A stretch of 64,000 nt of DNA, from contig JBHLLF010000016.1 of assembly GCA_048885865.1 (NCBI GenBank), forward strand, positions 1-64,000. Direction: 5' to 3'. Below are positions 1 through 64,000 of the stretch, piece by piece. The position numbers were made by a program, and so were the translations under genes. Below the pieces are notes generated by a model, which made no database searches, was not told the origin of the DNA, and saw only the letters and a list, made by a program, of their open reading frames with translations. How positions within the stretch are numbered: position 1 is the first letter of the stretch; every line of letters begins with the position of its first letter. This DNA comes from Candidatus Hermodarchaeota archaeon. GTDB taxonomy: Archaea > Asgardarchaeota > Thorarchaeia > Thorarchaeales > Thorarchaeaceae.

Positions 1-152
1 TAATCTTCAATGGCAATCGTCAAAGGCAACTGTTCATACAGTTCTTTGGCGGCTTGGCTGTTATTTAGCTCAAACATAATTACATTGCCATTTGCCTGAA
101 TACTGATTTTCGTTTTTGTTACCTCCAATTCTTGGCTAGGTTCATCTTCCAA
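1..152 (-). pseudogene. Partial or 5'-truncated cyclophilin-like fold protein running off the window edge
   Basis: Minus frame reads ...TKISIQANGNVIMFELNNSQAAKELYEQLPLTIAIED, resembling the bacterial cyclophilin-like (Cyclophil_like2) N-terminus. There is no ATG before the conserved part: ACG follows a GGAGG, with TTG at 152 and 128. Confidence 0.5.
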
Positions 153-175
153 TTCATAACTGATAAGATATGGTT

Positions 176-269
176 CTTCCCGCTCGTTCTAAACGGATTA
201 CTTCATGGTCTTAACACATTTGTAGACCGGTGTGCAGAGCTCCTTCATGCGCTCTTTCTCCTCGTTCAT
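176..269 (-). repeat. Diverged copy of the last 24 codons and downstream bases of the DUF35 gene (1496-1590)
   Basis: 198-269 encodes MNEEKERMKELCTPVYKCVKTMK* versus MNEEKERMKELCAPVYEWVKTMK* at 1519-1590; 60/72 nt identical by manual alignment. Confidence 0.92.
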
Positions 270-320
270 CAGGCCGAGCTATATTTCATCTGTAGTACTA
301 AATCACCAGTCATTGATATT

Positions 321-1319
321 TTACATTGGCCAGTAATCAGTCGGAATGAGACCTTCATCCTTTATTGCCTCAGTAAAGTACTTCATGGCAGACTTGTCCT
401 TTCCCTTGTCAAACTCAGCCAGACCAATCATGCAGTTTACAAATGGCCTTGCACAGATCAACTTGGATGAGAATCTATCCTTCGCTAGTTCTGTAATGTT
501 CTTCAGTAATGCCTGACTGTGCTGGATACATCCATCAAAATCACCAGATAAGAGTGCAATTAACGATACACCGAGATGACTCCAAATGTACTGAACAGCA
601 TATTGTGAAGGCAATTTCACCCGTCGAGGATCTGTGAGCTTTAAGAGCTCATTAAGATGGGCTGCTGCATCTTGAAGGTTTTGCTGCTGAATTTGCAGCA
701 ATCCACGACAGAGCACAACAGAAGTCACGAAGAGATCTCTCAATCCACCTGTGATAGCAAGACTCTCTCTGGTCAATTGATTAGTTAATGCAACGACATC
801 AATATCTCGATTACATGCAACCAGAATTGGTGCATGAGTCAATTTGAGAAGACATTCATTAAATGGGTCCAGTCGCAGTCTCATCCTATGTTCTCGAGCT
901 GCTTGGATGTTGTGTCGCCCAATCTCGGAGAAGGACATTTTAGACATTTCAAATGGATGAATTCCTGATCCTTTGAAAAGAAGATATTTGTCATAATATT
1001 TCTCTGCCCGTTCATACTCACCCTGAACAAGCATGACATAGATTTTCTTGTGGTGAACATCAAATGGTTGGTCTTTAACACTTCTTGACTTGAAGGCCCC
1101 CTTGACAATCTCTTCCCCTTTTCTTGCAGTCCATGATGCAATGAAACCATTTGCAAAATGGTTACTCATCCACGCAGGTCTCTTTGGAAGGAGCTGTATA
1201 GATTTTCGGAAATGTTCCTCAATCGCCTCAACTTTCTTGAATTGGCAACCTAGTAGATAGTGTGCGACAAAGTCATCAGGGTTTTTCGCAAGCTCCTCAA
1301 TTAAGTCAGCAGAGTTCAT
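321..1319 (-). CDS. TPR-like alpha-helical repeat protein
   Basis: 332-aa ORF with TPR-like segments (NPDDFVAHYLLG...EEHFRKSIQLLP; GEYERAEKYY). Confidence 0.6.
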   Translation of the reverse strand: MNSADLIEELAKNPDDFVAHYLLGCQFKKVEAIEEHFRKSIQLLPKRPAWMSNHFANGFIASWTARKGEEIVKGAFKSRSVKDQPFDVHHKKIYVMLVQGEYERAEKYYDKYLLFKGSGIHPFEMSKMSFSEIGRHNIQAAREHRMRLRLDPFNECLLKLTHAPILVACNRDIDVVALTNQLTRESLAITGGLRDLFVTSVVLCRGLLQIQQQNLQDAAAHLNELLKLTDPRRVKLPSQYAVQYIWSHLGVSLIALLSGDFDGCIQHSQALLKNITELAKDRFSSKLICARPFVNCMIGLAEFDKGKDKSAMKYFTEAIKDEGLIPTDYWPM

Positions 1320-1474
1320 CCCACAATCCCTTGAGTAACTAGGGTATTTCTCGAATATATCTGTTAAGTTGGTTTACCAGGGATTAACTAAAGGAAGGTA
1401 AAATGACCCCCGAGTGATATGAAGGAACAGAAACCATAATGACTGTGTTGAATGGACATATGAAGAAAAACAAG

Positions 1475-1509
1475 GAATGAGGGGGAAGATGTCAACTTCC
1501 CTCTCGTTC
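1475..1509 (-). terminator. Stem-loop plus U-tract downstream of the DUF35 gene
   Basis: GAATGAGGGGGAAG/CTTCCCTCTCGTTC imperfect inverted repeat, followed on the minus strand by TGTTTTTCTT. Confidence 0.55.
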
Positions 1510-1518
1510 AGTATGGAA

Positions 1519-2184
1519 TTACTTCATTGTCTTGACCCATTCGTAGACAGGTGCGCATAACTCTTTCATGCGCTCCTTCTCTTCATTCATGGGACCTGGC
1601 TTCCAGCCATCCGCTGGCTCGAAGTGCCAGTCTGTGACTGTGCCTTGTCGCTCGTTCTTTGGCTTCCAAACAACCTTGACAGGCATACCAAATTCTGCAT
1701 CCCATGGATCGATGCCACGCAGTTCGTTCGCGATTGCTGTCTTGCAGCCATCAACGATGACATAGGCCAGTACAAAGGGCAGGCGCTTCAGTGAAGACTT
1801 TCCACTCCACCCAGCAATCGTAAAGGTATGGACGATTCCTTCCTCCTTGAGCTTGATCCATTCCGTTTTTTCGAGGTTATCATCAAGGTTCCAGCAGTTC
1901 ACCCTCGGCGGGAAGAACTTGTCACCGCACTTTGGACACCTTGTACCCCAGAACTCACCGTCGACAAAGCCTTTGCCAAGCTTGGAAACCTCTGCGTACT
2001 TCCAGTAGTACAACTGGTCATAATGTAGGTAGACCTTGAACTGTTCCTCTTTCGAGTCCCAATCATAGCCCATAAAACCAATACCGGTTTCCTTGACATC
2101 GCCGCGGAACTCATCAGAGTGTTTGTCATCCCACTCCACGTCAGTATGCCCTGGAATCTTGTGCATTCTCTTGTCCTTGGTCAT
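1519..2184 (-). CDS. DUF35 family Zn-ribbon/OB-fold protein (thiolase partner)
   Basis: GTRCPKCG..FFPPR..C motif, OB-fold GIVHTFT..PFVLAYV..GMPVKVVW; directly downstream of the thiolase-fold gene. Confidence 0.9.
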   Translation of the reverse strand: MTKDKRMHKIPGHTDVEWDDKHSDEFRGDVKETGIGFMGYDWDSKEEQFKVYLHYDQLYYWKYAEVSKLGKGFVDGEFWGTRCPKCGDKFFPPRVNCWNLDDNLEKTEWIKLKEEGIVHTFTIAGWSGKSSLKRLPFVLAYVIVDGCKTAIANELRGIDPWDAEFGMPVKVVWKPKNERQGTVTDWHFEPADGWKPGPMNEEKERMKELCAPVYEWVKTMK

Positions 2185-2186
2185 CT

Positions 2187-3464
2187 CTATGGCCTCCTCA
2201 GAATGAAGTTCGAGATACTGGTTCCAGTACCTGCATGGCTGTTGACAAGACCGGTGTTTGCATCTTTCACATAGGTCTTGGAACTCAAGTGCTTCTTTGG
2301 TGCGGTGTCATTCAGATGATACATGCACTCGACCGCAGACATGATACCTGTAGCACCCACGGGATGGCCATATCCCATCAGACCTCCACCGATGTTTGTG
2401 GGGACTTCGCCATCAAGAAAGGTTTCTTTGTCACGAATGAAACTCTTCATGTTGTCCTTGTCGCACCAATGGAGTGCTTTGTAAATCTGAACCTCGGAGG
2501 AGCTAAAGGCATCGTGGATCTCAGCCACATCGAGCTCTTTCGCCGCTTTCTTGTATTCAATACCAGCCATATCGTATGCAACCTCTCCAGACCGTCGACA
2601 GGCTGCGAACTCAGTCATGTCAGGATACCCCTTTCCGTACATCTTATTCCAGTTCGGAAAGTCAATACGGTCTCCGGCACGAATCGTGCAGCTACTAAGG
2701 CCAGCCCCATCGATGACAACATAGTTGTTCGGAGCATGCTTCTTCGCCCATTCCTCACTTGTAATCAATGCAAATGCCCCACCTCGACTCATGAGGCAAC
2801 AATCAAGTCGCTTCAACGGGTAGCTAATGAGACGGCTCTCCATCACGTCTTCGATAGTCAGGGTCTTCTTATGGTAACGAGACTTCGGATTGGTGTAGTC
2901 ACTCCGGTACCACTGAGACTTCTCATTGTCCGCTGCGTAGTTCCTGTTCTTCATCGCAGCATAGGCGAAGTCTTCTTCTGTGAGACCGTTCTCCTTCATG
3001 AATTTGTAGGCCATTGCAGCGTAGTAAATCGGGTATATTCCACCAGCCAGAGCCTCGTAGCGTGTGTCGGATGCAAGGGCTATGAACTCTGAGCCCTGTG
3101 ACTGGGTGACATTGTCCATTGTTTCCCAACCTGCTACTCCAACAACATCGAAGAGACCAGACTTTATTGCAAGGAAAGCACCGTAGAGGGCAGACCCTCC
3201 AGTGTTTCCGCCGTTCTCAATTCGCACATGCGGAAGTCCGACTAGTCCCAGGTGATCATGAACAATCCACTCCGGACAGAGTTGTTTGCCAAAATGAACT
3301 GAAAAGTGAGAATAGACCATAAACTCTAGGTCTTGTAAGTGAAAATCGGGTACATCCCCCTGAGTTTCCACTATTGCGTTGGCAATCATTCCTTCCGGGG
3401 TTATATGCATGGGATAGTCGAAAGGCGTTACCGCACCGCCTGCGATACAGACTTTTCGACTCAT
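2187..3464 (-). CDS. Thiolase-fold protein (SCP2-thiolase/Ltp2-like), nucleophile Cys absent
   Basis: EIHDAF and GHPVGATG motifs; ENGGNTG where ENACASG is expected. Likely start MSRKVCIAG at 3464. Confidence 0.88.
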   Translation of the reverse strand: MSRKVCIAGGAVTPFDYPMHITPEGMIANAIVETQGDVPDFHLQDLEFMVYSHFSVHFGKQLCPEWIVHDHLGLVGLPHVRIENGGNTGGSALYGAFLAIKSGLFDVVGVAGWETMDNVTQSQGSEFIALASDTRYEALAGGIYPIYYAAMAYKFMKENGLTEEDFAYAAMKNRNYAADNEKSQWYRSDYTNPKSRYHKKTLTIEDVMESRLISYPLKRLDCCLMSRGGAFALITSEEWAKKHAPNNYVVIDGAGLSSCTIRAGDRIDFPNWNKMYGKGYPDMTEFAACRRSGEVAYDMAGIEYKKAAKELDVAEIHDAFSSSEVQIYKALHWCDKDNMKSFIRDKETFLDGEVPTNIGGGLMGYGHPVGATGIMSAVECMYHLNDTAPKKHLSSKTYVKDANTGLVNSHAGTGTSISNFILRRP

Positions 3465-3649
3465 TTGAATCACTAAATCCTCATTCTCCCACCTATAGCG
3501 GTGGTCGATTTCTACGCCAATTCGATTTATACTGGTACTTAATAGCTTCGGCCAAAGGAAAGCGGGCAGATTCGGTAATCTATACTGCTTCAGCATGAAG
3601 ACACCAAGTGCGCTGTCGCCAATACATAAATCGAGCCAGCCTGCAGAAG

Positions 3650-4168
3650 ATGTCGATGAAATTGAAAGTCATAGATTTGGCCAAGAGTCTAGCCGCGTCC
3701 ACTAGAGATTGGCGTGAGAGATCTCTTCGAAACCTGCAAGAGGAAGGATGCATTGACCTTTCATATCGACCCAAATCAGGAATGTCAGCTATAGGATGGA
3801 TACTCGTCCATCAGGCAGCGGCCTATGATTATACGCTGAATATGTTGATCAAAGACAAGCCTCCCAGAAATCCAGAACTCTTTTACAAATACAGAGGAGA
3901 TAGTGAGGATCCAGGAGATTGGTCAGGGCATTCACTCCAGGAAATCAATGGGTATTACGACTCAGTAGAGAAGGACTTCCTTGATTGGGTAGCAGAGCTC
4001 TCCGATAAAGAACTGAACAGCGTGCTAGAGGAACCAAGAATTCCACAGTTCTTTAGGGGAATGCGAATCGTGGATGTGATTGCATTTACTTTCACACACC
4101 TGAACCACCACAACGGGCACCTCAGTGCAATCAAGGGCGATTGGTGCAAGCATGACAAAATCAAGTAG
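3650..4168 (+). CDS. DinB/YfiT family metal-dependent protein
   Basis: AIGWILVHQ and HLNHHNGHL His motifs. Confidence 0.8.
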   Translation: MSMKLKVIDLAKSLAASTRDWRERSLRNLQEEGCIDLSYRPKSGMSAIGWILVHQAAAYDYTLNMLIKDKPPRNPELFYKYRGDSEDPGDWSGHSLQEINGYYDSVEKDFLDWVAELSDKELNSVLEEPRIPQFFRGMRIVDVIAFTFTHLNHHNGHLSAIKGDWCKHDKIK

Positions 4169-4257
4169 CAGCGGCAATGAAAAATAGAAATCTCCAAGAC
4201 ATGCAGCACCTGTCAATAGGAGCCGCATGCTTGAAGGATTGAATCAAAGATCATTGA

Positions 4258-5028
4258 CTAGACTGCTTTCGCATTTGCTCTGACAATCTCTTCGACCTTG
4301 TCGAGCTTTGCCTGTATGTCAGGGTCCTTGATATTGACCACGATTGAAACATCGACATCAGCAATCTGTTCGTTGCCTTTCTTGTCTTGGTAAGGCACAT
4401 CGACCTTGTAGTTTACACGGTCATTCTGCTTTGCCCTGAATCCCTTAGCCTCTTGTTCAATTTCATAGCCGCCCTTGATGGGGTACAGAACACCATAGTT
4501 CACCATCTGGACCGACTCGGCCGAAATAGACTTAGTAATCTGTTCCATGATAGATTTGTTATACATATAGCTGCCCAACTGTATCAGGCTCAGGAAAGCG
4601 AACACTCCGCCTCCACTCACTCTTGCTTTCTTTGCTTCTTGTACACCAGTAGCTATGACACGATAGTTAGACACGAAGACCTGGCCCTTAATCACAGACT
4701 TGCCAGTCTCAACCCAACCATCGCAAACCACAGCGAATTCCTCACCTGGTAGTTTGCAGAAGTTCTGGACGAAGAATCTCTCGAATTCTGCAAGTTTATC
4801 TGCTTTCCTTGCGCGCATCATTTTATCAAACAGAATGTATGCCTTTTCTGAGAACATCGCAGGATCAATTAGAATAGCATCCTTCATGATTTCACCAAAA
4901 ATCTGAAACTCTGAAGTTTCAATCTTTTCGAAAGCTTTTCTCAATTCATTTCCGACGTCGCCAGATTTTCCTTTGTTCATTTTCTCCATTACTTCTTTTC
5001 TCAGTTTTTCAAAGTCAACTTTTCCCAT
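4258..5028 (-). CDS. Hypothetical protein with possible PH/GRAM-like domain
   Basis: Long ORF; LPGE..GQVFVSNYRVI segment resembles GRAM/bPH motifs. Confidence 0.55.
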   Translation of the reverse strand: MGKVDFEKLRKEVMEKMNKGKSGDVGNELRKAFEKIETSEFQIFGEIMKDAILIDPAMFSEKAYILFDKMMRARKADKLAEFERFFVQNFCKLPGEEFAVVCDGWVETGKSVIKGQVFVSNYRVIATGVQEAKKARVSGGGVFAFLSLIQLGSYMYNKSIMEQITKSISAESVQMVNYGVLYPIKGGYEIEQEAKGFRAKQNDRVNYKVDVPYQDKKGNEQIADVDVSIVVNIKDPDIQAKLDKVEEIVRANAKAV

Positions 5029-5140
5029 TCCAAAAACCTCGTGATGGCTATTTGCTAGGTTCGAAGCCAATTCGTGTGAGGAATATTAAGCGTAATGTGG
5101 ATGTGCTATAATAGTAGCATAGTTTTACTACTAATTTGAA

Positions 5141-6073
5141 TCAAGGAATGCTTCGGTTTCTTATCTGATACCATCTCAAGGCACCAATAGGAATTATGAT
5201 CAGAAGGCAAATCACAAGATCACCAACTATTTCCATAAAGAAGCTAAGCTCAAGGGGATCAAGCCAAAGTCTACCTAGACCCATCATCTTGACCAAGGGG
5301 AAGATGAGCAGAACTCCGAAGACTCTCTTGAGTTGTACTGCATCTATTTTGCACGCGTATCTAGGGCCAATCTCTCCGCCAACAATCATACCAATCCCCA
5401 TAGCAAGCCCATAGAATGCGAATGTTGTAAAGTCGCCATATTGAGGGAGCATGAGATAGTTCATGATTGTGCCGGAACCTGTGGTGAAAATCATGGTGAA
5501 CATGGAAGTAGCCGCTGCTATGAGAATAGGCATTCCTAGCAAAATGCACAACACAGGAACGATTATGACGCCGCCACCTAAGCCCAGTAGACCTGACGCC
5601 ACTCCGCCCACCAGAATTCCCAGAAATGCAAGGCCTTGGCGAGCTTTGCTTGTTTGATTGACATCGAATGCCGCCATTTGGGAAGGGTGGTCTTCTCTTT
5701 CCGTCCTCTCAGCAAAAAGCATCATCAAGGCCGCAGGAAAGAGAAGAATACCAAATATCACACGCAGAATGATATCATCGCCAATTGATGTTCTCAGGAT
5801 AACACCCAATAGAGAAGAGGGAACAGTAACAACGGCTAACAACAGTCCCATACGAATAAGGATCGGATTTGGTTTGTATCGTGCAAAGGCAGCAGTGCTC
5901 ACGATGGCGACAAAAAACGCTGAGAATAATGAGGCAGCTGCAGCCATCTCAGCACCTAATCCAAAAACTATGATTAGCAGGGGGGTTCTGTACGTCCCTC
6001 CGCTCATTCCAACTGAGGCCATCAATCCAATAGCAGAAGCAATTCCTGATACGATGATGAATTCGATGGCCAT
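5141..6073 (-). CDS. TauE/SafE family (TSUP) permease
   Basis: Multi-TM protein with GMSGG..TP and GLLGLGGGVIIVP repeats. Confidence 0.88.
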   Translation of the reverse strand: MAIEFIIVSGIASAIGLMASVGMSGGTYRTPLLIIVFGLGAEMAAAASLFSAFFVAIVSTAAFARYKPNPILIRMGLLLAVVTVPSSLLGVILRTSIGDDIILRVIFGILLFPAALMMLFAERTEREDHPSQMAAFDVNQTSKARQGLAFLGILVGGVASGLLGLGGGVIIVPVLCILLGMPILIAAATSMFTMIFTTGSGTIMNYLMLPQYGDFTTFAFYGLAMGIGMIVGGEIGPRYACKIDAVQLKRVFGVLLIFPLVKMMGLGRLWLDPLELSFFMEIVGDLVICLLIIIPIGALRWYQIRNRSIP

Positions 6074-6216
6074 TGCCTGCAGGTGTTTCGCCCCCTTATA
6101 ATCATTATTCACAATAGTTAATTATTCCATAGAGTTGTGCCCTAAGGAGGGCTTATATAATTCATGCAATTGGCACAAATTGCACTTTTTTTGTGGAGGA
6201 TGGAGTTGACCATGAA

Positions 6217-6330
6217 ATGGAAGATCGAAGAAGAAGAGTGGCATTAATTGTCTGCATCATCACGGCAATCATTGTGACTGTATTCCTTACTCAAAGCCTC
6301 AAAGCAATAGTGAGTGGGATAGAACATTGA
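6217..6330 (+). CDS. Unlisted 37-aa single-pass membrane protein
   Basis: MEDRRRRVALIVCIITAIIVTVFLTQSLKAIVSGIEH*; GGAGTTGA SD-like site at 6202-6209; TTATATAA at 6153-6160. Confidence 0.55.
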   Translation: MEDRRRRVALIVCIITAIIVTVFLTQSLKAIVSGIEH

Positions 6331-6334
6331 TTGA

Positions 6335-7093
6335 TTATCGCGACGTAAATCCCCCATCCACGGGGAGAACAGCTCCAGTGATGAAAGACGACTCATCTGA
6401 AGCCAAGAAAAGCGCGGTATAGGCTACTTCTTCCGAAGTACCAAAGCGACCAACAGGGTAGTTCTTCAGCCGTCGCTCCCGAACTTCTTTCGGATCACCT
6501 TGCATCTGGATCACTCTTTCCAACATCGGGGTTTCGATTGCACCGGGACATATACAGTTGACTCTAACGTTGCCAGGACCGAGATCCACTGCAAGTGCTT
6601 TTGTTAGAGAGATGATCCCACCTTTTGCTGCAGAGTAGCTTGGAGAAAAGGAACCAACTAGGCCAGCGGCTGATGAATTGTTGATTATGACGCCCTTTCC
6701 TTTTTTCTCCATTTGTGGAAGAGCATGCTTGATACACAGAAAGGCAGACTTCAAATTGACACTGACCGACCTGTCCCACTCCTCCTCCGTTGTATATTGC
6801 AGACTCTTCACGACCTCCACGCCTGCGTTGTTGAAGAGGACATCTACCCCCCCGAGTTCTTCTGCCTTAGCAAACACGGATACGACATCCTCTTGCTTTG
6901 ACACGTCAGCTTTAACGAAATAAGCTGCACCTCCAGACTCCCTAATCGCAGCTTCGACCTCAGCCCCTTGAATGGCATCAATATCTGCACCAACCACAGT
7001 AGCCCCCTCCTCTGCAAACAATAGGGCAGACGCTCGACCAATTCCCGCACTTACTCCGGTAATAACCGCTATTCTATTCTCAAGTCGCCCCAC
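6335..7093 (-). CDS. Short-chain dehydrogenase/reductase
   Basis: TGVSAGIG, NNAG, YSAAK and VDGG motifs. Confidence 0.95.
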   Translation of the reverse strand: MGRLENRIAVITGVSAGIGRASALLFAEEGATVVGADIDAIQGAEVEAAIRESGGAAYFVKADVSKQEDVVSVFAKAEELGGVDVLFNNAGVEVVKSLQYTTEEEWDRSVSVNLKSAFLCIKHALPQMEKKGKGVIINNSSAAGLVGSFSPSYSAAKGGIISLTKALAVDLGPGNVRVNCICPGAIETPMLERVIQMQGDPKEVRERRLKNYPVGRFGTSEEVAYTALFLASDESSFITGAVLPVDGGFTSR

Positions 7094-7098
7094 TTCTC

Positions 7099-7923
7099 TC
7101 AGTCCTCCTGCTCGAGCCAGAACTTAGCAACCTCTATTGGAGTTGCTATCCAAACATCTCCATCTGTCTTCATCTTGATAATCAGGTTCTCAAGCATTTT
7201 GGCTCTTGAAGGGACACCCATGATTTGAGGATGCATCACGAGCATCATGTAGAGACCCTCCTCGTAGACAGCCTCAAACTCATCATACCAGATCTCGTAT
7301 ACCTTCCTATGGCTGTCGATGCCACTCTGATACTCAAGAGGGGGAAAGTAATTGAACCCAAAGAATGCCCAGTCGTCTAGAATCCACTTGAAAGGAAGCT
7401 CAACCATCCTCTTTCCGCCCACCTCCACGACATAGGGAAGGTCATCTCCCATCATTGTGCTATCGTACATGAAATCATACTCAGCCAAGAGCGAGTATGT
7501 GTTTTCGCTCATGTCTGCGGCTGGTGCACGATAGCCTTGAGGTTTCTCTGGAATCAGTGAATCTAGAGCTGCAAAGCCCTGCTCAAGCTCCTTGCGTTCC
7601 TCTTGAATGCCAAGGCTGGCTGGATTCCGATGAGAATATCCATGATGCCCAATCTCATGACCTTGACTGGCAATATCCTTCACACTATCAGGATAACGTT
7701 CAGCTACTTCCCCTGGAATATAGAAGCATGCTTTTACATTATGTTTGTCCAGAAGCCTCAATATACGTGGAAGCGCCGCTCTTGGACCATACTGCCCAAG
7801 TGAGAGAACTACTGGATTATCACGTTCAATCCTATTGCGTCTCAAGATATTGCGCCAAGAAATATCTGCATCAAGGTCAAAGGTTAGGCAAACTGCGCAT
7901 TTCGCTCCATTTTTCCACTCCAT
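7099..7923 (-). CDS. Polysaccharide deacetylase family (CE4, PuuE/PgdA-like) amidohydrolase
   Basis: TFDLDAD, HEIGHHGYSH, GYRAP and VMHP motifs; no signal peptide. Confidence 0.9.
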   Translation of the reverse strand: MEWKNGAKCAVCLTFDLDADISWRNILRRNRIERDNPVVLSLGQYGPRAALPRILRLLDKHNVKACFYIPGEVAERYPDSVKDIASQGHEIGHHGYSHRNPASLGIQEERKELEQGFAALDSLIPEKPQGYRAPAADMSENTYSLLAEYDFMYDSTMMGDDLPYVVEVGGKRMVELPFKWILDDWAFFGFNYFPPLEYQSGIDSHRKVYEIWYDEFEAVYEEGLYMMLVMHPQIMGVPSRAKMLENLIIKMKTDGDVWIATPIEVAKFWLEQED

Positions 7924-7996
7924 AATTGATTCTTCCTTTATTCAAGGTCTTAAATCACATTGGTCAGCGAAAAGCATATCGCATGACTGAGTTGAT

Positions 7997-8896
7997 CTAG
8001 ACTCTCCACTCACGGATGCTCTTCTGCACCTTCAATTCACCTAGCGTTTTGAGAATCTCACCTTCCTTGAACCTCTCATAGACGGGGAACTTCATGTTGA
8101 GAGGAGAATCCCTGAGACTTTTCCAAAGCGGCGTTATACCAAATGACCCATTCTGACGAATCCAGGCGACTTTATCCAGGTCGATGACTTCTGTCATAAT
8201 CTCCTCATGCGTGCCAACCTGCTGCAATACCCTGCCCTCTGGGTCTGCGAATATGGAAAGTCCTCCGCCTTTGGAACTAACGACGTTCGAGTTGAGGACA
8301 TAGCATTGGTGCATGATTGCTTGAGCAGGTACCAGAATCAACTCTGCTTGTCGGTCAGGCGTATAGGTCGCAGACGGCTGGAGAATGACATCAGCACCCA
8401 TCCATGCTAGCGTTCTGAATATCTCAGGAAACCACAAGTCATAGCAGATGACAAGACCCACTCTCGCGATTCCTGGAATATCGAAGGTCACGAAATCCGT
8501 CCCAAAATTCGTATCCTCAAAAGGCATCCAGGGATAGATCTTTCTATACTTAGCCACGAGTTCTCCTTTTGGATCGAATGCAATGGCCGTATTGAATATC
8601 CTGTCACCATCCTTTTCCAGAAATGAACCGGGCACAAACCAGCATTCAGTATCCCTAGCGATTTCTGAAAGTTTCTCCGTCATAGTATTTGGTATTGGTT
8701 GAGCCAATTCTTTCCAATCATCTTTTCCATACTGTTGGAGATATAGTTCTCCTGTGAAGACCAGATCAACCCACGGATAGGTTTTCCGTACCGACCTGGT
8801 TGTTTGTTCGAGATTGCTAAAGTTCTTGTCTTCATCATACGGATCTTTTTCTAGCTGGAGTCCAGCAACTCCAAGACATCTTCCCATTTTCATCAC
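7997..8896 (-). CDS. Carbon-nitrogen hydrolase (nitrilase/amidase family)
   Basis: Catalytic triad E (GELY), K (YRK), C (ICYDLWFPE). Confidence 0.93.
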   Translation of the reverse strand: MMKMGRCLGVAGLQLEKDPYDEDKNFSNLEQTTRSVRKTYPWVDLVFTGELYLQQYGKDDWKELAQPIPNTMTEKLSEIARDTECWFVPGSFLEKDGDRIFNTAIAFDPKGELVAKYRKIYPWMPFEDTNFGTDFVTFDIPGIARVGLVICYDLWFPEIFRTLAWMGADVILQPSATYTPDRQAELILVPAQAIMHQCYVLNSNVVSSKGGGLSIFADPEGRVLQQVGTHEEIMTEVIDLDKVAWIRQNGSFGITPLWKSLRDSPLNMKFPVYERFKEGEILKTLGELKVQKSIREWRV

Positions 8897-10689
8897 CTTT
8901 GTTCAACTAGCAATTCGTTAATCCCTTTCTCTACCCTCGTAAGAATCGTTGAAACCTGTTCAAGCTCTTTCTCAATGAGTCTATAGATCTTGGATCTTTC
9001 TTTCTCGAGCTTGGCTAGAGGCTTGTGAAGTGGTATCCAGTTGTAAGCCAAGTCTGGTTGACTCTCATATTTGTCAACATACTCGGGAGTCAGACTTCCC
9101 ACGGGAGTGCCCCTTAATGTCATTATAGCAGCGTTAAGCGCAACATAGTCTTCGATAAGCTCCAATCGTGACAAGTAGTCAACATCATCAGGAGCTGTTA
9201 CCCTCCATAGCCATCCAATCGTGGCATTAATCAGATAAGTAACTGAGCTCAGAAACCGATTTGCCTTCTGAATTAGCTGGTTGTCCCCTTTCTTGACAAT
9301 AGATTTCAGTTTCTTGTTGAACTGAACCTTCTTTGTGCGTATATCTCTGATTCGAAGTAGATGCTGTGTCATGTCAAAAGGACAATATCTCATCCTGCTA
9401 TACTTGGAGATGATATCTTCGAATCTCAATAAGGGAGTGAATATATCAATCGGCATGAGACTTGCATTCGCCAATTGGATGAGTGCATTTTTCATGAAAT
9501 TGGCATAGCGTAAAACTGCCTGGTAGTCTATATGGTCAAGGTCATCTTTCTGAGTCTGATATAGATGACTTGGAAATGTCACTCCGTATATGGTCGGCAC
9601 ACCTGAAATCTCAAAGAACCAGTGATCACTGCCGTATCCGGGAGGATTGTAGAATTCGAAACCTTGGAGTGATTTTTCTGCAGATTCAATGCCCTTAGCA
9701 AAATGCAGCAAATCTGCAGTGGTCCCAATAAATCTCTCAGCAGGCTTTGGAAATCCGACTGAATCAAGACTGAGAAAAGCTGCTACTTTGGAAACGTTTC
9801 GATTCCTTTCCAAATAGGCCCTAGAACCATTGCACCAGTAGTAGAATCCCTCATTGCCACCATTTTCTGCACCAAAGAACAAGAATCGCACACTTCTCTT
9901 CAATGCACCACCATTCTGTACATATTCTTGGAGTAACCGAGCCAGCTCCAGAAAAATAGCTACCGGAGCACAATTATCTGCAGCCCCTGTGAACCAGCTA
10001 TCCATGTGAGTTCCTACAAAGATTTCAGGTTCGGAACTGCTCTGCCCTTCTAGAACAGTTTCTATGTTCATTGACTCCGCAGTAGAGGAAACATCGACGT
10101 CCGCATCAATTTCCAACTCGACCTCACTCTCTTCTAGGAGGTTGAGTAGGTAAACGCCATCTTCCCTTGAGATGCTTATAACAGGAATCTTCAGCAGTCT
10201 ACCGGATTCGACTACCACCACTTTCCGAAGATCTCCTTCGTCAGGAGTTGAGATTAGAACTGCATCTAGTCCTCGTCGTATAGCTTCGTAGTAGGTGCGT
10301 GTAGGAGACGAGTAGAGGTGAGAGCCCCAATCAGACAGCCCTATTGAGGCACCATCATCGTTAGTTCCATTTTCGTCTAGTTGACTTATCTGTGTCAACT
10401 TCCCTATGGCTCTTAGGCTCTGAGAATATGGAAAGAGAGCGGCCTTGATTTCCTTCTCAATTGGTTTCAGAATTTTAATTCTGCAAGAATTGGGATTCCA
10501 GCCACGGATCTCAAAAGTCATAGTTTCTATTTCTTCATAGCCAAACCCGCGAAGACATTCAATAATGTATTCAGAAGCACGATGCTCATTCGGCGATCCG
10601 GCTATCTTATGTCCAATTGAATGTAAGTCAGTCATAGTTGCTCTAATCTTATCGAGTGAAGGATTCTCCACACCATAGCCTCCAAGCAT
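8893..10689 (-). CDS. M28 peptidase homolog with PA domain, paralog A (degenerate Zn site)
   Basis: THMDSW..GAADN, SLD and GSDH motifs, but GAEN and HLYQT. Start at 10689 (ATG) or 10671 (GTG). Confidence 0.85.
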   Translation of the reverse strand: MLGGYGVENPSLDKIRATMTDLHSIGHKIAGSPNEHRASEYIIECLRGFGYEEIETMTFEIRGWNPNSCRIKILKPIEKEIKAALFPYSQSLRAIGKLTQISQLDENGTNDDGASIGLSDWGSHLYSSPTRTYYEAIRRGLDAVLISTPDEGDLRKVVVVESGRLLKIPVISISREDGVYLLNLLEESEVELEIDADVDVSSTAESMNIETVLEGQSSSEPEIFVGTHMDSWFTGAADNCAPVAIFLELARLLQEYVQNGGALKRSVRFLFFGAENGGNEGFYYWCNGSRAYLERNRNVSKVAAFLSLDSVGFPKPAERFIGTTADLLHFAKGIESAEKSLQGFEFYNPPGYGSDHWFFEISGVPTIYGVTFPSHLYQTQKDDLDHIDYQAVLRYANFMKNALIQLANASLMPIDIFTPLLRFEDIISKYSRMRYCPFDMTQHLLRIRDIRTKKVQFNKKLKSIVKKGDNQLIQKANRFLSSVTYLINATIGWLWRVTAPDDVDYLSRLELIEDYVALNAAIMTLRGTPVGSLTPEYVDKYESQPDLAYNWIPLHKPLAKLEKERSKIYRLIEKELEQVSTILTRVEKGINELLVEQR

Positions 10690-10691
10690 CA

Positions 10692-11987
10692 CTACAGCTG
10701 CTTGAACTCCTTCTCGAGCAGGCTCAGAACTTTCTGAGATTCTTCCTCGGTCATGCACAGCGGAGGCTGGAGTCGAATAACATTCTTCTTTACTCCGCCT
10801 GTTCCAACCAAGACACCATTCTTCATGAGGTTCTTGGCTACTGACTGTGTTTCATCGACTGCGGGTTCCTTTGTACCTTTGTCCTTCACCAGCTCGATGC
10901 CTATCATGAGGCCCCTTCCTCGAACTTCGCCAATGTGTTTGTTGCCCTCTTGAACCTCCTTTAATTGCTTCATCAGACTGCCGCCAATCTTTTCTGAATT
11001 CTTGACCAGCCCTGCATCCTCAAGATAGTTGAGATTCTCTAGAGCGACAGCGCAGCAAACAGGATTCCCGCCAAAGGTTGAGAAGTGATCACCTGACTCT
11101 AGACAGTCTGCAATCTCGTCTGTAGTGATATAGCCGCCAATCGGCATCCCTGCACCCAATCCCTTTGCCATTGTGATGATATCAGGCTTGATTCCGAACT
11201 CTTCAATTGCAAACATCTTTCCTGTTCTTCCAAAGCCAGTCTGAACTTCATCAGCAATGTAGAGAATATCGTGGTCTTTGCAGATGTTTTGCACCAAGTC
11301 ATGATACTCCTTTGGGGGCACGACTAAGCCGCCCTCACCTATGATTGGCTCAATAATCATAGCTGCAACATCGCCTGTGGTATGATACTTGATGATTTCC
11401 TCGACTCTTCTTGCACATTCAGTGTTACAGTCAGGAAATTCAAGCGGGCATCTATAGCAATACGGCATTGGAGCATGCACAACACCGGGAGCATTGGCAA
11501 AAGTCCCAAAGCCATGCTTGTACTTTGATTGACCAGTCAGCGTTAGTGAGAGGCCAAGTCGGCCATGGAAGGAGCCCTCCAATGCAATGACACCGGCACC
11601 TGTACGGCCCTGAGTCACGCTATACTTCTTGGCAATCTTGACGCCCCCCTCAACAGCCTCGGCACCACTGTTGCAGAAGAATGATTTTGTTAGGCTGTCT
11701 GGTGTGAGACCAGCCAGTTTTTCAGCCAGCAATGTTTGAGGAACATTGTGATAGAGGCCAGAACAGTGAATGAGCTTCGATAATTGCTCCGCCCCTGCTT
11801 TTACAATCCTTTCTGGACTATGACCTGCATTCACAACCGAGATTCCACTAATACAGTCAATATACTCCGTTCCATCAAGATCTCGTACAATGGTGTTTTT
11901 CCCCTCGTAGATGACTATGGGTTTGCGAGCATATGCGGGGACCATGTACTTGGACTCTTTCTCGATTATTTCATCTCTATCTACCAT
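10692..11987 (-). CDS. Class III PLP aminotransferase (GABA/ornithine/putrescine-type)
   Basis: NSGAEAVE, SFHGR, DEVQTGFGRTG, MAKG and HFSTFGGNP motifs. Confidence 0.95.
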   Translation of the reverse strand: MVDRDEIIEKESKYMVPAYARKPIVIYEGKNTIVRDLDGTEYIDCISGISVVNAGHSPERIVKAGAEQLSKLIHCSGLYHNVPQTLLAEKLAGLTPDSLTKSFFCNSGAEAVEGGVKIAKKYSVTQGRTGAGVIALEGSFHGRLGLSLTLTGQSKYKHGFGTFANAPGVVHAPMPYCYRCPLEFPDCNTECARRVEEIIKYHTTGDVAAMIIEPIIGEGGLVVPPKEYHDLVQNICKDHDILYIADEVQTGFGRTGKMFAIEEFGIKPDIITMAKGLGAGMPIGGYITTDEIADCLESGDHFSTFGGNPVCCAVALENLNYLEDAGLVKNSEKIGGSLMKQLKEVQEGNKHIGEVRGRGLMIGIELVKDKGTKEPAVDETQSVAKNLMKNGVLVGTGGVKKNVIRLQPPLCMTEEESQKVLSLLEKEFKQL

Positions 11988-12068
11988 TGAAGAATCTCTC
12001 CATGAAGCTCCGAGTCGAGCTTGAATTCATTATGAATGGGAGCATCTCTGCTCCATTGATTTATGGAA

Positions 12069-12115
12069 TGAACAACCATAAGAAGAGTGCCAACACTGTT
12101 GAACATCAATGAACA
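12069..12115 (-). promoter_or_regulatory. 47-bp four-box operator/promoter upstream of the aminotransferase operon
   Basis: TGTTCA-ttga-TGTTCA-acag-TGTTGG-cactcttcttatggt-TGTTCA on the minus strand. Confidence 0.85.
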
Positions 12116-12144
12116 TTCTCTCTACGCGACTTTTGCTTGAGCTC

Positions 12145-13947
12145 CTAGTTTCCCACCAACTTGCTTAGATCCTCAAATATGCTACGTAACATTGTTGATA
12201 GGTTCTCTAGCTCCATCTCAATCTCTTTACCGATTCTGGCGCGTTCATTCTCTATATTTGCAATAGAGTCATGAATTCTTAGCCAATTGTAGGGATTATC
12301 AGGCTTTGACTCGATTCTTTTTGCAGAATCTAAGTCAAAAGTAGCTACTGGTATATTGCGTATGCTCTTGATGGCATTTGTCAGATGGATATAGTCCTCA
12401 ATCATCTCAAGACGGTAGAGATAGTCAATGCTGTAAGTTTCTATTGGACGCGTATTCCAGCCAATGGTTCGATTAAACCCATTGGCAGCTTTCAAGAGAA
12501 ACTTGTTGATTCCTGCCACATCATCCGGTTCATGCTGTTGGACCATTTTTGTGAAAGAGGATTTGAATTTCATTAGGCTCTTCACTTTGGCAATAATTGG
12601 TTCAAGATTAAATTCGTTTCCTTCCATTTTGTTGTATTTTGAGAGAATTGAGTCGAATCTCTCAAGTGGAACGAAGATATCCATTGGCAGCAAATCTGTG
12701 CTTGAGAGATAGGAAAGAGCCTTTTTCATGAACTCTGCATAGAATTGCAATGCATCATAGTCCAAATGGTCTGGATCATCCTTTGATGTGTGATATAGAT
12801 GACTTGGTTGAGCCATACCATGTTCTGATGGAACTCCTGATACACCATATATGGTTGGGACTCCTGATAATTCAAAGAACCAGTGGTCGCTGCCATAACT
12901 CGGTGGGATTCTATATGTCAAGGATCGAGATCTCCCATGTTCCACATTCAAAGATTTCGCGAATCCCAATAGCTCTCCGGTGGTTTGGAGATAGTCTATT
13001 GATGGGTTGGCATATCCTGTAGAGTCTAGACTCAAGACTGTCACGGTCCTGGAAACTGATTCTTTGTTATCTCTGACATAGGCTCTTGATCCATTTAGCC
13101 AGAAATAGAGGTTGTCGGTTCCACTTTCCTCAGCACCATAGAAAAGGAATCGTATGGTTCTTTTGGGAACTTCGCCTAGCTTTGATTGAGCATGGAAAAT
13201 TCTAGCAAGTTCGAGCACAATGGCTGCAGGAGCACAATTATCAGCTGCTCCTTGGAACCATGAGTCATAATGTGCTCCTATGACAATCTCTTCATTGGTT
13301 GTGCCATCACCCTCAAGAATCGCGACTACATTGAAGGAGTCCAGTTTTTCTGAAACCTCAACTTCCGTATCAATTCTAGCAACCACATCACCCTCGTTCA
13401 TCATTGAGAGCAGAGAATCTCCTTCTTCCTTTGTTATGCAGACAACCGGGATTTTGAGGTGTCTCTCCGGAATGACTACGACTTTCAGTAGGTCACCTTC
13501 ATCCTTTGCTGCTACAATCAAACCTTCATAGCCAAGTTTTGCAGCACGATAGTATGTATACCTTGGACTGAGATAGGTATCTGGTCCCCATTCAGTGAAG
13601 CCAATCAGACCCGTTCCTATTGAGGATGAACTCGGTTCATCTGCATCAATCTCCCAATCAACTGGGGCAAGCTTTCCTTCTACTGACTCAGATTTTCCAT
13701 GCGGAAATAGGGCAGATTCCACCTCCTTTTGAACCGGCTTCGTGATCTTGACACTACAGGATTTTGGTTCCCACCCAATCACATCGAATGGCTGCATCTC
13801 GACCTTCTTAAAACCAAAATCCAAAAGGCGGTCACGAAGATAGCTCGCGGCTTCAACCTCTGCCTTTGTTCCTGCAACCTTCTGTCCGAAGGCGCAAAGT
13901 TGCTCAACAGTATTTCTAATCTCTGAGATTGATGTCCTTTCAACCAT
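12145..13947 (-). CDS. M28 peptidase with PA domain, paralog B (intact Zn ligands)
   Basis: AHYDSW..GAADN, GAEES, SLD, GSDH and HLYHT motifs; helical C-terminal domain; no signal peptide. Confidence 0.9.
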   Translation of the reverse strand: MVERTSISEIRNTVEQLCAFGQKVAGTKAEVEAASYLRDRLLDFGFKKVEMQPFDVIGWEPKSCSVKITKPVQKEVESALFPHGKSESVEGKLAPVDWEIDADEPSSSSIGTGLIGFTEWGPDTYLSPRYTYYRAAKLGYEGLIVAAKDEGDLLKVVVIPERHLKIPVVCITKEEGDSLLSMMNEGDVVARIDTEVEVSEKLDSFNVVAILEGDGTTNEEIVIGAHYDSWFQGAADNCAPAAIVLELARIFHAQSKLGEVPKRTIRFLFYGAEESGTDNLYFWLNGSRAYVRDNKESVSRTVTVLSLDSTGYANPSIDYLQTTGELLGFAKSLNVEHGRSRSLTYRIPPSYGSDHWFFELSGVPTIYGVSGVPSEHGMAQPSHLYHTSKDDPDHLDYDALQFYAEFMKKALSYLSSTDLLPMDIFVPLERFDSILSKYNKMEGNEFNLEPIIAKVKSLMKFKSSFTKMVQQHEPDDVAGINKFLLKAANGFNRTIGWNTRPIETYSIDYLYRLEMIEDYIHLTNAIKSIRNIPVATFDLDSAKRIESKPDNPYNWLRIHDSIANIENERARIGKEIEMELENLSTMLRSIFEDLSKLVGN

Positions 13948-14024
13948 ATACAAATCCCCAGTGACTGATTGATACGATAGTCACACTGAATTGAGTGTGG
14001 GTTCGTACGTGTAACAACATAGTG

Positions 14025-14071
14025 TGAACAATCTAAAGAAAGGTCCCAACATGCATGTTCAACACTGAACA
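14025..14071 (-). promoter_or_regulatory. 47-bp four-box operator/promoter upstream of M28 paralog B
   Basis: TGTTCA-gtgt-TGAACA-tgca-TGTTGG-gacctttctttagat-TGTTCA on the minus strand. Confidence 0.85.
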
Positions 14072-14148
14072 AGAATAGATAGCACCTAAAGAGCCATAAC
14101 CGGTTCTGCATTTAGAGTAGTATTCAGATGAAATGACGAGGCTGCCAA

Positions 14149-15132
14149 ATGAAACGAAATCATGGGCCAATTCTCTTTCTGACTTTGTTTCTTTTAATCA
14201 CATTGGCTTTCGCAGACTCTTCGATTTCATTTGAAAACCAACCCACTGACCTAAATGGCATCAAGGTTGCTGTCTATGAAGGCGTTACTGATGAACAATC
14301 GTCCAGCCTTTCCAGCCGAACTGCGCTATTCTGGATGTTTCGATGGATGAATGCTACGGTTGACGTGGTAACTGCTGCAGACATTAGAAATGACATTCTT
14401 AACGACTATGATATTATTGCTATACCGGGAGGATGGGCATGGGCGTATTTTCAAGACCTTACAAATTCAGGAGTTGTAAGGATTCGAAGTTTTGTTGAGA
14501 ATGGAGGAGCGTTTTTTGGAGTCTGCGCTGGAGCCTACTTTGCTTGTGACAATATCAGATGGGAAGGTGAAAACATTGGTTACTCACTTGACCTCTACCC
14601 GAATCTAGGCATTGGGCCCATTGAGGAAATTGCAGCATGGCCAGGTCACAACATGACGAGGATAAACCTAAACAAGGCTGTCACTGGACCAGATCTATCT
14701 GGAGAGCCAGACTCTCACATCGTAATGTATTACGGTGGGCCATATTTTGAAACTGGTGGAACAGATGGAGTGACTGTTCTCGCAACTTATGATGTTAATG
14801 ATGAGCCAGCTATTATTGCCTATGAATATGGGCAAGGTCGGATAGTTCTCTCAGGTCCGCATGTAGAGTGGGAGGAAGATGCTGATCGAGATGGAGTGGC
14901 ATGGGAGAATGTGTATGATGATGCGGGATCAGAGTGGGACATGATGCTGCAAATCGGGCTTTGGCTTTCCGAAAATGGATTTGAAGCTACAACATCTTAT
15001 ACTACTTCATCATCAACTACTGCAGACTCCAGTCCTACATTACCTCCAATGGAAATCGACCCTGCTCTTGGCCTAGTTGTAATTCTTGCGGTCGTCGTGA
15101 TTGCGATGGTCGTTGATAGACTAAGGAAGTGA
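14149..15132 (+). CDS. Secreted, C-terminally anchored BPL-N (class I glutamine amidotransferase-like) protein
   Basis: Signal peptide; IPGG, GVCAGAY, YYGGPYF and GPHVE motifs; S/T/P linker then TM and RLRK. Confidence 0.82.
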   Translation: MKRNHGPILFLTLFLLITLAFADSSISFENQPTDLNGIKVAVYEGVTDEQSSSLSSRTALFWMFRWMNATVDVVTAADIRNDILNDYDIIAIPGGWAWAYFQDLTNSGVVRIRSFVENGGAFFGVCAGAYFACDNIRWEGENIGYSLDLYPNLGIGPIEEIAAWPGHNMTRINLNKAVTGPDLSGEPDSHIVMYYGGPYFETGGTDGVTVLATYDVNDEPAIIAYEYGQGRIVLSGPHVEWEEDADRDGVAWENVYDDAGSEWDMMLQIGLWLSENGFEATTSYTTSSSTTADSSPTLPPMEIDPALGLVVILAVVVIAMVVDRLRK

Positions 15133-15176
15133 ATGGTTTAGCGCAAGAAATGTGCGAATCCATTCACAGGGACACA

Positions 15177-15233
15177 TGTTCATGACTGGCACGCTATGAA
15201 CAAGAGTGTTCGGTGGATTTTAATTGGTGTACA
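15177..15233 (+). promoter_or_regulatory. Four/five-box operator/promoter upstream of the ABC importer operon
   Basis: TGTTCA-tgac-TGGCAC-gcta-TGAACA-agag-TGTTCG-gtggattttaattgg-TGTACA. Confidence 0.8.
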
Positions 15234-15274
15234 CTAGTACTTTACGAACATCTTTATTTCAGGATGTGACATCT

Positions 15275-17212
15275 GTGAAAAAGAAGAAAGCACTCATGGC
15301 ATTGTCTCTGGCGGTCTTCATGATCTTACCAGTGTTTGCTTTCATACCGACTACTGCAGTAGCGCAGACACCTAAGATTGTCAAGATTGGGATGTTTGAC
15401 GAACCAGACAGCCTTAATCCAGTCATGGCCTCAGAGATTGTTTCATGGTATTTTATTAATTGGATCTTCGATCCTTTGGTTAGATGGGATGACGACTGGG
15501 GAATTCAGCCTTGTCTAGCTGAGAGCTGGGAGTGGGCACCAAATGGCACGCAGTTAGTGATGCATATGGACCCAGATGCAGCTTGGCATGACGGAACTCC
15601 ATTCACGGCACATGACGCAAATTGGACACTCTTTACGTGGACTTGGCTTGGATTCTGGGTAGGCCAGACACCTCGTATCGATCACAGAAACATCAAGGTC
15701 CCAGACGACCACACTCTTGTCCTCAATTTTGTGGATAGTGGTTATGAGAACATATACGAATGGCCCACTGGAACACAACGTGACGTATACAATGGGACGT
15801 CTGTTGCGATTAACAAGGAAGCATTTCTTACAGGACTCACATATGTGCCAATCCTTGCAAAGCATCTATGGGATCCATTGACTTGGAATGATCCATTCTA
15901 TGGAACCGAAGGTTCTTCTGGGTACTTCCAGACCTTTGGTTGGCAAGATTGCATTTGGTGGGGCATGCTTGACCCTGCGTGGCCAACACCGCTGAATGGG
16001 ACTGGAGCATTCATGCTGGACGAATATGTAGTGGGAGAGTACATCAGACTTGATGCCAATCCCGACTACCACTTAGGCGCACCCAAGATTGATGGAATCC
16101 TTTGCACATTCTACGACACTGTAGAAGTAATGACTGAGGCTGTGAAGGCAGGAGATATTGACTTTTGCGAATCTGCACCGGCATTCATAGAGCTTGGAAC
16201 CATACCACCTGAGGTCACCATAAATGAGAACGCTTGGATGGGCTGCGAATTACTCCTTGTGAACCAGTACTACAACTACACAAATGCTCAGGGAGAGTAT
16301 GCCGGTCGTGAAAAGCGCAACGCCCTCCGGCAGCTAGAAGTCAGAAAAGCAATGAATCAGGCCATCGATAAGGCGCAGATAGCTGAAGTTGCATATCTAG
16401 GACACGCGAGTGCAGCCGACTCGCTAATCCATTCTGAGCTCAAGTGGCACAACGACGCGCTTGTCACCTATCCCAAAGGCGTCGCCGCAGCTAGGGCAAC
16501 CCTCGAAGCTGCTGGATGGGTAGAGAATCTAGATGGAGTCTATGAGAAAGACGTAGATGGGACTTTAGAAACACTGTCCTTTTCCATCAAGTATGTGACC
16601 GGTATTCCAACAGACTTCACAATTGTGTCTCTTATTGGTGCGTATCTTGAGGCTGCAGGATTTGATATCAGTACGGTCCCTCTTGAAGAAACAACCTTCA
16701 CAGCAGAAACCGCTACAGACATTTGGGACTTTGACATGGCTCTCACCGCCTACAGTCAGATTGCAGATCCAAACAGCATGATGCAATATATGACAAGCGA
16801 TAGCTGGATTAACCCGAATGCTGTGAATATCACAAGGGTTGATGAGATATACAAAGAACAGCAGTTGACAACTGACGATGCACATCGAGCAGATCTATGT
16901 GATGAGTTCCAGCAGTTAATGTACGATGATTCTAGTGTCATTGTTCTTGTCGAGTTTACTGACATTGAGCTTTACAGAAATGATGCTTGGACTTTCACTA
17001 ACACGGACTGGCAGAGCGGCATCTTGTCAATGTGGAATATCAATTCCTGGCTTGGAGTTGACGTGCCTGTAACACCAACGACAACACCCCCAACTGGGAC
17101 TACAACACCTCAACCTCCACCTCCGCCACTACCTGTGGAACTCCTCCTGGCAGTTGGCGTTGGAGTAGCGGTGCTCGTGGTTGTCATAGTACTTGTAGTA
17201 AGGAAAAGATAG
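15275..17212 (+). CDS. ABC transporter solute-binding protein, family 5 (Opp/Dpp-like), membrane anchored
   Basis: EPDSLNP, LAESWE, WHDGTPFTAHD and NGTGAF motifs; Pro/Thr linker plus C-terminal TM. GTG start at 15275 inferred. Confidence 0.93.
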   Translation: MKKKKALMALSLAVFMILPVFAFIPTTAVAQTPKIVKIGMFDEPDSLNPVMASEIVSWYFINWIFDPLVRWDDDWGIQPCLAESWEWAPNGTQLVMHMDPDAAWHDGTPFTAHDANWTLFTWTWLGFWVGQTPRIDHRNIKVPDDHTLVLNFVDSGYENIYEWPTGTQRDVYNGTSVAINKEAFLTGLTYVPILAKHLWDPLTWNDPFYGTEGSSGYFQTFGWQDCIWWGMLDPAWPTPLNGTGAFMLDEYVVGEYIRLDANPDYHLGAPKIDGILCTFYDTVEVMTEAVKAGDIDFCESAPAFIELGTIPPEVTINENAWMGCELLLVNQYYNYTNAQGEYAGREKRNALRQLEVRKAMNQAIDKAQIAEVAYLGHASAADSLIHSELKWHNDALVTYPKGVAAARATLEAAGWVENLDGVYEKDVDGTLETLSFSIKYVTGIPTDFTIVSLIGAYLEAAGFDISTVPLEETTFTAETATDIWDFDMALTAYSQIADPNSMMQYMTSDSWINPNAVNITRVDEIYKEQQLTTDDAHRADLCDEFQQLMYDDSSVIVLVEFTDIELYRNDAWTFTNTDWQSGILSMWNINSWLGVDVPVTPTTTPPTGTTTPQPPPPPLPVELLLAVGVGVAVLVVVIVLVVRKR

Positions 17213-17241
17213 CATTAAACAAAAAATACGAAACTAGAGAT

Positions 17242-17268
17242 TGAACAGACAGAAATTCTGTCTGTTCA
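17242..17268 (+). terminator. Perfect inverted repeat between the SBP and permease genes (terminator or mRNA-stabilising stem)
   Basis: TGAACAGACAGAA-A-TTCTGTCTGTTCA, followed by TTCCCCATTTTTT. Confidence 0.65.
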
Positions 17269-17304
17269 TTCCCCATTTTTTAAAAGTCACAAAGAACAGA
17301 GTGG

Positions 17305-20031
17305 ATGAGGATGGCATTAAGAGACGTCTTGCTGAAACGAATAGCCCAGGCAATTGTGACAATCTTCATTGTACTTGCAATTGATTTCGTGATATTCCAC
17401 ATTCTTCCGGGCGACCCAATGACCTTTCTAGCTCGAAATCCAAACCTATCGGAAGTCGCCCAAGAGAGAATGATTGAGCAGTTTGGACTTGATAAACCAC
17501 TATGGGAGCAATTCATTCTCTTTCTTGCTAATTTCCTCCAAATGAGACTAGGTATGTCTTTCCATTTCCGAGAAGAAGTAGGACCGATTATAATTCACCA
17601 CCTAGGAAATACTCTGATTCTAGTATTGCCTGCATCTATTGGGGCGATAGTCATAGGAATTTGGGTGGGAAAGAACTCAGCTTGGCGTCGTGGCAAAGCA
17701 GGCGATTTAGTCGGCCTTCTATTCTCGTTAATCACTTACTCAATTCCCACGTTTTGGCTAGGCATGTTCTTCATCATGCTGTTTGCATTTGGCCTTGGGT
17801 GGTTCCCTGCAACTCCAGGCTTGACTACCCCCGGCATGGATTTCACTGGTGATCCTGTCGGTTTGATTATAGATATGATTTCTCACTTGATGCTTCCATG
17901 GACGGTGCTCATTGTAGCAATCCTTGGCTCTTTTGCTCTAATTACTAGGAACGCACTACTTGATGTATTGAGCGAGGACTACATGCTTACTGCCAAAGCA
18001 AAGGGGAGAACTGAGAAAGATCAGCTGAATAAGGAAGCGATGCCGAATGCTATGATCCCCATTACAACGGTGATCGCTCTTCAGCTTGGATTTTCAGTTG
18101 CAGGGGCACTTCAGACTGAAGTCGTATTTTCTTATCCTGGCATCGGGAATCTAATTTGGGAAGGAGTCTACTATCGCGACTATCCGCTTTTGCAGGCTGC
18201 GTTCTTTATGATAACCGTAGTAGTGGTGTTTGCCAATCTCATTGCGGACTTCATCTATTTCTATCTAGACCCAAGAATTAGAGTTGGTGCTGAATTCACA
18301 ATAAGTGAGGAGAAACCTCCAAGACCGCTCTCTCATTATGGCTTGGCAGTGATAGCAGTAGTGGCACTATTGTCTACGTGGGCTGTAATAGGTATAACCA
18401 CAGTTCTTCCGCTCTTCATTCTCATACTAATCATAAAAAGAAAGCCTGTTCTGCAATTCTTAAAGGCTCGACTTAGCACACTAACTCCCTCAAACCTTCT
18501 TTACGCTTGGAAGACCAAACGGTCACAGATTCTAGTTCGATTCTCTGCGATTTCCCTAGTTATCAATTTGATTGCTTTAAGCATCATAGCGATATCAGGA
18601 GTCTTCATCCCTGAATGGGGCTTCTTCTGGGGCGCTGCATTTTTCGGATTACGGTCGTTCCCCCCCATTCCACCAGGAATGGAATATCCGGAATGGTCTT
18701 TGGCTCTAGCATCAATTGCCCATCCATCAGTTATGCAAATCGCCCTTACTGGCATAGCGTTAGGAGTCATCTTGGGTAGGAGAAAAAGCCTCGGTGCCAC
18801 CTCAAGTCGATTCATGAAAACACGTATGGGCACAGTTGGAATCTCCCTTGTGGCAATGTTCGCAGGAATGACGCTCTTTGGAGATATTATTGCCCCATAT
18901 AATCCTGAGGCATTTTTCACTGGAATATGGTATCAGCCTCCTGATATTATGCCAGAGATGCAAATGCTCATGGTAACAGGGGGCGCGGCATCACTTATTG
19001 GTGCGACAATAATCTGGTGGATATTTGATCGTATAAAACAGCCTGCTATTCCTAGACACTTCATTTCAATTCTAACTGGAGGACTCATTCTATTTGTTTC
19101 ATTGTTATTTGCGGAACGGTCTCTCCAGGTTGAAAATCAAGCTACCTTGGTCTATTCTGTAGGGATTGGACTCATCGCGGTCGTTATCATTCTGAGAAGC
19201 TTAATGACAGCAAGACAAGATTCCATCCTTCAGAGTCTAAAAATGCACCTTCCAAGATTATTAATCGCTCTAGTGGGTGTGATAGGAGTTGGCGTTCTAG
19301 TCCAGGGCATTCTTCAAGCACCTTGGGCAGTCCCTCTTGATTTTCCAGGTTACCACCTTATGGGTACGGACCAATTGGGTAGAGATGTATATAGCCAACT
19401 AATTATCGCTGTGAGGATCACACTTCTGATTGGAATCGTTGCTACAACGATGTCTGTCATTATAGGCACTCTGATAGGCCTTGTTGCAGGCTACTATGGT
19501 GGAATTATCGACTCCTTCCTGATGCGATTCACAGACATATTTTTCGTAATCCCGAGTCTACTACTAATGATTGTTATGGCTGCTGTCTTGGGACCGTCGA
19601 TTGTGACGCTCATTATTGTGATTGGTCTGTTCTCTTGGTCCTCCACCGCACGCATTGTAAGAGGGCAGGTACTATCGGTTAAAGAACGGACTTACATCGA
19701 GAGGGTGAGAGCGGTTGGCGGGGGCAATTTCTACATCATGGGCAAGCATGTTCTGACGGCTGTTGCTCCACTTGTTGTTGCCAACACAATCCTTGTGACT
19801 GCGTGGGCGATTCTCTCAGAAGTCGTCTTGGATTTCTTTGGCCTTGGAGACCCTGCTATGATAAGCTGGGGCACTATGCTATATCTCGCATTTAATGCTG
19901 GTTCGATGTCTAATAACCTGTGGTGGCTAGTATTTCCCCCAGGAATCATGGTTGTGCTTCTCCTCCTCGGTGTGTCAATGGTAGGATACGCCATGGATGA
20001 GATTGTTAATCCAAGACTTAGGAGGAGGTAG
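17305..20031 (+). CDS. Fused OppB/OppC-type ABC permease with extra TM segments
   Basis: OppB motifs (LPGDP, EDYMLTAKAKG, RDYP, LDPRIR) and OppC motifs (MGTDQLGRD, YIERVRAVG, NPRLR) in one 908-aa ORF. Confidence 0.92.
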   Translation: MRMALRDVLLKRIAQAIVTIFIVLAIDFVIFHILPGDPMTFLARNPNLSEVAQERMIEQFGLDKPLWEQFILFLANFLQMRLGMSFHFREEVGPIIIHHLGNTLILVLPASIGAIVIGIWVGKNSAWRRGKAGDLVGLLFSLITYSIPTFWLGMFFIMLFAFGLGWFPATPGLTTPGMDFTGDPVGLIIDMISHLMLPWTVLIVAILGSFALITRNALLDVLSEDYMLTAKAKGRTEKDQLNKEAMPNAMIPITTVIALQLGFSVAGALQTEVVFSYPGIGNLIWEGVYYRDYPLLQAAFFMITVVVVFANLIADFIYFYLDPRIRVGAEFTISEEKPPRPLSHYGLAVIAVVALLSTWAVIGITTVLPLFILILIIKRKPVLQFLKARLSTLTPSNLLYAWKTKRSQILVRFSAISLVINLIALSIIAISGVFIPEWGFFWGAAFFGLRSFPPIPPGMEYPEWSLALASIAHPSVMQIALTGIALGVILGRRKSLGATSSRFMKTRMGTVGISLVAMFAGMTLFGDIIAPYNPEAFFTGIWYQPPDIMPEMQMLMVTGGAASLIGATIIWWIFDRIKQPAIPRHFISILTGGLILFVSLLFAERSLQVENQATLVYSVGIGLIAVVIILRSLMTARQDSILQSLKMHLPRLLIALVGVIGVGVLVQGILQAPWAVPLDFPGYHLMGTDQLGRDVYSQLIIAVRITLLIGIVATTMSVIIGTLIGLVAGYYGGIIDSFLMRFTDIFFVIPSLLLMIVMAAVLGPSIVTLIIVIGLFSWSSTARIVRGQVLSVKERTYIERVRAVGGGNFYIMGKHVLTAVAPLVVANTILVTAWAILSEVVLDFFGLGDPAMISWGTMLYLAFNAGSMSNNLWWLVFPPGIMVVLLLLGVSMVGYAMDEIVNPRLRRR

Positions 20032-21026
20032 TGGAGCAAATGACTGAAGCATCATCACAAATCCCTGCTGGTCAACCCCTACTCAAGGTATCAGGTCTGA
20101 AAGTGTACTATCATATATCCCAAGGAATCGTCAAAGCAGTCGACGAAATCGATTTCACAGTGAACTGCGGAGAGTTTGTTGGGCTTAGCGGGGAAAGCGG
20201 CTGTGGAAAGACAACCACTGCGATGACATTGATGAAGATTCTCCCTCGAGAAGGAGTCATTGAAGGAGGGCAAGCTCTCTTCAACAACCGTGACATTCTC
20301 ACCATGAAGACAAAGGAGATTCAGGCATTTCGTTGGCAGGAAATATCAATGGTCTTTCAGGGAGCCATGAACTCACTAAATCCAGTGCATCGTGTAATTG
20401 ACCAAATGGTGAAAGCAATACAAATCCACCAGCGTATGCCGCGAGAGAAGGCTAGAGAAATAGCACTTGAACTTATAGAATCCGTGGGAATTGACAAATC
20501 GAGAGCAAGAGCATATCCTCATGAACTTAGTGGGGGAATGAAACAACGTCTAATGATTGCCCTCGCTCTTGTGCTACATCCGCCCCTTGTTATTGCTGAT
20601 GAACCAACCACTGCGCTGGATGTGATGATCCAAGCACAGATTCTTGATCTCTTCAAGCAACTCAGAAAAAGAACAAGTCTATCTCTCCTAATAATAACAC
20701 ACGACTTGTCAGTCCTAGCTGAAACCTGTGACAAGGTGATCATAATGTATGCTGGAAAGATAGTAGAAGAGGCTTCGACTGAGATACTCTTCAACGAACC
20801 AGCACACCCCTATACCAGGAAGCTCATTTCATCATTCCCAAGCATTCTCGCCGATAAGGAGATAGACTTCATCCCAGGAAATCCACCAGATCTGATTGAC
20901 CCCCCGGTAGGATGTAACTTCCATCCAAGGTGCAGTTATGCAGCTGATATCTGCAAAACTGAAGAGCCTCCACTTATTGACGAAGGAGGACATAGAGTGG
21001 CTTGTTTTAGGAGGAATGAGATTTAA
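20031..21026 (+). CDS. Opp/Dpp-type ABC ATPase (OppD-like)
   Basis: GESGCGKTT, LSGGMKQR and DEPT motifs; C-terminal Cys cluster. Confidence 0.95.
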   Translation: MEQMTEASSQIPAGQPLLKVSGLKVYYHISQGIVKAVDEIDFTVNCGEFVGLSGESGCGKTTTAMTLMKILPREGVIEGGQALFNNRDILTMKTKEIQAFRWQEISMVFQGAMNSLNPVHRVIDQMVKAIQIHQRMPREKAREIALELIESVGIDKSRARAYPHELSGGMKQRLMIALALVLHPPLVIADEPTTALDVMIQAQILDLFKQLRKRTSLSLLIITHDLSVLAETCDKVIIMYAGKIVEEASTEILFNEPAHPYTRKLISSFPSILADKEIDFIPGNPPDLIDPPVGCNFHPRCSYAADICKTEEPPLIDEGGHRVACFRRNEI

Positions 21027-22012
21027 TGCAGAACGCAATTCTGGAAACCAGAAACCTCAAGAAATGGTTCACGGTGAGGGCTGGGTTCCTCTCAAGCCTC
21101 ATCTCAAAAGGATCTGACACCTTTATTCGGGCTGTTGATGGAGTTGACCTAGAGATCAACCAAGGCGAGGTCTTTGCGATTGCAGGAGAAAGCGGTTGTG
21201 GAAAGACCACAATTGCAAGACTGATTATGCGATTAGAATCGTTGACCGACGGTGAGATTTGGTTCGAGGGAGAGAAAATCTCTGCATTGAATGAGGGTAA
21301 GTTCAAGGAGTATCGAAGAAGAATCCAGATGATTTTCCAAGACCCATACGGTTCGCTTAGCAATAATATGACGATAGGCGAGATTGTGGCAGAGCCTCTC
21401 AAGATTCATAGTGTCTACGCCTCATCAAGTGAAATCGAAGAGCGTGTGCTAGCTGCACTTGAGGACGTAGGCCTTCGTCCTGCAAAGGAGTTTGCAAGTA
21501 GGATACCCCATGAATTGAGTGGAGGACAAAGGCAACGTGTGGCAGTGGCTGCAGCACTCGTATTGAATCCCGTTCTTCTCATTGCTGACGAACCAGTTTC
21601 GATGCTAGATGTTTCAATGAGGGGACAGATTCTGAAGCTATTGCTTGAGCTCCGGGAAAAGAAAGGAATCACGCTAGTGTTGATAACACATAATCTGGCT
21701 GTAGCCAAACAGATGTCAGATAGGATTGCAGTTGCATACCTGGGCAGAGTTGTTGAAACTGGAGTTACTAAAGACATCATCGACAACCCAAGCCATCCCT
21801 ACACAAAAGCGCTGGTTTCAGTCGTCCCTGTTCCAGAAACTGGTGTAAAAAGAGAAAGACTCCTTCTCACAGGGGAGATTCCAAGTCCGATTGACATCCC
21901 AACAGGTTGTAGATTTCATACTCGGTGCCCATTTGCAAAGGAAAAGTGCAGCGTGGAAGAACCTGAACTGAAGACAATGCCCGATGGACGGCAAGTCGCC
22001 TGCCATGATTAG
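21026..22012 (+). CDS. Opp/Dpp-type ABC ATPase (OppF-like)
   Basis: GESGCGKTT, LSGGQRQR, DEP and GCRFHTRC motifs. Confidence 0.95.
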   Translation: MQNAILETRNLKKWFTVRAGFLSSLISKGSDTFIRAVDGVDLEINQGEVFAIAGESGCGKTTIARLIMRLESLTDGEIWFEGEKISALNEGKFKEYRRRIQMIFQDPYGSLSNNMTIGEIVAEPLKIHSVYASSSEIEERVLAALEDVGLRPAKEFASRIPHELSGGQRQRVAVAAALVLNPVLLIADEPVSMLDVSMRGQILKLLLELREKKGITLVLITHNLAVAKQMSDRIAVAYLGRVVETGVTKDIIDNPSHPYTKALVSVVPVPETGVKRERLLLTGEIPSPIDIPTGCRFHTRCPFAKEKCSVEEPELKTMPDGRQVACHD

Positions 22013-22020
22013 GGAGAATC

Positions 22021-22067
22021 TGTTCATCATTGTTCATATGTGTTGGGAGTGCTTTTCATCATGTTCA
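22021..22067 (+). promoter_or_regulatory. 47-bp four-box operator/promoter upstream of the corrinoid/methyltransferase pair
   Basis: TGTTCA-tcat-TGTTCA-tatg-TGTTGG-gagtgcttttcatca-TGTTCA. Confidence 0.85.
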
Positions 22068-22110
22068 TTCTCTACAGTGCCTATTAACCAGGGCAATTGA
22101 GTGTGGAATC

Positions 22111-22758
22111 ATGAGTGATGCAATTGAGAATCTGAAACAAGCTGTTATTGATGGTGATGCAGAGGCTGTTTCCAAATACTCCACTGAGGCAATAGAATCC
22201 GGTGCAGCACCTCTGGATATTCTGGAAAGGGGCATCTCTGAAGGGGCGAAAACAGTGGGTGAGCAATTTGAACGAATGGAGATCTTCCTCACTGAGCTAA
22301 TGCTTTCAGGAGAAGCTATGATGGCGGGGCTAGAAGTGGTTCTGCCGCATATTGAAGCTGGGGATGTACCACAGAGGGGAAAGGTCGTAGTAGGCACAGT
22401 GCGAGGCGATATCCATGAGATTGGTAAGAACATCTTCAAGTCACTCCTTGTAGCTAATGGGTTCGAAGTGAGTGACATAGGCGTTGATGTCCCAACATCC
22501 AAGTTCATTGAAGAGGCTGAGAGGATAAACGCCGATATCATAGCCATATCAGCACTCATGACTTCAACACTTGGAGGGCAGAAGGATGTCATTGACTATC
22601 TTGAGCAGTCTGGTAAACGAGGAGAATTCATGGTAATGGTTGGAGGGGGTCCCACCAATCAGGAATGGGCAGACGAGATAGGAGCAGATGGCTTTGCAGA
22701 AACTGCACCTGAAGCTGTGAGGGTGGCCATGCAACTCGTTGAGAAAAGGAGGGGCTGA
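22111..22758 (+). CDS. Methyltransferase cognate corrinoid protein (MtmC/MtbC-like)
   Basis: GTVRGDIHEIGKN (DxHxxG), SALMTST and VGGGP..IGADG motifs. Confidence 0.95.
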   Translation: MSDAIENLKQAVIDGDAEAVSKYSTEAIESGAAPLDILERGISEGAKTVGEQFERMEIFLTELMLSGEAMMAGLEVVLPHIEAGDVPQRGKVVVGTVRGDIHEIGKNIFKSLLVANGFEVSDIGVDVPTSKFIEEAERINADIIAISALMTSTLGGQKDVIDYLEQSGKRGEFMVMVGGGPTNQEWADEIGADGFAETAPEAVRVAMQLVEKRRG

Positions 22759-22762
22759 ACTC

Positions 22763-24142
22763 ATGATTCCAATCATCGAGATTGCTAAAAGAGCACTTGA
22801 CGGAAAGCCGCTCATAGAAAAAGAGTATGACATGAGGGTATTTTCTCCTAGGGTCCGAGAACTTGTAAAGGAGTATGGTATTAGCTATGATCCCGATGTT
22901 CTGGTTCCATCAGATGATGGTCTCGCGGACGCAGTATTCAAAGCGGCCTTTGATCTCATCTGTAACGTGGGAGTATATTGTAAAGACACAGAGCGGATCA
23001 TTGCCTTCGAAGAGAAAGAGGTTCGCAGCGAACTGAAGACCTCTTTTGACCACGCTGTTCTAGGAGAAGGAATGGAACAGAGAACTTTGCTACCGAGGAA
23101 ACCAGAATCCAAGGAAAAACCATGGATATTCGCTGGAGCGGGTGGTGTAACTGTTTCAGATGAGAGTATCTTCGTGCGTCTTGTGGAGAATTATGCAAAG
23201 AGAATTCCAATTGCCAATGCCATCACAACCCCATGCTTGCTCTCTGTTGATGGCGCCAATATCAGGGCCAAATCACCTCTTGAAATCGAAGGCTCAATTC
23301 GCACAGTTGTTTTGGGCAGAGAAGCTCTGAGAAGAGCAGGTCGGCCTGGACTTCCTATTATGAATGCTATTGGCACAGCAGAATCAGCGATTGCACTAGC
23401 ATCTGGACTTCATCCAGATTTTGGCCTACGGAAGACAGATGGATATATGATTGCAGAGCTAGCAGAACTCAAGACAGATCTGGATCTCCTCAACCGAGCA
23501 GCATTATTGCAATCACTGAATGTACCCATTGCTGGAATATATGGCCCAATCTATGGAGGATTCGCAGGTGGAGCAGAAGGCACAGCTGTCACCAGTACTG
23601 CATTTCACATTCAGGGGATTCTCACCTACGGTGCTTCATGGACACTCTGTTTCCCCATTCATATCAAGTATACATCAAGCTCATCACCTGAACTGATATG
23701 GCTGGCTGCTCTCTACTCACAGGCTGTCAGCAGAAACACAAAGGTTCCAGCGCTTTATTACAACTACACTGCTGCAGGCCCTTGTACAGAGATGGTCCTT
23801 CAGGAATTTGCTGCAGAGTTCATTGCAGCTGTTTCCTCAGGAGCCTCAATAGAAACTGGAGGAGTGGCAAAAGGGAAATACTTTGACTATCTGACACCCA
23901 TTGAGCCTATGTTTGCTTCAGAAGTAGCGTATGCAACCGCGGGCGTTAAGAGATCTGACGCAAATGAAATTGCTAAACAGATTGTGCCAAAGTTCATTGA
24001 CAAGGTTCCTGATCCTCCAAGAGGCAAGCGTTTCCAAGAATGCTGTGACATGGTGACCGGGGACCCTTCAAAGGAATGCTTTGAGATATACGAGAAGGTG
24101 AAGAAGGAGGTTTCTGACCTCGGAATCGAGTTTCTTTATTGA
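22763..24142 (+). CDS. mtmB: Monomethylamine methyltransferase MtmB-family protein, pyrrolysine-free
   Basis: DGLADAVFKAAF, YCKDTERII, AGRPG, ELKTDLD, PIYGGFAGG, AGPCTEM and PRGKRFQEC match MtmB; no in-frame TAG. Confidence 0.88.
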   Translation: MIPIIEIAKRALDGKPLIEKEYDMRVFSPRVRELVKEYGISYDPDVLVPSDDGLADAVFKAAFDLICNVGVYCKDTERIIAFEEKEVRSELKTSFDHAVLGEGMEQRTLLPRKPESKEKPWIFAGAGGVTVSDESIFVRLVENYAKRIPIANAITTPCLLSVDGANIRAKSPLEIEGSIRTVVLGREALRRAGRPGLPIMNAIGTAESAIALASGLHPDFGLRKTDGYMIAELAELKTDLDLLNRAALLQSLNVPIAGIYGPIYGGFAGGAEGTAVTSTAFHIQGILTYGASWTLCFPIHIKYTSSSSPELIWLAALYSQAVSRNTKVPALYYNYTAAGPCTEMVLQEFAAEFIAAVSSGASIETGGVAKGKYFDYLTPIEPMFASEVAYATAGVKRSDANEIAKQIVPKFIDKVPDPPRGKRFQECCDMVTGDPSKECFEIYEKVKKEVSDLGIEFLY

Positions 24143-24145
24143 TGA

Positions 24146-25288
24146 TTAGCCCAATCGATATTTCCTGCCAATCTCTGGCTTCTCTCCGAAGTAGAGGACA
24201 GCAGTAGAAACACCTTCTTCACGCGCGAACTCGTCCACTCCCTCAAAACGCAGCAAAGCGAGAAGGAGCTTTAGCCCCAGGTCCTTCATGAAGGATGTTC
24301 GTGACCTCAATTGCACTCGGGTCAGCTCGTTATCTGTCCTCACATCGCACTTCTCAAGGAGTCCTAGAGAAGTCACACCCAATGCAACTCGCTTTACAAT
24401 GTCAACAATACTGGTTGGAGTTTCGAGTCCGTGGGGGTCCATCTGCTCAATGTGATCTCGAACGCTGATCACCGTTCGTTCATCCAAGGCATCCTTTATC
24501 GTATGATGCATTAGCCATTCAAGTAATGAAGGGCTCAACGTAACGGCTCCACTTTGGCCTGCCTGCATGAGCATGATTTCTCTACGTTCCTGCCATAGAC
24601 TGAGAACTCGTCTGTCACGGTCTTCTTTAATGGTGCTAAAGACACGAGAATCAACCCACATCACACTGATTTTATTCTCAGCAACAACTTCTGCATCAAC
24701 AGTATACCCAGCTTCATCCCACTCAGCTATAAGCATCAACAGGAGAATCTCTGGTTGTTCACGCATGAGCTTGGCCGTTGCTAGAATGGTCTTACGCTCG
24801 GGATGAATCTCGACAGACCCAAAGATGCCCATTCTTTCCAGAAGCTTCACATTGCTCACAAATGAGTCAAATGAGTTTTTCCACATCTCCTGTGGAATGG
24901 TTCCTAGTCCGCGAAGTAGTTTCGTTTGTTGATGACCGATTCTTTGAAGCCTGGATATGAGTTCCGAAGCTCCTTGACCAGAACAACCAAGCTGGGCTAA
25001 GACAGATAGAACTTGAGAGCTCACAAGACCCATGTCAGCAGAATCGATAAGTGATCTGCGTAGGTTTGACACCTCCATGGCCTCGCATTCATCACAACTT
25101 GGTATATCTCGTCTAGTGCTGTAGAAATCTACTGCTTCCTCCAATACATCATTGATGCGACCTGTTTCACCAGCCAAATCATGAAGAAGCTGACGTGTGC
25201 CTGCAGAAATGGTAGTATGGAGATGCACTCTTGACGCAGAAGACTTGCGCCTCTCAGACTCCGCAGCTCTTCCTTGTTCTTTCCTCAT
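24146..25288 (-). CDS. Putative transcription regulator: N-terminal ribbon-helix-helix, CxxC, tandem ligand-binding-like domains
   Basis: RVHLHTTIS-AGTRQLLHDLA-GRINDVLEEAVDFY strand-helix-helix pattern, then SCDEC. Start uncertain. Confidence 0.65.
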   Translation of the reverse strand: MRKEQGRAAESERRKSSASRVHLHTTISAGTRQLLHDLAGETGRINDVLEEAVDFYSTRRDIPSCDECEAMEVSNLRRSLIDSADMGLVSSQVLSVLAQLGCSGQGASELISRLQRIGHQQTKLLRGLGTIPQEMWKNSFDSFVSNVKLLERMGIFGSVEIHPERKTILATAKLMREQPEILLLMLIAEWDEAGYTVDAEVVAENKISVMWVDSRVFSTIKEDRDRRVLSLWQERREIMLMQAGQSGAVTLSPSLLEWLMHHTIKDALDERTVISVRDHIEQMDPHGLETPTSIVDIVKRVALGVTSLGLLEKCDVRTDNELTRVQLRSRTSFMKDLGLKLLLALLRFEGVDEFAREEGVSTAVLYFGEKPEIGRKYRLG

Positions 25289-25404
25289 GAACATCATCTC
25301 AAGAAGCATGTTCACAATAGCGTCTCCAAGATGATGGTGTGAACATAAGGTCTCCGTACAAACTGGATCGAATGGAGCTGTGTTGAGTCATGTACATATC
25401 AACA
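25288..25404. promoter_or_regulatory. TGWWCA boxes in the divergent regulator/M20 intergenic region
   Basis: TGAACA 25288, TGTTCA 25309 (15-nt spacer), TGAACA 25340, TGTTGA-N4-TGTACA 25381-25396, TCAACA 25399. Confidence 0.65.
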
Positions 25405-25477
25405 CAAAATATGAAGAACAGCAGATTTAATCAAAGCGTATGCATTGCAGAATCAAGATGGAGGCATTAGGTCATCG

Positions 25478-26779
25478 ATGACAAGCGAACAGAGAAAGTC
25501 AACAACCAAATCAGCCCTCAATTGGATTGATGATAACCAAGAACGTCTCATAGGTCTGACACAAGATCTAGTCCGAATTCCTAGCATCTCAGGAGAAGAG
25601 TATGAGGTTCAGAAAAGGGTGTTCAAGGAGCTAGAAGGGATGAACCTTAGGCCAGAGTTCTTCAATCCTGATGAAAAGAGGCTTCGGAGTCACAAAGACT
25701 TCTTTGAAACAACATCATTTGTTAGATATGGTTATGACAACAGACCAAATGTGGGAGGAGTTTGGAAGGGATCAAGTGGAGGAAGATCCATCTGTCTGAG
25801 CGGACATGTAGATGTGGTATCACCGGAACCATTGGACCAGTGGACAAGCAACCCTTGGTCCGGAGATGTCGTGGATGGCAACATTCACGGCAGAGGTGCA
25901 GGGGATATGAAAGCAGGAGTTGCCGCTATGATCTTTGCAGTGCAAGCGCTTCAAGAGAATGGCATCAGGTTGAAGGGTGATGTCCAAGTTGAAACCACCA
26001 TCGAAGAGGAGGATGGAGGAGTTGGAGGAGTTTTCTATATGAGGACTGTAAGACCAAAGACAGATGCCGCATTTGTCCCAGAACCGACAAATCTCATGAT
26101 TACACTTGCTAGTGCAGGGGTCATGTATTTCCGAGTGACGGTTCCAGGTATGCCAGCGCACGCAGCTACAGCCCACTTTGGTGTGAATGCCGTCCAGAAG
26201 ATGATACCAGTAATTAATGCCATTCAGAAACTCCATGAGGCCCGTCAGGCTAGAATCAGATACAGTTACGCAGAAACAGATTCTAGAATGAAAGGAAGAG
26301 CCACTACAATCAATATTGGAGTCATCAGGGCGGGGGATTGGCCTTCCACAGTTCCAGGCACATGCACGATTGAGTGCAGGATAGGATTCCCGCCAGGAGA
26401 AACTCGCGAAGAAGTGATAAAGCAAGTTGAGGATGCTGTTAGCAAAGCGACGGAGGGAGATGAGTGGCTTAGAAATAATCCTCCTGTTGTGGAATGGTTT
26501 GGATGGAAAGCACGCCCCCATGAGTTGGATGCAAATAATGACTTTGTACAGCTTGTCAAACAGAGTGTTATTCACGTGGCTGGCCGAGTACCAGACTTCG
26601 TTGGAGGTTCAGCAGGCCTAGATACCAGATTCTTTGTGCATCATGGAGTTCCCGCATTAACCTGTGGCCCACTGGCAGAGAGGATCCACTCCTTCGATGA
26701 AATTGTAAGCGTTGAATCTATTGTGCAGACATCTCAAATCATTGCAAAGACAATGCTCGAGTGGTGCGGCACTCAATAG
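25478..26779 (+). CDS. M20 family ArgE/DapE-like deacylase
   Basis: GHVDVV, GRGAGDMK, EEEDGG, EPT and IHSFDE motifs. Confidence 0.93.
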   Translation: MTSEQRKSTTKSALNWIDDNQERLIGLTQDLVRIPSISGEEYEVQKRVFKELEGMNLRPEFFNPDEKRLRSHKDFFETTSFVRYGYDNRPNVGGVWKGSSGGRSICLSGHVDVVSPEPLDQWTSNPWSGDVVDGNIHGRGAGDMKAGVAAMIFAVQALQENGIRLKGDVQVETTIEEEDGGVGGVFYMRTVRPKTDAAFVPEPTNLMITLASAGVMYFRVTVPGMPAHAATAHFGVNAVQKMIPVINAIQKLHEARQARIRYSYAETDSRMKGRATTINIGVIRAGDWPSTVPGTCTIECRIGFPPGETREEVIKQVEDAVSKATEGDEWLRNNPPVVEWFGWKARPHELDANNDFVQLVKQSVIHVAGRVPDFVGGSAGLDTRFFVHHGVPALTCGPLAERIHSFDEIVSVESIVQTSQIIAKTMLEWCGTQ

Positions 26780-26785
26780 TCAGGA

Positions 26786-27553
26786 CTATAGGAGAACCAC
26801 TGCTAGAATCCCTGTGAGGAACACTCCATCCCAAGTCCCAGCTCCACCAATGGATGCAGCATCAGTCTTCAGTTGAGAAAGTTTCCCAAGATTCAGGAAG
26901 TCAGCACCAATTATAGTTCCCAAGGTTCCTGATATGTAGGCAATCGCATAGAGGTTGACGACCCCGGGGAAAATCAATCCGACGGCTAGTGTTGCCATGA
27001 CAGCAGCCAGCGGTGGCAGAAGCCCGGGCGTAACAATTCCCATGCTTGGCTCTATCCTAGCGATTCGATGAACCACAATTGTCACTGCAGTTGTAGCAAA
27101 TAGAATCGGGACTATCGATAGAAGATTCAGCAGGACAAGATATCCACTCACTATAACAGGTATCACAGCGCCGCCGAGGTTTATACTGATCCTGGTCTCT
27201 TGAGGCGTTTCAGGCTGAATTATCGGAAAACTGAATCCCCACTCAGAGAGATAGGGCGCTTCCACCACACCAGGAGACTCTGCCTTAATTGTATAGAGCG
27301 GGATATTCACTAGACTCCCTAGAAGTGAACCAGGCACTATCAAGATGGCAAGCCAAATTGGAATGCCAATCTGAATGAAGGCGACACCAGCAGCCTGGAT
27401 GAGGAATAGGCTCATCATCGCGAACATTAGGACGGCTAAGGGTGAGGTGGGTCGCTTGCCCAATTGCCTCCGCCTAGGGTTCGGTTCGTTATTCGGTTCC
27501 TCGTCAAAGATTATGGGGACATATTCATCGTCGCCCTCTGAAGCAAGGTGCAA
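26786..27553 (-). CDS. DUF1614 family membrane protein
   Basis: GSLVNIP, INLGGAVIP, GTLGTIIGAD and SIGGAGTWDGVF motifs. Confidence 0.88.
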   Translation of the reverse strand: MHLASEGDDEYVPIIFDEEPNNEPNPRRRQLGKRPTSPLAVLMFAMMSLFLIQAAGVAFIQIGIPIWLAILIVPGSLLGSLVNIPLYTIKAESPGVVEAPYLSEWGFSFPIIQPETPQETRISINLGGAVIPVIVSGYLVLLNLLSIVPILFATTAVTIVVHRIARIEPSMGIVTPGLLPPLAAVMATLAVGLIFPGVVNLYAIAYISGTLGTIIGADFLNLGKLSQLKTDAASIGGAGTWDGVFLTGILAVVLL

Positions 27554-27590
27554 TGACCACCCGAGGGTGCTTCTGATATTCTCTTCTCGA

Positions 27591-27773
27591 TCACTCAGCG
27601 GCAGATTCCGCCTCCCATTTGTTTACTGGATTCCCTGGATGGGCCATTTTGTGAACGAACAGATCACACCCACATGTCTTGCATGAGGCTTCTCTTTCTT
27701 CATGCTGAGACCTATCGTGTTCACACATGCATTGCTCTAAAGCTCTCAAATCTATCATTTCTTTACCTCTCAT
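27591..27773 (-). CDS. Small Cys/His metal-binding protein
   Basis: CMCEH...H......CKTCGC..F motif in 60 aa. Confidence 0.6.
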   Translation of the reverse strand: MRGKEMIDLRALEQCMCEHDRSQHEEREASCKTCGCDLFVHKMAHPGNPVNKWEAESAAE

Positions 27774-27838
27774 TTGGACATTAACGACTTCTCATTTGCA
27801 CTAATTAACATTGGTCAATAGGCAGGAAACAGCCCCCC

Positions 27839-28489
27839 TTGTGCTTAAATTCCGAATCCTATCAAAACCAGATTAGGTGTATCATCACGATAGACATCTT
27901 GAACATCATTGTCTTGTGTCTCATGATTGTCATTTCCAGCGTGTTTTACATATGGAGTGTCAGTCCAGCAGCCCTCGAACGACAGATAGGTGAGATTGCA
28001 TATGAGAAGAGTGCTAGGAACAGGAAGATAGCTACGGCTGCATACTATCTCATGTTTCTTAACTATGTCATCTATTACTTCTATCCTCTAGCCACTCCAT
28101 TGCCCGATTTCTTTCCTTGGGAGTATTGGATTACCGCAGTAATTGCTACTGCGATATTCATTCCAAGCATGTACTTCATGTACATTGGAGCTAGAGATGC
28201 TGGAGAAGAAACACTGATTCCAAAGAAAGAGCATACTCTTTACGGTGGAATATACGAGAAGATTCGACATCCTCAGGCCTTAGGGGAAGTCTGGTTGGGC
28301 ATGGTCATTGGATTGTATCTCAACTCACCCCTGCTAGTGGCTCTATCACTGGTTTTCTTTCCAACATTCTATTACTTCTGCATAGTTGAAGAGAGAGATC
28401 TTGTGATACGGTATGGACAGGACTACATTGACTACAGAAAGAGAACGGGCATGTTCTTTCCAAGGAGAGAGAAGAGCAGAGATAAGTAG
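27839..28489 (+). CDS. Isoprenylcysteine carboxyl methyltransferase (ICMT/PEMT) family membrane protein
   Basis: GIYEKIRHPQ and EERDL..RYGQDY..Y motifs. Confidence 0.88.
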   Translation: MCLNSESYQNQIRCIITIDILNIIVLCLMIVISSVFYIWSVSPAALERQIGEIAYEKSARNRKIATAAYYLMFLNYVIYYFYPLATPLPDFFPWEYWITAVIATAIFIPSMYFMYIGARDAGEETLIPKKEHTLYGGIYEKIRHPQALGEVWLGMVIGLYLNSPLLVALSLVFFPTFYYFCIVEERDLVIRYGQDYIDYRKRTGMFFPRREKSRDK

Positions 28490-28531
28490 TCAATATTGAG
28501 CAGCATGTGTGGATTTCATTGAGGGAGTTTT

Positions 28532-29113
28532 ATGCCAATTCTCAGTAAAAGGAAACCCGAGGCGGGACTACAAGTTTGGAGACTCAATCGAGTTCTAGCT
28601 ATTCTGCAGTCCAGGATAGAAGCCCTATCCAGCGAAGGGCTGCGAGAAACCCCAATCGTATGGGGAGCTGCGCATATGTATTCTACAACTCAATTAGCGA
28701 AAATAGTAGCTTTGCAGCGGCGACTCAATCCTGAGCTGGCAGGGTTGGTCTGTGCGTTCCATGATGTGCATACACTCCACACGAATGAGTATGAGGATCA
28801 TGGTCCTAAGGCCAGAGAATACATTCTGGAGATAGTAGAAGAATACAACAAAAGATGGGGAACTCAGCTGGGGGAAATTTCTGACGACGAGGTCAAGATT
28901 ATCTTTCAGGCAATCAGGGGACATAGCGACAAGAGTAGAGTCACAGAACTCCCATACGCAGAACTCCTGAAGGACGTTGATTGTCTGGATGCATTTCTTT
29001 ACGGATTTGAGCCTCGGGAAGGTTCGGCCCGAGAAGAACGCACAAGCAGTATGCTCAAAGATTTCAATATCGATGAGCAGCTCTCAGAATTGAAAGGCGA
29101 TCGTTCATCATGA
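28532..29113 (+). CDS. HD domain protein
   Basis: H...FHD...HG...GHS...KDVD motif pattern. Confidence 0.8.
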   Translation: MPILSKRKPEAGLQVWRLNRVLAILQSRIEALSSEGLRETPIVWGAAHMYSTTQLAKIVALQRRLNPELAGLVCAFHDVHTLHTNEYEDHGPKAREYILEIVEEYNKRWGTQLGEISDDEVKIIFQAIRGHSDKSRVTELPYAELLKDVDCLDAFLYGFEPREGSAREERTSSMLKDFNIDEQLSELKGDRSS

Positions 29114-29175
29114 AACTATGCGAGCTTTGTTTTAATTACAGATTTGATTCAATGCTCCAGGAGGCGTTCTAAGAG

Positions 29176-30102
29176 ATGAGTGAAGCGAATGACCTACTCC
29201 TCAAAGCCGCTGAATCAGGAAACCTTGAAGGAGTGAAGGCTGCTCTTGAGCAAGGTGCAGACATCAGTGCAACTGACGAATGGATGAAGCAGACTGCTTT
29301 GCACAAAGCAGCGAGCCAAGGCCATGTAGAGATTGTCGAATATCTCATCGAGAAGGGAGCAGATGTGTTGCTGTTGGATGGGGTTGACATGTCGCCACTT
29401 CACTTGGCGGCGCGAGATGGCAGAATTCGTGTTGCGAGATTCTTGCTTGAGCAACCAGTTAGGATTCCAGAGAGAATCCTCAATGACGCAATGCATGTAG
29501 GAAATATGTCAGTAACCGGGAATCCAGATATTGTGAAGATGATTGAGGATTATAGAGTAAGAATGGCCAAACCCAGTACTAATGGACGTGATGACCCAGA
29601 CAGTCAGCTGCAGGAAGCTGCCCACGATGGTGATGTTGAGGGGGCAAGGTCAGCTATCAAAAATGGAGCTGATGTTGAAGCAGTCGATGGAAGGGGGATG
29701 AAGCCTATTCATTGGGCTGCCTTGAGGGGGCATGCAGAGATTATCGCAGTGCTCATAGAGAATGGTGCTGATGTCAATGGGAAGAATAGCGCAGATTGGA
29801 CTCCAATTATGCATTCCAGCATGGAGGGCCACATCGAGATAGTCAAATTGCTGCTGGAAAAGGGTGCTGAGGTCAACGCCAAGACCTTTGTGGCTGGCAC
29901 TGCTTTGATGTTCGCCTCAGGTAATGGACATGAGGAGGTCGTAAAGGTCCTTCTCTCAGCTGGTGCTGACCCGAGAATGGAGATTAGCGGATCAGACAGT
30001 GAAGACGGTACTACGGCTATCGACTATGCATGGCGCGCTGGACATATGACCATCGCCAATCTACTTCTAGATGCTCGCGACGCCTTGGATAATGTGGAAT
30101 GA
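29176..30102 (+). CDS. Ankyrin repeat protein
   Basis: Repeated TALHKAA/SPLHLAA/PIHWAA..GH.EIV..LL..GADVN units. Confidence 0.95.
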   Translation: MSEANDLLLKAAESGNLEGVKAALEQGADISATDEWMKQTALHKAASQGHVEIVEYLIEKGADVLLLDGVDMSPLHLAARDGRIRVARFLLEQPVRIPERILNDAMHVGNMSVTGNPDIVKMIEDYRVRMAKPSTNGRDDPDSQLQEAAHDGDVEGARSAIKNGADVEAVDGRGMKPIHWAALRGHAEIIAVLIENGADVNGKNSADWTPIMHSSMEGHIEIVKLLLEKGAEVNAKTFVAGTALMFASGNGHEEVVKVLLSAGADPRMEISGSDSEDGTTAIDYAWRAGHMTIANLLLDARDALDNVE

Positions 30103-30103
30103 G

Positions 30104-30697
30104 TCAGGTTTCCAGAGGTCGATAGGGTTCCTCCTTCACAGCATGACCAACAATGAGTTTGAGGAACAGAAGAGGGACAAACCATTCGAACCCAGCAGCA
30201 GGAATTAGAATGTAGATGTTTGCGACCAGAGCTCCAACAAACATCACAATTGACACCGGGCGTCTGAGATATAGCGGTGAGAGAAGGACAAACACAGCTG
30301 AAACCATGAGATATCCATAGACAAGTGAGAAGTACATCCAATCGAAAGACATGAAGAATATGACAATCAACAATGGATGGATGAAATGGAAAGCTATGAA
30401 CCCTATGTGTTCTTTGAATCCCTGTCCCGCTCTATGATACCAGCGTTTGGTAGCAGATGTGGAGTTCGAAACCACTCCTCCAACTAGATCGAAGGTCAAC
30501 ACTGCAGCTACGATTTGCTGCAGAACGTACCAACCTAGACCAGCAATGTTTTGATAGACAAGCAACAGGATTCCGGCAGCCAGACCAATACCCAACATCA
30601 GTGCACTCTCGGCCCGTGTCGCACCAGGTCCGATGAATGTGTCCCACTGCCCGGCGAGGCCCTCTCTCGGCTCAGGATAGTCCCATTCCACAGACAT
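30104..30697 (-). CDS. Conserved hypothetical membrane protein
   Basis: Multi-TM ORF (FIGPGAT, DLVGGVVSN..TKRWYH). Confidence 0.75.
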   Translation of the reverse strand: MSVEWDYPEPREGLAGQWDTFIGPGATRAESALMLGIGLAAGILLLVYQNIAGLGWYVLQQIVAAVLTFDLVGGVVSNSTSATKRWYHRAGQGFKEHIGFIAFHFIHPLLIVIFFMSFDWMYFSLVYGYLMVSAVFVLLSPLYLRRPVSIVMFVGALVANIYILIPAAGFEWFVPLLFLKLIVGHAVKEEPYRPLET

Positions 30698-30807
30698 ACT
30701 GTGAACACCAGCAAAATCTGATGACAATCTGATGGATAAAGAACTCGGTGGCTTTGAGCGATTGTCTTTAATCCAAAAGCCCATTCCAAGGAAAAGGAGG
30801 CGATCAA

Positions 30808-31308
30808 ATGCCAAACATATCTGACAGTATGTTGAAGATGTTTATTCACGAAAGCAAACAAGCACGGGTTGTTCTCAAATGTGCAGAAGGGATTGATCTT
30901 GGTTTCAAGCCCAGAGAAGGAATGAGGAACCTGAAGGAACTCGCAAACCATCTAGCCCAGACACCTTTGATGGACCCATCTGTGTACAGAGGCGAAATTG
31001 AGAATATGGAGCAGATTCAAGCAAGGGAGAAGGAGCTATTGCGTGATGACATTGACGGGATGATTTCCGTCTTTGATGAGGGAGTGGAATCAGTCAAGAA
31101 GCAGTTCACAGGTATGTCTGATGACGAATTCTTGGCAGCAACCATGCAGCCATTCTATGAGCAGACGGAGAAGAAGAGCTGGGAGTATTATTTCGCAGAG
31201 TTCACCACCCATATCTCGATGCATAAGATGCAGCTATGGATGTACTTGAAGCTCGCAGGTGCAGATGTCAACATGATGACATATTATGGCGTTCCAGGAG
31301 AGGCGTAG
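30808..31308 (+). CDS. DinB family protein
   Basis: ELANHL and THISMHKMQLWMYLK motifs. Confidence 0.85.
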   Translation: MPNISDSMLKMFIHESKQARVVLKCAEGIDLGFKPREGMRNLKELANHLAQTPLMDPSVYRGEIENMEQIQAREKELLRDDIDGMISVFDEGVESVKKQFTGMSDDEFLAATMQPFYEQTEKKSWEYYFAEFTTHISMHKMQLWMYLKLAGADVNMMTYYGVPGEA

Positions 31309-31319
31309 AGTTGCGAATT

Positions 31320-31826
31320 CTAGTCTTTACCTGTTAGTTTGCGCAGCTCCTGAGTTTCAAGGAAGTTTTCCATGACGAACATTGTTAAGGTCCTCTCCAC
31401 TGCAGGCAATTCTCGAAGAAAATCTACAATGAAACTGTTCATCTCTTCGACATCTCTGGTACGAACTTTTAGAAAGACATCAAATTGACCGCTCAAGACA
31501 AATACCTCTTGAACATAGGGGTGTTTTGATATCTCTTCACAGAATTCCCTTTGAGAGAGAAGATCGGGTTGATTTGGTACTCGGTATCTTATTGTGACAA
31601 AAATCAGTGCGAGAGTTGAGCGATCAAGTAATAATGGGTCAAGGATTGCACTGTACTGTTTGATGATGGACCTCTGTTCCAATGCCTTGATTCTAGCATG
31701 AACTGTTGAGATACCTTTGCCCACCGTTTGGGATATCTTCTGTACTCCGAGCTTACAGTCTTCCTGCAACATCTCAAGTATCTTGAGATCCGTTTCATCA
31801 ATGGGCGATTGACGCTGTCTAGACAT
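31320..31826 (-). CDS. Lrp/AsnC family regulator (paralog 1)
   Basis: IDETDLKIL..LQ, STVHARI, VLSGQFDVFLKV. Confidence 0.95.
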   Translation of the reverse strand: MSRQRQSPIDETDLKILEMLQEDCKLGVQKISQTVGKGISTVHARIKALEQRSIIKQYSAILDPLLLDRSTLALIFVTIRYRVPNQPDLLSQREFCEEISKHPYVQEVFVLSGQFDVFLKVRTRDVEEMNSFIVDFLRELPAVERTLTMFVMENFLETQELRKLTGKD

Positions 31827-31837
31827 AGTATCAAGCT

Positions 31838-31894
31838 CCGAAAAGTATTCGGTGCAATGATTGGTTCACCGAAATTATTGATAAGTATTTTCGG
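31838..31894. promoter_or_regulatory. Candidate Lrp operator CCG-N9-CGG
   Basis: CCGAAAAGTATTCGG at 31838-31852, with half-sites at 31869 and 31892; same consensus near the second Lrp gene. Confidence 0.5.
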
Positions 31895-32077
31895 ATAGCA
31901 AGATAGACATACAAATGGTTCCTCATCTGATAGCGATTTCATTTCAGAAACCATAGTATGCTACGAAAATTACACTGGATGTTAGGAAGTAACATGCCTA
32001 AAACAGTGAATGGCCGAAAAGATTTCAAGCCGAATCCGACAAGAGTTAATACTCTCATGCATTAGTCTAACTTTTCT

Positions 32078-34447
32078 GTGGTTGATTTGGAGTATGGACA
32101 CTTCTCAGAAGACAACAGGGAGTATATCATAACTAGACCGGATACTCCAACACCCTGGATCAACTACCTCGGCAATAGCGAATACTGCGCGATGATCTCG
32201 AACACAGCTGGAGGCTATAGCTTCCATATAGATCCAAGAACTAGACGAATCACACGCTACAGATATAACAACCTGCCAACTGACCGACCAGGGAGATATA
32301 TCTACATAAGGGATAGCAAAACGGGAGAATACTGGTCTCCAACTTGGCAGCCAACTCTATCTAAACTTGACAGGTATGAGTGCAGACACGGTCTCGGATA
32401 CACTATACTCTCTTCCTCCTTCTCAGGCATTGAAGCTGAAGTAACCTATTTCGTGCCACCTGATAACAACCTTGAGATCTGGGTACTCACGCTCAAAAAC
32501 ACATCGTTGTCCCAAGATAGGTGGCTCAACGTATTCTCGTATTGTGAGTTCTGTCTATGGGAAGCTTACCGGGATCAGAATGATTTGCAGTCAATCCAGT
32601 TTCTCGGGATCTCGCGCTTCAACAACAATGCAATCCTGTATCATTTCTTTGATGAGAGTACAGGCTACGCATTCTTCGCTTCGAATGAGAAGATTGAGAG
32701 CTATGACTGTCAGAGAGAGTCCTTCATTGGGAGATATCGCGATGAGGCGAATCCTGAGGCGGTGGAAATCGGGGAGTGCTTCAGGTCGGAAGCAGTCGGT
32801 GGAAACCCCATCGCAGCCACATGTAGTTCTCTTAACCTGAAGTCCATGGAGTCAAAGACCATCATCTATGTACTTGGAGTGACTCCAGAAAAGTCAGACA
32901 TTAAGGGACTGATTCAAGAGTTCACCGACAAGAAAAATGTGGACAGAGAGTTCCAGAAACTGAAAAGGCACTGGGAATCGCATCTCAGCAAGGTGAATGT
33001 GAAGACGGAAGACCCCGACTTTGACGCCATGGTGAATGTCTGGAACCAGTATCAATGTCGAATCACCTTCGATTGGTCAAGATATGTTTCATTCTATGAA
33101 ACTGGAATTGGGAGGGGAATGGGCTTCAGAGACTGTTGCCAAGACATCATTGGTGTGGTCCAATCACTTCCTTCCAGAGTCAGACAACGGATTATTGACC
33201 TTGCCAAGAACCAATTCACGAATGGGAATGTCTATCATATCTATTTCCCACTCACAGGAGAGGGAGGATTTCCATACTATGTGAAAGAGGACATGCAGTT
33301 CTTCAGTGATGACCATCTATGGTTAATACCAGCTGTTTCGGAATATGTCAAAGAAACTGGGGACACTAGCATTCTTGAAGAAAAGGTTGAGTTTGTTGAT
33401 GGCCCACGTTCGACTATCTACAACCACATGCAGAAATCAATTGATTTTGTCACGAATATGATGGGGAATCATGATCTTCCTCTTCTTGGTACAGCTGACT
33501 GGAATGATCCCTTGAGTATTCCAGGTCCAAACAATGCAGCTGAGAGTGTCTTCGCGGCGATGCTTCTTCATAAGTCACTCGATGAATTGTCAGAATTGAG
33601 TAGTCTGTCAGGAAGAGATGGTGAAGCCTCAAATTATGGTGACTTGGCAAGCAAAACCAATTCGCACCTAAACAGAGTGGCATGGGACGGCGACTGGTTC
33701 ATCCGTGCATTCGATGACTCGGGCAATCCGCTTGGGAGTAATAAGTGCAAGGAGGGGAAAATCTACCTAAACACGCAGTCATGGTCAATTCTCAGTGGCG
33801 TGGCCTCAACTGAGAGGGGGATCAAGTCGATGGATGCTGTCAAGAAACATCTTAACACAAAATATGGATTGATCCTTTTGAGTCCCGCATACTCCAAACA
33901 CTATCAGGAGATCGGGGATCTATCAAAATATGCCCCAGGTCTAAAAGAGAACGCCTCAATTTGGAGTCATGCAAATGCATGGGCAATCATTGCGGAGTGT
34001 ATGTTAGGGAGAGGCGACCAGGCGTACGAGTATTACAAGAAATTGGCACCACCGACAAAGAATAGTATGGCTTCTATCCACCAGGCTGAACCGTATGTCT
34101 ATGCTCAGACCATTGCAGGTATTGATCACCATGCCTTTGGAATGGCAAGGCAATCGTGGCTCACTGGCACAGCCGCATGGATGATGAATGCAGCCACCAA
34201 TTGGATTATGGGAGTAAGGCCTCAGCACCAGGGATTGCTTATCGACCCATGTGTTCCACCATCTTGGAAGAAATTCAGAATGACTCGTCAGTTTAGGAAC
34301 GCTGTCTATGATATCTCGTTCTCAAATCCCAAGGGGGTTTCGAAGGGTATCAAAAGTATTCGCGTGGATGACAAATCGTTTGAATCCAATCTACTCCCGA
34401 TTTTCTCTGATGGAAAGACACACAAGATATCAATCACAATGGGATAG
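32078..34447 (+). CDS. GH94 glycoside phosphorylase (cellobiose/chitobiose phosphorylase-like)
   Basis: TPTPWINY, GMGFRD, SDDHLW, DWND, KENAS and SWLTGTA motifs. Confidence 0.95.
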   Translation: MVDLEYGHFSEDNREYIITRPDTPTPWINYLGNSEYCAMISNTAGGYSFHIDPRTRRITRYRYNNLPTDRPGRYIYIRDSKTGEYWSPTWQPTLSKLDRYECRHGLGYTILSSSFSGIEAEVTYFVPPDNNLEIWVLTLKNTSLSQDRWLNVFSYCEFCLWEAYRDQNDLQSIQFLGISRFNNNAILYHFFDESTGYAFFASNEKIESYDCQRESFIGRYRDEANPEAVEIGECFRSEAVGGNPIAATCSSLNLKSMESKTIIYVLGVTPEKSDIKGLIQEFTDKKNVDREFQKLKRHWESHLSKVNVKTEDPDFDAMVNVWNQYQCRITFDWSRYVSFYETGIGRGMGFRDCCQDIIGVVQSLPSRVRQRIIDLAKNQFTNGNVYHIYFPLTGEGGFPYYVKEDMQFFSDDHLWLIPAVSEYVKETGDTSILEEKVEFVDGPRSTIYNHMQKSIDFVTNMMGNHDLPLLGTADWNDPLSIPGPNNAAESVFAAMLLHKSLDELSELSSLSGRDGEASNYGDLASKTNSHLNRVAWDGDWFIRAFDDSGNPLGSNKCKEGKIYLNTQSWSILSGVASTERGIKSMDAVKKHLNTKYGLILLSPAYSKHYQEIGDLSKYAPGLKENASIWSHANAWAIIAECMLGRGDQAYEYYKKLAPPTKNSMASIHQAEPYVYAQTIAGIDHHAFGMARQSWLTGTAAWMMNAATNWIMGVRPQHQGLLIDPCVPPSWKKFRMTRQFRNAVYDISFSNPKGVSKGIKSIRVDDKSFESNLLPIFSDGKTHKISITMG

Positions 34448-34470
34448 TGACATAACGGGGACGTCAGAAG

Positions 34471-35565
34471 ATGGAACAAGACACGGACACCCAGGTGGAT
34501 GAGGATAGTACGATTGCTGAAACAGAGCCTACATCCAGTGACATGCTAGTTAAGCTGAAAGGATTGCTCCTCAGCTCGTACACAAAATTCGTGGCTGGGA
34601 AAGCTGTCTTCTACTTGGTTGTTGTGTTCTTTTCAGTTTCACTGGTGTTTATCATCATTGAAGCGATGCCGGGCGATCCCGTGGAGGTAATGCTATCCAG
34701 CGGAAACCCCCCACCAGGAGCAGATCTCGATGTTTTGGCAGATATCATGAGGGAGTACTTCGGTTTGGATAGACCAATCGAAGAACGGTATTTCGTCTAC
34801 CTTTGGAATATTTTCAGTGGTAATTTGGGGCAGTCATACCATTTTTATCCGGTACTCGCTACAAATATCATCCAATACTATCTGCCCTATACACTATCCT
34901 TGGCAATTCCTGTGCTATTTGTCAGTTTCTTCCTGGGAAACTGGATTGGTGCTAGAGCCGCCTACTTGAAAGGTAAGCTAAATGAAACGAGTTATTTCTC
35001 CTTGGTGTTTGCAAACCAGTTGCCACCATTCTGGTTCGGATTGGTTGTCATATTCCTTTATGTATTGATATTTCAGAGGATTCCACCAATCGGAGCCGGA
35101 AGCCAGGGAGTGATACCATCCTTAAGCATGGCCTACTTCTTGGACCTTCTAGCACACTGGATTCTGCCTTTCTTGACTCTATTAGTAGTGTATGTAGGCG
35201 CATGGGCCACAGGGATGAGGTCAATGGTGACGCATGAAATGGACGCTGGATACGTGCGTTACGGTGAGCAATTGGGTTTCAAGAAAAGTAAACTGATGTC
35301 TTATACCCAAAGAAACGCAATCCTGCCACAATTGACTGGTCTGAATATGGTGTTCAATGGCATCATTGGGCAGACATTGATAATCGAAATCGTATTTGGG
35401 TGGCCTGGTATCGGTTTGTTGCTCTATAATGCAGTCTTCAATTATGATTATCCACTGATTTTTGGCTGTTTTATAGTTATAATCATCGTCGTTGTTGTAG
35501 GCAACTTTCTGATAGACAGTCTCTATGGGTTCATTGATCCACGAATCAGAACAGGGCATGGGTGA
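34471..35565 (+). CDS. ABC permease (OppB-like, oligosaccharide type)
   Basis: MPGDP, NAILPQ, DYPLI and IDPRIR motifs. Confidence 0.92.
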   Translation: MEQDTDTQVDEDSTIAETEPTSSDMLVKLKGLLLSSYTKFVAGKAVFYLVVVFFSVSLVFIIIEAMPGDPVEVMLSSGNPPPGADLDVLADIMREYFGLDRPIEERYFVYLWNIFSGNLGQSYHFYPVLATNIIQYYLPYTLSLAIPVLFVSFFLGNWIGARAAYLKGKLNETSYFSLVFANQLPPFWFGLVVIFLYVLIFQRIPPIGAGSQGVIPSLSMAYFLDLLAHWILPFLTLLVVYVGAWATGMRSMVTHEMDAGYVRYGEQLGFKKSKLMSYTQRNAILPQLTGLNMVFNGIIGQTLIIEIVFGWPGIGLLLYNAVFNYDYPLIFGCFIVIIIVVVVGNFLIDSLYGFIDPRIRTGHG

Positions 35566-36407
35566 TAGAAATGTGGGAACTATTGTTGAAAAGTCGCAAA
35601 GCCATGTTCGGTTTAGCTGTCTTGATTCTATTCATACTGCTTGGCACAGTGGTCCCACTCTTCCTTGGAGACCCGTATGACATGAACCTGAGTTTGATGG
35701 GTCAACCCCCTAGCTTCGAACACATTCTGGGTACAACAAGTTTCGGACAGGATGTCTTTACCCAGTTGTGTAATGCCATTGGTAACTCATTCTTAGTCGG
35801 ATTAGTGGCTGGTAGTCTGGGCACCCTAATAGCAGTCTTTGTTGGAGCTGTGGGTCCATATAGAGGCGGGGTGGCAGACCAGAGTTCCAATCTAGTTACC
35901 AACCTTGCCTTGGTACTCCCTTTGATACCGCTCTTCATAATCATCGCGTCGGTAGTACGTGGGTTGAATTTGATTCTGATAGGTGTGATACTAGCTGTGA
36001 CGTCTTGGCCTTGGGCGGCAAGGAGCATAAGGTCACAAATGCTGACCCTTAAAGAAAGAGAATTTGTTAATCTAGCTCGGATGTCTGGAGATGGGAGCGT
36101 CCGCATTGTCATAGCAGAAATCTTACCAAATATGATGGCCTATATCATGATGGTTTTCGTAATATTGACTGGCACATCTATACTTGCTGAGTCAGCACTC
36201 AGCATGATCGGTGTTTCAACGACTCCCACAATTACCTTGGGCTATATGCTATACTGGGCCCAACATCAAACGATTGTACCGTTCTGGTGGGATATCTGGT
36301 GGTGGTTTATCCCTCCTGGTCTTGTCTTGACTATAATTCTGACTGCGATATTCGTCGTCCACGCAGGCCTAGACGAGGTGTTCAATCCAAAATTGAGGAG
36401 GATCTGA
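35562..36407 (+). CDS. ABC permease (OppC-like)
   Basis: HILGTTSFGQD, EFVNLARMSG and NPKLR motifs. Confidence 0.92.
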   Translation: MIEMWELLLKSRKAMFGLAVLILFILLGTVVPLFLGDPYDMNLSLMGQPPSFEHILGTTSFGQDVFTQLCNAIGNSFLVGLVAGSLGTLIAVFVGAVGPYRGGVADQSSNLVTNLALVLPLIPLFIIIASVVRGLNLILIGVILAVTSWPWAARSIRSQMLTLKEREFVNLARMSGDGSVRIVIAEILPNMMAYIMMVFVILTGTSILAESALSMIGVSTTPTITLGYMLYWAQHQTIVPFWWDIWWWFIPPGLVLTIILTAIFVVHAGLDEVFNPKLRRI

Positions 36408-36413
36408 TATCTC

Positions 36414-37421
36414 TTGACGGACCACATCCTCGAAGTCGAAGATCTCAAGGGTTACTACAGAGGTCTATTTGGTGTCGTTCATGCGATAGACGGTGTTTCG
36501 TTTAGTTTAGACCGCGGTGTGATAATGGGTATTGCAGGTGAATCTGGTGGCGGTAAATCCACACTTGCCCAGCTAGTATCTGGGTCACCGCCTCCACTGC
36601 TATACCATGAAGGTGGGAGAATCATAGTTGACGGGATTGACATTTACAACATCGACCCCGAAGAACTTAGAACTGAAGTCAAATGCAAGCGCATGTCATA
36701 TGTACCTCAAGCCTCAATGGAGTCTCTGAATCCAGTTAAGAGGATACGGGATTTCGTCTTCGATGTAGTTGAACAGCGCACTGGTAAACGAATTCGTAAT
36801 AGAGAAAGAAAAGAAGAAGTTCTTGAAATGGCTGCGAGCCACATGAAGACGCTCGGATTGGAACCAACGGTCCTAGATCGCTATCCTCACGAACTCAGCG
36901 GAGGTATGAGACAAAGGGTTGTGATTGCGATTTCAACCCTATGGAACCCTAAGCTCCTGGTGATAGATGAACCGACCTCTGCCCTTGACGTGACTTCACA
37001 AAAACGTATGATAAAGGCTCTTCTGAATTTGAAACAGATTGGTACTATTGAAAGCATGCTATACATATCTCATGATTTGACAAGTCTGAAACAGCTATGC
37101 GATAAGTGCATGGTCATGTATGGAGGGAGAATTGCAGAGATAGGCGATATGGATGAGATAATTGATGATCCACTTCATCCCTATTCCCGTCTGCTTACAG
37201 CTGCAATCGCATCTTACGATTCGAAAGGAAAATGCGCACATGAATTGAAAACCATCCCAGGAAGTCCCCCAGATCTAAGGGACCCTCCGACCGGGTGTAG
37301 ATTCCACCCCCGATGTCCGGATGCTATGGATATCTGTAGGACTACAGAACCAGAGATGGTCACGGTTAAAGATGGAAAGAGAGGAGTAGCTTGCTGGTTA
37401 TTGAACTCAAAATCGGGGTAG
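36414..37421 (+). CDS. ABC ATPase (OppD-like)
   Basis: GESGGGKST, LSGGMRQR and DEPT motifs. Confidence 0.93.
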   Translation: MTDHILEVEDLKGYYRGLFGVVHAIDGVSFSLDRGVIMGIAGESGGGKSTLAQLVSGSPPPLLYHEGGRIIVDGIDIYNIDPEELRTEVKCKRMSYVPQASMESLNPVKRIRDFVFDVVEQRTGKRIRNRERKEEVLEMAASHMKTLGLEPTVLDRYPHELSGGMRQRVVIAISTLWNPKLLVIDEPTSALDVTSQKRMIKALLNLKQIGTIESMLYISHDLTSLKQLCDKCMVMYGGRIAEIGDMDEIIDDPLHPYSRLLTAAIASYDSKGKCAHELKTIPGSPPDLRDPPTGCRFHPRCPDAMDICRTTEPEMVTVKDGKRGVACWLLNSKSG

Positions 37422-37425
37422 CAAA

Positions 37426-38238
37426 ATGGAAGACAAACAAAAGACAAGGAACGATGATACCATTCTAGAGTGTGAAGAACTGACCAAGGAATACACTTCA
37501 GGCCTCATAAGAACTAAGACCATTCTAGCTGCAAAGGATGCAACTTTCGATATCAAGAGAGGAGAAATCGTTGCTCTTGCAGGTGAGAGTGGTAGTGGAA
37601 AATCAACAATAGCTAGGATGATATTGAGGTTGATTGAACCCACTCATGGCTATATCGCTCTCAACGGGATAGACATCCAGTCATACAAAATACGAGAGTA
37701 CTATAAACAAGTCCAAGCAGTATTTCAAGACCCATACTCTGCATTCAATCCGTTCTACAAAGTTGACCATGTTATAAATAGAGCGTGGGGTCTTCGTGAA
37801 GATGCCCTCGATGATGATGAAAGAAAAGAGGTTGTTGAGTCTACATTCTCGTCTATCGGATTAAATCCCGACGAGGTGTTGGGTAGGTACCCTCACGAGT
37901 TAAGCGGTGGTCAAATGCAGCGACTCCTTATCGGAAGATCGCTTCTCATCGGTTCACAACTTCTGATAGCTGATGAACCTACAAGCATGATAGATGCATC
38001 CACTCGAGCTGGTGTCTTGAACCTACTTCTTAATCTGAAAAAGGAGAAGGATTTGTCTGTTCTATTCATAACACATGACATCGGCCAAGCCCAGTACCTT
38101 TCAGATAGAGTTCTGATTATGAAGGAAGGATATATTGTCGAACAAGGCTCTGTCGATGACGTTTTCTGTAGACCGGAGCACGCATACACAAAGGAACTTC
38201 TTGCAGCAGTGCCTAGTCTATACGAAAAATGGGAGTAG
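37426..38238 (+). CDS. ABC ATPase (OppF-like)
   Basis: GESGSGKST, LSGGQMQR and DEPT motifs. Confidence 0.93.
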   Translation: MEDKQKTRNDDTILECEELTKEYTSGLIRTKTILAAKDATFDIKRGEIVALAGESGSGKSTIARMILRLIEPTHGYIALNGIDIQSYKIREYYKQVQAVFQDPYSAFNPFYKVDHVINRAWGLREDALDDDERKEVVESTFSSIGLNPDEVLGRYPHELSGGQMQRLLIGRSLLIGSQLLIADEPTSMIDASTRAGVLNLLLNLKKEKDLSVLFITHDIGQAQYLSDRVLIMKEGYIVEQGSVDDVFCRPEHAYTKELLAAVPSLYEKWE

Positions 38239-38399
38239 AAGCCAAGAAACTTGGGCATTTAGTGGGTTCGACAATCGGAGGTTTTTTCAGATTTCTCTTT
38301 TTTTCAGCACTTTTTTTTCCATTATGACTCCGAGAATGCTTATGTATTCCAATCAAACTGCTTAACTATTCGCATAATACTTAGGAAGGGAATTTCAAA

Positions 38400-40376
38400 A
38401 TGAAAATGGAAAATAGGGTTACATCCGCTTTGATCATCAGCATCTTAGTGGGTGTAATGGTCCTATCCAGTTTCAGTGTGAATCCTGTCTTTGCTCAAAC
38501 CACTGTACCGAGACATGAAACAGTGTGGGGAGCTGGCTTCGGGATGAACACTGGAAGCTATGTTCCTTGGAACGCAGGTTCAAACCAAGGTTGGACAACC
38601 TACCTGATGTATGAACCAATGTTCGGGACTAACGTAGCAACAGGAGAGATCATTTGCTGGTTAGGAGATAGTATCGAATGGTTAGATACAGACACTATTC
38701 AGATAACACTGAGAAACAGTCTTCACTGGACCTCAATAGGCAGTAGTCTGGTTACGAACACTACTTCCATTACAACTGATGATGTCATCTACTCGTTTGA
38801 AATATACGAGCAAACTGGTCAAATCGGTTCTCTAGTACAGAGGGTAGGAGAAATCAGCACCGCTTTCGAAAAGGTCAGCGATACAGTACTGAATGTACAC
38901 GTTCTTCCAGCATATGCAGGGAGTGAGGAGGTCTATCGCCAACTGACATATGGTTTCCTCATATTTCCGGAGGCAGTGTGGTCAGACATCAATGCAACAT
39001 ACAGTGGAGACCTTTCAACATACACCAATGATTGGCAGGACACCGAAATGGTGGAAGATGATTGGAAAGTCGCATCTGGTATGTACCTACCATATTTCCA
39101 TGACGCTACACAGACAATTGGAAAAGTTAACGATAACTGGTGGGGCGTAGATGACACAGATTTCGGTAGACTACCTGAGCCAACCTATTTCGGATATACA
39201 TCATACGCCAGCAATGAACTTGCACTTCTTGCTATGCAAAATGGAGATCTTGATTGGGATGGCAACTATCTTGCAGGACTTGATGAAGTCAAGGAAGACT
39301 ACCCGAATATCGTCACCTACTTTGATGAGCTACCATTCTTCCCAGACAAGTCGCCAGTGATGCTTGTTCCAAACCACCAGAACTACCCGCTGAATCAGAC
39401 CTGGCTCCACAAGGCCATGTCCATGGTGCTAAACTACAGCGCTATGAGTGATGTTTCAAGTGGTTACTTGAAGGATCCCAGTCCATTTCTGATTCCTGCA
39501 GATGATGAAGCTGCTAGAGCACTCTTGAACGAAACACTCGAAGCAGAGTACGCAATTGAGTACGACGCAGCTGCTGCGGTTGCAATTCTGGAAGAGTACT
39601 GCACCCTTAAAGATGGAGTATGGTGGACGAAGGAAGGAGTCACACCCAGTGATCCGGTTCAACACTATCCACTTCAAGAATGGAATCAGGCAGCCAATTC
39701 AACTGCGCCATACACAATCCTTGACTTCATGGGATGGACTGATGTGAATGCAATGGACCAAGTAGCAGCTCAGGCATTCTCTAGCCTGTTGAACATACAG
39801 ACTCAAGTCGAGTTCATTAGCGGTTGGGGCACTGTTCAGGTAAGAATGAACAATTACAACTTCGATCTTGCTAACATGGTCATGTCTGGTCAAATCAACA
39901 TGAACATGTATGAACGCTACTTCCAGATGTTCTCACCCGATAGTGCTAGCGCGGGTGGAGGAGTGAATGCCCCTCTGGGCGGCTGGTATAATCAGACATT
40001 CATTGACCTCATCGAGGAGCTTGACACCCACCCTGCAGGTTCAGCTGCACAATGGGCTGTTGCTAATGAGCTGCAAACGATTCTCGGTGAAGTAATGCCT
40101 GTTATACCATTGGCAGGACATGCTGACTGGCAAGTCTATAGTACTTCGTACTGGACTGGTTGGCCCAACAGTGTGACCAATCCGATGCTACCAAGCAGTC
40201 CCTTTGCGGGTGTTACACAGAATGCGAACCTGCTTGCCATTGTCTTCGGGTTGGAATCAACGGGAGCAACAACACCGCCTCCACCACCGCCTGATAACAC
40301 TCTTCTCATTGTGGTAGTTGGAATTGGTCTTGTGGCGATTGTTGCAGTCGTTGTAATCTATATGCGTAGAAAGTAG
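38400..40376 (+). CDS. Family 5 solute-binding protein, probably oligosaccharide-binding, membrane anchored
   Basis: Signal peptide; VPRHETV, YEPMF and YWTGWPN motifs; poly-Pro plus TM and RRK; lies between GH94 and GH116. Confidence 0.88.
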   Translation: MKMENRVTSALIISILVGVMVLSSFSVNPVFAQTTVPRHETVWGAGFGMNTGSYVPWNAGSNQGWTTYLMYEPMFGTNVATGEIICWLGDSIEWLDTDTIQITLRNSLHWTSIGSSLVTNTTSITTDDVIYSFEIYEQTGQIGSLVQRVGEISTAFEKVSDTVLNVHVLPAYAGSEEVYRQLTYGFLIFPEAVWSDINATYSGDLSTYTNDWQDTEMVEDDWKVASGMYLPYFHDATQTIGKVNDNWWGVDDTDFGRLPEPTYFGYTSYASNELALLAMQNGDLDWDGNYLAGLDEVKEDYPNIVTYFDELPFFPDKSPVMLVPNHQNYPLNQTWLHKAMSMVLNYSAMSDVSSGYLKDPSPFLIPADDEAARALLNETLEAEYAIEYDAAAAVAILEEYCTLKDGVWWTKEGVTPSDPVQHYPLQEWNQAANSTAPYTILDFMGWTDVNAMDQVAAQAFSSLLNIQTQVEFISGWGTVQVRMNNYNFDLANMVMSGQINMNMYERYFQMFSPDSASAGGGVNAPLGGWYNQTFIDLIEELDTHPAGSAAQWAVANELQTILGEVMPVIPLAGHADWQVYSTSYWTGWPNSVTNPMLPSSPFAGVTQNANLLAIVFGLESTGATTPPPPPPDNTLLIVVVGIGLVAIVAVVVIYMRRK

Positions 40377-40385
40377 AAACAAGAG

Positions 40386-40430
40386 AGGAGGTTGCTGATG
40401 AAAATCGCAACCTTCCTTCTTTTCTTTTTT
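40386..40430 (+). terminator. Stem-loop plus U-tract between convergent genes
   Basis: AGGAGGTTGC...GCAACCTTCCT followed by TCTTTCTTTTTT. Confidence 0.65.
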
Positions 40431-40443
40431 GAATTCGAACAGA

Positions 40444-42852
40444 CTACTCACGACTTCGGAGAGCATGTTCGATGGCCCAGATTGACAGTGGACGCATGTA
40501 CATCGAGGCTCTGAAGTTGGTTTCTTCGGTCCAAGCCTCAGGTGTACGGAACCAGTAGCCTCTATCCCTGTAAGTTGTATTGTAGACACCAAGTGCGGTC
40601 TTCATACCTTGATCTATCAGACCAGCATGGATCATGAAGGCCGCTAGTGCATAGGTAGTTCCCGTCCAGACCTCTGAACTCTGTGCACAGGTATTGTCCG
40701 GCGTCCCATCGGGACGCATGCCATTCACTGCCCCGATTTGTCCAAGCTGGAACCTCAGCACATTGAAGTTGTAGATTGTCTGAAGGGTGGAGAGCTCGTT
40801 CTTCTCGGGGATTATGCTGGGCAGTCCACAAGCACGCATGTACCACTGTCCGGCAAGCTGATCAGCCATAATGCTGTCATGATGCCTTGCGGTGCTGCTG
40901 TCAAAGTCATAGTATCGTCCATTCCAGAGCTTCTCTTCAAAAGACCGCTGCCCATTCTCAAGTATCATGCGGTATTTCTTCTCTGTGCTCTCATCTCCCA
41001 GTATCCTCGACATGGCAATCATTGCCTGGGCTGCTCCCAAGTATAGACTGCCACAATAGGCACTAGGACCTTCCATTCTCCAGTTATCATACGTCTGGTC
41101 AGGAAATCCTTCATTTTCTGGGATTCCATCAAAATCCTTGTCGAATGCATCGACATATTCCATAGCTTGCTTCACTGCTGACCAGCAGTATTTCAGGAAT
41201 TCCTCCTCTTCTGTAAACGCGTAGTTTCGATAGACTTGGAGAATAAACTTCGGATTCAGGTCCTTCCATCTTCCGCAATCTAGGTATGCGTAGGCATTTG
41301 TAGAATGCCATGGGTCCTCCTGAGGCATCCCCAAGTCATGAGGCACGGCACCTTTGGGTTTTCTGGGAACTACCTTCTTATCGACAAGCAAGGTGTGTTG
41401 TCGCTCATCGTTGGTATCAACAGTATCCGCGAAATCTCTCTGAATGCTATTATCAAGCTCAGGCCAGTTCATCAGAGTTGCAAAGGATGCATAGTACAAT
41501 ACATCGTAGGTATTCATGTAGGGATATTCGAAGCATTCGAGATATCCGAAATGACCTAAACCTCTGACTCCAACTTTGTCATCGACCTCTCCAACAACCC
41601 ATGAGGAGCTGCTGTCAACCAGGAAATACAATTCATTGAGGAGGCCCGTTTTGAGCCATGCTGGTCGGTCTGATTCTACTATGGATCTTTGCCACTCTAC
41701 GATGCTTTCGTCCCAAGCTCTCCAGTTGTCAAGAGCTTCTTTGACAAGCGGAACAGCATATTCTCCGTCAACTCCATAGAACCGAGTGTAGTACTTGTAC
41801 CATCTTCGGCCTTCTCCAAACTGGATTATCGGGATATCCCAACTAAGTGCAAAGATGATCTCAGTTGATTCCTCAGGTTCTAGATGTGCTTTCGCGCACA
41901 GTGCGCCACCTTGTTTGTGAGGTCTCTTCGTCGGTTTTGGCTCTGCTTCCACCAAGACTCCGTTTGACTTGAAACTCCTCCACAATTCCCGACCCCTTGA
42001 CTCAGTATCAAATCGTGTAAGACTTGTGAGCTCGGTCTCTTTCGAGCCTTCAATTCCCATACCAAATGAAACAGGACTGGCAGCCTCGATACGTTCTTGG
42101 CGGAGATCCAGGAAAAGACGGTTGAGGTTCGAGGAATCAATGAGTGTGTGTGTGCAATCAATGCAAGGCTGAGTGGGCGATACCGCATTTTCCCAAGTGA
42201 ACATCAGTGAAACATCAAGACTCCTGTCCGATACATTTGTTATTCTCCATGAAAAGACACCCACAGGATAGGAGCTCTCCTGATAGTTATGACCTATGAC
42301 AGGAGAAAGCTGCTGGCATGTTGCCTCTATTCCAGCATCTCGAAAGTTATAGGTTGTCCATGCCCGTGGGAACAACGCATGATATGTGGCGCGTGAAGCG
42401 CGCATTCCCCAACTCCATGAGGCCAGTCGCTTCCCTTTTGGAGTTCTTGGGTTCAATGTCTGAAGAAATGGACGGCCCATTCCTTCAATTCTCAGGTGAA
42501 ACTGATTCGGTAAAGAGGGATGATATTCATGCGCGCCAGTTCGAAGATGCCATCTGGCGAAATCACCTTTATACCCCCGTCCAATACTACCGCAGCCCAA
42601 ACCTCCTATGGGAATTCCTTGATTGAAGCCATCATCAATCGGCTTAGTTGGAGGGCACGGTAGCATTTCCCAGAATTGCTCATCAAGATCAATCGGAACC
42701 TCCGCCAAATTGGGCCAGACCATGCTTGGCTCAAGACCCATAGGATAGCTTCTGGGTCTTCCTGGTTGCAGCGGACCCTCATTCAGTGAAATAGTCCATG
42801 CGCAGTCTGGAATCTGGAAGGGCATTCTGATGTCTCCAATAGTGGGAGCCAA
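40444..42852 (-). CDS. GH116 beta-glucosidase / non-lysosomal glucosylceramidase (GBA2-like)
   Basis: GIPIGGLGCGSIGR, YLECFEY..NTYDV, PHDLG, DQTYD and YMRPLSIW motifs. Confidence 0.93.
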   Translation of the reverse strand: MAPTIGDIRMPFQIPDCAWTISLNEGPLQPGRPRSYPMGLEPSMVWPNLAEVPIDLDEQFWEMLPCPPTKPIDDGFNQGIPIGGLGCGSIGRGYKGDFARWHLRTGAHEYHPSLPNQFHLRIEGMGRPFLQTLNPRTPKGKRLASWSWGMRASRATYHALFPRAWTTYNFRDAGIEATCQQLSPVIGHNYQESSYPVGVFSWRITNVSDRSLDVSLMFTWENAVSPTQPCIDCTHTLIDSSNLNRLFLDLRQERIEAASPVSFGMGIEGSKETELTSLTRFDTESRGRELWRSFKSNGVLVEAEPKPTKRPHKQGGALCAKAHLEPEESTEIIFALSWDIPIIQFGEGRRWYKYYTRFYGVDGEYAVPLVKEALDNWRAWDESIVEWQRSIVESDRPAWLKTGLLNELYFLVDSSSSWVVGEVDDKVGVRGLGHFGYLECFEYPYMNTYDVLYYASFATLMNWPELDNSIQRDFADTVDTNDERQHTLLVDKKVVPRKPKGAVPHDLGMPQEDPWHSTNAYAYLDCGRWKDLNPKFILQVYRNYAFTEEEEFLKYCWSAVKQAMEYVDAFDKDFDGIPENEGFPDQTYDNWRMEGPSAYCGSLYLGAAQAMIAMSRILGDESTEKKYRMILENGQRSFEEKLWNGRYYDFDSSTARHHDSIMADQLAGQWYMRACGLPSIIPEKNELSTLQTIYNFNVLRFQLGQIGAVNGMRPDGTPDNTCAQSSEVWTGTTYALAAFMIHAGLIDQGMKTALGVYNTTYRDRGYWFRTPEAWTEETNFRASMYMRPLSIWAIEHALRSRE

Positions 42853-43040
42853 TTATTATTGAGGGAACAACTTAGAGTGTAGTGCAAATACCGTTTAAGT
42901 GCTTTCCATTTACTCTGGTAGCTAGTCTTGTGGATTATCGAATGTAGATTCTCTGAAGCCTAAAAGTGGCGTAATTCGCTCAAATACTGGAACTCATCTG
43001 GATTCTGAGCATTAAATTCGTTTCACGTTTCTGCCTAGAT

Positions 43041-46000
43041 TCATCCGGATATTGCATACCTCACGAAATCCTCAGCCAGTACTCGATCAAGTGTTTTGAT
43101 GAAGAACTCGGCGTTATCCCTGGTGAACACTAGAGGGGGTTTGATTTTGAGGACATTGTTGAAAGGACCATCCGTGCTAATAAGTACACCAAGATCTTTC
43201 ATCCGATTGGCGACGTAACTGGCTTGTTCAGTTGCAGGAGTTAGAATCTCATGATTAAGGACCAATTCTACGCCTATGAATAGACCAAGCCCTCTCACAT
43301 CGCCTATGATTCTGTGTTTCTTCTTCAGTTTGTAGAGCTCATCAATCATGTAGTATCCGACTTCGTAAGCGTTCTTTTGCAGGCCTTCCTCTTCGATGAC
43401 ATCAAGCACAGCCATTCCCACTGCACATGAAACCGTGTTTCCACCTGTAGTGCTAAAGAACTCCATCCCTGTATTGAAGGAATCCGCAATCTCCAGTGTT
43501 GTTATGACAGCACCTATGGGATGGCCATTTCCGATGGGTTTGCCAAGGGTCACAATGTCAGGAACAACACCCTGCGTTTCGAAGCCCCAGAAGTGACTTC
43601 CAACCCGACCGAATCCCACCTGCACCTCATCCACGATACATACTCCTCCAGCATCGCGAACATAGCCAAACGCATTTCGGAGATAATTATCAGGAAATAT
43701 GATTTGACCCGCGCAACCCATCAGCGGCTCACAAATGAACGCGGCCACTCCTTTTCCCTCATCCAGATCGAGAATCTTTTTGAGAACGTCCATTGCATAC
43801 TTCTCACCGGCTTCTGGATTGTCAGACTTGAAGAGACCCCTGTAAACGTCTGGAGTGCTCACTTTGTGCACTTGTGGCGAAGCACCCTCACCTCCGGGTC
43901 CATCAAACTTGTAGGGACTGATGCCCACAAGTGTGCCTGTGTTTCCATGATAGGCTCCATCAATTACAATTAATTCGGTCTGCTTGGTGTGAGCGAATGC
44001 GAGTCTTAGGGCAAGCTCATTGGCTTCACTACCGCTATTGACGAAGAAACATACACTTAATGAGCCAGGCAATTTTTCACAGAGGCGTTCTGCATATTTC
44101 GCCAAGTTCTCATGGAGATATGTGGTATTTGTGTTTAAGACCCTTGCCTGACGTGTAAGTGCGGCTACAACTTTCGGATTAGAATGGCCTACATGTGGAA
44201 CGTTATTTCTAGCATCCAAGTACTGCTTTCCATTCGCATCATACAGATATTGCATCTCACCGCGGACAATGTGAAGCGGCTCATCGTAGGCGGTTCTAAG
44301 TGACTTGCCTGTGTATCTTTGGCGAGTTTCCAAGACGGCTCTGGAATCCATTGGAGCTGATAGCCGATCTTCTGGTAGTTGTAGTATAATGTTCGGATCA
44401 GGACAAATGCTCAGCCACACATCTTTCATGCTCGGAGGGGCAACACCGAAGAAATCCCCTTTTCTATCGAACATGTCTACTATGAGTTGAAAATGCAGAT
44501 GAGGTGGCCATCCCCCGTTCTCCGGATACGGTCCCACATTCGCAATCACTTGCCCCTTCTTTATTTCGTCACCTTCAGCAAGGCCAACAAGAGACCCCGT
44601 GGTAAGATGGGCATAAAGCGTGTAGAACTTATCATCAGTAAAACCGACGCTATGCTCAAGAACGATTGTGGGTCCGTTATCTAGAGGCAAATCGTTATTC
44701 TTTAGACTATGTATCTTACCGTCCAGAGGAGCTAGAATCTGTGTTCCAGGCTCCATTATCAGATCAGTAGCAATATGAATGGTCCTTAACTCACCAGCAG
44801 GCTCTAGATATTGCTCACCAGCATAGATTAGTCTGGCCTCATTGTATCTCGCTATGCCGTATTTGGCCTCTCCATCACCTATTCCTTGTGTCATGATGGC
44901 TGAGAGCTTATTGACGTCAGTCAAGTCTGATATCTTCTCAATATCAGGACTGCCAACGCTGAGGTCCACCACAGTGAATGGGGCTTTTCGGATATCAAAC
45001 TCAATCAACGGCCCGATATCTCTTGCATTCTCTCTCAGCCACTCTACAACCCTCTCACTCGTGGGACATGGAGCAAGTCCACACGCATGACGGAACACAT
45101 ATGCTGCGAATCTATGATGAACTTCCATTAGACGCTTTAAGAGGTCCCAGACTTCCTTCTGGCTTACGAGGAGATACTTATTGTCAGGTTCAAGTTGTGA
45201 CTGATAACCGGCAATTGCGATGCTTGTGGCGAGTCGCGCCAAAATTAGAGGGAAGAGAAGTTCTATCTCAATCTCGGTTAGGGGATACTTGGAGTGATAT
45301 CCTCCTACAACATGGGATGCAGCTCCAATTGGATCAGCCTTCCCTAGGATAGCATATGCGATTGCTACAGCAAGCTCATTGACAGTATGTGTCAGCACCA
45401 TGTCACCAAAGTCTAGAATGCCAAACCGAGCCTCTTCAAGTGGATAGGGGTTTGAAACCAGAACATTATGGTCATTTGCATCATTGTGCACAACGCTAGT
45501 TCTTAGGTCAGGCATTCGTGGAACTACATGCTTGTCATAGATTGACATAACATATTCTATGGCTTCAGCCTTCTCTGATTCCTTGACATATTCCTTGTAC
45601 TTCTCTATAACAGAACTAGCCAGTTTTAGGTCCCAATAGAACATACGCTTCGTTGCAGGATGAGAGAAGCCCTCTAAACCGCAAGTCATTGCTCCGACGA
45701 ATTCTCCGAATTTAGTGAGAAGGCCAGGAGAATGTGGCTTTAGCTCAGCAAACATTGTTCCCGGTAGGTATCGAAGAAGTCTGACAAAGTGCTTGTTTTT
45801 CTTTGAGTCTTTTACAGTAAGAATCTCTTCGCCGTCCTTCGACAAGACAAAACGAGGCACATTGAAAGGAACAAGCTTATCTGACAGGTGCTGCATGGCT
45901 CGATTCTGCATATCCAAGATTTCTTCCTTCTCGGATGTGGCTGCGATTTTTAGGACATACTCGTCGCCAAGATCTGTTCGAATATAGAAGTTCAGATCAC

Positions 46001-46109
46001 GTTCACTTGGAAGCTCCCTTATGGTTCCCTTCACTCCAAATTTACTCTCAGTAATCTTCAGCGCCTCCTCGTCTGTAAACCGAGGACGATTCGCATCCCG
46101 CTCGAGCAT
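43041..46109 (-). CDS. Trifunctional APH-type kinase + M23 peptidase-like + class III aminotransferase-fold phospho-lyase (HYKK/PHYKPL-like)
   Basis: HNDANDHN and DFGD; HIATD, YAHL and PHLHFQ; [17 protein letters not shown] and LGKP. Confidence 0.9.
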
Positions 46110-46136
46110 GATTATTCCACCTCAGACCTCCAATTC

Positions 46137-46571
46137 TCATTTCAATGGTAGATTATCGATAGCAGACTCCTCGAACTCTCCAGGGGCCAGATAAGTAACC
46201 TTCTTGGGCTCAATATGAATGAGTGCATAATTCGGGTCGTCAACACCAGACCAATAGTTCAGGAAATAACTGGTCGCATCAGCCACCTTCTTCTTCGTTG
46301 CAGCATCCTCAACAATATGAGCCTCGCCGGCTATTCGTAGATAACCTCGATTGTCGCCATGCTCTACCATTCTCAAGACTTCAACTCGCTTATTGCTAAG
46401 GATTTGCTTGATTTTCTTGGAATTGGTGCCAGTCAGCACATAGAGAGAACCGCCTGTTTTCACAAGTGTAACTGGTCTAACACGTGGCGAGCCAGCTTCG
46501 TTGGTTGCTAGATACACAGAAGATTCACTATTGAGAACATCTTCAGGAGTTGGAACCGAAGCGTCATTCAT
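46137..46571 (-). CDS. Pyridoxamine 5'-phosphate oxidase-like FMN-binding protein
   Basis: LAT..GSPRVRPV, SKKIKQI..N and DDPNY motifs. Confidence 0.85.
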   Translation of the reverse strand: MNDASVPTPEDVLNSESSVYLATNEAGSPRVRPVTLVKTGGSLYVLTGTNSKKIKQILSNKRVEVLRMVEHGDNRGYLRIAGEAHIVEDAATKKKVADATSYFLNYWSGVDDPNYALIHIEPKKVTYLAPGEFEESAIDNLPLK

Positions 46572-46628
46572 ACTACCTGTTCTAGCGGTATCAATACAGA
46601 TAAATCAAATCCCAGTGTTGCCACGGCT

Positions 46629-47126
46629 ATGAAAGAGGAGTGCCTTGACGAGGTCATGATAACAGTATTTCCGCCAATTCCAGGGATTGGTGTAGTTGAA
46701 GAGGACCCTATAGTGGAGGAGGATGCATGCGGAGATTCAACTCCTCCAGTGCCTACTCCTGGCGAAACCATAGATGGAGGTGCAGTGGTCATCTCATTGG
46801 CTCCGAAGGACCCAACTGACAAAATCACAGAAATGCTGCAGAAGGTCAAAGAGAAGTTCGGAGAAAGCGTCTGTCTTAGATATGCCAAGTATGATACAAC
46901 GGAGGACTCCGAAGAAGCACGGAGCTGGCTGAATGCAGCGCTGAGAGGTAGTGGTGACAACACAGTACTGGACCATCAGAAGTTCACGATGTTCATTGGC
47001 TCGACTGCACCGATCATCTCCATAAACAATAGGCTTTCATTCGTAGGAACGACACCAACTCTTCCTCAGCTTATTTCAAGAGTTTCTGCTGCCATAAGAA
47101 TGGCGGAAGAAAAGAGGGTAGAATAG
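46629..47126 (+). CDS. Hypothetical protein, thioredoxin/ArsD-like fold suspected
   Basis: C-terminal APIISINNRLSFVGTTPT resembles the cis-Pro beta-hairpin of thioredoxin-like folds. Confidence 0.55.
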   Translation: MKEECLDEVMITVFPPIPGIGVVEEDPIVEEDACGDSTPPVPTPGETIDGGAVVISLAPKDPTDKITEMLQKVKEKFGESVCLRYAKYDTTEDSEEARSWLNAALRGSGDNTVLDHQKFTMFIGSTAPIISINNRLSFVGTTPTLPQLISRVSAAIRMAEEKRVE

Positions 47127-47135
47127 GTCTCACCC

Positions 47136-47156
47136 CGGAATGCAAGCTGCATTCCG
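47136..47156. terminator. Perfect hairpin between convergent genes
   Basis: CGGAATGCA-AGC-TGCATTCCG. Confidence 0.6.
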
Positions 47157-47181
47157 AGGGAAACCTGAGAGGAGTGAAGAA

Positions 47182-48552
47182 TCAAGCTGCTTGTTCTTCT
47201 GAAGCTTTAGTTTCCGCTATTGACGGAATGCCATTAGGTGCGAGTGCGCCATCCATCAAGGCAGCATATGCCCCCATGTCGAAGTATCCGTGGCCAGAAA
47301 GGTTGAACATAATGACCTTGTCTTCGCCAGTTTTCTTGGCTTCACGAGCAGCATCTATCACAGCCTTTACAGCATGTGCAGACTCTGGTGCTGGGATGAC
47401 TCCCTCTGCCTTCGCAAAGACGATTGCAGATTCCAGAACGGGAATCTGATCATAAGCGATTGCACGAATGCGTCCCTCGATGAGAAGTGCACTAATAGAG
47501 GGCGCCACTCCATGATACCTCAGCCCACCAGCATGAATGGGGGGTGGGGTGAAGTCTTTTCCCAAGCTGTGCATCTTGACCATGGGGGTCATTCCTGCTG
47601 TGTCGCCAAAGTCATACTTGTATTCGCCCTTTGTCATGGAAGGACAGGCAGTTGGCTCAACGCCTATGAACTCTGTCGACTCAAAACGACCATCAGCAAT
47701 GAAAGGATAAGCTATGCCAGCAAAGTTGCTGCCGCCTCCCACACAACCAATGATAGCATCGGGTATCTGATCATCTTTCTCAAGTTGAATGATCGCTTCT
47801 TGTCCAATGACTGATTGATGAAGAAGGACATGGTTTAGAACGGACCCGATCGTGTACTTCGTGTCATCATTGGTCACAGCATCTTCAAGCGCCTCACTAA
47901 TCGCAATGCCTAGTGTTCCAGGATGGTCAGGTTTCTCCGACTTGATTTTCCTGCCAAATTCGGTTTTGTCAGATGGGCTTGGAACTATCTCAGCACCATA
48001 GGACCGCATAAGGGTACCACGATACCCCTTCTGTTCTAAGCTTACTCTCACCATGTAGACCATTGCCTTAAGCCCGAAGTGAGCGCATGAAAGAGATACC
48101 GCACTTCCCCATTGCCCGGCACCGGTTTCAGTAGCATATCTGGCAACACCCTCGTTTCGGGCATAGTATGCTTGTGCTAACGCAGTGTTGAGCTTGTGGC
48201 TACCTGTGGGCGATACATCCTCACGCTTGTAATAGATACGCGCGGGGGTGTTCAGGGCGGCCTCAAGACCAACTGCTCTTTGAAGCGGAGTGGGACGACC
48301 ATACATCATGTAGGCCTCCCGGACTTCATCAGGTATCGGCACTGTTCTTTCCATCGTCACTTCCTGCTTAACACACTCAACAGCAAAGATAGCCATCAAT
48401 GCTTCAGGACCGATTGGTTCTCCTGTGCCTGGATTCAGAGGAGGGGCCAGTGGCTCTTTGAGGTGAGGCAGAATGTTGACGTAATGGGTTGGTACTTCTT
48501 CTAAATCCAACAGGATTCTACTTACTTTTCTAGTCAATTCTGATCTCTCCAT
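47182..48552 (-). CDS. trpB2: Tryptophan synthase beta chain 2 (TrpB2)
   Basis: SPTGSHKLN, ETGAGQWG, GGGSN, IHAGGLRYHG and NLSGHG motifs; no trpA adjacent. Confidence 0.95.
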   Translation of the reverse strand: MERSELTRKVSRILLDLEEVPTHYVNILPHLKEPLAPPLNPGTGEPIGPEALMAIFAVECVKQEVTMERTVPIPDEVREAYMMYGRPTPLQRAVGLEAALNTPARIYYKREDVSPTGSHKLNTALAQAYYARNEGVARYATETGAGQWGSAVSLSCAHFGLKAMVYMVRVSLEQKGYRGTLMRSYGAEIVPSPSDKTEFGRKIKSEKPDHPGTLGIAISEALEDAVTNDDTKYTIGSVLNHVLLHQSVIGQEAIIQLEKDDQIPDAIIGCVGGGSNFAGIAYPFIADGRFESTEFIGVEPTACPSMTKGEYKYDFGDTAGMTPMVKMHSLGKDFTPPPIHAGGLRYHGVAPSISALLIEGRIRAIAYDQIPVLESAIVFAKAEGVIPAPESAHAVKAVIDAAREAKKTGEDKVIMFNLSGHGYFDMGAYAALMDGALAPNGIPSIAETKASEEQAA

Positions 48553-48565
48553 AGTAGGTTATATC

Positions 48566-48765
48566 AAAAGACCCTCTCCTCTGACATGAAGGAGGAAGCA
48601 GCTGACACAGTCTGAAAGACTGCGAGTCAACGATTCCAGGAAAACAAGTCGGTACTGATGTTGAGTGTGCGATATATGGAATACTTGCTAAATGGGCCTC
48701 TCTCGGCCCGTGTTCCATTGGTAATAACGCACGCTCATTGTTTCACAACCTTGGAAAGGGTTATC
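48566..48765 (-). promoter_or_regulatory. Structured trpB2 5' leader (candidate attenuator)
   Basis: Several nested stems, alternative pairing of 48753-48761 with 48571-48579, hairpin plus UUUU at 48566-48599; TATA TTTAAATA at 48784-48791. Confidence 0.6.
48688..48738 (-). CDS. Candidate leader peptide MSVRYYQWNTGRERPI
   Basis: ATG at 48738 to TAG at 48688; Tyr-Tyr-Gln-Trp codons; GGTTGTGA SD-like site upstream; lies in the trpB2 leader. Confidence 0.5.
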   Translation of the reverse strand: MSVRYYQWNTGRERPI

Positions 48766-48770
48766 CACTG

Positions 48771-48829
48771 CGTACAACTTCCCTATTTAAACCTGCCCAT
48801 CTCTGTACATCAGTCCCCATATCTGTACA
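48771..48829 (-). promoter_or_regulatory. trpB2 promoter with TRP-box-like TGTACA array
   Basis: TGTACA-gata-TGGGGA-ctga-TGTACA-gaga-TGGGCA-gg-TTTAAATA-gggaagt-TGTACG. Confidence 0.7.
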
Positions 48830-48830
48830 T

Positions 48831-49334
48831 TCATTTCTTCTGGAGATTTCTAAGCATTAGAGTATCAAGGTAGGTGTCCATAGCGAACATAGTAAGTGTC
48901 CGATCAACTGCGGGCATCTCGCGAAGTGAATCGACAATGAAGCTATTCATCTCTTGCACATCCCTGGCTCTCACCTTTAGAAGTACATCGAACTCGCCAC
49001 TAAGAACATGAACCTCCTGAACGAATGGATGTTGGGCAATTTCCTCACAAAACTCACGCTGAGAAATGACCTTTCTACTTCCTGGAACTCTATAGCGGAT
49101 AGTGATGAGTATGAGAGCCAATGTTGGACGACCTAGTTTCGCAGGATTCAGGACTGCTGTGAACAGATCAATGATCCCTCTTTTCCTTAGATTCCCAATG
49201 CGCGCATGAACTGTAGAGATTCCCTTTCCAACTTGCTTGGAAATGTCTGAGACACTCATCCGACCATCCTGTTGAAGAAGCTCGAGGATTTTCACATCGG
49301 TCTCATCAATCTTTTCCGTAATTTCTTCGGACAT
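48831..49334 (-). CDS. Lrp/AsnC family regulator (paralog 2)
   Basis: IDETDVKIL, STVHARI and VLSGEFDVLLKV; close paralog of 31320-31826. Start MSEEIT inferred. Confidence 0.95.
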   Translation of the reverse strand: MSEEITEKIDETDVKILELLQQDGRMSVSDISKQVGKGISTVHARIGNLRKRGIIDLFTAVLNPAKLGRPTLALILITIRYRVPGSRKVISQREFCEEIAQHPFVQEVHVLSGEFDVLLKVRARDVQEMNSFIVDSLREMPAVDRTLTMFAMDTYLDTLMLRNLQKK

Positions 49335-49361
49335 GCGTATCAATTCCGCAATTTCTTCGGA
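49314..49361. promoter_or_regulatory. 18-bp direct repeat TTCCG(T/C)AATTTCTTCGGA with 30-bp period; candidate Lrp operator
   Basis: Copies at 49314-49331 and 49344-49361, each CCG-N9-CGG. Confidence 0.6.
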
Positions 49362-49446
49362 TAGCCGGAATTCTATAGAAGATAGTAGAAATACTTTCTG
49401 TTTTTCGCCGGAAATCCTTATACTAACCTTTGATTCTAAAGCTAAA

Positions 49447-50748
49447 ATGCGAGAAACACCCGACCGACCAGAATTCCTGAGGCTGTTGTTCAGTACAGTC
49501 TTGGGAGCAACAAAGAGCATCGAAATTGCATTCGAGGACTACGATGACGTCATGAAGAATGGCGTTTATTTTGACGGCTCCTCAGTCCCTGGATACGCGT
49601 CGGTCAATAGCTCTGATCTCCTATTGAAACCCCGCTCATCTCGTCCTGTCCTCCTTCCTTGGGAAAAAGATGTCGCGGTCTTGGTTTGCGGGGTCTTCGA
49701 AGCATCCGGAGACCCCCACCCAAGAGATCCTTCTGGCGTGCTGGCTAGAATTACTGGTTCCGCTAGAGAAGCAGGATTTGAGTTGAGAGTGGGTTCAGAA
49801 CTTGAGTTCTTCCTAGTCAAGGAAAATGGGCGTGGCATAATAGTGCCTGGGGATGGAGGCGGCTATTTCTCAACCCTTCCCACAGACGGAGGTTTGCAGT
49901 TTAGAAGGCAAGTTGCGAAATCACTGGGTTCTATTGGCGTATCTACGACAACCCATCACCATGAAGTGGCTGCAGGGCAGCATGAAGTAGGACTCAGGTT
50001 CTGCAGCGCCATTGATGCGGCGGATGATATAATGCTAGCCAGGCTTCTGATTGCAGAGATGGCTCATGAGATTGGAGCAATTGCAACATTCATGCCAAAG
50101 CCATTCAGCGGGATGAATGGAAGTGGCATGCATCTTCATCAGAGCCTATGGAGCGTTGATGAAGGATCAAACCTTTTCTCGAGTGGGAAACCAGGACAAG
50201 TATCTGAATTAGCAGGAAGCTATGTAGCTGGACTCCTAGAACACGCTGATGCACTCGCCGCGATAGTTGCCCCCTCGGTGAACTCATTCAAGAGGCTAAC
50301 TCCCGGTTATGAAGCTCCAACAAGGATTGCATGGGGCCCCAGAAACAGGTCTACAATGATCAGGGTACCACAATACAATGGATCTGATGTGAAGGCTAGA
50401 ATCGAATTTAGATGCCCAGATCCATTATGTAGTTCCCACTTAGCTTTTGCAGCAACTTTTGCGGCCGGGCTGGATGGAATAAAGAGGGGATTGACTCCTC
50501 CAGAACCAACAGGCGAGAACCTGTACAAGACTGCTACAGAAACCAAGTCCCTCCCAGGCAGTCTTGGCGATGCACTCGAGATGCTTCAATGTGATGAGGT
50601 CATTGTAGATGCATTGGGGAGAAGCCTGGTTGATACGATTGTCAAAATGAGAGCTGCAGAATGGGCAGAATATGTTGAGGTGACAGGAGACCCAGGGGTA
50701 TCTGAAGTCACGCCCTGGGAGATATCGAGGTACCTTCGTTTCAATTAG
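49447..50748 (+). CDS. glnA: Glutamine synthetase type I
   Basis: FDGSS, ELEFF, HHEVA.GQHE, FMPKP..NGSGMH, GYEAP, NRS..IRVP and RIEFR motifs. Start at 49447 inferred. Confidence 0.9.
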   Translation: MRETPDRPEFLRLLFSTVLGATKSIEIAFEDYDDVMKNGVYFDGSSVPGYASVNSSDLLLKPRSSRPVLLPWEKDVAVLVCGVFEASGDPHPRDPSGVLARITGSAREAGFELRVGSELEFFLVKENGRGIIVPGDGGGYFSTLPTDGGLQFRRQVAKSLGSIGVSTTTHHHEVAAGQHEVGLRFCSAIDAADDIMLARLLIAEMAHEIGAIATFMPKPFSGMNGSGMHLHQSLWSVDEGSNLFSSGKPGQVSELAGSYVAGLLEHADALAAIVAPSVNSFKRLTPGYEAPTRIAWGPRNRSTMIRVPQYNGSDVKARIEFRCPDPLCSSHLAFAATFAAGLDGIKRGLTPPEPTGENLYKTATETKSLPGSLGDALEMLQCDEVIVDALGRSLVDTIVKMRAAEWAEYVEVTGDPGVSEVTPWEISRYLRFN

Positions 50749-50814
50749 ACATTCGGATTTCCAAAAGACTTCTATCGGACCATGTAGAGAAACTTCTTGG
50801 CAGGTGGTAATGAG

Positions 50815-51237
50815 ATGCCAGGTTTTGAGAGTACTGAGCAGTTGAAGGATGTGTTCGAGGAGTTCTGGACGAGATGTCAAGCTGAAGAAGAGGTCATGGC
50901 TAAAATGGCTAAGCAGGGAGTGACGGTCAGATTTGACATCGAAGAGCCAGAAGCGCATCCAACAATAGACTTCAAGAACCCAGGGCCTGATGGAAAAGTT
51001 GGCCGCCTAATCTGGGATGCCACGGATGAGCCGGAACTCAAGGTATGGAGCAAGTCTGAAACAACGAATAAGTTCTGGCAAGGGAAGCTTAACACTGCGA
51101 TTGCACTAGCAAGGGGGCAGGTGAAAATCGACGGCCCAGTCACAAAGGCGATTGGGCTTGTTTCTCAGATCAAGCCGCTATTTGTCATATGGTCTGAGGT
51201 CCTAAAAGAAAAGGGTCTAGACAATATGGTCCTTTAG
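50815..51237 (+). CDS. SCP2 sterol/lipid-binding domain protein
   Basis: FWQGKLN..IALARGQVKIDGP motif. Confidence 0.85.
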   Translation: MPGFESTEQLKDVFEEFWTRCQAEEEVMAKMAKQGVTVRFDIEEPEAHPTIDFKNPGPDGKVGRLIWDATDEPELKVWSKSETTNKFWQGKLNTAIALARGQVKIDGPVTKAIGLVSQIKPLFVIWSEVLKEKGLDNMVL

Positions 51238-51257
51238 GAAAGTTTACTCCAAGGCAG

Positions 51258-52250
51258 ATGCTTATAATGAGCTTACGAGAGCTTGACTCTTTGGAAGTCA
51301 TAGCCATTGTAGATAATAGCTTATCAATCTGGACAGATCCTGAGAGGGAGGATGTGCAACGCTACCAGAAATGGGTTGAAGAAGAGGAGGAAGATGTAGA
51401 CAGACCACTACCAGTAGCTGGTGCAGGTCTGAGTCTTTATGTACGAGCCAAAGTGGATACTGAGACCTACACAATCCTCTACGATACTGCTGAAACATCT
51501 CAAAACATGGAGAATAACACTGCTGCATTGGGATTGAATCTAAAAGAGATTGACGCGATTGTGATATCTCACGGTCACGACGACCATTTTGGTGGCCTTC
51601 TCTGGACAGTCGAGAACATAGGGAAGAAAGACATACCAGTGTATGTGCATCCTCGGATGTTTCTGAAGAAAAGATATGAAGTAAGGAGTCCAGGAGGACT
51701 CAAAATCATTGATCTCAAATCTATGCCGTCCAAGGAAGAGATAGAGCAAGCAGGAGGTAAGGTCATCAGTACTGCAGAGCCTATTCTAATGGGTAACGGA
51801 ATTCTCCTCAGAACTGGTGAAGTCCCTCGTCTCACGGATTACGAGAAAGGTATGGAAGGACTCAAAGCGCTCATGAATGGAAAATGGCAAGATGATGCTG
51901 ATGTGAAGCATGATGTAAGCCTTGTCGCCAATGTAAAAGACAAAGGACTTGTTGTCATCTCAGGATGCTCACATGCAGGGATAATCAATATCATCCGAGA
52001 AGCTCAGCGGCTTACACAGAAAACCGATGTTTATGCAGTGATTGGTGGATTTCATCTGGCAATGGGAGTCAAGAAAGACGCAATGCTGGAAACTGTCAAG
52101 ACAATGAAGAAGATTCATCCAAAGCTCTTGGTGCCATGCCACTGCACTGGATGGCGTGCGCGTCACTTAATGAGTGCAGAAATGCCGTCTGAGTATGTTG
52201 AAGGGAGCGTAGGACACAAATACGTCATTGGAGATGGTGATGTATCCTAA
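51258..52250 (+). CDS. MBL-fold metallo-hydrolase (MJ0301/dihydropterin-related subgroup)
   Basis: SHGHDDHFGG, SGCSHAG, GGFHL and PCHCTG motifs. Confidence 0.88.
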   Translation: MLIMSLRELDSLEVIAIVDNSLSIWTDPEREDVQRYQKWVEEEEEDVDRPLPVAGAGLSLYVRAKVDTETYTILYDTAETSQNMENNTAALGLNLKEIDAIVISHGHDDHFGGLLWTVENIGKKDIPVYVHPRMFLKKRYEVRSPGGLKIIDLKSMPSKEEIEQAGGKVISTAEPILMGNGILLRTGEVPRLTDYEKGMEGLKALMNGKWQDDADVKHDVSLVANVKDKGLVVISGCSHAGIINIIREAQRLTQKTDVYAVIGGFHLAMGVKKDAMLETVKTMKKIHPKLLVPCHCTGWRARHLMSAEMPSEYVEGSVGHKYVIGDGDVS

Positions 52251-52310
52251 AGCATATAAGCACGAAAAAAAGGATTCAATGTGTACATCAATTAACGATG
52301 GTGAAGACAA

Positions 52311-52520
52311 ATGGCGGAAGCTATCACAAAAGAAATGACAATTGGCGAAGTAGTCATGAAGTGGCCCGAGACCGCAGGGACATTCATGGAGTGGGGACTA
52401 CACTGCTACGGTTGTGCAGTAGCCAGGTTCGAAAACATCGAACAAGGGGCCCAGGCTCATGGCATAGATCCCGACAAGCTAGTCGAGGCACTGAATGACA
52501 CTATTGAAAAGAAAGAGTAA
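52311..52520 (+). CDS. DUF1858 domain small protein
   Basis: ITKEMTIGEVV..WPET..GLHCYGC..ENIEQGA..HGID. Confidence 0.9.
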   Translation: MAEAITKEMTIGEVVMKWPETAGTFMEWGLHCYGCAVARFENIEQGAQAHGIDPDKLVEALNDTIEKKE

Positions 52521-52591
52521 TCCAGCTTCTTTTTCATGGGAGCAAGACCAGCTCCCCAACTAATTCTTTTCAGTTGGTACTAGGCCTATTC

Positions 52592-53440
52592 CTATTCTGG
52601 CTTTATTCTACCATACAGACGTCCGGTTTCCTCCTCGGCCATCTCGAAACTGTAATCGGCATCTGGGAATGTACCTTCACGCACCTCTGAGGAAAACTCC
52701 TTCACAGCCTTTTCGATGACCTCACGGATGTTTGCATATCTCTTCACGAACTTCGGCTTGAAGTCTTGGAAAAGGCCGAGCATGTCAGGCAAAACAAGGA
52801 CCTGTCCGTCACAGTAAGGGCCCGCACCAATCCCGATCGTGGGAATGCCTATTGTCTCTGTAATCACCTTAGCGGTTTCTGAAGGTGCAAGTTCGATGAC
52901 AATCGAGAAAGCCCCAGCTTCCTCAAGCGCCTGAGCCTGTTTAACCATCTCTTTGGTCTGCTTCGCTGTGCGTCCTTGAACTCTGTAGCCTCCCACTTGG
53001 AAGATAGACTGGGGAGTCAAGCCGATATGTCCCATGACTGGAATTCCAGAGTCCACAACAGCTCGAACAATCTCAACCACCCTTCCTGCGCCTTCTATCT
53101 TGACTGCTTCAGCCCCACCCTCTTGAAGCATGCGTGCGCAGTTTTCAAGGGCTTGCTCCACGCTCACCTTATAGCTCATAAAGGGCATATCACCCACTAT
53201 GAGACAGTTTGGTTTAGCTCGCGATACCGCAGCAGAGTGATGGATTACATCTTCAAGTGTGACTGGAATGGTGGTTTCATATCCAAGCATGCTGTTACCG
53301 ACTGAGTCACCAACCAGAATCATGTCCACTCCGCATTCACTCAGAATCTGTGCAGATGGTGTGTCATATGCTGTGAGCATCACTATCTTCTTGCCCTTCT
53401 TCTTCATTAAGCGGATTCCATGTGTAGTCTTTCTTGCCAA
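52592..53440 (-). CDS. panB: 3-methyl-2-oxobutanoate hydroxymethyltransferase
   Basis: MLTAYD, LVGDS, DMPF, VKIEG, GHIGLTPQ and IGIGAG..CDGQVLV motifs. Confidence 0.97.
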   Translation of the reverse strand: MARKTTHGIRLMKKKGKKIVMLTAYDTPSAQILSECGVDMILVGDSVGNSMLGYETTIPVTLEDVIHHSAAVSRAKPNCLIVGDMPFMSYKVSVEQALENCARMLQEGGAEAVKIEGAGRVVEIVRAVVDSGIPVMGHIGLTPQSIFQVGGYRVQGRTAKQTKEMVKQAQALEEAGAFSIVIELAPSETAKVITETIGIPTIGIGAGPYCDGQVLVLPDMLGLFQDFKPKFVKRYANIREVIEKAVKEFSSEVREGTFPDADYSFEMAEEETGRLYGRIKPE

Positions 53441-53579
53441 TGCGAATCAGGTCTCCTTTTGCCTATGACATAAGCCGGGTATTTATGGTTTGTATATAAA
53501 GAAAACAACAGCGTATATCCATGTATATAATTGAGTCAATCGACTGAGTAAACAAGCAGTAGGCTATAGAATGCAGTTA

Positions 53580-54017
53580 CTATAGCCCCTTCTCGTAAAG
53601 TCCCTTGCCTACTGCGGGAGCACCAACAGTGAAGAGCACAAGGTATACGGTGCCCCATAATGGGTCGAAGGTTATCCACCTACTCATCACTAGGGTCCAT
53701 ACAACAAATCCCAAAGTAGCCATCACAAGCTGAACCTTGATGGACTTGACATGTTCCATGTTTAGGGGGCTTTCCTCCTTAGTGATGCCAGCAACTACTA
53801 GAGGAGTAAGAATAAGGAATAATAGATACACAAGCGGCATCTCTCCCGTTCGTCCTGCAGCGACAAACATCTCCTCAATCAACTTGTATCCGGCAATCAC
53901 GGGGGCTGGCACATACTTGATAAGAATGCCAAAGTAATCATCGGGCTTATCAGGTACAAGGACTGTTGCTTCTGTGGGAGCATCAATCATCTTTCTCGTT
54001 ACAACTTTGAGACCCAT
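53580..54017 (-). CDS. Hypothetical 4-TM membrane protein
   Basis: DDYFGILIKYVPAPVIAGY followed by hydrophobic segments. Confidence 0.7.
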   Translation of the reverse strand: MGLKVVTRKMIDAPTEATVLVPDKPDDYFGILIKYVPAPVIAGYKLIEEMFVAAGRTGEMPLVYLLFLILTPLVVAGITKEESPLNMEHVKSIKVQLVMATLGFVVWTLVMSRWITFDPLWGTVYLVLFTVGAPAVGKGLYEKGL

Positions 54018-54111
54018 TTTGGAACCTCCTCTGAGTGAGAAGCTTACCACTCCAAATATGTCCTGTGGTACAATGAACTAGATGCACGGACAGGGATGAC
54101 ACTGAGAACTC

Positions 54112-57054
54112 TCAGAGATTGACGCCTTTCTTTCTCAACCGACGCTTGTAGAGCTCAACCCCAACGATTGCTGGAAGTGAAAACAGGAGAACTATCAACC
54201 AGTCAATGTAGGTGAGAGGCATGAAATAGAAGTCTAGGCCGAAAGGTGCAAGAATCTCCTGAGCCAGTGGTACGTACATCAACAGGTAATGCGCCAGGTA
54301 TATGAGACCGAGGAAGATTGTGTATCGATAGGTGCCTGGTTCTCGCAGACTTTTGCCAATTCCCATGTTTATTCTACGAATGCTGAGGACAATAGTACTC
54401 TCAACCAGGAGAATTACTGATAGCATCATCACTGCAGCCTTGGCTGCCTCAATGGGGACAACGAATCCAGTTGAACCATAGAAGCCCGCGTGGTTCTCCG
54501 GGACAACAGTGATTATGCCCCACCACCCAGTCAGGGTGAGCATGTAGACCATAGCTGCTCCAAATATCATCAAAACCACATTCAATGCCATGAACTTCGC
54601 CAGCGGTCTTGGAATGATTTCTTCGCTATCCCTTGGTTTCTCTTCCATAGCTCTAGGTGAGGTCTTGTCGAATACCAAAGCTAGTCCTGGGAACGAATGC
54701 GTGGTCACAACCAAGTAGAGGCTCTGCCATGTGGTAAGCATGATAATGGCGGCGGGTAGGATAAAGAGAGCACCAAAGAAGAGGATGCTCTCGAACAGGT
54801 TGATGGCTATGTAGAAGTAGATCATCATTCTGATCTTCTGGAAGAGACCCCTTCCCTCATGGACTCCTGTGACGATTGAAGCAAAGCTGTCATCAGTTAT
54901 CACTAGATCTGCAGCCTCTTTCGCCACGTCAGTACCCGTAATCCCCATCGCGATGCCAGCATCACTCATTGCTAGAGCGAGTGAGTCATTGACACCATCA
55001 CCCGTCATTGCGACGACGCGTTGTTGGTCCTGGTAACGTTCAACAATCACTTGCTTGTGCTCAGGATTCACACGAGCAAACACATTTACTCGCGGAAAGT
55101 CATCATCCTTGACATCGTAGACATCTTGACCTTCAACTACTAGAGAATTCTGACCATAGATTCCAAGATCCTCTGCTATTGTCTTGGCTGTCGCTGCGGA
55201 GTCACCGGTTATCATAACCACGTTGATGCCTGCACTGTGGCATTCTTCAACTGCGTGTTTCACACCTTCTCGTGGAGGGTCAACAATGCACGCAAAGCCA
55301 AGGTATGTCAGGTCACTCTCCGCAACTTCCCGAGCATCCTTCTCAGGAGGCAATGCATCCATTCTCTTCTTAGCAAGCGATATGACCCTGTAGCCTCTTG
55401 CCGCGTAACCATCGACTAATTGCTTAACTCTCTGCTGTGCCTCAGATGTGAATGTGGCTAACTTCTTGCCATTCCCGATGGTAGTACATCTCGGGAGTAG
55501 GACTTCGGTCGCACCCTTTGCATAGGAAACGAACTTTGCACCATCCTGACAAATTCGGGACATCCTCTTTAACTCGGACTCAAACGGAAACTCCTCAATC
55601 ACCTTATAGCGCTCTCGAATAAGCTGCTCATCCACCCCACTCTTTCTAAACAATGTCAGCAATGCTGCATCCGTTGGATCTCCTAGGGGTTCCCAAACCG
55701 TCCCCTGGTCGGGAATCTCTTTCAAAGCGATCTCTGCGTCATTGTTGATGCCACCACATGTGATGAGGTCGAGCAAATGAGGCCATGCCGCGACATCAGA
55801 AACAAGCGACTGTTCAGCAGTGTTGCTAGTAGGGGCACCTAGCTTGTAAATTTCGCCCTCTGGTTTGTAGCCATCACCTGTTACAGTATAGAGGAACTCG
55901 GTGTCCCAACAATGCGTCACAACCATTTGATTTCTTGTGAGTGTACCAGTCTTGTCTGAGCAAATCACGCTCACTCGACCCAGGCTTTCCACAGCAGAGA
56001 GGTCTCTGATTATTACCCCCTTCCTTGCCATGGCAAGAACACCTGTCAGAAGAACAATGGTGGTCAGGAGTGGAATGTTGATGGGCATGATAGTCATTGC
56101 ACGTGTTATCCCTGCAGTGATTCTACTCGCGATAATCTCCATAATTTCTTGAAAGCCAGGGGCAATGAAAATTGGAATCTCCTCACCCAGGATCAATGGC
56201 TGGATGAAGAGCTGCCAGAGCACAGAAGTGGCCATCAAGACAATAGCCGCGATTCCAAGATACTTTGCAAGAAGATTGACCTTCTTTCGCAGTGGAATAT
56301 CTCCCGTATTCAGTTCACCTAGAGTACCCTGAATCTTTCCGATTTCAGTTCCGCCGCCCGTCGTTGTAGTCAAGACCTTTGCAGATCCAGTCGCGACGAA
56401 TGTTCCGAAGAACACCATGTTGTGCATGTCTGTCAATGGGGCATCTTCTGCTGCTTCATCACTTGCGCTCTTCATCACTGGCACGCTTTCACCAGTGAGA
56501 GACGCTTCGTTAGTGGTGAGATTAGAACATTGCAGAATTCTAGCATCAGCTGGAATCTTGTCACCTTGTTCCAGAATGATGATGTCGCCAGGAACTATCT
56601 CAGTAGGTGTGATGTTCATCTCTGAGCCGTCGCGCAATACACGTGCTTCACCAAGTGATAATTTCTCCAATGCCTCCAACTTCTTCTGAGCTCGGTATTG
56701 CTGAAAGATGGCGACAAGGGAATTTACAATGACAATGCCAAGCCAAACCAGAGCTTGGCCCAGTTGGTTGTCTGGCGATGGAAATAGATAGGCTAGAAGA
56801 ATCAGTGCAGCTGAGCTTATTATATAGATGACAATTAGCCAGTTCAGAATCGGAGCAAGATAGACCTGCCAAAACGAGCCACGAATCTTGGGTATCTCGT
56901 TGGGGCCATATTCGTCCTTTCGAGACTTGACCGCACTCTTACTCAGACCTCTATCTGGGTCTACATCAAGCTCCTCCAGGACAGCAGGAAGAGGCAGGGA
57001 GTGATAGAGATTGCGTGATTGAACAGCAGTCTCTTGGGCAGTGTCCGCGGTCAT
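54112..57054 (-). CDS. P2-type ATPase with atypical transmembrane site (PINIP)
   Basis: TGES, DKTGT, KGA, DPPR, TGD and GDGVND motifs; M4 reads MPINIP and M6 reads VVTTHSFP. Confidence 0.93.
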   Translation of the reverse strand: MTADTAQETAVQSRNLYHSLPLPAVLEELDVDPDRGLSKSAVKSRKDEYGPNEIPKIRGSFWQVYLAPILNWLIVIYIISSAALILLAYLFPSPDNQLGQALVWLGIVIVNSLVAIFQQYRAQKKLEALEKLSLGEARVLRDGSEMNITPTEIVPGDIIILEQGDKIPADARILQCSNLTTNEASLTGESVPVMKSASDEAAEDAPLTDMHNMVFFGTFVATGSAKVLTTTTGGGTEIGKIQGTLGELNTGDIPLRKKVNLLAKYLGIAAIVLMATSVLWQLFIQPLILGEEIPIFIAPGFQEIMEIIASRITAGITRAMTIMPINIPLLTTIVLLTGVLAMARKGVIIRDLSAVESLGRVSVICSDKTGTLTRNQMVVTHCWDTEFLYTVTGDGYKPEGEIYKLGAPTSNTAEQSLVSDVAAWPHLLDLITCGGINNDAEIALKEIPDQGTVWEPLGDPTDAALLTLFRKSGVDEQLIRERYKVIEEFPFESELKRMSRICQDGAKFVSYAKGATEVLLPRCTTIGNGKKLATFTSEAQQRVKQLVDGYAARGYRVISLAKKRMDALPPEKDAREVAESDLTYLGFACIVDPPREGVKHAVEECHSAGINVVMITGDSAATAKTIAEDLGIYGQNSLVVEGQDVYDVKDDDFPRVNVFARVNPEHKQVIVERYQDQQRVVAMTGDGVNDSLALAMSDAGIAMGITGTDVAKEAADLVITDDSFASIVTGVHEGRGLFQKIRMMIYFYIAINLFESILFFGALFILPAAIIMLTTWQSLYLVVTTHSFPGLALVFDKTSPRAMEEKPRDSEEIIPRPLAKFMALNVVLMIFGAAMVYMLTLTGWWGIITVVPENHAGFYGSTGFVVPIEAAKAAVMMLSVILLVESTIVLSIRRINMGIGKSLREPGTYRYTIFLGLIYLAHYLLMYVPLAQEILAPFGLDFYFMPLTYIDWLIVLLFSLPAIVGVELYKRRLRKKGVNL

Positions 57055-57271
57055 TAAAGTCCCTCTTGTTGCTATTGGGCAAAAGGATAGTGTGCAGATA
57101 AATCAACTTGTGCCCTACAGCACCCACATCATGGCAACAGATTCCTCCATGAACGCACAGTTCCATTAAATGGTTTCACCGTGTTTCCAGAATCCTGATG
57201 CAATAATACCGTTGTCGATAGGTTCATCTATTAAAAAATCTGAGTCGAAACAGATGGCGCTGGTGCACGCT

Positions 57272-59245
57272 ATGTTTGAATACATCGATTCCCCCTACCC
57301 CTATTATGAACCACGACCTGAGAAGAAATCTAGTAGTCTCAGAATAATAGCAATCATGATTATAGTGATGCTTGTTGCGTCAGGAGGGCTTTTCCTTCTT
57401 CTACCCATCGGTGATTTAATCCCTGGTCCACAAGAGCCTATTAAGGTGGCAATAATCGACTCCGGAATTGATAGCGACTTTACAATCGAGGGGAGAATGG
57501 GGGCTGAACAGAGCTTTGTATTGCCTCAATATGGATACCCCTTGGCAGAAACCGCTGTTAGTGATTCCAAACCTGACGGGAGTCAACATGGAACTATTGT
57601 GGCCAAAGCAGTTGCTGCCAATAGCGCAAATGCAGTAATACTCAACGCAAAAGTCCTAGCTAGCACAGGAATAGCTACTACTGGAGCAGTCGTTGCAGCG
57701 ATATACTGGGCAGTGGACCAGAACTGCAGTGTCATTAATCTAAGTCTGGGCGCAACGCCCGGGGTTGGCGACCCAATTGAACAGGCTGTTGAATATGCGT
57801 TTAATCGAGGGGTTGTGGTTGTGGCGGCTGCAGGAAACGAGGGAGACAATGGACTTGCTGGCAATACGATCAATACTCCAGGGGTATTTGAACACGTCCT
57901 CTCTGTAGGGGGACTAGATATCTTTGGGGAACCTGCAGATTACACAAGCTATGGACCTACATCAGCGAGATATATGAAACCAGATCTATGCGCTCCAGGA
58001 TACTTTGATTCTGGCAACTCGCGATATTTTGGCACTAGTTTCGCAACACCAAGAGTAGCTGCAGCAGCGGCGGAGCTTATGGCCCACAGTATTAGGAATA
58101 ACGTCACATATACGCCAGGTGCCATCATGACCGCTTTGCTGAAAGGAGCTGATCCTCTTGAGCACCCGGAATACGTTGTGGGTGCCGGAAAATTGAATCT
58201 CGAGACCTCGAAATCCCTCATGTTTTCGACACTTGTGGAGGGGGGTCTTCCTGCAATCTCATATGCCCATCCGAGGACACTCCCCCTTGACTTCGAAAGG
58301 TTGTTCTATGGAGACAATTACACATTCGACATAAAGCTGCTCACTGCTGGCTATACAACCTTTGACATAGATGTCACTGCAAATGCTCTTGGTGTCTTCG
58401 ACATGCCCGGACAGGTGACCATCAATCAGACTGGTGCTGTTCCACTAAACATCTATGTGCCAGATTCAGGTCTATCAAGCTATCAGGCAACAATCGAGTT
58501 CATTTCAGATGACTTTGGAAGCACGACTCTCGATGTTCAGTTTGGAGCTTCTGTTGCGGCAGCTCGTGTTGCCTTTGACATCAGCTTCACAACTTGGTGG
58601 ATGGATACAACATATGGGCAGTTCAGGGACTTCTATAGAGTTCTCACACAGAATGACATCTCAGTCACCGAGATTAGGGATGAGTCTGAAACCGACCTGG
58701 CCTATTTGCAGTTGTTTGACGCGGTTGTTCTTCTTGATCCATTTGTCTGGGACGACAATGAAACGGACCCATTAGACTCTGTGATATTCTCAATGCCATT
58801 TGCTCAAGAAACCAAACAGGCGTACCAGGACTATTATGACTCGGGTGGAGGGCTCTTTGTCACTGGACTATCAAATGCATCATTAGATGTTGCCAAGCTC
58901 AATGACTTCATAGACTGGACAGGATACTCTCTCAGCTCTACCCTTGTTTCTGATGGGAATAATCCAGTTGAGGCAACTCAGGTGACTGCTCATATAATCA
59001 CATCAGGTGTTGGGAGCTTCGACTATCTTGGGGCAGCTGTCATTGAACCTCCAGGTGCAACGACTCTTGGGAGATATGGCGGCAATGTTCTGCTGAGTGT
59101 GTTAGAAGATGCAGGCGGTGGAAGACTTGTCGTAACAGGCACGAACTATTTCATCGACAACTGGGGCATCAATGGAGATTACTCCTCAACATCGAACGAC
59201 CGACTCAGCCTTAGAATTGTGCAATGGCTCGTGGGTTTGCTGTGA
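57272..59245 (+). CDS. Membrane-anchored S8 subtilase with C-terminal GATase/DUF4350-like domain (site-1 protease-like)
   Basis: N-terminal TM; IIDSG, HGT, AAGN and GTSFATP catalytic motifs; C-terminal RVAFD..FRDFY..GGGLF..GRLVV. Confidence 0.88.
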   Translation: MFEYIDSPYPYYEPRPEKKSSSLRIIAIMIIVMLVASGGLFLLLPIGDLIPGPQEPIKVAIIDSGIDSDFTIEGRMGAEQSFVLPQYGYPLAETAVSDSKPDGSQHGTIVAKAVAANSANAVILNAKVLASTGIATTGAVVAAIYWAVDQNCSVINLSLGATPGVGDPIEQAVEYAFNRGVVVVAAAGNEGDNGLAGNTINTPGVFEHVLSVGGLDIFGEPADYTSYGPTSARYMKPDLCAPGYFDSGNSRYFGTSFATPRVAAAAAELMAHSIRNNVTYTPGAIMTALLKGADPLEHPEYVVGAGKLNLETSKSLMFSTLVEGGLPAISYAHPRTLPLDFERLFYGDNYTFDIKLLTAGYTTFDIDVTANALGVFDMPGQVTINQTGAVPLNIYVPDSGLSSYQATIEFISDDFGSTTLDVQFGASVAAARVAFDISFTTWWMDTTYGQFRDFYRVLTQNDISVTEIRDESETDLAYLQLFDAVVLLDPFVWDDNETDPLDSVIFSMPFAQETKQAYQDYYDSGGGLFVTGLSNASLDVAKLNDFIDWTGYSLSSTLVSDGNNPVEATQVTAHIITSGVGSFDYLGAAVIEPPGATTLGRYGGNVLLSVLEDAGGGRLVVTGTNYFIDNWGINGDYSSTSNDRLSLRIVQWLVGLL

Positions 59246-59372
59246 GAGCTCAGCTAAGTGTGTTCCTCGACACCTTGATTGCCCTATTTCTGGAGTTTAA
59301 AAGAATAGGGTCCTTATGTTCCACACCAAAAACACTACCGAGTCGGCAACTTGGGTAAGACCAGGTTGATAA

Positions 59373-59423
59373 GTCGGATACTGCTGATGGCTTGGGACTA
59401 TCTTGAGTCATCAGCTTCCCGAC
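59373..59423 (+). other. Long RNA hairpin in the intergenic region upstream of mfnB
   Basis: GCTGATGGCTTGGGA-CTA-TCTTGAGTCATCAGC 15-bp stem with 4 G-U pairs, flanked by GTCGG/CCGAC. Confidence 0.5.
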
Positions 59424-59524
59424 ACCGCTGCTTCTAGCTTCATTCATAATTCACACTATGATGTGCAAGTCATAAATCGGAGCAGTCATTAGTAGCATTA
59501 TCAGATGTGGATACTGTGTCCAAC

Positions 59525-60241
59525 ATGGTAAAGCTTCTCGTGAGTCCAACAGACGAGCTGGACGCTCTGGAGGCAGTAAAGGGAGGGGCGGACATTATTG
59601 ATGTCAAGAACCCGTTTGAAGGGTCTCTTGGAGCAGCATCTCCAGCAATGATCCGCAAAATCAGGGAGGTTGTAAAGAAGACCATTCCTGTAAGTGCAGC
59701 TCTCGGCGATGTTCCGAATCTCCCAGGCACAATTGCGCAGGCTGCTTTGGGTGCTGCACAAGCAGGTGCAGACTATGTGAAAATTGGGCTTCATGGTGTG
59801 TCAAAAGAGGAGGACGCGGTCTACATTTTGACAACTGTCATTGATACACTTCAGGACTTTGACTGCAGAACCAAGGTAGTTGCTGCCCTTTATGGCGATC
59901 ATCTGCGTGCGGGAACTCTAAATCCGTTGCTGCTTCCCGATATCGCTCATTCTGCCGGTGTAGAAACTGTAATGGTCGACACTGCAATAAAGGATGGAAG
60001 AGACCTCTTCATTTTCATGCCAGAGGAGGATGTTGTCACCTACATTGAAAAGGCTAGAGAGAATGGTCTTGAGGTAGCACTAGCTGGATCATTAGTAGGG
60101 GAATCTTTCAAGACTGCAGCGGGACTTAATCCTGACATCGTAGGTGTTAGAACAGCCGCCTTGCCAGGAGGAGATAGAACAGGCGGCAGAGTGGACGCAG
60201 ATCTAGTCAAAGAACTCAAGTCAATTCTCAAAGATGCATAG
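59525..60241 (+). CDS. mfnB: (5-formylfuran-3-yl)methyl phosphate synthase
   Basis: KLLVSP, DIIDVKNP.EGSLGA, YVKIG, DTAIKDG, LAGSL and VGVR motifs. Confidence 0.93.
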   Translation: MVKLLVSPTDELDALEAVKGGADIIDVKNPFEGSLGAASPAMIRKIREVVKKTIPVSAALGDVPNLPGTIAQAALGAAQAGADYVKIGLHGVSKEEDAVYILTTVIDTLQDFDCRTKVVAALYGDHLRAGTLNPLLLPDIAHSAGVETVMVDTAIKDGRDLFIFMPEEDVVTYIEKARENGLEVALAGSLVGESFKTAAGLNPDIVGVRTAALPGGDRTGGRVDADLVKELKSILKDA

Positions 60242-60242
60242 T

Positions 60243-60893
60243 CTATTGCTCTGGCACATCAAGAATAGCTGAAAGATTCTCTGGCCAAAGGCCGTTCATG
60301 ACATAGAAATAGCCCTGGAATTTGGATTGAAGATAGACCATGTATGGATCAATGATAGCTTTTTCGACCAGATATTCAAAACTCTTAGGTTTAACCGGCT
60401 CTGTTTCTGATTGAACTACTGTGAACCACTTTGCAAAAGGATTGACACTCTTTAAGAAGATGACAACATCTGCATCACCCTCTATTCCTATCCAATAGGC
60501 TATCGAGTCACTTGTAACATCCCAGCTATGTGGCAATCGGTCATGGAATTTCAGCAGTTCATAGGGCTGAATTATGAAACTCTGCCCATCGGCCCATCTC
60601 TCCAAGGCATCTACACCAGAATAGAAACTCAGTGTTGATTGCATATCAGCCATAATGGCGCCAGTGAGACCCATACATTTTATCGCAAGCCAGTGAGCAG
60701 CTGAGTCAGAGAGAAACTTCCGCGTATGATAGTATCTGACAGTGTTAGCAAAAGCTCCTCCTCCAGGTACGACGAGCACACTGTGTCTTTCAATGTAGAT
60801 GGAGATGGCCTTCAGAATCTCCCTCAGCTCGTAAGGATAATTTATCACGCTTCCGCCCACTTTGACGACCACTTTCAAAGCAATCACTTCCAA
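60243..60893 (-). CDS. mfnE: Amino-acid-kinase family, [5-(aminomethyl)furan-3-yl]methyl phosphate kinase-like
   Basis: VKVGGS, PGGGAFAN, AHWLAI and LPHSWDVTSDSIA motifs; in the mfn cluster. Confidence 0.85.
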   Translation of the reverse strand: MEVIALKVVVKVGGSVINYPYELREILKAISIYIERHSVLVVPGGGAFANTVRYYHTRKFLSDSAAHWLAIKCMGLTGAIMADMQSTLSFYSGVDALERWADGQSFIIQPYELLKFHDRLPHSWDVTSDSIAYWIGIEGDADVVIFLKSVNPFAKWFTVVQSETEPVKPKSFEYLVEKAIIDPYMVYLQSKFQGYFYVMNGLWPENLSAILDVPEQ

Positions 60894-61936
60894 TTCCTAG
60901 CTGCATAGAGAGCTGCGGCAAAAGCTGTCGCAGAATTAGCACCCTCAGGTCCAAGAATGTCTTGGAAGTACCTGCTTTCCTTTATGTCAAAGGATGCCAA
61001 AGCGCTGCGACCTAGAAAGACTGCCCCCACACCTGAGAAGACAAAAATCTGCTCGGCGATCTCAAGCCCGTACATGGCACAGACCTGAAGAACTCCGCTA
61101 GTAATGTCCTTGAGCTGCTGGGTCCAGGCTTGTCGAGCAATATCCAGAATCTGATCTTCAGGCACTGTTTCAATATCGCCACATACAATCCTGGCTAGAC
61201 GAGCTTTGCACTCCTCTACAGATTTTCCCCGACCGTCTGCAGTGTCATTGGAATATTGGTCCTTAGTAATATGGCCGAGTACTAGATGGAAATCTGCGCT
61301 TGTTGCGAAATACTCTGAGGAAACCCGGCAGGTCACACCATCCAGTTCAACCTCACGCAATATAGCCGAAAGATTTGTCCTTAGAGCTCCTGTATACACC
61401 AATTCACCACTCATTAAGCGATTGGTATCGTTTCGGCCGCGTGTAAGAGGAAGACCATCTCTGATTGGAATTATGTCTGTAGTCGTGGATCCAACATCGA
61501 TGAGAATGCAATTAGGAACTCCACGCCCCACCGCCCATGCAAGAACTGGCCAGTTAGCCGCAGCCACCCGTAGAGGGTCGTTCAATACTTCCTGAAGCTC
61601 AAGGAGCTCGAGGCTAACGTCAGGAAATATGATCGGGATGTTTCTAAGGGTCCGATGGACTCCCTCTGCAATGGCGGTAACTCCCTCTCTCTTGGTTTCA
61701 AATGTATCGGAGAGTTCCGCAGTCATGACTACCGATACGAGCTCAGGTGTTTCGGATGCATCAGCTAATTCATAGACAGTGTCTGCAATCAGATTCCATA
61801 GATCAATTCGTTCACGCTGCCAGATTGGAAAGCTCTTCGAGCGAAAGACAAGGTCACCAGGAACTCCATCTTTATCAAGTGTGAGACCACAGCCCTTGAG
61901 GTTTGCTCCTCCAATGTCCAGTCCAACTACTCTCAA
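60884..61936 (-). CDS. mfnF: Hydantoinase A-like methanofuran biosynthesis protein
   Basis: GLDIGGANLK, MTAELSD, AAANW, DVGSTTTD, GELVYTG.LRT and SEYFA motifs. Confidence 0.9.
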   Translation of the reverse strand: MRVVGLDIGGANLKGCGLTLDKDGVPGDLVFRSKSFPIWQRERIDLWNLIADTVYELADASETPELVSVVMTAELSDTFETKREGVTAIAEGVHRTLRNIPIIFPDVSLELLELQEVLNDPLRVAAANWPVLAWAVGRGVPNCILIDVGSTTTDIIPIRDGLPLTRGRNDTNRLMSGELVYTGALRTNLSAILREVELDGVTCRVSSEYFATSADFHLVLGHITKDQYSNDTADGRGKSVEECKARLARIVCGDIETVPEDQILDIARQAWTQQLKDITSGVLQVCAMYGLEIAEQIFVFSGVGAVFLGRSALASFDIKESRYFQDILGPEGANSATAFAAALYAARNWK

Positions 61937-63168
61937 GCAGAAATCCCCTCAATTCGAGCGTTGATGCTATTCTCCACGGCACTGAGATCATCCCTCGCTT
62001 CATCTCTTGTCGGACCCCATCCGCATACGTAGGGTCGGATGATTGTCTTATCGTTTGCTAATGGAATGGGCGGGCTTGAAACTCCAGGGATCACCATGAC
62101 TCTCGCGTAGTCATCAATATGATCTAGTGAATCAGGAATCCGTTTCATATCTATGTATTCCTCAAAAACTGAGAACCCATTAAGTTTCGGCTGTTTTGGA
62201 GGCGGTCCTGAATTGCACTGTATTATTCCAGCTAGCCCGTTGGGTCCTATGGTCCGTTCAAGGCCAATTGAGGATACAGTAAGTCGAGGGTTGATCTCCA
62301 TAGGATAAGCTTCCTTCCCATGAAAAACGAAATCGATTCCTACATAGCCTCGAAGACCAGGCAGCGCCTCGGCTATCTTTCGTGAGTAGACTTTAGCCTT
62401 CTTAGATGCAGGATGATCAAAAGGACATTCTCCGCCATGGTATCCAGGATTTGAATCGGTTGTACCTAAAGAAACGTTCTGGCGATTCACGGAAAGAACT
62501 GATGACTTCCCGTTACCTGTAAGAAGCGATACGCTTCCTTGGTCTCCGTCAATATATTCCTGAAGAATGAATGATGCAACTAGGTTCTCCATCTCAGGCT
62601 TATGAGCCAGCTCCATAAGAGAAGCAGTATCACGCGCGATATACGTACAAGTCGCTCCTGATGAAATTGCAGGTTTGATTACAACAGGGAATCTCAATTC
62701 CTGACTGTCGTTAAGGATGTCGTGGATAGTCCCAAAAATCATCTTCGGCACTGGAATTAAGAGCTCCTCAAAGAGATTCGCAGTATTGATTTTGTCAGAG
62801 CAGAATGCTACTGTTTCAGTTTCGGGATTGACAACATCCAATCCTCTAGCTCTGATTGACTTAAGAACCTCTACTAGAATACCATCATCCTCTGGAGCAA
62901 TGACTAGCCCTAGATCAGCACTGTCCGAGAGAGCCTCAATTGCAGCTTGCCAACTCGATTCATCTGATATGCATTTCTTCTGATTTCCTCTGGGAAGCAA
63001 TTGTTCGTGTATTCTAGCATCATAGCAAAAGGAAACTTTGTGTCCAGCGTGGTTAAGACTCCGGGCCATTGTGCAGAGCATTGCGAATCCTTGTGCAGCA
63101 AAGCTCGGCGACAATTCCTCGCCGGCCAGTCCACCTCCTGTTATGTGCTCATAGAGGAATATTTGCAT
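61933..63168 (-). CDS. mfnD: ATP-grasp tyramine-glutamate ligase-like
   Basis: YEHITGGG, IAPEDDG, IKP, QEYIDG, GYVGID and EINPRLT motifs. Confidence 0.88.
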   Translation of the reverse strand: MQIFLYEHITGGGLAGEELSPSFAAQGFAMLCTMARSLNHAGHKVSFCYDARIHEQLLPRGNQKKCISDESSWQAAIEALSDSADLGLVIAPEDDGILVEVLKSIRARGLDVVNPETETVAFCSDKINTANLFEELLIPVPKMIFGTIHDILNDSQELRFPVVIKPAISSGATCTYIARDTASLMELAHKPEMENLVASFILQEYIDGDQGSVSLLTGNGKSSVLSVNRQNVSLGTTDSNPGYHGGECPFDHPASKKAKVYSRKIAEALPGLRGYVGIDFVFHGKEAYPMEINPRLTVSSIGLERTIGPNGLAGIIQCNSGPPPKQPKLNGFSVFEEYIDMKRIPDSLDHIDDYARVMVIPGVSSPPIPLANDKTIIRPYVCGWGPTRDEARDDLSAVENSINARIEGISA

Positions 63169-63237
63169 TTCCGACCCAATTGGCCCATTGTCAACAACCT
63201 ATAAGACTCTTACAGATTTCAAAAGGGAGCGAGAATA

Positions 63238-63951
63238 ATGCATCAAGCTGAGATTATTCCTGTAATGGACATCATGGCGGGACAGGTAGTCCACGGAATT
63301 GCTGGCATGAGAGACGAGTATAGACCCATTGAAAGTGATATTGTGGATGGGTCGAACCCAATGGACATTGCTGATGCATTCAAGCAAATCTTTGGAGTTG
63401 ATAGAATCTATATCGCAGACCTGGATGCCATTAGGGGCGTCGGCGATAATTTCTCATTAGTAAAGAATATCGCAGAAGCCACAGAGTTGGAGATTATTCT
63501 TGATGGGGGAGCACGGTCTGCTAATGATATTGATAATCTTCTCAGGACTGGCATCCAAAGGGCAATAGTGGCAACTGAAACCCTTGCTTCACAGGAAGAC
63601 CTTGTTGAGATCCAGCAGATGCACGGGAATTCGATAATAGGGTCTCTGGATTTGATGAATGGGAGGACCTTAAGCGCATGTCAAGAGTTCAGTGGGAAAG
63701 ACCCACTCGCGATGGCCAGGATACTGGAAGAACATGGAATTCAAAATCTGATTGTCCTTGAATTGAGTCTTGTCGGAACTGGAAAGGGGCCAATTCATGA
63801 AGGACTCGTCGAGATCTGCAGCAACTCCAAGATGCGAATTATCGCAGGTGGGGGAGTTAGAAACCGCGAGGATTTACATGAACTCTTCAAAGTGGGAGCG
63901 AGTGCAGCTCTGGTTGCCACTGCACTTCATAGAAAGACAATCCTACCATAG
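63238..63951 (+). CDS. HisA/HisF-related TIM-barrel protein associated with H4MPT/methanofuran clusters
   Basis: IIPVMDI..GQVVH..G.RDEYRP, YIADLDAI, VGTGKG and GGGVR motifs. Confidence 0.88.
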   Translation: MHQAEIIPVMDIMAGQVVHGIAGMRDEYRPIESDIVDGSNPMDIADAFKQIFGVDRIYIADLDAIRGVGDNFSLVKNIAEATELEIILDGGARSANDIDNLLRTGIQRAIVATETLASQEDLVEIQQMHGNSIIGSLDLMNGRTLSACQEFSGKDPLAMARILEEHGIQNLIVLELSLVGTGKGPIHEGLVEICSNSKMRIIAGGGVRNREDLHELFKVGASAALVATALHRKTILP

Positions 63952-64000
63952 GTCGTGTCCATCATCAGTACCCTTAACTGGGGGTCATATCGCCACTTGC

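Follow-up and report, generated by a model that had tools for sequence, protein, structure and literature searches.

The 20-kb island described here (positions 6335–26779) is a real, conserved and co-regulated gene set of an Asgard (Thorarchaeota) genome. It lies within the window, i.e., the whole 64-kb stretch of DNA that was analyzed, which belongs to one contig of the 3.58-Mb, 87%-complete genome that was searched. According to Pfam, the island encodes a peptide-type importer together with six different amide-cleaving enzymes and a vitamin B12-dependent demethylase without pyrrolysine (Pyl), and all genes listed in a first-pass annotation of this DNA are present. None of the island's enzymes reached an NCBIfam equivalog cut-off, so these profiles assign a substrate to no step. 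The same gene set, in shuffled order, occurs in other Thorarchaeota genomes, where the proteins are 43–95% identical despite the differing gene order and where the same operator stands at orthologous promoters. Homologs of these genes do co-occur elsewhere, a point on which the annotation had made its reading depend, and because the set recurs in reordered form with the operator at orthologous promoters, it is a regulon rather than a group of chance neighbours. A catabolic unit that is conserved and jointly regulated is therefore supported, and this part of the annotation's account of import, amide hydrolysis and demethylation stands; its placing of the methyltransferase MtmB at the centre does not, and the substrates that it named (methyl-lysine peptides, methylated polyamines and aromatic amines) received no specific support. 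We lean, with moderate confidence, towards an accessory, ligand-controlled Thorarchaeota regulon for the uptake and dismantling of a small multi-amide compound, which is probably N-methylated.

Import and amide cleavage

The plus-strand gene at 14149–15132 encodes a BPL_N/GATase-like protein (BPL_N, 4e-25), whose sequence reads as a signal peptide, a Ser/Thr linker and a C-terminal transmembrane (TM) helix. Among 35 homologs, His238 and Glu240 are invariant and Cys126 is kept in at least 90%. The AF2 model (pLDDT 85.7) gave Pdx2, HisH and TrpG as top Foldseek matches, with a TM-score of 0.83 against Pdx2, so that the protein is predicted to be a surface-anchored hydrolase that has a class I glutamine-amidotransferase fold and a Cys-His-Glu triad. 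Downstream on the same strand are a family-5 solute-binding protein (SBP) with a C-terminal TM anchor (15224–17212, likely start 15275; SBP_bac_5, 2e-53), a fused OppB-OppC permease (17305–20031; two BPD_transp_1 stretches and OppC_N), and the ATPases OppD (20031–21026) and OppF (21026–22012), each with ABC_tran and oligo_HPY domains. The presence of a family-5 SBP together with two permease domains and of two ATPases that each end in an oligo_HPY domain identifies the system as Opp/Dpp-type, and SBP-dependent ABC systems are importers. The layout of BPL_N, Opp and hydrolase genes is found as a multi-copy locus family across Thorarchaeia.

Most of the cytoplasmic enzymes are encoded on the minus strand. 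The first gene of the aminotransferase operon (AT3) specifies a class-III (omega) aminotransferase or racemase-family PLP enzyme (10692–11987; Aminotran_3, 4e-118), which among solved chains comes closest to GabT, Ile 2-epimerase and acetylornithine aminotransferase. It is followed by the cytoplasmic M28 paralog b (8893–10758, likely ATG 10689; Peptidase_M28, 1e-26), the sequence of which contains no signal peptide, and by a nitrilase-superfamily amidase (7997–8896; CN_hydrolase, 3e-34) with the Glu, Lys and Cys motifs in its sequence and Nit2 (2w1v) and archaeal 3ivz/1j31 as nearest solved chains. Next come a CE4-fold amidohydrolase of PuuE/HpPgdA-like type (7099–7923; Polysacc_deac_1, 1e-21; nearest solved chains 3rxz, 3qbu and the PuuE allantoinase 3cl6) and, as the last gene, an SDR oxidoreductase (6335–7093; adh_short_C2, 1e-65) that is co-conserved in five other genomes (G067, G082, G051, G055 and G025). 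M28 paralog a, also cytoplasmic and on the minus strand (12145–13953; Peptidase_M28, 1e-33; matches to 2ek8 and GCPII), has protease, PA and helical domains in a GCPII/TfR-like layout. As read from motifs and not from structure, it keeps all metal-ligand motifs (HYDS, AADN, AEESG, LDS and SDH), and paralog b has the same motifs except AENGG, in which the ligand Glu is replaced by Asn. At the other end of the island, on the plus strand, lies an ArgE/DapE-family M20 deacylase (25445–26779; Peptidase_M20 and M20_dimer; nearest solved chain 3pfo), which scored 279 bits against TIGR01910 (cut-off 218).

The Pyl-free demethylase and its proposed partners

An MtmC/MtqC-like corrinoid protein (22111–22758, plus strand; B12-binding and B12-binding_2, with the DxHxxG motif) immediately precedes the MtmB-family methyltransferase (MT1; 22763–24142, plus strand), which scored 321 bits against MtmB (PF05369, cut-off 25). 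The MtmB reading frame is uninterrupted, with no in-frame UAG; the protein is homologous to 1L2Q over its full length (residues 17–465, E = 2e-66), and Met aligns to Pyl202. Met-Asn at the Pyl position is invariant among 34 MtmB homologs, and the corrinoid-MtmB pair is kept in nearly all of 79 loci. As annotated, the window contains neither an MT2 methyl-acceptor enzyme nor a RamA activator: genes for MtrH, URO-D and RACo are absent from the whole contig. An MtrH-like and a RACo/RamA-like gene are located on another contig of the same genome (C3). In CP070761.1, the genome of a relative, the corrinoid, MtmB, MtrH and RACo genes are contiguous inside the island, with MtrH and RACo between MtmB and the regulator gene, and the C3 orthologs of these two proteins are 62% and 53% identical. 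We infer that these separately encoded proteins serve as the MT2 and activator that the window lacks. The genome encodes Mch of the H4MPT C1 branch; CdhC did not turn up in the assembly, which is 87% complete.

The proposal that the island is built around MtmB had to be given up. Islands with importer, hydrolases and regulator but neither MtmB nor the corrinoid protein occur in G025 and on the P0176 contigs, and the corrinoid-MtmB pair of the same clade is found in Bathyarchaeia, Thermoplasmata and other lineages where the island is absent; in Bathyarchaeia and Thermoplasmata, none of the hydrolases is nearby. The MtmB demethylase is thus a recruited add-on module and not the core of the island. 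Since the MtmB-less islands have the same type of regulator, the hydrolytic pathway works without demethylation, and since the active-site motif of the MtmB clade is invariant even where no island exists, MtmB may act on a common free methylamine that has nothing to do with the imported compound.

These observations lend weight to a second reading, in which one regulator controls two functions: the degradation of an unmethylated amide or peptide-like compound, and an independent corrinoid-MtmB methylotrophy cassette for a free methylated amine that was inserted beside the island and gained the same operator, e.g., because the substrates co-occur. Besides the MtmB-less islands, the occurrence of the Met-Asn-invariant clade alone or with MtrH, RACo or AFOR in Bathyarchaeia and Thermoplasmata, and the presence of several other corrinoid methyltransferase systems in the same genome, fit this reading. 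However, the corrinoid-MtmB pair has stayed adjacent in 17 of the 18 species-level genomes with the same regulator type despite repeated rearrangement, the module carries an exact operator of its own (operator C, 22021–22067, plus strand, facing the corrinoid-MtmB operon), matched by an orthologous site ahead of the corrinoid gene in each of 11 further genomes, and the island includes no separate transporter for free methylamine. We regard two separate functions as rather unlikely, if a serious contender.

Putative regulator and operators

The putative regulator (389 aa at 24146–25315, minus strand; placed at 24146–25294 with a shorter N-terminus) looks like a ribbon-helix-helix (RHH) head with an invariant CxxC motif, joined to an alpha/beta sensor domain, some 300 aa long, that belongs to no known family. 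It had no Pfam match even at E = 10 and no NCBIfam match. The RHH assignment is putative, being drawn from the sequence pattern and the predicted strand-helix-helix order; the AF2 monomer (pLDDT 75) places an extended segment before helices 31–40 and 47–63 at low confidence, and its structural matches (H-NOX, V4R, TRAPP and BcsD) were all weak. Among 87 Thorarchaeia, the regulator gene adjoins MtmB in the other MtmB-positive genomes.

The head and the CxxC motif recall NikR, which consists of an RHH and a C-terminal ligand domain, and suggest a metal or metallophore system as a third reading. A NikA/CntA-like SBP and an Opp-type transporter would import a Ni- or Co-chelating opine-like compound, the regulator would sense metal through its Cys ligands, the hydrolases, aminotransferase and SDR would recycle the chelator, and the corrinoid module would gain cobalt. 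The best NCBIfam matches of the SBP are indeed NikA, Opp4A and CntA, and NikA chains are among its PDB matches. Its scores, however, fall far under the cut-offs (125 vs 393 and 78 vs 800 bits) and are no better than those of peptide binders, and it resembles peptide and NikA binding proteins alike only weakly; six amide hydrolases are unexpected for metallophore recycling, and the C-terminal region of the regulator matches no NikR-type domain. A metallophore function is accordingly improbable.

The strict 47-bp operator, TGWWCA-N4-TGWWCA-N4-TGTTGG-N15-TGWWCA, has exactly three matches in the 3.58-Mb genome, all within the island. In addition to operator C, these are operator A (12069–12115, minus strand), which faces the aminotransferase operon, and operator B (14025–14071, minus strand), in the divergent region between the M28a and BPL_N genes; A and B have orthologous sites in G010 and G067. 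The annotation had described one operator architecture for four transcription units. This is exact at the three promoters just named, whereas the SBP and regulator/M20 promoters have variant arrays with box spacings of 10, 20, 21 and 31 nt. The SBP variant (15177–15212, plus strand) comprises four boxes spaced at 10 nt, which precede a TTTTAA element (15218), and the variant in the regulator/M20 divergent region (25288–25345, no strand assigned) has boxes at 25288, 25309 and 25340, a similar site being present in L003 at 12563/12583/12614. Between the SBP and permease genes, a perfect 12-bp-stem hairpin followed by a T-run (17242–17268, plus strand) holds one box in each arm.

TGAACA/TGTTCA boxes are concentrated in the intergenic regions of the island. 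Clusters of at least three boxes within 60 bp number seven genome-wide, compared with 0–2 in shuffled sequences; five are inside the window, four of them in island intergenic regions and one within an ORF (39790–39852). Box clusters outside the island also exist, e.g., on contig C6. Boxes set at multiples of about 10.3 nt were seen in the island only. At least 11 other Thorarchaeota genomes (G010, G067, G059, G041, G057, G060, G055, G063, G064, G036 and G068) have the 47-bp pattern at corrinoid, aminotransferase and M28a promoters. Chance neighbourhood or a generic Thorarchaeal promoter motif, to which the shortness of the word and its clusters on C6 and in the ORF might point, is hardly credible, being contradicted by the genome-wide uniqueness of the strict pattern, by the island-confined spacing and by the way the pattern stays with its genes through rearrangements in other genomes.

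The gene families, the operator with its uniqueness and conservation, and the co-occurrence of the genes are observed; beyond these, for the preferred reading, a regulon for a small multi-amide compound, the following order of steps can be proposed. Outside the cell, the membrane-anchored Cys-His-Glu hydrolase would trim the substrate, and the product would be imported via the anchored family-5 binding protein and the Opp-type ABC system. In the cytoplasm, the two M28 metallopeptidases, the M20 deacylase, the nitrilase-family amidase and the CE4 amidohydrolase would open the remaining C-N bonds. The Pyl-free MtmB homolog may transfer the N-methyl group to the Co(I) corrinoid protein, from which the MtrH-like methyltransferase would pass it to H4MPT, with the RACo/RamA-like protein reactivating the corrinoid, and the demethylated amine backbone would be processed by the class-III PLP enzyme and the SDR. 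One regulator would govern all units, probably by binding TGWWCA boxes one helical turn apart, on or beside the core promoter; it is most likely a repressor that is released by the substrate.

Comparison with known systems

A literature search returned no paper describing the island, and the nearest return was the general concept of Asgard methylotrophy. Opp/Dpp/Nik family-5 importers with catabolic neighbours, such as opine and peptide loci, have the same SBP_bac_5 protein, two permease domains and two oligo_HPY-tailed ATPases, and the island importer likewise adjoins hydrolases for the imported compound. The island differs from those systems in that its two permeases form one fused protein, a C-terminal TM helix anchors the SBP and likewise the surface hydrolase, and the SBP is only weakly similar to characterised binders. 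The putative regulator would resemble NikR/CopG/MetJ-type RHH regulators in that a predicted strand-helix-helix head precedes a C-terminal part for sensing a ligand, and in an operator whose short repeats follow one another at a helical turn, the distal half-site being two turns off; it differs from them in that it matches no RHH-family profile and its C-terminal 300 residues form a different domain.

With regard to demethylation, MtrH-like genes adjoin methyltransferase genes in Asgard genomes, and MttB-like/MtrH methylotrophy has been proposed (PMC11291895). That proposal and the MtgB/MtgC/MtgA-type non-Pyl MttB systems share with the island the concept that, in an organism that is not a methanogen, a Pyl-free MT1 with its corrinoid protein supplies methyl groups to a pterin C1 carrier, but their MT1 belongs to another superfamily (MttB/COG5598, not MtmB) and they have no link to peptide-type import or an amidase battery. 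The MtmB1/MtmC/MtbA/RamA system of Methanosarcina barkeri (PDB 1L2Q/1NTH) follows the same logic of MT1 and corrinoid protein with a RamA-type activator; the island MtmB, in contrast, has no Pyl codon and a different MT2, its invariant Met-Asn replaces Pyl202 and is followed by a four-residue insertion, and positions 229 and 259 of MtmB1 correspond to Met and Ile in the HMMER alignment.

The only non-Pyl MtmB with a demonstrated function is MtqB, a proven methylammonium:corrinoid methyltransferase; MtqB/MtqC of Methanococcoides methylutens Q3c is a tetramethylammonium/choline:corrinoid methyltransferase (PMC13044021). The same paper records non-Pyl MtmBs without assigned roles in Asgard archaea and gives the MtqB clade a Met/Cys/aromatic pocket signature. 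As in the island, a Pyl-free MtmB-family member is paired there with its own corrinoid protein. MtqB/MtqC operates in a methanogen with an MtbA-type MT2 and transfer to coenzyme M, whereas the island module has an MtrH-like partner in a non-methanogenic Asgard host and is embedded in an importer/amidase regulon.

Gene content and enzymes of the island

The genome that contains the window as contig C16 (3.58 Mb in 117 contigs, 87% complete) was analysed by ORF listing and by Pfam and NCBIfam scans, which recovered every gene named in the first-pass annotation. On the minus strand, genes for an SDR (6335-7093), a CE4 enzyme (7099-7923), a CN-hydrolase (7997-8896), the M28 metallopeptidase paralog M28b (8893-10758) and a class-III aminotransferase (10692-11987) constitute one tight operon, and the other paralog, M28a (12145-13953), is encoded on the same strand by a gene apart from it. 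The plus strand carries genes for a surface-anchored GATase-like hydrolase, the BPL_N protein (14149-15132), a family-5 SBP (15224-17212), a fused OppBC permease (17305-20031), OppD and OppF (20031-22012), a corrinoid protein (22111-22758) and the MtmB homolog (22763-24142). The gene of a 389-aa putative regulator with no family match (24146-25315, minus strand) is divergent from that of an M20 ArgE/DapE-family deacylase (25445-26779, plus strand).

In the BPL_N protein a signal peptide stands at the N-terminus and a Ser/Thr-rich linker leads to a membrane anchor at the C-terminus; the SBP is similarly anchored. Cys, His and Glu are conserved among its homologs, and its structural model (pLDDT 85.7) best matched class I glutaminase subunits, Pdx2 (TM-score 0.83) ahead of HisH and TrpG; the protein is predicted to be a surface amide or gamma-glutamyl-type hydrolase. 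M28a and M28b lack signal peptides and show the domain arrangement of glutamate carboxypeptidase II (protease, PA and helical domains). M28a keeps the full set of ligand motifs, whereas M28b reads AENGG in place of the AEESG of M28a, so that one zinc-ligand Glu has become Asn with the remaining ligand motifs intact; the two may work as a hetero-oligomer. The CN-hydrolase is closest to Nit2 and archaeal amidases, the CE4 enzyme to small-molecule enzymes of the PuuE/HpPgdA type, and the PLP enzyme to GABA aminotransferases, with archaeal racemases and epimerases also near. Because NCBIfam and PDB sequence searches with every enzyme and the SBP gave family-level matches only, all below equivalog cut-offs, no substrate can be assigned to them. 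Hydantoin- or creatinine-type, gamma-glutamyl or polyglutamate, muropeptide and methyl-lysine substrates were considered from the enzyme families, and none was adopted, discriminating evidence being absent.

Operator arrays and the putative regulator

TGAACA/TGTTCA boxes are concentrated in the intergenic regions of the island. Clusters of at least three boxes within 60 bp number seven in the whole genome, five of them inside the window, compared with zero to two in block shuffles. Read towards the genes, the exact 47-bp form is TGWWCA-N4-TGWWCA-N4-TGTTGG-N15-TGWWCA, found at 12069-12115 facing the aminotransferase operon, at 14025-14071 facing M28a and at 22021-22067 facing the corrinoid-MtmB operon, and the strict pattern had no other match in the 3.58 Mb. 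The SBP promoter (15177-15223) has a variant array of four boxes with 10-nt spacing followed by a TTTTAA element, and the divergent region between the regulator and M20 genes (25288-25345) has three boxes spaced by 21 and 31 nt. The earlier proposal that four transcription units share one operator architecture is thus essentially right, three of the sites being exact and two being variants. Within the T-rich N15 spacer there may be a weak TATA element, the alternative being TATA-like words 3' of box 4; with either placement, the putative operator overlaps or abuts the core promoter. A further box cluster at 39790-39852 was rejected as a regulon member, since it lies within an ORF with irregular spacing and was taken as chance.

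A perfect 12-bp hairpin followed by a T-run (17242-17268), located 3' of the SBP gene and made from two boxes, looks like an intercistronic terminator. Each of its arms consists of an operator box extended by six bases, so that this putative terminator might also serve as a site for the regulator.

The regulator has a conserved N-terminal segment, RVHLHTTIS, for which an extended stretch and then two helices are predicted, and this is accompanied by an invariant CxxC and an alpha/beta region of 300 residues. Pfam and NCBIfam gave no match to the protein, either at full length or as two pieces. Foldseek with its model returned weak resemblance to H-NOX, V4R, TRAPP and BcsD and nothing stronger, and a wide VIA-align search matched mostly helical hairpins; homodimer prediction for the N-terminal 126 residues scored 0.38 against a mark of 0.42, a value counted neither for nor against the assignment. 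The protein is a candidate for a new archaeal transcription-factor family paired with a defined putative binding site; regulon, operator and regulator are well founded, and their details are new.

The MtmB homolog and the probable destination of the methyl group

The ORF of the MtmB homolog is uninterrupted. When the homolog is aligned by HMMER to MtmB1 of M. barkeri (1L2Q; E = 2e-66), Met occupies the position of Pyl202, with an insertion of four residues after it; Glu is kept at residue 205, and Met and Ile stand at 229 and 259, positions whose role in MtmB1 is described in the literature. The closest relatives (88-96% identity) come from MAGs named Candidatus Thorarchaeota or Promethearchaeota, which places the host in the Thorarchaeia of the Asgard archaea. 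All 34 clade members that were sampled have Met-Asn in place of Pyl. The clade occurs in 17 of the 87 Thorarchaeia species genomes, representing 4 of 17 genera, and 79 loci of the clade emerged when 185,579 species genomes were scanned, among which only those of Thorarchaeota (at least 74% identity) carry the island. Loci from Bathyarchaeia, Methanomethylicia, Thermoplasmata and others (43-63% identity) have a corrinoid gene and sometimes MtrH and RACo or aldehyde:ferredoxin oxidoreductase (AFOR); the regulator, BPL_N, M28, CE4 and CN-hydrolase were never found at these non-Thorarchaeota loci.

AFOR genes adjoin the clade in about eight loci of Thorarchaeota, Bathyarchaeia and Thermoplasmata (L050, at 7383-9212 in L002; L054, L055, L084, L095, L099, L105 and L110), an adjacency that hints at an aldehyde formed downstream of demethylation. 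One non-Thorarchaeal contig (L010:7234-11380) has two corrinoid-MtmB pairs that adjoin each other in divergent orientation, together with MtrH, RACo and AFOR.

The window itself has neither an MT2 enzyme nor RamA, as originally remarked, and the MtrH-like and RACo genes of this genome sit on contig C3, clustered with another corrinoid protein. This cluster (C3:142885-146300, loci L006 and L008) lies beside genes for a 4Fe-4S protein and a DNA methylase, and no strict operator or box cluster was found upstream of its MtrH-RACo genes. In the complete genome CP070761.1, the corrinoid and MtmB genes are followed by those of the MtrH-like, RACo/RamA-like, regulator and Opp proteins in this order, and these in-island MtrH-like and RACo proteins are 62% and 53% identical, respectively, to those of C3. 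The C3 cluster is probably an MT2/activase set common to several methyltransferase systems of the genome, which has six URO-D family matches, two MttB-family genes and ten B12-binding matches. Mch of the H4MPT branch is present, and CdhC was not found in this 87% complete genome. The methyl acceptor is likely to be H4MPT via MtrH, a route proposed for other non-methanogenic archaea (PMC11291895). On contig C2 (152968-154790), a corrinoid gene precedes an MttB-family match with one in-frame TAG and one TGA, which could be a Pyl-type or a broken trimethylamine methyltransferase.

Conservation, proposed pathway and known systems

Searching the regions around MtmB genes by tblastn with all island proteins recovered the full set on every sufficiently long contig, with gene order and orientation varying among five genomes (G010, G067, G082, G051 and G055) and partial contigs; M28b, BPL_N, SBP and the regulator had the lowest identities (43-55%). 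The 47-bp pattern stands at orthologous promoters in 11 MtmB-positive genomes, a more distant locus (L003) has box triplets with 10/31 spacing, and in the MtmB-positive genomes other than the window's own the regulator gene adjoins MtmB. Strong comparative evidence from these sequences argues that the island is one functional, co-regulated unit. In the single-contig genome CP070658.1 (L013, G059:C1:706420-708981, and L014), only the regulator, MtmB, the corrinoid gene and a truncated OppF are left, which looks like a decayed or rearranged copy. When island-free genomes of the same genus were checked for an empty insertion site, the DUF1614 flank was missing as well.

We lean towards a pathway in which the substrate would be trimmed at the cell surface and taken up by Opp, after which five unrelated hydrolases would de-acylate and de-amidate it in the cytoplasm. 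MtmB would then perform corrinoid-dependent N-demethylation, MtrH would move the methyl group to H4MPT with RACo as reactivating enzyme, and the backbone would be transaminated (or racemised) before conversion by the SDR. The RHH-like regulator would act on the TGWWCA array, probably as a repressor released by the substrate.

The description of the island as built around MtmB did not hold, because copies without MtmB exist. In genome G025 the regulator, importer, BPL_N, aminotransferase, M28, CN-hydrolase, M20, CE4 and SDR are all present, yet MtmB and a corrinoid gene are both missing from the surrounding 40 kb and no MtmB was found in the rest of the genome (85% complete), and contigs of an abundant population (P0176) share this layout. 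The main rival to the linked pathway, which is rather doubtful in our judgement, holds that a free methylamine unrelated to the imported compound is the substrate of the MtmB cassette, which would have only the regulator in common with the rest of the island. Most simply, a corrinoid-MtmB cassette that is widespread in archaea would have entered a Thorarchaeal locus for amide utilisation and come under the operator of that locus. A metallophore system is quite unlikely. Chance neighbourhood is scarcely credible, and the regulon claim stands, given that gene set and operator recur across genomes.

BPL_N surface proteins form a multi-copy family in Thorarchaeia, present in 57 of the 87 genomes with as many as eight copies; the two additional copies in the window's genome (C6:41209-42153 and C23:27776-28516) have neighbours that are not island-like. 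In at least one paralogous Thorarchaeal locus (L038:1-20960), BPL_N and Opp are joined to a different regulator and extra amidohydrolases: a split SBP, OppBCDF, an AsnC-type regulator and two class-III PLP enzymes are found with M20, M28, CN-hydrolase, CE4, two amidohydrolase-superfamily genes, an Ntn hydrolase and a creatinase-like M24, without MtmB. We tentatively suggest that a family of Thorarchaeal loci with a surface hydrolase and Opp serves the utilisation of amide-linked small molecules, in analogy to polysaccharide utilisation loci, and that in one subtype the Pyl-free MtmB may demethylate an N-methylated secondary or tertiary amine set free by the amidases of the island, such as an N-methyl amino acid or N-methyl omega-amine. 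If so, organic N-methyl groups would be routed directly into the Asgard H4MPT C1 pool under an undescribed regulator family. The island points to a way in which Asgard archaea of sediments, without being methanogenic, may obtain nitrogen as well as methyl groups from organic matter with amide linkages.

Literature searches returned no description of the island; they did return the broader idea that Asgard archaea have a methylotrophy linked to MtrH (PMC11291895). More than 1000 non-Pyl MtmB sequences are known, including Asgard members whose roles were stated to be unknown, and MtqB was the first, and is the only one, with a demonstrated function (PMC13044021). The island gives a large archaeal non-Pyl MtmB clade a defined genetic context, and the MtmB substrate question becomes experimentally approachable because the island supplies an importer, a ligand-screenable SBP and a regulator whose operator is precisely defined. 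Among characterised systems MtqB/MtqC is the nearest. The N-methyl amine reading, if true, would provide a second, chemically distinct substrate class for non-Pyl MtmB enzymes.

Follow-up and report, generated by a model that had tools for sequence, protein, structure and literature searches.

The window, i.e., the whole stretch of 64,000 nucleotides of a Thorarchaeota (Asgard) genome analyzed in this work, harbors an island of operons in which four intergenic regions carry an array of TGWWCA-type hexamers (Table 1). All four arrays are oriented toward the downstream gene, the start codon of which lies 43-82 nt further on. Our re-reading of the sequence was in exact agreement with the coordinates, strands, boxes, and 4/4/15 spacers assigned to them in a preliminary description; the extra TGTTCA that had been reported upstream of array 3 is also present, at 15177-15182.

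Array 2 is located in the divergent gap between the gene for M28 peptidase A and a BPL_N/class-I glutamine amidotransferase-like gene; the latter, which is possibly under the control of the same array, is syntenic in all the loci compared and, in one genome (G009, locus L033), belongs to an operon preceded by its own array. The gene order of the operon following array 1 was found again in other genomes. The M20 peptidase gene, for which a matrix scan of the genome (see below) did not retrieve any canonical array of its own, sits within the aminotransferase operon in other genera. Besides these arrays, a separate TGTACA/TGGGNA array is present at the trpB2 promoter in the same window.

Table 1. 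Arrays, genes, and boxes of the island (positions refer to the window).
Feature	Position	Strand	Layout or content
Operon after array 1	6335..11987	-	Class-III aminotransferase, M28 peptidase B, C-N hydrolase, polysaccharide deacetylase-like protein, SDR (Pfam)
Array 1	12069..12115	-	TGTTCA-N4-TGTTCA-N4-TGTTGG-N15-TGTTCA; putative promoter/operator of the aminotransferase operon
M28 peptidase A, after array 2	12145..13947	-	PF04389; ATG at 13947
Array 2	14025..14071	-	TGTTCA-N4-TGAACA-N4-TGTTGG-N15-TGTTCA; putative promoter/operator of M28 peptidase A
BPL_N/class-I glutamine amidotransferase-like gene	14149..15132	+	Divergent from array 2
Array 3 (five-box variant)	15177..15233	+	TGTTCA-N4-TGGCAC-N4-TGAACA-N4-TGTTCG-N15-TGTACA; putative promoter/operator of the Opp/Dpp-type ABC transporter
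ABC transporter operon	15275..22012	+	Family-5 solute-binding protein, fused permease, two ATPases
Array 4	22021..22067	+	TGTTCA-N4-TGTTCA-N4-TGTTGG-N15-TGTTCA; putative promoter/operator of the corrinoid protein and MtmB-homolog operon
Corrinoid (B12-binding) protein and pyrrolysine-free MtmB homolog	22111..24142	+	PF02310/PF02607; PF05369, without in-frame stop
Candidate regulator (380 aa, orphan)	24146..25288	-	N-terminal ribbon-helix-helix (predicted), invariant CxxC, long helical hairpin, two alpha/beta modules
Regulator promoter	25288..25345	-	TGTTCA (25345-25340), N25, TGAACA (25314-25309), N15, TGTTCA (25293-25288)
Extra TGTACA box	25391..25396	.	Intergenic, between the genes for the regulator and the M20 peptidase
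M20 peptidase	25445..26779	+	Divergent from the regulator gene

Specificity and conservation of the arrays

The three-box core has three matches in the window versus 0.01 expected from shuffles, and arrays 1, 2, and 4 are the only sites with at least 20 box matches out of 24 in the whole 3.58-Mb assembly. Furthermore, a weight matrix derived from 28 sites, all belonging to other genomes, was used to score 7.1 million positions of the 3.58-Mb genome. Only four positions exceeded 12 bits, and they correspond to the four arrays (57.8 bits for array 1, 54.2 for array 2, 44.9 for array 4, and 16.2 for array 3); array 3 is a weaker site, yet it is the fourth best in the whole genome. According to these data, the pattern is not frequent genome-wide, and the regulon that had been proposed corresponds to a small, island-restricted set of operons, no further site having emerged from the matrix scan of the genome.

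The search for the four-box pattern (with no more than one mismatch) in Thorarchaeia retrieved 58 matches in 21 out of 87 genomes, and the control, i.e., the pattern read backwards, did not retrieve any match in any of the 87. When the spacers were left free (2-7, 2-7, and 10-20), 46 of the 49 distinct arrays turned out to have exactly the 4/4/15 arrangement. In other Thorarchaeia the arrays precede the same operons, including the orthologs of the class-III aminotransferase. Ahead of orthologous operons, the proteins of which are 45-90% identical, the boxes persist with their 4/4/15 spacing and the spacer letters differ. This conservation spans six genera, with invariant boxes and spacers diverged to near-random, which shows that both the boxes and their geometry are under selection. 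The five-box layout, with its degenerate second box, precedes orthologous binding-protein genes as well (loci L033, L038, L042, L043, and L044). The distribution of the island across genomes is patchy.

As far as the single boxes are concerned, they overall read TGTTCA, TGAACA, or TGTACA, the last one being the symmetric form. Box 2 is TGTACA, TGTTCA, or TGAACA about equally often (18, 17, and 14 arrays, respectively), and such flipping of its orientation is what would be expected of a two-fold symmetric reader. Box 4 is among the most strictly kept boxes, being TGTTCA in 41 of the 49 arrays and TGTACA in seven.

Concerning the 15-nt spacer, in which the preliminary description had seen a T-rich, weak TATA-like element, the distinct arrays share such an element in a fixed place, with the consensus TTcTTaT and one invariant T, and this conservation emerged without selecting for the element itself. 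The cores are weak (e.g., TTCTTAT and CTTTTCA), and no purine-rich BRE is evident in the arrays, because its place is filled by box 3. Three of the four boxes are located upstream of the TATA-like core and box 4 just downstream of it, so that boxes 3 and 4 do straddle the TATA-like element, as had been suggested; their centers are 21 bp apart, about two helical turns, and the pitch between the symmetric six-base boxes is 10 or 21 bp. TBP is encoded in the genome. The kept boxes and the fixed geometry across six genera give the arrays the look of operators, which agrees with the earlier idea that an oligomeric factor might bind one helical face.

The 380-aa protein and its homologs

The gene of the candidate regulator is present in single copy in the genome. 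Its product did not match any Pfam profile even at E = 10, any NCBIfam entry, or any PDB sequence with either the full-length or the N-terminal profile; since it lacks a match to a curated ribbon-helix-helix (RHH) profile, its membership of the RHH group is based on fold and not on sequence. The predicted RHH covers about residues 19-58 and is followed by the CxxC motif (C65 and C68). In the AlphaFold models of the N-terminal domain, which are of moderate confidence (domain pLDDT about 62-87), an extended segment (19-28) precedes two helices (29-38 and 45-58). In a comparison with 48,161 solved chains, the best 50 were nearly all RHH proteins, with Z-scores from 5.0 to 3.2 across the whole N-terminal domain; the small size of the domain keeps these values low in absolute terms. 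Foldseek, probed with the N-terminal model, returned RHH proteins in nine of 12 rows. Moreover, the homodimer model reached an ipSAE of 0.47 versus 0.00 for the best control, a mark attained by 20 out of 30 solved homo-pairs and by one out of 23 single chains. Three dimer runs share at least 91% of their contacts (pLDDT at least 73), and the modeled contacts 24:24, 26:22, and 27:21 depict an antiparallel ribbon, accompanied by 52:52 and 55:56; the dimer model may mirror the likeness to solved RHH dimers. Residues 83-217 align weakly to Bet3/TRAPPC3 (Z 6.1-6.4, 118-120 residues, rmsd 4.2-4.4) and to H-NOX (Z 6.0), both matches being in the range of common arrangements and too weak to establish a ligand-binding domain; the C-terminal module (292-369) resembles only generic ferredoxin-like alpha/beta folds (Z 7-8).

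The protein is encoded by 18 of the 21 array-bearing genomes and by none of the 65 others; one of the three array-bearing genomes without it is 62% complete, and in the other two the island contigs end or are short. In one genome (G024) the protein and the arrays are kept, and the MtmB homolog was not found. The co-occurrence within Thorarchaeia cannot by itself single out the regulator among the island genes, because these genomes are relatives and gain or lose the island as a whole. The island has no second syntenic regulator: the Lrp/AsnC gene (31320-31826) is absent from all 12 orthologous loci. Furthermore, the regulator has boxes in its own promoter, the last of which overlaps its ATG, and the layout TGTTCA-N25-TGAACA-N14/15-TGTTCA, again with the last box over the ATG, was found in all 17 orthologs examined; the extra TGTACA box is retained in the closest relatives only.

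Distant homologs occur in other Asgard families. Those of one family, which are 16-25% identical and retain the xHxHTT strand and the CxxC, adjoin a glutamate dehydrogenase gene, the promoter of which reads TGTACA-N4-TGTACA-N3-TGAACA-N15-TGAACA; the promoter of the homolog itself reads TGTACA-N15(ATTAATAAA)-TGTACA, so that its strong TATA box, ATTAATAAA, is still bracketed by boxes. Short homologs (about 200-230 aa) occur in further Asgard families, and upstream boxes were found in four of the six loci with the gene located, arranged as TGAACA-N4-TGTTCA or as TGTACA-N25(TATA)-TGTACA-N4-TGTACA. These loci have nothing in common except the regulator and the boxes. At least three other Asgard families have boxes next to homologs of the protein in gene contexts unrelated to the island, with boxes bracketing the TATA at the spacings known from the arrays, and the co-occurrence of boxes and protein is seen at three evolutionary depths. 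One homolog forms a fusion with a response-regulator receiver domain, in keeping with a signaling or regulatory role.

The co-occurrence, the predicted RHH dimer, the boxes in its own promoter, and those of the distant homologs all back the choice of the 24146-25288 protein as the candidate reader of the arrays, already put forward in the preliminary description; judging from sequences and models, it likely reads the TGWWCA boxes. A broader scenario, to which we would give an even chance, is that of an undescribed Asgard-wide family of one-component regulators, the xHxHTT ribbon of which would read a shared TGWWCA code, with boxes placed whole helical turns apart (N4, N15, and N25) clamping the TATA from both sides and either competing with the TBP-induced bend or locking it.

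A putative repressor and the alternative scenarios

We consider it reasonably probable that the arrays are the operators of one locus-specific factor, the 380-aa RHH protein, which would repress until released by a ligand or a redox signal. A locus-specific, ligand-released one-component repressor is the best reading of the arrays and the protein together, the binding, the direction of the control, the transcription starts, and the ligand being inferred. According to this scenario, the N-terminal RHH would dimerize, and its two-stranded ribbon (RVHLHTTIS) would read one near-palindromic TGWWCA box; one dimer would occupy each box, those on boxes 1-3 following one another along the same face at intervals of one helical turn. 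Boxes 3 and 4 would bracket the TATA-like core, at about the BRE position and over the stretch between the TATA and the transcription start, respectively, so that an occupied array would exclude TBP/TFB or the RNA polymerase, i.e., it would repress. Repression is also the mode of action of those characterized RHH factors of Archaea that bind on or past the TATA box, aCcr1 being an example (PMC9976878). The protein would be released by a signal, either a ligand or a redox change, that is probably related to the substrate imported by the Opp-type transporter and would be perceived through the CxxC and the C-terminal alpha/beta modules; the peptidase/aminotransferase genes and the corrinoid methyltransferase pair would then be induced together with the transporter. 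Moreover, the protein would limit its own synthesis through the three phased boxes of its own promoter. If both the reader and the arrays are correctly identified, they would represent a testable gene switch in Asgard archaea, for which a limited literature search did not retrieve any comparable one.

The same protein on the same boxes might instead be an activator, the dimers on boxes 1-3 recruiting or stabilizing TBP/TFB when ligand-bound, with its own promoter alone being repressed. Ptr2-type archaeal activators recruit or stabilize TBP/TFB from upstream sites, and archaeal factors such as SurR and TrmBL1 are activators when bound upstream of the BRE and repressors when bound downstream of it; the three boxes upstream of the TATA-like core are a layout that would suit activation too, and the weak cores, with box 3 in the place of an evident BRE, point in the same direction. 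We nevertheless regard this possibility as unlikely: the strictly kept box 4 sits where TFB and the RNA polymerase must load, homologs' promoters with a strong TATA are likewise bracketed by boxes, and the RHH factors characterized so far are mostly repressors (PMC9976878). It might also be supposed that another factor reads the boxes (a TrpY-like or other helix-turn-helix protein) and that the 380-aa protein is a sensor or an enzyme of the pathway merely included in the regulon. Indeed, TrpY of Methanothermobacter has TGTACA "TRP boxes" as its operator (PMC6737238), the separate array of the trpB2 promoter suggests that more than one factor may act through such arrays here, and the RHH assignment is a prediction. 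Such a reader appears quite improbable, though, given the lack of a second regulator syntenic with the island, the boxes that follow the homologs into unrelated contexts and lie in the homologs' own promoters, and a flippable, symmetric six-base box that suits an RHH ribbon more than a helix-turn-helix half-site.

Lastly, the arrays might not be factor sites at all and might represent either one promoter cassette spread by duplication or special core-promoter elements recognized by an alternative TFB/TBP, i.e., a basal-factor paralog. All of them do lie in one island, patchily distributed like a mobile or accessory block, and box 3 is at the BRE position; however, near-random spacers between invariant boxes across six genera argue for selection on the boxes rather than recent copying, four helically phased repeats of one hexamer are unlike a BRE/TATA pair, and boxes are also found beyond the presumed start, where one covers the regulator ATG, which makes this a very remote scenario.

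Among the systems already known, the arrays and the protein would come closest to the RHH repressors with a tandem operator. In omega of pSM19035, CopG, MetJ, and Arc, each dimer reads a short near-symmetric subsite; the subsites are repeated on one helix face in either orientation, the binding is cooperative, and the proteins repress their own genes. The best structural matches of the N-terminal model include omega, ORF56/CopG, Arc, PutA-RHH, AmrZ, and NikR. The tandem-operator repressors are for the most part small proteins (45-100 aa) from bacteria, plasmids, or phages and have no sensor domain, whereas here the predicted RHH heads a 380-aa protein without an RHH profile match, and the putative operator surrounds an archaeal TATA-like core with a fixed 4/4/15 spacing. 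NikR joins an RHH to a C-terminal metal-sensing domain, and its tetramer bridges two half-sites about two turns apart. The regulator proposed here would likewise be a one-component protein that couples an RHH head to a sensor body, boxes 3 and 4 lie at a similar distance, and NikR chains are among the structural matches; however, a NikR_C/ACT-type domain was not detected in the 380-aa protein by the Pfam search, its CxxC differs from the NikR metal site, there are four or five subsites instead of two, and the targets are catabolic and transport operons.

As for Archaea, RHH transcription factors include aCcr1 and CdrS (PMC9976878, PMC7439475); the former has 58 aa, no sensor, and one or two 9-bp boxes, and acts on cell division genes (PMC9976878). 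For neither of them has a TATA-bracketing phased four-box array been described. The regulator proposed here resembles MsvR in being an archaeal one-component repressor with boxes in its own promoter. The head of MsvR is a helix-turn-helix and not an RHH, and its V4R domain, which we take to be in the same fold class as Bet3/H-NOX, the weak matches of the 380-aa protein, has a profile that did not match this protein in the Pfam search. MsvR is a redox-sensitive methanogen repressor with a V4R domain, which binds boxes in its own promoter and the cysteines of which modulate DNA binding (PMC3729527). Finally, TrpY of Methanothermobacter binds TGTACA boxes in overlapping promoters, with repression and autorepression (summarized in PMC6737238), and shares with the regulator proposed here the hexamers of the TGTACA type overlapping the promoter. 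TrpY, which would belong to another protein family, controls trp genes in response to tryptophan, whereas the island has no trp genes and the arrays precede genes for peptidases, an aminotransferase, an ABC transporter, and a corrinoid methyltransferase pair. The TGTACA/TGGGNA array of the trpB2 promoter may be the real counterpart of the TRP boxes.

Structure and conservation of the TGWWCA arrays

The preliminary description reported four promoters sharing a 47-bp box-N4-box-N4-box-N15-box architecture, and on re-reading of the window all their coordinates and boxes proved to be exact. The four arrays are intergenic and oriented toward the next gene, whose start codon lies 43–82 nt downstream. 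Array 1 precedes an operon embedding, in this order, the genes for a class-III aminotransferase, M28 peptidase B, a C-N hydrolase, a polysaccharide-deacetylase-like protein, and an SDR; array 2 precedes the gene for M28 peptidase A, whose divergent neighbor is a BPL_N/amidotransferase-like gene; arrays 3 and 4 precede, respectively, an Opp/Dpp-type ABC transporter and a corrinoid protein followed by an MtmB homolog, the latter regarded as pyrrolysine-free because its gene lacks an in-frame stop. All the database relatives of the local proteins come from Thorarchaeota/Promethearchaeota (Asgard) assemblies.

Coordinates of the arrays, the candidate regulator, and other features of the window
Feature	Positions	Strand	Boxes or product
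Array 1	12115-12069	-	TGTTCA-N4-TGTTCA-N4-TGTTGG-N15-TGTTCA
Array 2	14071-14025	-	TGTTCA-N4-TGAACA-N4-TGTTGG-N15-TGTTCA
Array 3	15187-15233	+	TGGCAC-N4-TGAACA-N4-TGTTCG-N15-TGTACA; further TGTTCA at 15177
Array 4	22021-22067	+	TGTTCA-N4-TGTTCA-N4-TGTTGG-N15-TGTTCA
MtmB homolog	22763-24142	+	
Candidate regulator	24146-25288	-	380 aa
Regulator's own-promoter boxes	25345-25340, 25314-25309, 25293-25288	-	
Ankyrin-repeat protein	29176-30102	+	
Lrp/AsnC gene	31320-31826		
GH94 gene with second Opp-type transporter	32078-34447	+	cellobiose/chitobiose phosphorylase-type
trpB2 promoter	48771-48829	-	TGTACA-N4-TGGGGA-N4-TGTACA-N4-TGGGCA, then TTTAAATA and TGTACG

In the window, the three-box core has three matches where 0.01 would be expected, and in the entire 3.58-Mb assembly at least 20 of the 24 box positions are matched at these three sites only. 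A weight matrix built exclusively from the array sites of other genomes (the island matrix) exceeded 12 bits at four of 7.1 million positions, i.e., at the four reported arrays (57.8, 54.2, 44.9, and 16.2 bits). The pattern is thus not frequent genome-wide; frequency throughout the genome was the outcome that the preliminary description had named as speaking against its reading. In the same scan, no canonical array was found in front of the M20 gene and the BPL_N gene of this genome.

Within the family, the core pattern is present in 21 of the 86 genomes, with one to five copies each (at least two in every carrying genome, except for the most fragmentary one), and copies sharing a contig are clustered within a few kb. 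The full four-box pattern was retrieved 58 times from 21 of the 87 genomes of the class, and the same pattern read backwards was never found. In ten other genomes, a total of 12 loci have the arrays ahead of orthologs of the same genes with the orientation kept, the proteins behind them being only 45–90% identical. When the spacers were allowed to vary in length, exactly 4/4/15 was found in 46 of the 49 distinct arrays; the boxes carry information, flanks and spacers almost none. The claim that the 15-nt spacer holds a T-rich, TATA-like element was also borne out, since a conserved core (TTcTTaT, TTTTAAT, or CTTTTCT, according to the promoter class) occupies a fixed place in it, although it played no part in site selection. 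The five-box layout of array 3, in which the second box is degenerate, is conserved and precedes transporter genes in several genomes. As judged from these sequence comparisons, the arrays are the phylogenetic footprint of a protein-binding array around a TATA-like element. Reading them as RNA elements finds no favor in these data: an Rfam scan of the window gave no family at the gathering score, and the bulk of each array lies upstream of the presumed start.

The candidate regulator

The 380-aa protein is the sole product of the island without an enzymatic or transport assignment, and it is single-copy in this genome. It did not match any entry in Pfam (E = 10), NCBIfam, or the PDB by phmmer/hmmsearch; among 5.8 billion clustered proteins, no more than 36 belong to its family, and those with a named source are all "hypothetical" and all from Thorarchaeota or Promethearchaeota assemblies. 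The ESM Atlas suggested AF_0136_C (PF27313) as a look-alike family, and a literature search on AF0136 yielded nothing relevant.

The regulator gene is harbored by 18 of the 21 array-bearing genomes and by none of the 65 others; of the three in which it was not found, one is 62% complete and two have truncated island contigs. Since the island is gained or lost as a block, co-occurrence alone cannot single out this gene. One genome (G024), however, keeps regulator and arrays, and the MtmB homolog was not found there. Across genera, the identity is 74–95% for the MtmB homolog versus 47–89% for the regulator. The Lrp/AsnC gene, tried as an alternative regulator, is missing from all 12 orthologous loci and was set aside for this reason.

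The N-terminus is the best-conserved part of the protein (RVHLHTTIS...GRINDVLEEAV...PxCxxC); in the model, two helices come after an extended segment. When this model was compared with 48,161 solved chains without a prefilter, nearly all of the best 50 matches were ribbon-helix-helix (RHH) proteins, with Z from 5.0 to 3.2 over the whole small domain (among them TacA, PutA-RHH, CdbA, CopA, ORF56, AmrZ, NikR, SvtR, Arc, omega, and ParG); Foldseek returned RHH proteins in nine of 12 rows. The homodimer model of residues 16–70 reached an ipSAE of 0.47, a value attained by 20 of 30 solved homo-pairs and by one of 23 single chains, against 0.00 for the best control, with a contact agreement of at least 91% and a pLDDT of at least 73 in the runs. 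The predicted contacts (24:24, 26:22, 27:21; 52:52, 55:56) correspond to an antiparallel ribbon and crossed B helices. According to these models, the N-terminus looks like an RHH domain; likeness to solved RHH dimers may contribute to the support for the dimer. An invariant P-x-C-x-x-C (residues 63–68) directly follows this domain, and the two CxxC motifs touch at the modeled dimer interface, a contact suggestive of an intersubunit site with four cysteines for metal binding or redox reactions.

The rest of the protein is predicted to consist of a long helical hairpin plus two alpha/beta modules. With the full-length model, Foldseek retrieved only designed proteins and weak H-NOX/TRAPPC3 rows; in VIA-align, helical hairpins and generic alpha/beta folds dominate (Z up to 8.3), Z 8 being reached by three designed or engineered chains only. 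The matches of the putative sensor part to Bet3/TRAPPC3, H-NOX, and ferredoxin-like folds (Z 6–8) are not decisive.

A 91-aa stand-alone copy of the RHH head (RVRLHMTIS, second Cys lost) is encoded at G001:C123:1476-1751, in a genome without island and arrays, with a single TGTTCA box upstream; perhaps it is a remnant, or else a small RHH protein in its own right.

Boxes at the candidate regulator genes

In all 17 orthologs examined, the regulator's own promoter carries TGTTCA-N25-TGAACA-N14/15-TGTTCA, the last box overlapping the ATG. The center-to-center distances are 31 and 20–21 bp and, therefore, the boxes again lie on one face.

Distant homologs, 16–25% identical and retaining the xHxHTT strand and the CxxC, are found in other Asgard families; one of them is fused to a response-regulator receiver domain. 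In one family, a homolog of about 645 aa adjoins a glutamate dehydrogenase-like gene, whose promoter holds TGTACA-N4-TGTACA-N3-TGAACA-N15-TGAACA, ending 30 nt upstream of the ATG; the homolog's own promoter has TGTACA-N15-TGTACA bracketing a strong ATTAATAAA, and these 2.3–2.5-Mb genomes contain no other N15 box pairs with A/T-rich spacers. Short homologs (about 200–230 aa) occur in further families, and boxes (TGAACA-N4-TGTTCA or TGTACA-N25(TATA)-TGTACA-N4-TGTACA) lie upstream in four of the six loci, out of nine fetched, in which the gene could be located. The neighbors vary among these loci, where nothing but the regulator family and the boxes is shared; no other line of evidence speaks more strongly for the protein as the reader of the boxes. 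These comparisons make the 380-aa protein a strong candidate for their reader.

In an Asgard family other than that of the window, a conserved cassette surrounds the regulator homolog (G190:C9, 6878-14471, and the equivalent loci L106–L110). Three genes flank it: one for a glutamate dehydrogenase with an N-terminal extension, a divergent KaiC-like gene, and one for a fusion of an ADP-forming acyl-CoA synthetase with a GNAT acetyltransferase.

Possible mode of action and extent of the regulon

The TGWWCA box is near-palindromic, and box 2 is TGTACA, TGTTCA, or TGAACA in about equal shares, which suits a two-fold symmetric ribbon. Boxes 1–3 are one turn apart, and boxes 3 and 4 two turns apart, bracketing the TATA-like core. 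With a core assumed to be centered some 26 nt upstream of the start, box 3 would fall near the BRE position and box 4 would cover roughly -17 to -12, so that an occupied array would exclude TBP (encoded in the genome)/TFB or the polymerase. The array layout, the boxes over the 5' end of the regulator gene, and the behavior of archaeal RHH factors such as aCcr1 (PMC9976878) make a ligand-released repressor with negative autoregulation the most likely reading. The main rival is that the protein acts as an activator, in keeping with three boxes upstream of a weak TATA box and no evident BRE. The earlier proposal of a multimeric regulator on boxes straddling the TATA region and defining a regulon is supported by the comparative evidence, and the regulon, restricted to the island, appears to be real: its operators are rigid in architecture, and the protein that is its strong candidate regulator represents a family not described so far.

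The putative repressor resembles in mechanism the tandem-subsite RHH repressors omega, CopG, MetJ, and Arc, and in architecture NikR, in which an RHH head is joined to a sensor body and the half-sites are spaced by two turns; however, it is not a NikR, as the NikR_C domain was not detected in it, and none of the curated RHH sequence profiles matches it. For autorepression modulated by cysteines, the closest one-component precedent in archaea is MsvR (PMC3729527), but the Pfam search revealed no V4R domain in the 380-aa protein. The TrpY/TRP-box system (PMC6737238) shares the TGTACA type of box but is a different one, given its other targets and the other candidate protein.

A different phased array lies at the trpB2 promoter; its conservation is limited to nine genomes of this genus, two of which have no detectable regulator copy but are less than 66% complete. 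Its inclusion in the island regulon is not supported: it scores below 12 bits with the island matrix and, for this reason, it is probably the operator of another, possibly TrpY-like, factor, a link to the RHH protein being the less likely alternative.

Among prokaryotes, Asgard archaea have the basal transcription apparatus most closely related to that of eukaryotes, and a non-exhaustive literature survey found no transcription-factor/operator pair or regulon described for them. The present case is complete and cheaply testable (a 47-bp operator, a 380-aa candidate, and five promoters within a single island), and protein and boxes are paired likewise in several further lineages. The way in which the boxes rigidly bracket the TATA points to a specific mechanism, namely a clamp at the TBP site. 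Moreover, it links the genes of an uncharacterized catabolic island (Opp-type uptake, M28/M20 peptidases, class-III aminotransferase, pyrrolysine-free MtmB, and corrinoid protein), and viewing them as one co-regulated pathway should aid in finding the substrate.

Pyrrolysine-free MtmB homologs are reported to be tied to tetramethylammonium and choline use (PMC13044021, 2026). A second MtmB copy, 69% identical and with no array detected, is located elsewhere in the genome of one relative (G062:C37:20230-21606). Downstream of the island, and with no relation to the arrays, lie the ankyrin-repeat protein gene and the GH94 gene with a second Opp-type transporter.

Follow-up and report, generated by a model that had tools for sequence, protein, structure and literature searches.

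Bacterial leader-peptide attenuators, among them E. coli trpL (Rfam RF00513) and the his, leu, phe and thr leaders, use the translating ribosome as their sensor: a short frame that is led by a Shine-Dalgarno (SD) sequence and carries the regulatory codon lies among conserved helices, before a gene for amino acid supply. E. coli TnaC relies on a single critical Trp together with a Pro near its C terminus, and the parked ribosome controls the downstream gene. To our knowledge, ribosome-read leader-peptide sensors of amino acids have so far been established in bacteria only, and a literature search for an archaeal leader-peptide sensor found none. For archaea, Xie and Reeve are said to have described in 2005 how trpEGCFBAD and trpB2 of Methanothermobacter thermautotrophicus are repressed by TrpY through TRP boxes. 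In the Methanothermobacter operator, the TRP boxes bound by TrpY are TGTACA boxes at helical spacing over the trp promoter (PMC6737238). In coupled gene pairs of Haloferax volcanii, termination-reinitiation works where stop and start overlap by 4 nt (ATGA) or 8 nt or are a few nt apart (PMC6728339, PMC10666635), and a distance of ~20 nt almost abolishes it (PMC10666635).

Here, we analyzed the region 5′ of trpB2 in a 64,000-nt stretch of DNA from a Thorarchaeota genome (contig JBHLLF010000016.1), hereafter called the window. Like the bacterial attenuators, the trpB2 leader has a short SD-led frame (uORF1) with a regulatory codon and conserved helices before an amino-acid-supply gene, and the ribosome would be the sensor here too. 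Unlike them, it occurs in an archaeal host, has one invariant Trp codon, lacks a conserved terminator/antiterminator pair and has no Rfam match, and, in place of intrinsic termination, its output seems to be access to a second frame (ORF2) that is coupled to the gene. With E. coli tnaC the leader shares the single Trp, the Pro near the C terminus and a ribosome that, parked on the leader, would control the downstream gene, but here the peptide after the Trp and the position of the stop are variable where P3 co-varies, and the gene supplies tryptophan instead of degrading it. Our preferred reading, to which we assign a probability of roughly 0.55, is that the leader is a ribosome-mediated Trp sensor gating ORF2, which in turn is coupled to trpB2, atop a promoter with TGTACA-type boxes. 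ORF2 is the main new observation. The leader is thus a concrete and strongly conserved Asgard candidate for ribosome-read amino-acid sensing.

The trpB2 gene and its promoter

The protein encoded by trpB2 scores 660 bits against NF009057 (cut-off 366; Table 1). Among the tryptophan-pathway genes that we searched for, trpB2 is the only one detected: the 87%-complete assembly yielded neither trpA (TIGR00262) nor a TrpE-type chorismate-binding gene (PF00425), with models that were positive in 14/14 control genomes. Because neither gene was found, trpB2 probably serves as a salvage route from indole. The annotated ATG at 48552, which the original prediction had used as the start of trpB2, is ACG in one related locus (L003) and missing in another (L010), whereas the position of TTG 48537 is ATG in L010 and in other genera, and a GGAG lies 8-10 nt 5′ of it in all loci compared. 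We therefore correct the start to this TTG, with GGAGAG as its SD, and the annotated ATG becomes part of the SD region. Across the window, 17 of 52 long ORFs are preceded by an SD-like 4-mer against a background of 13%, which lends weak support to the use of SD sequences. The gap of 278 nt between the Lrp/AsnC gene and trpB2 houses the boxes, TATA, uORF1 and stems, and a tRNA/tmRNA scan of the window (ARAGORN) found none.

Table 1. Features of the trpB2 locus, in window coordinates
Feature	Position	Strand	Description
Lrp/AsnC gene	ends 48831	minus	upstream neighbor of trpB2
Four TGNNNA boxes	48794-48829	minus	TGTACA 48829-48824, TGGGGA 48819-48814, TGTACA 48809-48804, TGGGCA 48799-48794
TATA box TTTAAATA	48784-48791	minus	A/T box aligned in all genera
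P1 5′ arm ACCCUUUCC	48753-48761	minus	5′ extremity of the leader; pairs with 48571-48579
SD-like AAGGUUGUGA	48743-48752	minus	9 nt 5′ of uORF1 start
uORF1 MSVRYYQWNTGRERPI-stop	48688-48738	minus	16 codons; Trp codon 48717-48715
Core CCAAUGG	48715-48721	minus	UGG of uORF1 overlaps AUG of ORF2 by two bases
P2	48659-48740	minus	lower helix 48740-48724/48675-48659; apical helix 48718-48714/48680-48676
P3 hairpin GGGCC-GAGAGA-GGCCC	48694-48709	minus	5 nt 3′ of Trp codon, before uORF1 stop
P4, long variable hairpin	48583-48650	minus	48637-48626/48606-48595, closed by 48650-48648/48585-48583
P1 3′ arm GGAGAGGGU	48571-48579	minus	followed by UUUU 48569-48566
ORF2	48530-48718	minus	62 codons, no SD; stop TAG 48532-48530; 8-nt overlap with trpB2 start (TTGACTAG)
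trpB2 ribosome-binding site	48535-48550	minus	SD GGAGAG 48550-48545, start TTG 48537-48535
trpB2	47182-48537	minus	stand-alone TrpB-like PLP enzyme; NF009057 and PALP domain

The TATA box is present on the minus strand as claimed, and the conserved A/T box sits 21-24 nt 5′ of the P1 5′ arm in all genera. From its position, transcription is predicted to start ~25 nt downstream, at about 48760-48764. The four TGNNNA boxes have a period of 10 nt, the last of them 2 nt 5′ of the TATA box, and every genus keeps two to four such boxes before the TATA box, including those with another upstream gene. TGTACA-N14-16-TGTACA occurs once in the 3.58-Mb assembly, at the trpB2 promoter only. Judging from this arrangement, the boxes are likely to be an operator for a TrpY-like repressor. 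A candidate, a TrpY-like protein with HTH and ACT domains, is encoded on another contig of the same genome (G000:C32:20768-21277) and is 40% identical to a regulator divergent from trpB2 in another Asgard genus (L020). While the TGTACA boxes at helical spacing are as in M. thermautotrophicus (PMC6737238), the putative regulator is not adjacent to trpB2 in the window's genus. Such a layer would act at the DNA level, 5′ of the leader, and would be additional to leader control; promoter boxes and leader are predicted to place the stand-alone trpB2 under tight two-level control. An internal promoter candidate, TTGATATAAC (48567-48558), was rejected: it is kept within the genus only, and a start ~25 nt downstream would lie inside coding sequence.

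Conservation and fold of the leader

To follow the leader among relatives, we searched for its core as CCAATGG-N5-GGGYC-N6-GRCCC. The motif occurs exactly once per genome in 46/86 genomes of the window's Thorarchaeota family and in 0/314 other Asgard genomes, and a control search with the reversed pattern also gave 0. At every locus with enough sequence, the start of trpB2 lies 180-215 nt 3′ of the core motif. A search for trpB2 itself across the family found the gene in 58 genomes, and 55 of the 56 that could be assessed carry the leader: 44 have the exact motif and 11 a variant leader, while one lacks the leader and its gene is a 51%-identity paralogue; in two more, the leader region is cut by a contig end. 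Inspection of the DNA upstream of trpB2 loci that lack the exact motif gave 12 leaders ascertained through trpB2 and not through the motif. The leader stays beside trpB2 where the upstream gene has changed (L007-L010), and uORF1, its Trp codon and the stems are kept in at least 13 genera, always before trpB2, so that the conservation expected of a functional leader is indeed seen in relatives. The same leader is absent before trpB2 of other Asgard families; in two of these, Trp-rich frames ending in FWAWRWLLWP-stop and GWPWRGPWQ-stop precede the gene.

The 226-nt leader folds on the minus strand with a predicted energy of -75.2 kcal/mol (z -4.35; 0/200 shuffles were as good), and the plus strand folds less well (z -3.0). 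The original prediction had cautioned that some stems pair better on the plus strand and might belong to an antisense or independent RNA. This concern is removed by the better z of the minus strand and by the U-G pairs of P1, which would be C-A on the opposite strand and thus fix the minus strand as the functional one. An antisense gene was likewise set aside, as the reverse frames have a normal density of stops and the plus strand folds worse. Both nested stems of the prediction are present, at 48737-48728/48671-48662 (9/10 pairs) and 48718-48710/48684-48676 (8/9 pairs), as are its hairpin at 48631-48601 and its 9/9 end-to-end pairing of ACCCUUUCC (48761-48753) with GGAGAGGGU (48579-48571). 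Leaders of different genera, folded one by one, share an architecture of four helices, P1 to P4. In P1, the leader's first nucleotides are bound to a stretch that lies 20-35 nt 5′ of the start of trpB2. In P2, the 5′ half of uORF1 pairs with a segment 3′ of the uORF1 stop; the lower helix covers the uORF1 start, and the apical helix the ORF2 AUG and the Trp codon. P3 is a G+C-rich hairpin, and P4 is variable.

Compensatory changes, assessed by clade-wise RNAalifold, pair counts and duplex tests of cognate against non-cognate arms, support helices P1 to P4. Among 12 members of the genus, the structure is paired in 95.7% of cells, against 34-51% with the partners slid, and both partners have changed in six pairs, which 0/500 shuffles equaled; four of the nine P4 pairs are changed on both sides within the genus, and P4 is unalignable between genera. 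The P1 arms are wholly different between genera yet complementary, as in CCACCUUCAAGG/CCUUGAAGGUGG and GUUUCUGGGUGU/ACACCCAGAAAC, and the pair types of P1 in a second clade (alignment A2) are CG (9), UA (5) and UG (2). P3 occurs with the compensatory variants GGGUCC/GGACCC, GGCUCC/GGAGCC (L206), GCGUCC/GGACGC (L211) and GGUCCUUC/GAAGGACC (L209-212). When each 5′ arm was paired with the 3′ window of its own or of another lineage, the duplex energies were -20.1 versus -14.7 kcal/mol for P1 and -20.8 versus -17.6 kcal/mol for P2, differences matched by 0/20000 permutations in either case.

The same duplex test bears on the attenuator originally proposed, in which a terminator hairpin with a U run competes with the 5′-3′ pairing and the position of the ribosome on uORF1 sets the outcome. 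In the window, the P1 3′ arm has GCUUCCUCC as a possible alternative partner and is followed by UUUU; archaea couple translation to transcription, and translated RNA may possibly be protected from factor-dependent termination. Yet across 18 lineages the helix alternative to P1 shows no cognate signal (-12.0 kcal/mol for cognate and -12.4 kcal/mol for non-cognate arms; 14461/20000 permutations), a run of at least four U after P1 is found in a minority of leaders only, and the "final hairpin plus UUUU" claimed at 48566-48599 is weak and not conserved. A search of 47000-50500 against all Rfam families (cmscan, E up to 10), which had been suggested as a check, gave no match in the leader, including the Trp_leader (RF00513) and T-box models; with only one UGG conserved besides, the leader does not qualify as a T-box riboswitch. 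A classical attenuator would moreover leave ORF2 without a role. With no cognate alternative helix, no conserved U run and no Rfam match, the terminator/antiterminator switch is unsupported, and we regard classical transcription attenuation as very improbable. What stands of the proposal is a ribosome-read Trp leader, a fair reading given the conserved uORF, Trp codon and stems and a 5′ end that matches the TATA-predicted start.

The short frame had been correctly placed on the minus strand (48738-48688). In 42/44 motif-bearing leaders the Trp codon is preceded, at a distance of 7-11 codons, by an in-frame ATG, and among 19 lineage representatives we counted 17 in-frame ATGs against 3 and 3 in the other two frames. 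Homologous nucleotides, GAGCGUGC, are read in different frames by different clades, with flanking indels restoring the frame. An SD-like AGG, GAGG, GGAG or GGUG lies 6-16 nt upstream in 16 of the 19 representatives. In the 12 leaders ascertained through trpB2, the start codon is ATG in eight and GTG in four, and a GAGG/AGGA-type SD precedes it by 8-14 nt in 12/12 (for example, AGGAGGAG-N5-GUG in L206). The uORF1 SD is spaced like the GGAG-N9 of trpB2. In all 56 leaders, uORF1 contains a Trp codon. The original prediction had noted as a weakness that there is only one; one Trp codon is indeed invariant, though several lineages carry two or three.

Could the uORF1 peptide itself be the sensor, detecting free Trp in the ribosomal tunnel, stalling at its stop and blocking ORF2 and trpB2 at high Trp? 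Such a TnaC-like arrest peptide would give the logic expected of a Trp-supply gene, and in 37/44 motif-bearing leaders the frame indeed ends as W, seven residues and P-(V/I/T)-stop, with the stop 9 codons after W. However, the residues after W change where P3 co-varies (APRGAV, RPHGRV, VLLSGRTV), and the stop is shifted by 2 to 18 codons in at least eight lineages. It is therefore the P3 helix that is conserved, and not the peptide or the context of its stop, and an arrest peptide appears very improbable. Conservation of the UGG cannot be assigned to decoding alone, because the codon overlaps the ORF2 start and pairs in P2.

A further possibility is a riboswitch-like or factor-binding leader, in which a protein, a tRNA or a small ligand such as Trp, indole or a related compound binds the P1-P4 fold. 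It would thereby stabilize P1/P2 and hide the ORF2 start; ORF2 and its coupling would serve only for expression, as the platform, and both uORF1 and the Trp codon in it would be incidental to constraints on the RNA. Several features point this way: there is a single conserved fold whose closing helix begins at the 5′ end of the transcript, with no conserved alternative helix found; the nucleotides that never vary are found at junctions and at the ends of helices (CCAAUGG and the base of P3); and at one locus (L049) the helices persist while both frames are degraded. On the other hand, a purely RNA-level constraint would not explain why an SD-led, in-frame uORF1 start is kept through indels and AUG-to-GUG changes, why a start codon overlaps the Trp codon, or why Trp-rich frames occur in other Asgard trpB2 leaders, and the leader matches no Rfam family. 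We consider this reading unlikely.

ORF2 and its proposed coupling to trpB2

The original prediction had missed a second frame in the leader. ORF2 lies in the -1 frame relative to uORF1 (C|CAA|TGG in uORF1, CCA|ATG|G in ORF2), and the apical helix of P2 takes up its AUG, whose predicted unpaired probability in the window's leader is 0.02. The CCAAUGG core is unchanged in 54/56 leaders. The two exceptions, L207 and L208, are paralogous leaders of one genome with CCACTGG and CCACTGT, in which the AUG is lost; two codons downstream, in the same frame, a UUG overlaps their second or only Trp codon (UAUUGGGG, CAUUGGGG), and ORF2 is open for 60 and 75 codons. A start codon that shares two bases with a Trp codon (NUGG) is thus kept in 56/56 leaders, and this overlap is the conserved unit.

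The ORF2 frame is strikingly poor in stops. In 43 leaders it contains 4, compared with 133 and 124 in the other sense frames and 149, 108 and 105 in the reverse frames. In each of the 55 leaders with a readable frame it runs for 41-103 codons without a stop, including 44-75 codons in 12/12 trpB2-ascertained leaders, and among lineage representatives it is open in 16/19, with P of ~0.03-0.25 each against dinucleotide shuffles. Substitutions fall evenly on the three codon positions (35/41/39), without a third-position bias; the peptide has no match in Pfam or NCBIfam and is unalignable between genera past its first ~15 residues, which overlie conserved RNA. Few stops, even substitutions, an unalignable peptide and no family together indicate that the frame is kept open although its product bears no sign of selection. 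ORF2 as a conserved protein was rejected on the same grounds, namely no family match and no codon-position bias. These observations also bear on the possibility that the element is a stand-alone small RNA or small-protein gene, ORF2 encoding a 62-aa protein, that merely lies beside trpB2. The element has its own TATA box, a closed fold and, in the window, a U run after P1, and ORF2 is long enough for a small protein. But besides the lack of selection on an alignable product, the frame always reaches the trpB2 start and the element is never found away from trpB2, making a stand-alone gene very improbable.

The stop of ORF2 falls -10 to +8 nt from the trpB2 start in 31/43 leaders, of which 10 have ATGA or TTGA (a 4-nt overlap) and 10 have TTGACTAG (an 8-nt overlap); ATGA overlaps recur in L210, L211 and L215-217. 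This is the range of overlaps of the coupled gene pairs of H. volcanii (PMC6728339, PMC10666635), but here the upstream partner is a non-conserved leader frame and not a protein gene, and coupling would serve regulation instead of stoichiometry.

How ribosomes might enter ORF2 is suggested by its start. The leader has features in common with ATF4 uORF2 and with -1 frameshift sites, where a hairpin lies 5-9 nt downstream: the frames overlap, the second is in the -1 frame, and P3 begins 5 nt after the decisive codon, so that spacer and hairpin geometry fit. In contrast to frameshift sites, no slippery heptamer (X XXY YYZ) is found at the overlap (C CAA UGG; CAU UGG in L208), and ORF2 has its own start codon. 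The lack of a conserved slippery sequence and the retained start codon favor entry by initiation or reinitiation over tRNA slippage. Scarcity of Trp codons in ORF2 was considered as a clue to the direction of the switch: TGG codons number 11 in the ORF2 frame and 36 and 62 in the others, which is only suggestive, as control codons show similar disparities between frames.

A ribosome-gated model of trpB2 expression

From the conserved anatomy of the leader, its two frames and the geometry of coupling, we infer that both frames are translated, that the leader responds to Trp, in which direction it switches, and that stalling leads to reinitiation. In the sensor model that we prefer, 48761-48538 would be the 5′ leader of the trpB2 mRNA and would act in cis through ribosomes. 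A ribosome would load on the SD-led uORF1 during RNA synthesis. P1 would join the two ends and P2 would bury the uORF1 start and the ORF2 AUG, giving a closed four-helix leader, and the fate of the ribosome at the UGG of uORF1 would decide entry into ORF2. Translation of ORF2 would then unwind P2, P4 and P1, and ORF2 ribosomes could pass to the start of trpB2 by termination-reinitiation. Under a shortage of charged tRNA-Trp, the ribosome would stall on the UGG and keep P2 and P3 from closing; once it had been rescued or had changed frame, translation could restart at the overlapping start codon, and TrpB2 would be made. When Trp is plentiful, uORF1 would be read to its stop 27 nt downstream, beyond the range of reinitiation, and the leader would refold with ORF2 shut.

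Stalling as the ON signal is favored on two counts: uORF1 terminates 27 nt from the ORF2 start, and a gene for Trp supply should rise as Trp falls. For stalling to switch the gene on, a further step would be required, either rescue with reinitiation or a frameshift, because a ribosome stalled on the UGG also covers the ORF2 start, and we know of no archaeal precedent for such a step. The opposite logic, in which stalling turns the gene off, fits the anatomy equally well. In a more specific form of the ON model, the ribosome starved on the UGG would itself become the ORF2 ribosome, either by rescue and on-the-spot reinitiation, with P3 at the mRNA entry site helping, or by a -1 shift, and would then be handed to trpB2 by termination-reinitiation. 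Frameshifting under Trp starvation is known in human cells only (PMC13751296, PMC8942854), and we put this frame-switching sensor forward tentatively, as a possibility that we judge rather doubtful. If true, it would be a case in which an amino acid is sensed purely through which frame is read, within the archaeal lineage most closely related to eukaryotes.

The leader would make translation-based amino-acid sensing in archaea testable, as well as the question of how internal starts without an SD are reached and the regulatory use of termination-reinitiation. We also considered whether the folded leader sequesters the trpB2 SD, and set this aside as the predicted unpaired probabilities scatter from 0.05 to 0.75 across ensembles and are uninformative on this point. 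In these ensembles the SD of trpB2 is only partly paired, and for this reason trpB2 is perhaps also translated independently.

trpB2 promoters without the structured leader

At two loci from another Asgard family (L020 and L021), the trpB2 leader is short, TGCACA/TGTACA boxes adjoin TTTAAAT upstream, and a gene encoding an HTH+ACT regulator lies divergent from trpB2. Together, these boxes and the divergent regulator resemble the arrangement in Methanothermobacter, without the structured leader. In the window's genus, the gene for the TrpY-like HTH+ACT regulator is not adjacent to trpB2; the protein from the window's own assembly is 40% identical to the regulator at L020 (895-1416), which belongs to another Asgard genus.

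Trp-rich frames and paralogous trpB2 copies

Upstream of trpB2 in other Asgard families (L022, L024 and L023) are frames ending FWAWRWLLWP / SSFWAWRWLTWP and GWPWRGPWQ, each followed by a stop codon. These Trp-rich frames lie 55-63 nt before trpB2 in L022 and L024, and ~106 nt before it in L023. The Trp-rich frame of L022 is the longer of two, and its ATG is overlapped by a short frame, MPWNG... (UGGAAUGGG), reminiscent of the leader overlap in Thorarchaeota.

One genome carries two trpB2 paralogues 10.8 kb apart on a single contig (G348:C6; L207 and L208), each with a variant leader of its own. By eye, TGTACA boxes were not evident upstream of the TATA-like sequence at L208.

Gene starts and domain content near trpB2

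As listed, the Lrp/AsnC and glutamine synthetase ORFs overlap by ~190 nt. Because the HTH of Lrp/AsnC begins near residue 65 and a Met occurs at residue 63, its true start is probably ~49334, which would place lrp and glnA back to back with hardly any spacer between them. The start of glnA, too, may be over-called. The domain combination of the fusion protein is unusual.

Coordinates of the genes discussed
Feature	Position	Strand	Length	Description
Fusion protein	43041-46109	-	1022 aa	APH-type phosphotransferase + peptidase M23 domain + class-III aminotransferase
Lrp/AsnC ORF, as listed	48831-49520	-	229 aa	
Glutamine synthetase ORF (glnA)	49333-50748	+		Divergent from Lrp/AsnC ORF
TrpY-like HTH+ACT regulator	G000:C32:20768-21277		~170 aa	Locus L204

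Follow-up and report, generated by a model that had tools for sequence, protein, structure and literature searches.

A gene in the 64,000-nucleotide stretch of DNA from Candidatus Hermodarchaeota archaeon that was analysed here (the window) encodes a P-type ATPase in which, as read from alignments, half of the ion site is gone: the ligands of site II are lost and the site I ligands N752, E755 and E885 are kept. Taking the two statements together, it is probable that the protein belongs to a distinct, mostly Asgard-archaeal subfamily beside the P2A Ca2+ pumps, the PINIP/His clade, and that it transports a small cation that is not Ca2+. This clade is apparently undescribed. A literature search returned no description of it, and a survey of Asgard transporters names only a 'putative Ca2+ ATPase' (PMC7997004).

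The protein (P0001, 980 residues) is encoded by a single open reading frame (Table 1). It scored 274 bits with the P-type superfamily model TIGR01494 (cut-off 62), and Pfam returned the full P2-type set of five domains, namely Cation_ATPase_N, E1-E2_ATPase, Cation_ATPase, Hydrolase and Cation_ATPase_C. The AF2 model (pLDDT 84.6, pTM 0.76) had ten transmembrane helices as against the 6-8 of P1B pumps, and M4 reads PINIP, not the CPx of that class. An earlier note on this DNA had read TGES, DKTGT and GDGVND as the catalytic motifs, MPINIP in M4 (with PINIP at 56071-56085) and LVVTTHSFP in place of the canonical M6 motif; all were found exactly so when the motif positions were verified by a script, coordinate by coordinate. 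The catalytic motifs are all intact, and by these the pump would be expected to be a functional P-type ATPase.

Table 1. Features of the P-type ATPase gene, with positions counted from the first nucleotide of the window
Feature	Position	Strand	Evidence
P-type ATPase gene, member of the PINIP/His clade	54112..57054	-	ORF, Pfam, AF2
M1 A67-P68...N71, compared with x-Q-F-x-D/N in PEGLP pumps	56842..56856	-	alignment, script
M2 Q119, at the invariant Glu of PEGLP pumps	56698..56700	-	alignment
A-domain TGES (T187-S190), dephosphorylation motif, where P4 pumps have DGET	56485..56496	-	sequence, script
M4 PINIP (P324-P328); I325 for the PEGLP Glu, N326 for the Gly	56071..56085	-	alignments, script
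DKTGT, phosphorylated Asp D367	55942..55956	-	script; invariant in the clade alignment
GDGVND hinge motif (G685-D690)	54985..55002	-	sequence, script
M5 NLFE, N752 and E755 as retained site I ligands	54790..54801	-	LMCA1 and P2C alignments
M6 LVVTTHSFP; V782 at N796, T785 at T799, H786 at D800	54688..54714	-	alignments, script
H786 codon in M6	54697-54699	-	script
M8 E885, aligned with LMCA1 R795	54400..54402	-	profile alignment, domain 3

To map the residues of the ion site, P0001 was aligned with HMMER against Listeria LMCA1 and against P2C pumps. P-I-N-I of M4 was aligned on LMCA1 P-E-A-L, and LVVTTHSFP of M6 on INLVNDSLP. In SERCA numbering, E309 corresponds to I325, G310 to N326, N796 to V782, T799 to T785 and D800 to H786, and the M5 pair N768/E771 (N776/E779 of the Na,K-ATPase) is kept as N752/E755. 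In the P2C alignment the two M6 Asp positions are taken by V782 (first) and H786 (second), and N752/E755 fall on the M5 Asn and Glu. LMCA1 R795 stands at what we take to be the SERCA E908 position, which assigns M8 E885 to the same place. The three site II ligands of P2A Ca2+-ATPases, the M4 Glu, the M6 Asn and the M6 Asp, are accordingly represented by I325, V782 and H786. The loss of the E309, N796 and D800 equivalents had been proposed in the earlier note and was confirmed by the alignments, but its wider claim that the ion site is replaced holds for these three ligands only, since N752, E755 and E885 of site I had been overlooked. Acidic residues were missing at the cytoplasmic entry as well. 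The M2 Glu, presumably SERCA E109, was invariant in 36 of 36 PEGLP pumps and is a Gln (Q119) in P0001, and M1 has no acidic residue at the funnel (N71; A67-P68). Judged by these positions, negative charge appears to be stripped from the whole cytoplasmic path, beyond site II.

The altered motifs were conserved. IMPINIP, N752, E755, T784, T785 and H786 were invariant in 121 of 121 sequences at ≥66% identity, the nearest of which were annotated as Thorarchaeota or Promethearchaeota. The earlier note had allowed for orthologs with PEGL and an allele unique to this genome; 120 of 120 close orthologs had IMPINIP together with the His, and the motif was conserved across the clade. When 1.84 billion cluster representatives were scanned for pumps of this type, about 40 clusters (50% identity) combined P-[IVLFWM]-N-[ILF]-[PV] in M4 with N..E in M5 and x-H-x-x-P in M6, and all matches past these showed PEGLP, N..E and NLVTD. 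The clade extended to about 35% identity, with the catalytic motifs and the rebuilt site invariant or nearly so.

Position counts were taken from 38 clade rows and 36 rows of PEGLP pumps. Directly after the M4 Pro (P+1, E309) the clade had Ile in 29 rows, Val and Phe in 3 each, Trp in 2 and Leu in 1, compared with Glu in 34 rows of the PEGLP pumps; at P+2 (G310) there was Asn in 35 clade rows and Gly in 31 PEGLP rows. The M6 position of N796 was occupied by Phe (12), Tyr (10), Val (4) and others in the clade and by Asn (32) or Asp (4) in the PEGLP pumps, and that of D800 by His (37) as against Asp (31) or Glu (3). For the M5 Asn (N768) the counts were 34 and 33, respectively, and for the M5 Glu (E771) 38 and 33, while M8 (E908) had Glu in 36 clade rows and Gln (22) or Glu (10) in the PEGLP rows. 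In a screen of the conserved residues of the transmembrane helices, N326 and H786 were the only changes that stood out as clade-specific; the earlier note had missed both as the defining pair.

The placement of the clade was tested with a maximum-likelihood tree of 77 rows, comprising 38 clade members, 36 PEGLP pumps, one P3B-like row and two P1B pumps as outgroup (LG+G4, 910 columns, quick search; the eukaryotic P2B-D, P3A, P4 and P5 references were outside this set). The clade was monophyletic with an SH-aLRT of 100 and a stem of 0.29, and it was split from the PEGLP rows and did not group with them, as a P2A assignment would have it. The order among the clade, the PEGLP group and the P3B-like row was not settled by this tree. 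With the NCBIfam models, P0001 remained below the cut-off of every transport class: 454 bits for IIA2 (TIGR01522, cut-off 798), 411 for IIA1 (TIGR01116, 703), 408 for IID (P2D, ENA-type; TIGR01523, 645), 384 for IIB, 362 for IIC, 324 for IIIA (P3A H+-ATPase; TIGR01647, 615.5), 308 for IIIB, 229 for P5 and 101 for the P4 flippases (TIGR01652, 431). Two further clade members likewise had IIA2, IIA1 and IID on top and P5 and P4 far lower.

By fold, SPCA1 and SERCA were the best Foldseek matches of the AF2 model, followed by P2C pumps. A clade profile searched against PDB sequences gave LMCA1 with 737 bits, SERCA with about 713, SPCA1 with 701 and P2C pumps with 575-600. A PDB search with M5-M10 alone gave no match, and the ESM Atlas added nothing further for this pump. 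The P2A Ca2+-ATPases (LMCA1, PDB 6zhf, 6zhh and 9euq; SPCA1/PMR1; SERCA1/2) were thus the best matches by sequence, profile and fold, and they have in common with P0001 the ten-helix P2 architecture, TGES, DKTGT, GDGVND, the N..E of M5 and the N- and C-terminal cation-ATPase domains. They differ from it in the exchange of E309 for Ile, of G310 for Asn, of N796 for a hydrophobic residue, of D800 for His and of the funnel Glu for Gln, and the clade stands apart from them with full support in the tree and below the curated cut-offs.

The same genome, which is 87% complete, encodes two pumps of canonical type, in which M4 has PEGLP or PEGLV and M6 has NL(A/V)TDG, and two P1B pumps of the CPC type. 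Because canonical paralogs are present, the PINIP gene is best read as an additional specialised pump and not as a decayed sole Ca2+ pump, and the export of Ca2+ and soft metals would already be covered by these four proteins. To follow the distribution, one genome per species was scanned with an exact DNA pattern for MPINIPLLTT; patterns for DKTGT and GDGVND were too generic and returned ordinary P2A pumps. MPINIPLLTT was found in Thor-, Hermod-, Odin-, Heimdall- and Lokiarchaeia (including Lokiarchaeum ossiferum), in Atabeyarchaeia and in Asgardarchaeum, and also in Nitrososphaeria, Bathyarchaeia and two 'bacterial' records. The M6 His was present in every match whose contig reached M6, and the cluster names added Korarchaeota and Helarchaeota. 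Some TACK archaea have a member of the clade too. One of the bacterial records, an 'Aerophobetes' contig, shared 97% identity with a Promethearchaeota contig over 6.6 kb and is probably mis-binned. The other, from Dehalogenimonas, sits in a complete chromosome with neighbours of bacterial type and looks like a real transfer.

With the clade HMM, matches of E ≤ 1e-180 were obtained in 143 of 151 Asgard genomes of ≥80% completeness. The canonical paralogs reached 634-886 bits on this model, so that membership can be trusted only at E = 0, above about 1000 bits. Such a member was present in about 103 of the 151 genomes by a hand count of the table; among the genomes searched, several families had none. 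Tandem clade paralogs were observed on Loki and Heimdall contigs. For the basal member P0151, a search for related loci gave no close relative (the basal subclades have PFNFP or PWNFP in M4).

In Thorarchaeota the gene had a divergently transcribed, membrane-anchored S8 subtilase on one side (35 loci) and panB on the other (26 loci). Neighbours in other subclades were an M29 aminopeptidase with a LonB/C-like protease, an M1 aminopeptidase, an ADP-ribosylglycohydrolase, the transcription termination factor FttA and an Atg22-like MFS transporter, and the Dehalogenimonas copy adjoins a signal-peptide peptidase. An MthK-like K+ channel was seen once, 47 bp upstream of the pump. No neighbour family extended across the subclades. 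Peptidase neighbours recur, a pattern noticed post hoc in genomes that are rich in peptidases. A small transmembrane ORF downstream of the pump (53580-54050) was considered as a conserved partner subunit and rejected, as it was limited to three near-identical loci. Rfam gave no riboswitch or other RNA match in the window or in four related loci.

The intact catalytic motifs suggest that the pump would run through the usual E1/E2 (Post-Albers) phosphoenzyme cycle. Site II would be filled by hydrophobic side chains, I325 taking the place of E309 and V782 (mostly Phe or Tyr in the relatives) that of N796. D800, the Asp that bridges both sites, is exchanged for His and the Gly of PEGL for Asn. This leaves one predicted buried site made of E755, E885, H786, N326 and N752, that is, two Glu, a His and one or two Asn, and the acids of the entry funnel are neutralised too (Q119, N71). 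The sequence shows the residue pattern and its conservation; the arrangement of the site, its substrate and the transport direction follow from these by inference. Because these five residues are conserved, the cargo is expected to be small and polar or charged. We favour H+ or a monovalent cation, with a confidence somewhat short of even, because negative charge is removed along the whole path and because the Glu/His/Asn triad can act as a relay for protons or as a built-in counter-ion, as an Asp/Asn/Arg group does in P3A pumps. A His is seldom part of sites that hold hard monovalent cations, and a divalent metal could likewise be accommodated by two Glu and a His. The genomic context offers no consistent clue.

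Two known classes resemble the predicted site in part. P3A H+-ATPases are also hydrophobic after the M4 Pro, with P-hydrophobic-x-hydrophobic-P and no Glu, and in AHA2 an Asn is paired with a buried protonatable residue (N106/D684), which is a lead for the PINIP pump and not a test. Unlike them, P0001 stays far below the IIIA cut-off, has a His and not an Asp in M6, the M6 Asp (SERCA D800) being near-universal in P3 pumps too, and has no M5 Arg. The P2D pumps gave the third-best NCBIfam model, under its cut-off; ENA pumps, too, are not known to carry an M4 Glu or an M6 Asp.

Other readings of the rebuilt site were weighed against a small cation other than Ca2+. A transition-metal pump, in which the Glu2-His-Asn site would bind Mn2+, Fe2+, Co2+, Ni2+ or Zn2+ and the metal would be exported or loaded onto extracellular enzymes, is possible, though doubtful. 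A His with two carboxylates and an Asn is a typical ligand set, as in the metal sites of ZIP, CDF and P1B-4 proteins; the core subclade has a Met ahead of the M4 Pro, and metallopeptidase genes (M1, M29) adjoin the pump in two subclades. Against this, the Met is not kept in the basal subclades, the peptidase pattern is post hoc and inconsistent, the two CPC-type pumps are already in the genome, and neither metal-binding tails nor His-rich or Cys-rich stretches were evident in the sequence. Ca2+ itself (or Mg2+/Mn2+), carried through a pocket like site I alone, is an unlikely substrate with a low probability. N752, E755 and E885 correspond to ligands of SERCA site I, the databases annotate the family as Ca2+-transporting ATPase, and the neighbouring subtilase of the 35 Thorarchaeote loci belongs to a protease family whose members often require Ca2+. 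However, all characterised single-site Ca2+ pumps known to us (LMCA1, PMCA, SPCA) keep site II and not site I, and in P0001 the bridging D800 is lost, the funnel acids are neutralised, two canonical paralogs are at hand and the scores fall far under the curated cut-offs. The earlier note had inferred that no Ca2+ pump is encoded here, and as regards a canonical one this is supported.

The same note had called the M4 motif flippase-like and proposed a lipid or organic cargo with a bearing on P4 origins. P4 lipid flippases have PISL in M4, DGET in the A domain, a Lys in M5 and a CDC50 beta subunit. The Ile after the M4 Pro does recall PISL, and the family is Asgard-wide, but a hydrophobic residue at this place is the sole feature in common, and within the clade it ranges from Val to Trp. 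DGET and the M5 Lys are absent, as had been noted (P0001 has TGES and INLFE), and overall sequence similarity to the flippases is lacking. The 101 bits with TIGR01652 were on a par with the genome's ordinary PEGLP paralogs (106 and 86 bits) and with two further clade members (96 and 89 bits), and no P4 structure occurred among the first 50 fold matches of the AF2 model. PF03381 (CDC50) drew no match from this genome (87% complete), and the control genomes were all silent as well. The conserved buried polar residues point to small polar or charged cargo, and a lipid is very unlikely as the substrate. By sequence, the pump has no special affinity to P4 and would be no help on the origin of the lipid flippases. 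Still less credence is given to a sensor or regulator that has lost transport: the loss of the canonical site would fit but nothing specific speaks for it, and what argues against it is that catalytic motifs and rebuilt site hardly vary in a clade reaching about 35% identity.

A small cation other than Ca2+ thus remains the preferred cargo. Site II is kept, to our knowledge, by every known Ca2+ pump and is erased in the PINIP/His clade; the D800 equivalent is Asp or Glu in 34 of 36 PEGLP pumps and was swapped to His in this old clade. Of the Asgard genomes sampled, about two thirds carry the clade, often with more than one copy, and its members are annotated as Ca2+ pumps everywhere. Once named, the substrate would extend this well-studied superfamily by one specificity class, and models of ion homeostasis would be corrected for the archaea most closely related to eukaryotes. 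It is conceivable, if rather doubtful, that the clade represents a new P-type subtype whose substrate or mechanism is unlike those of P2 pumps, for example an electrogenic H+ (or Na+/NH4+) pump. Such a pump would energise the cell membrane of most Asgard archaea through a Glu-His-Asn relay and, if true, would give prokaryotes a counterpart to the P-type pumps that energise the plasma membrane in eukaryotes.

An S8 subtilase gene (see table) lies in divergent orientation to the pump gene, with 115 bp between the two, and this pairing is conserved in 35 Thorarchaeote loci, in which the subtilase identity is 45-95%. The peptidase families adjoining clade pumps vary by subclade and include S8, M29, M1, LonB/C-like and A22 signal-peptide peptidases (loci L129, L151, L103, L162 and L153). 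This pattern was recognised post hoc and may reflect chance in genomes that are rich in peptidases.

On the downstream side, 60 bp separate the pump from a small ORF without a Pfam match, which contains an internal ATG at 54016 preceded by an RBS-like GGAGG. The ORF was considered as a conserved subunit of the pump and rejected, since it was found in only 3 near-identical Thorarchaeote loci. In a single case, a Heimdallarchaeote contig, an MthK-like K+ channel gene ends 47 bp ahead of the pump on the same strand.

Features near clade members and other P-type pumps of the source genome (G000)
Feature	Location	Strand	Remark
S8 subtilase	window 57170-59245	+	N-terminal membrane anchor, residues about 57-80
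Small ORF	window 53580-54050	-	predicted membrane protein, 146-156 aa
Tandem clade paralogs	L152:4909-7941		Promethearchaeota
Tandem clade paralogs	L137:4553-7492		Heimdallarchaeota
MthK-like K+ channel	L156:3599-5263	+	Ion_trans_2 + TrkA_N
Canonical P2A-type pump	G000 C2:90165-92876
Canonical P2A-type pump	G000 C89:4571-6895

The two canonical pumps of the source genome have PEGLP or PEGLV and NLATDG or NLVTDG, and two CPC-type P1B pumps are encoded on its contigs C11 and C1. Both members of the tandem pairs carry P-I-N-[IL]-P together with the M6 His.

Clade members were also found in records labelled as bacterial. The 'Aerophobetes' contig L095 (NJBP01000013.1) shares 97% identity with the Promethearchaeota contig L152 across 6.6 kb; judged from this identity, its bacterial label is probably a binning error. 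In the Dehalogenimonas chromosome (L153, CP139473.1), the clade member has MPINIP and TAHAIP and is surrounded by bacterial-type genes for a response regulator, a PAS protein and a BadF/BcrA ATPase. This Dehalogenimonas pump likely represents an archaea-to-bacteria transfer.
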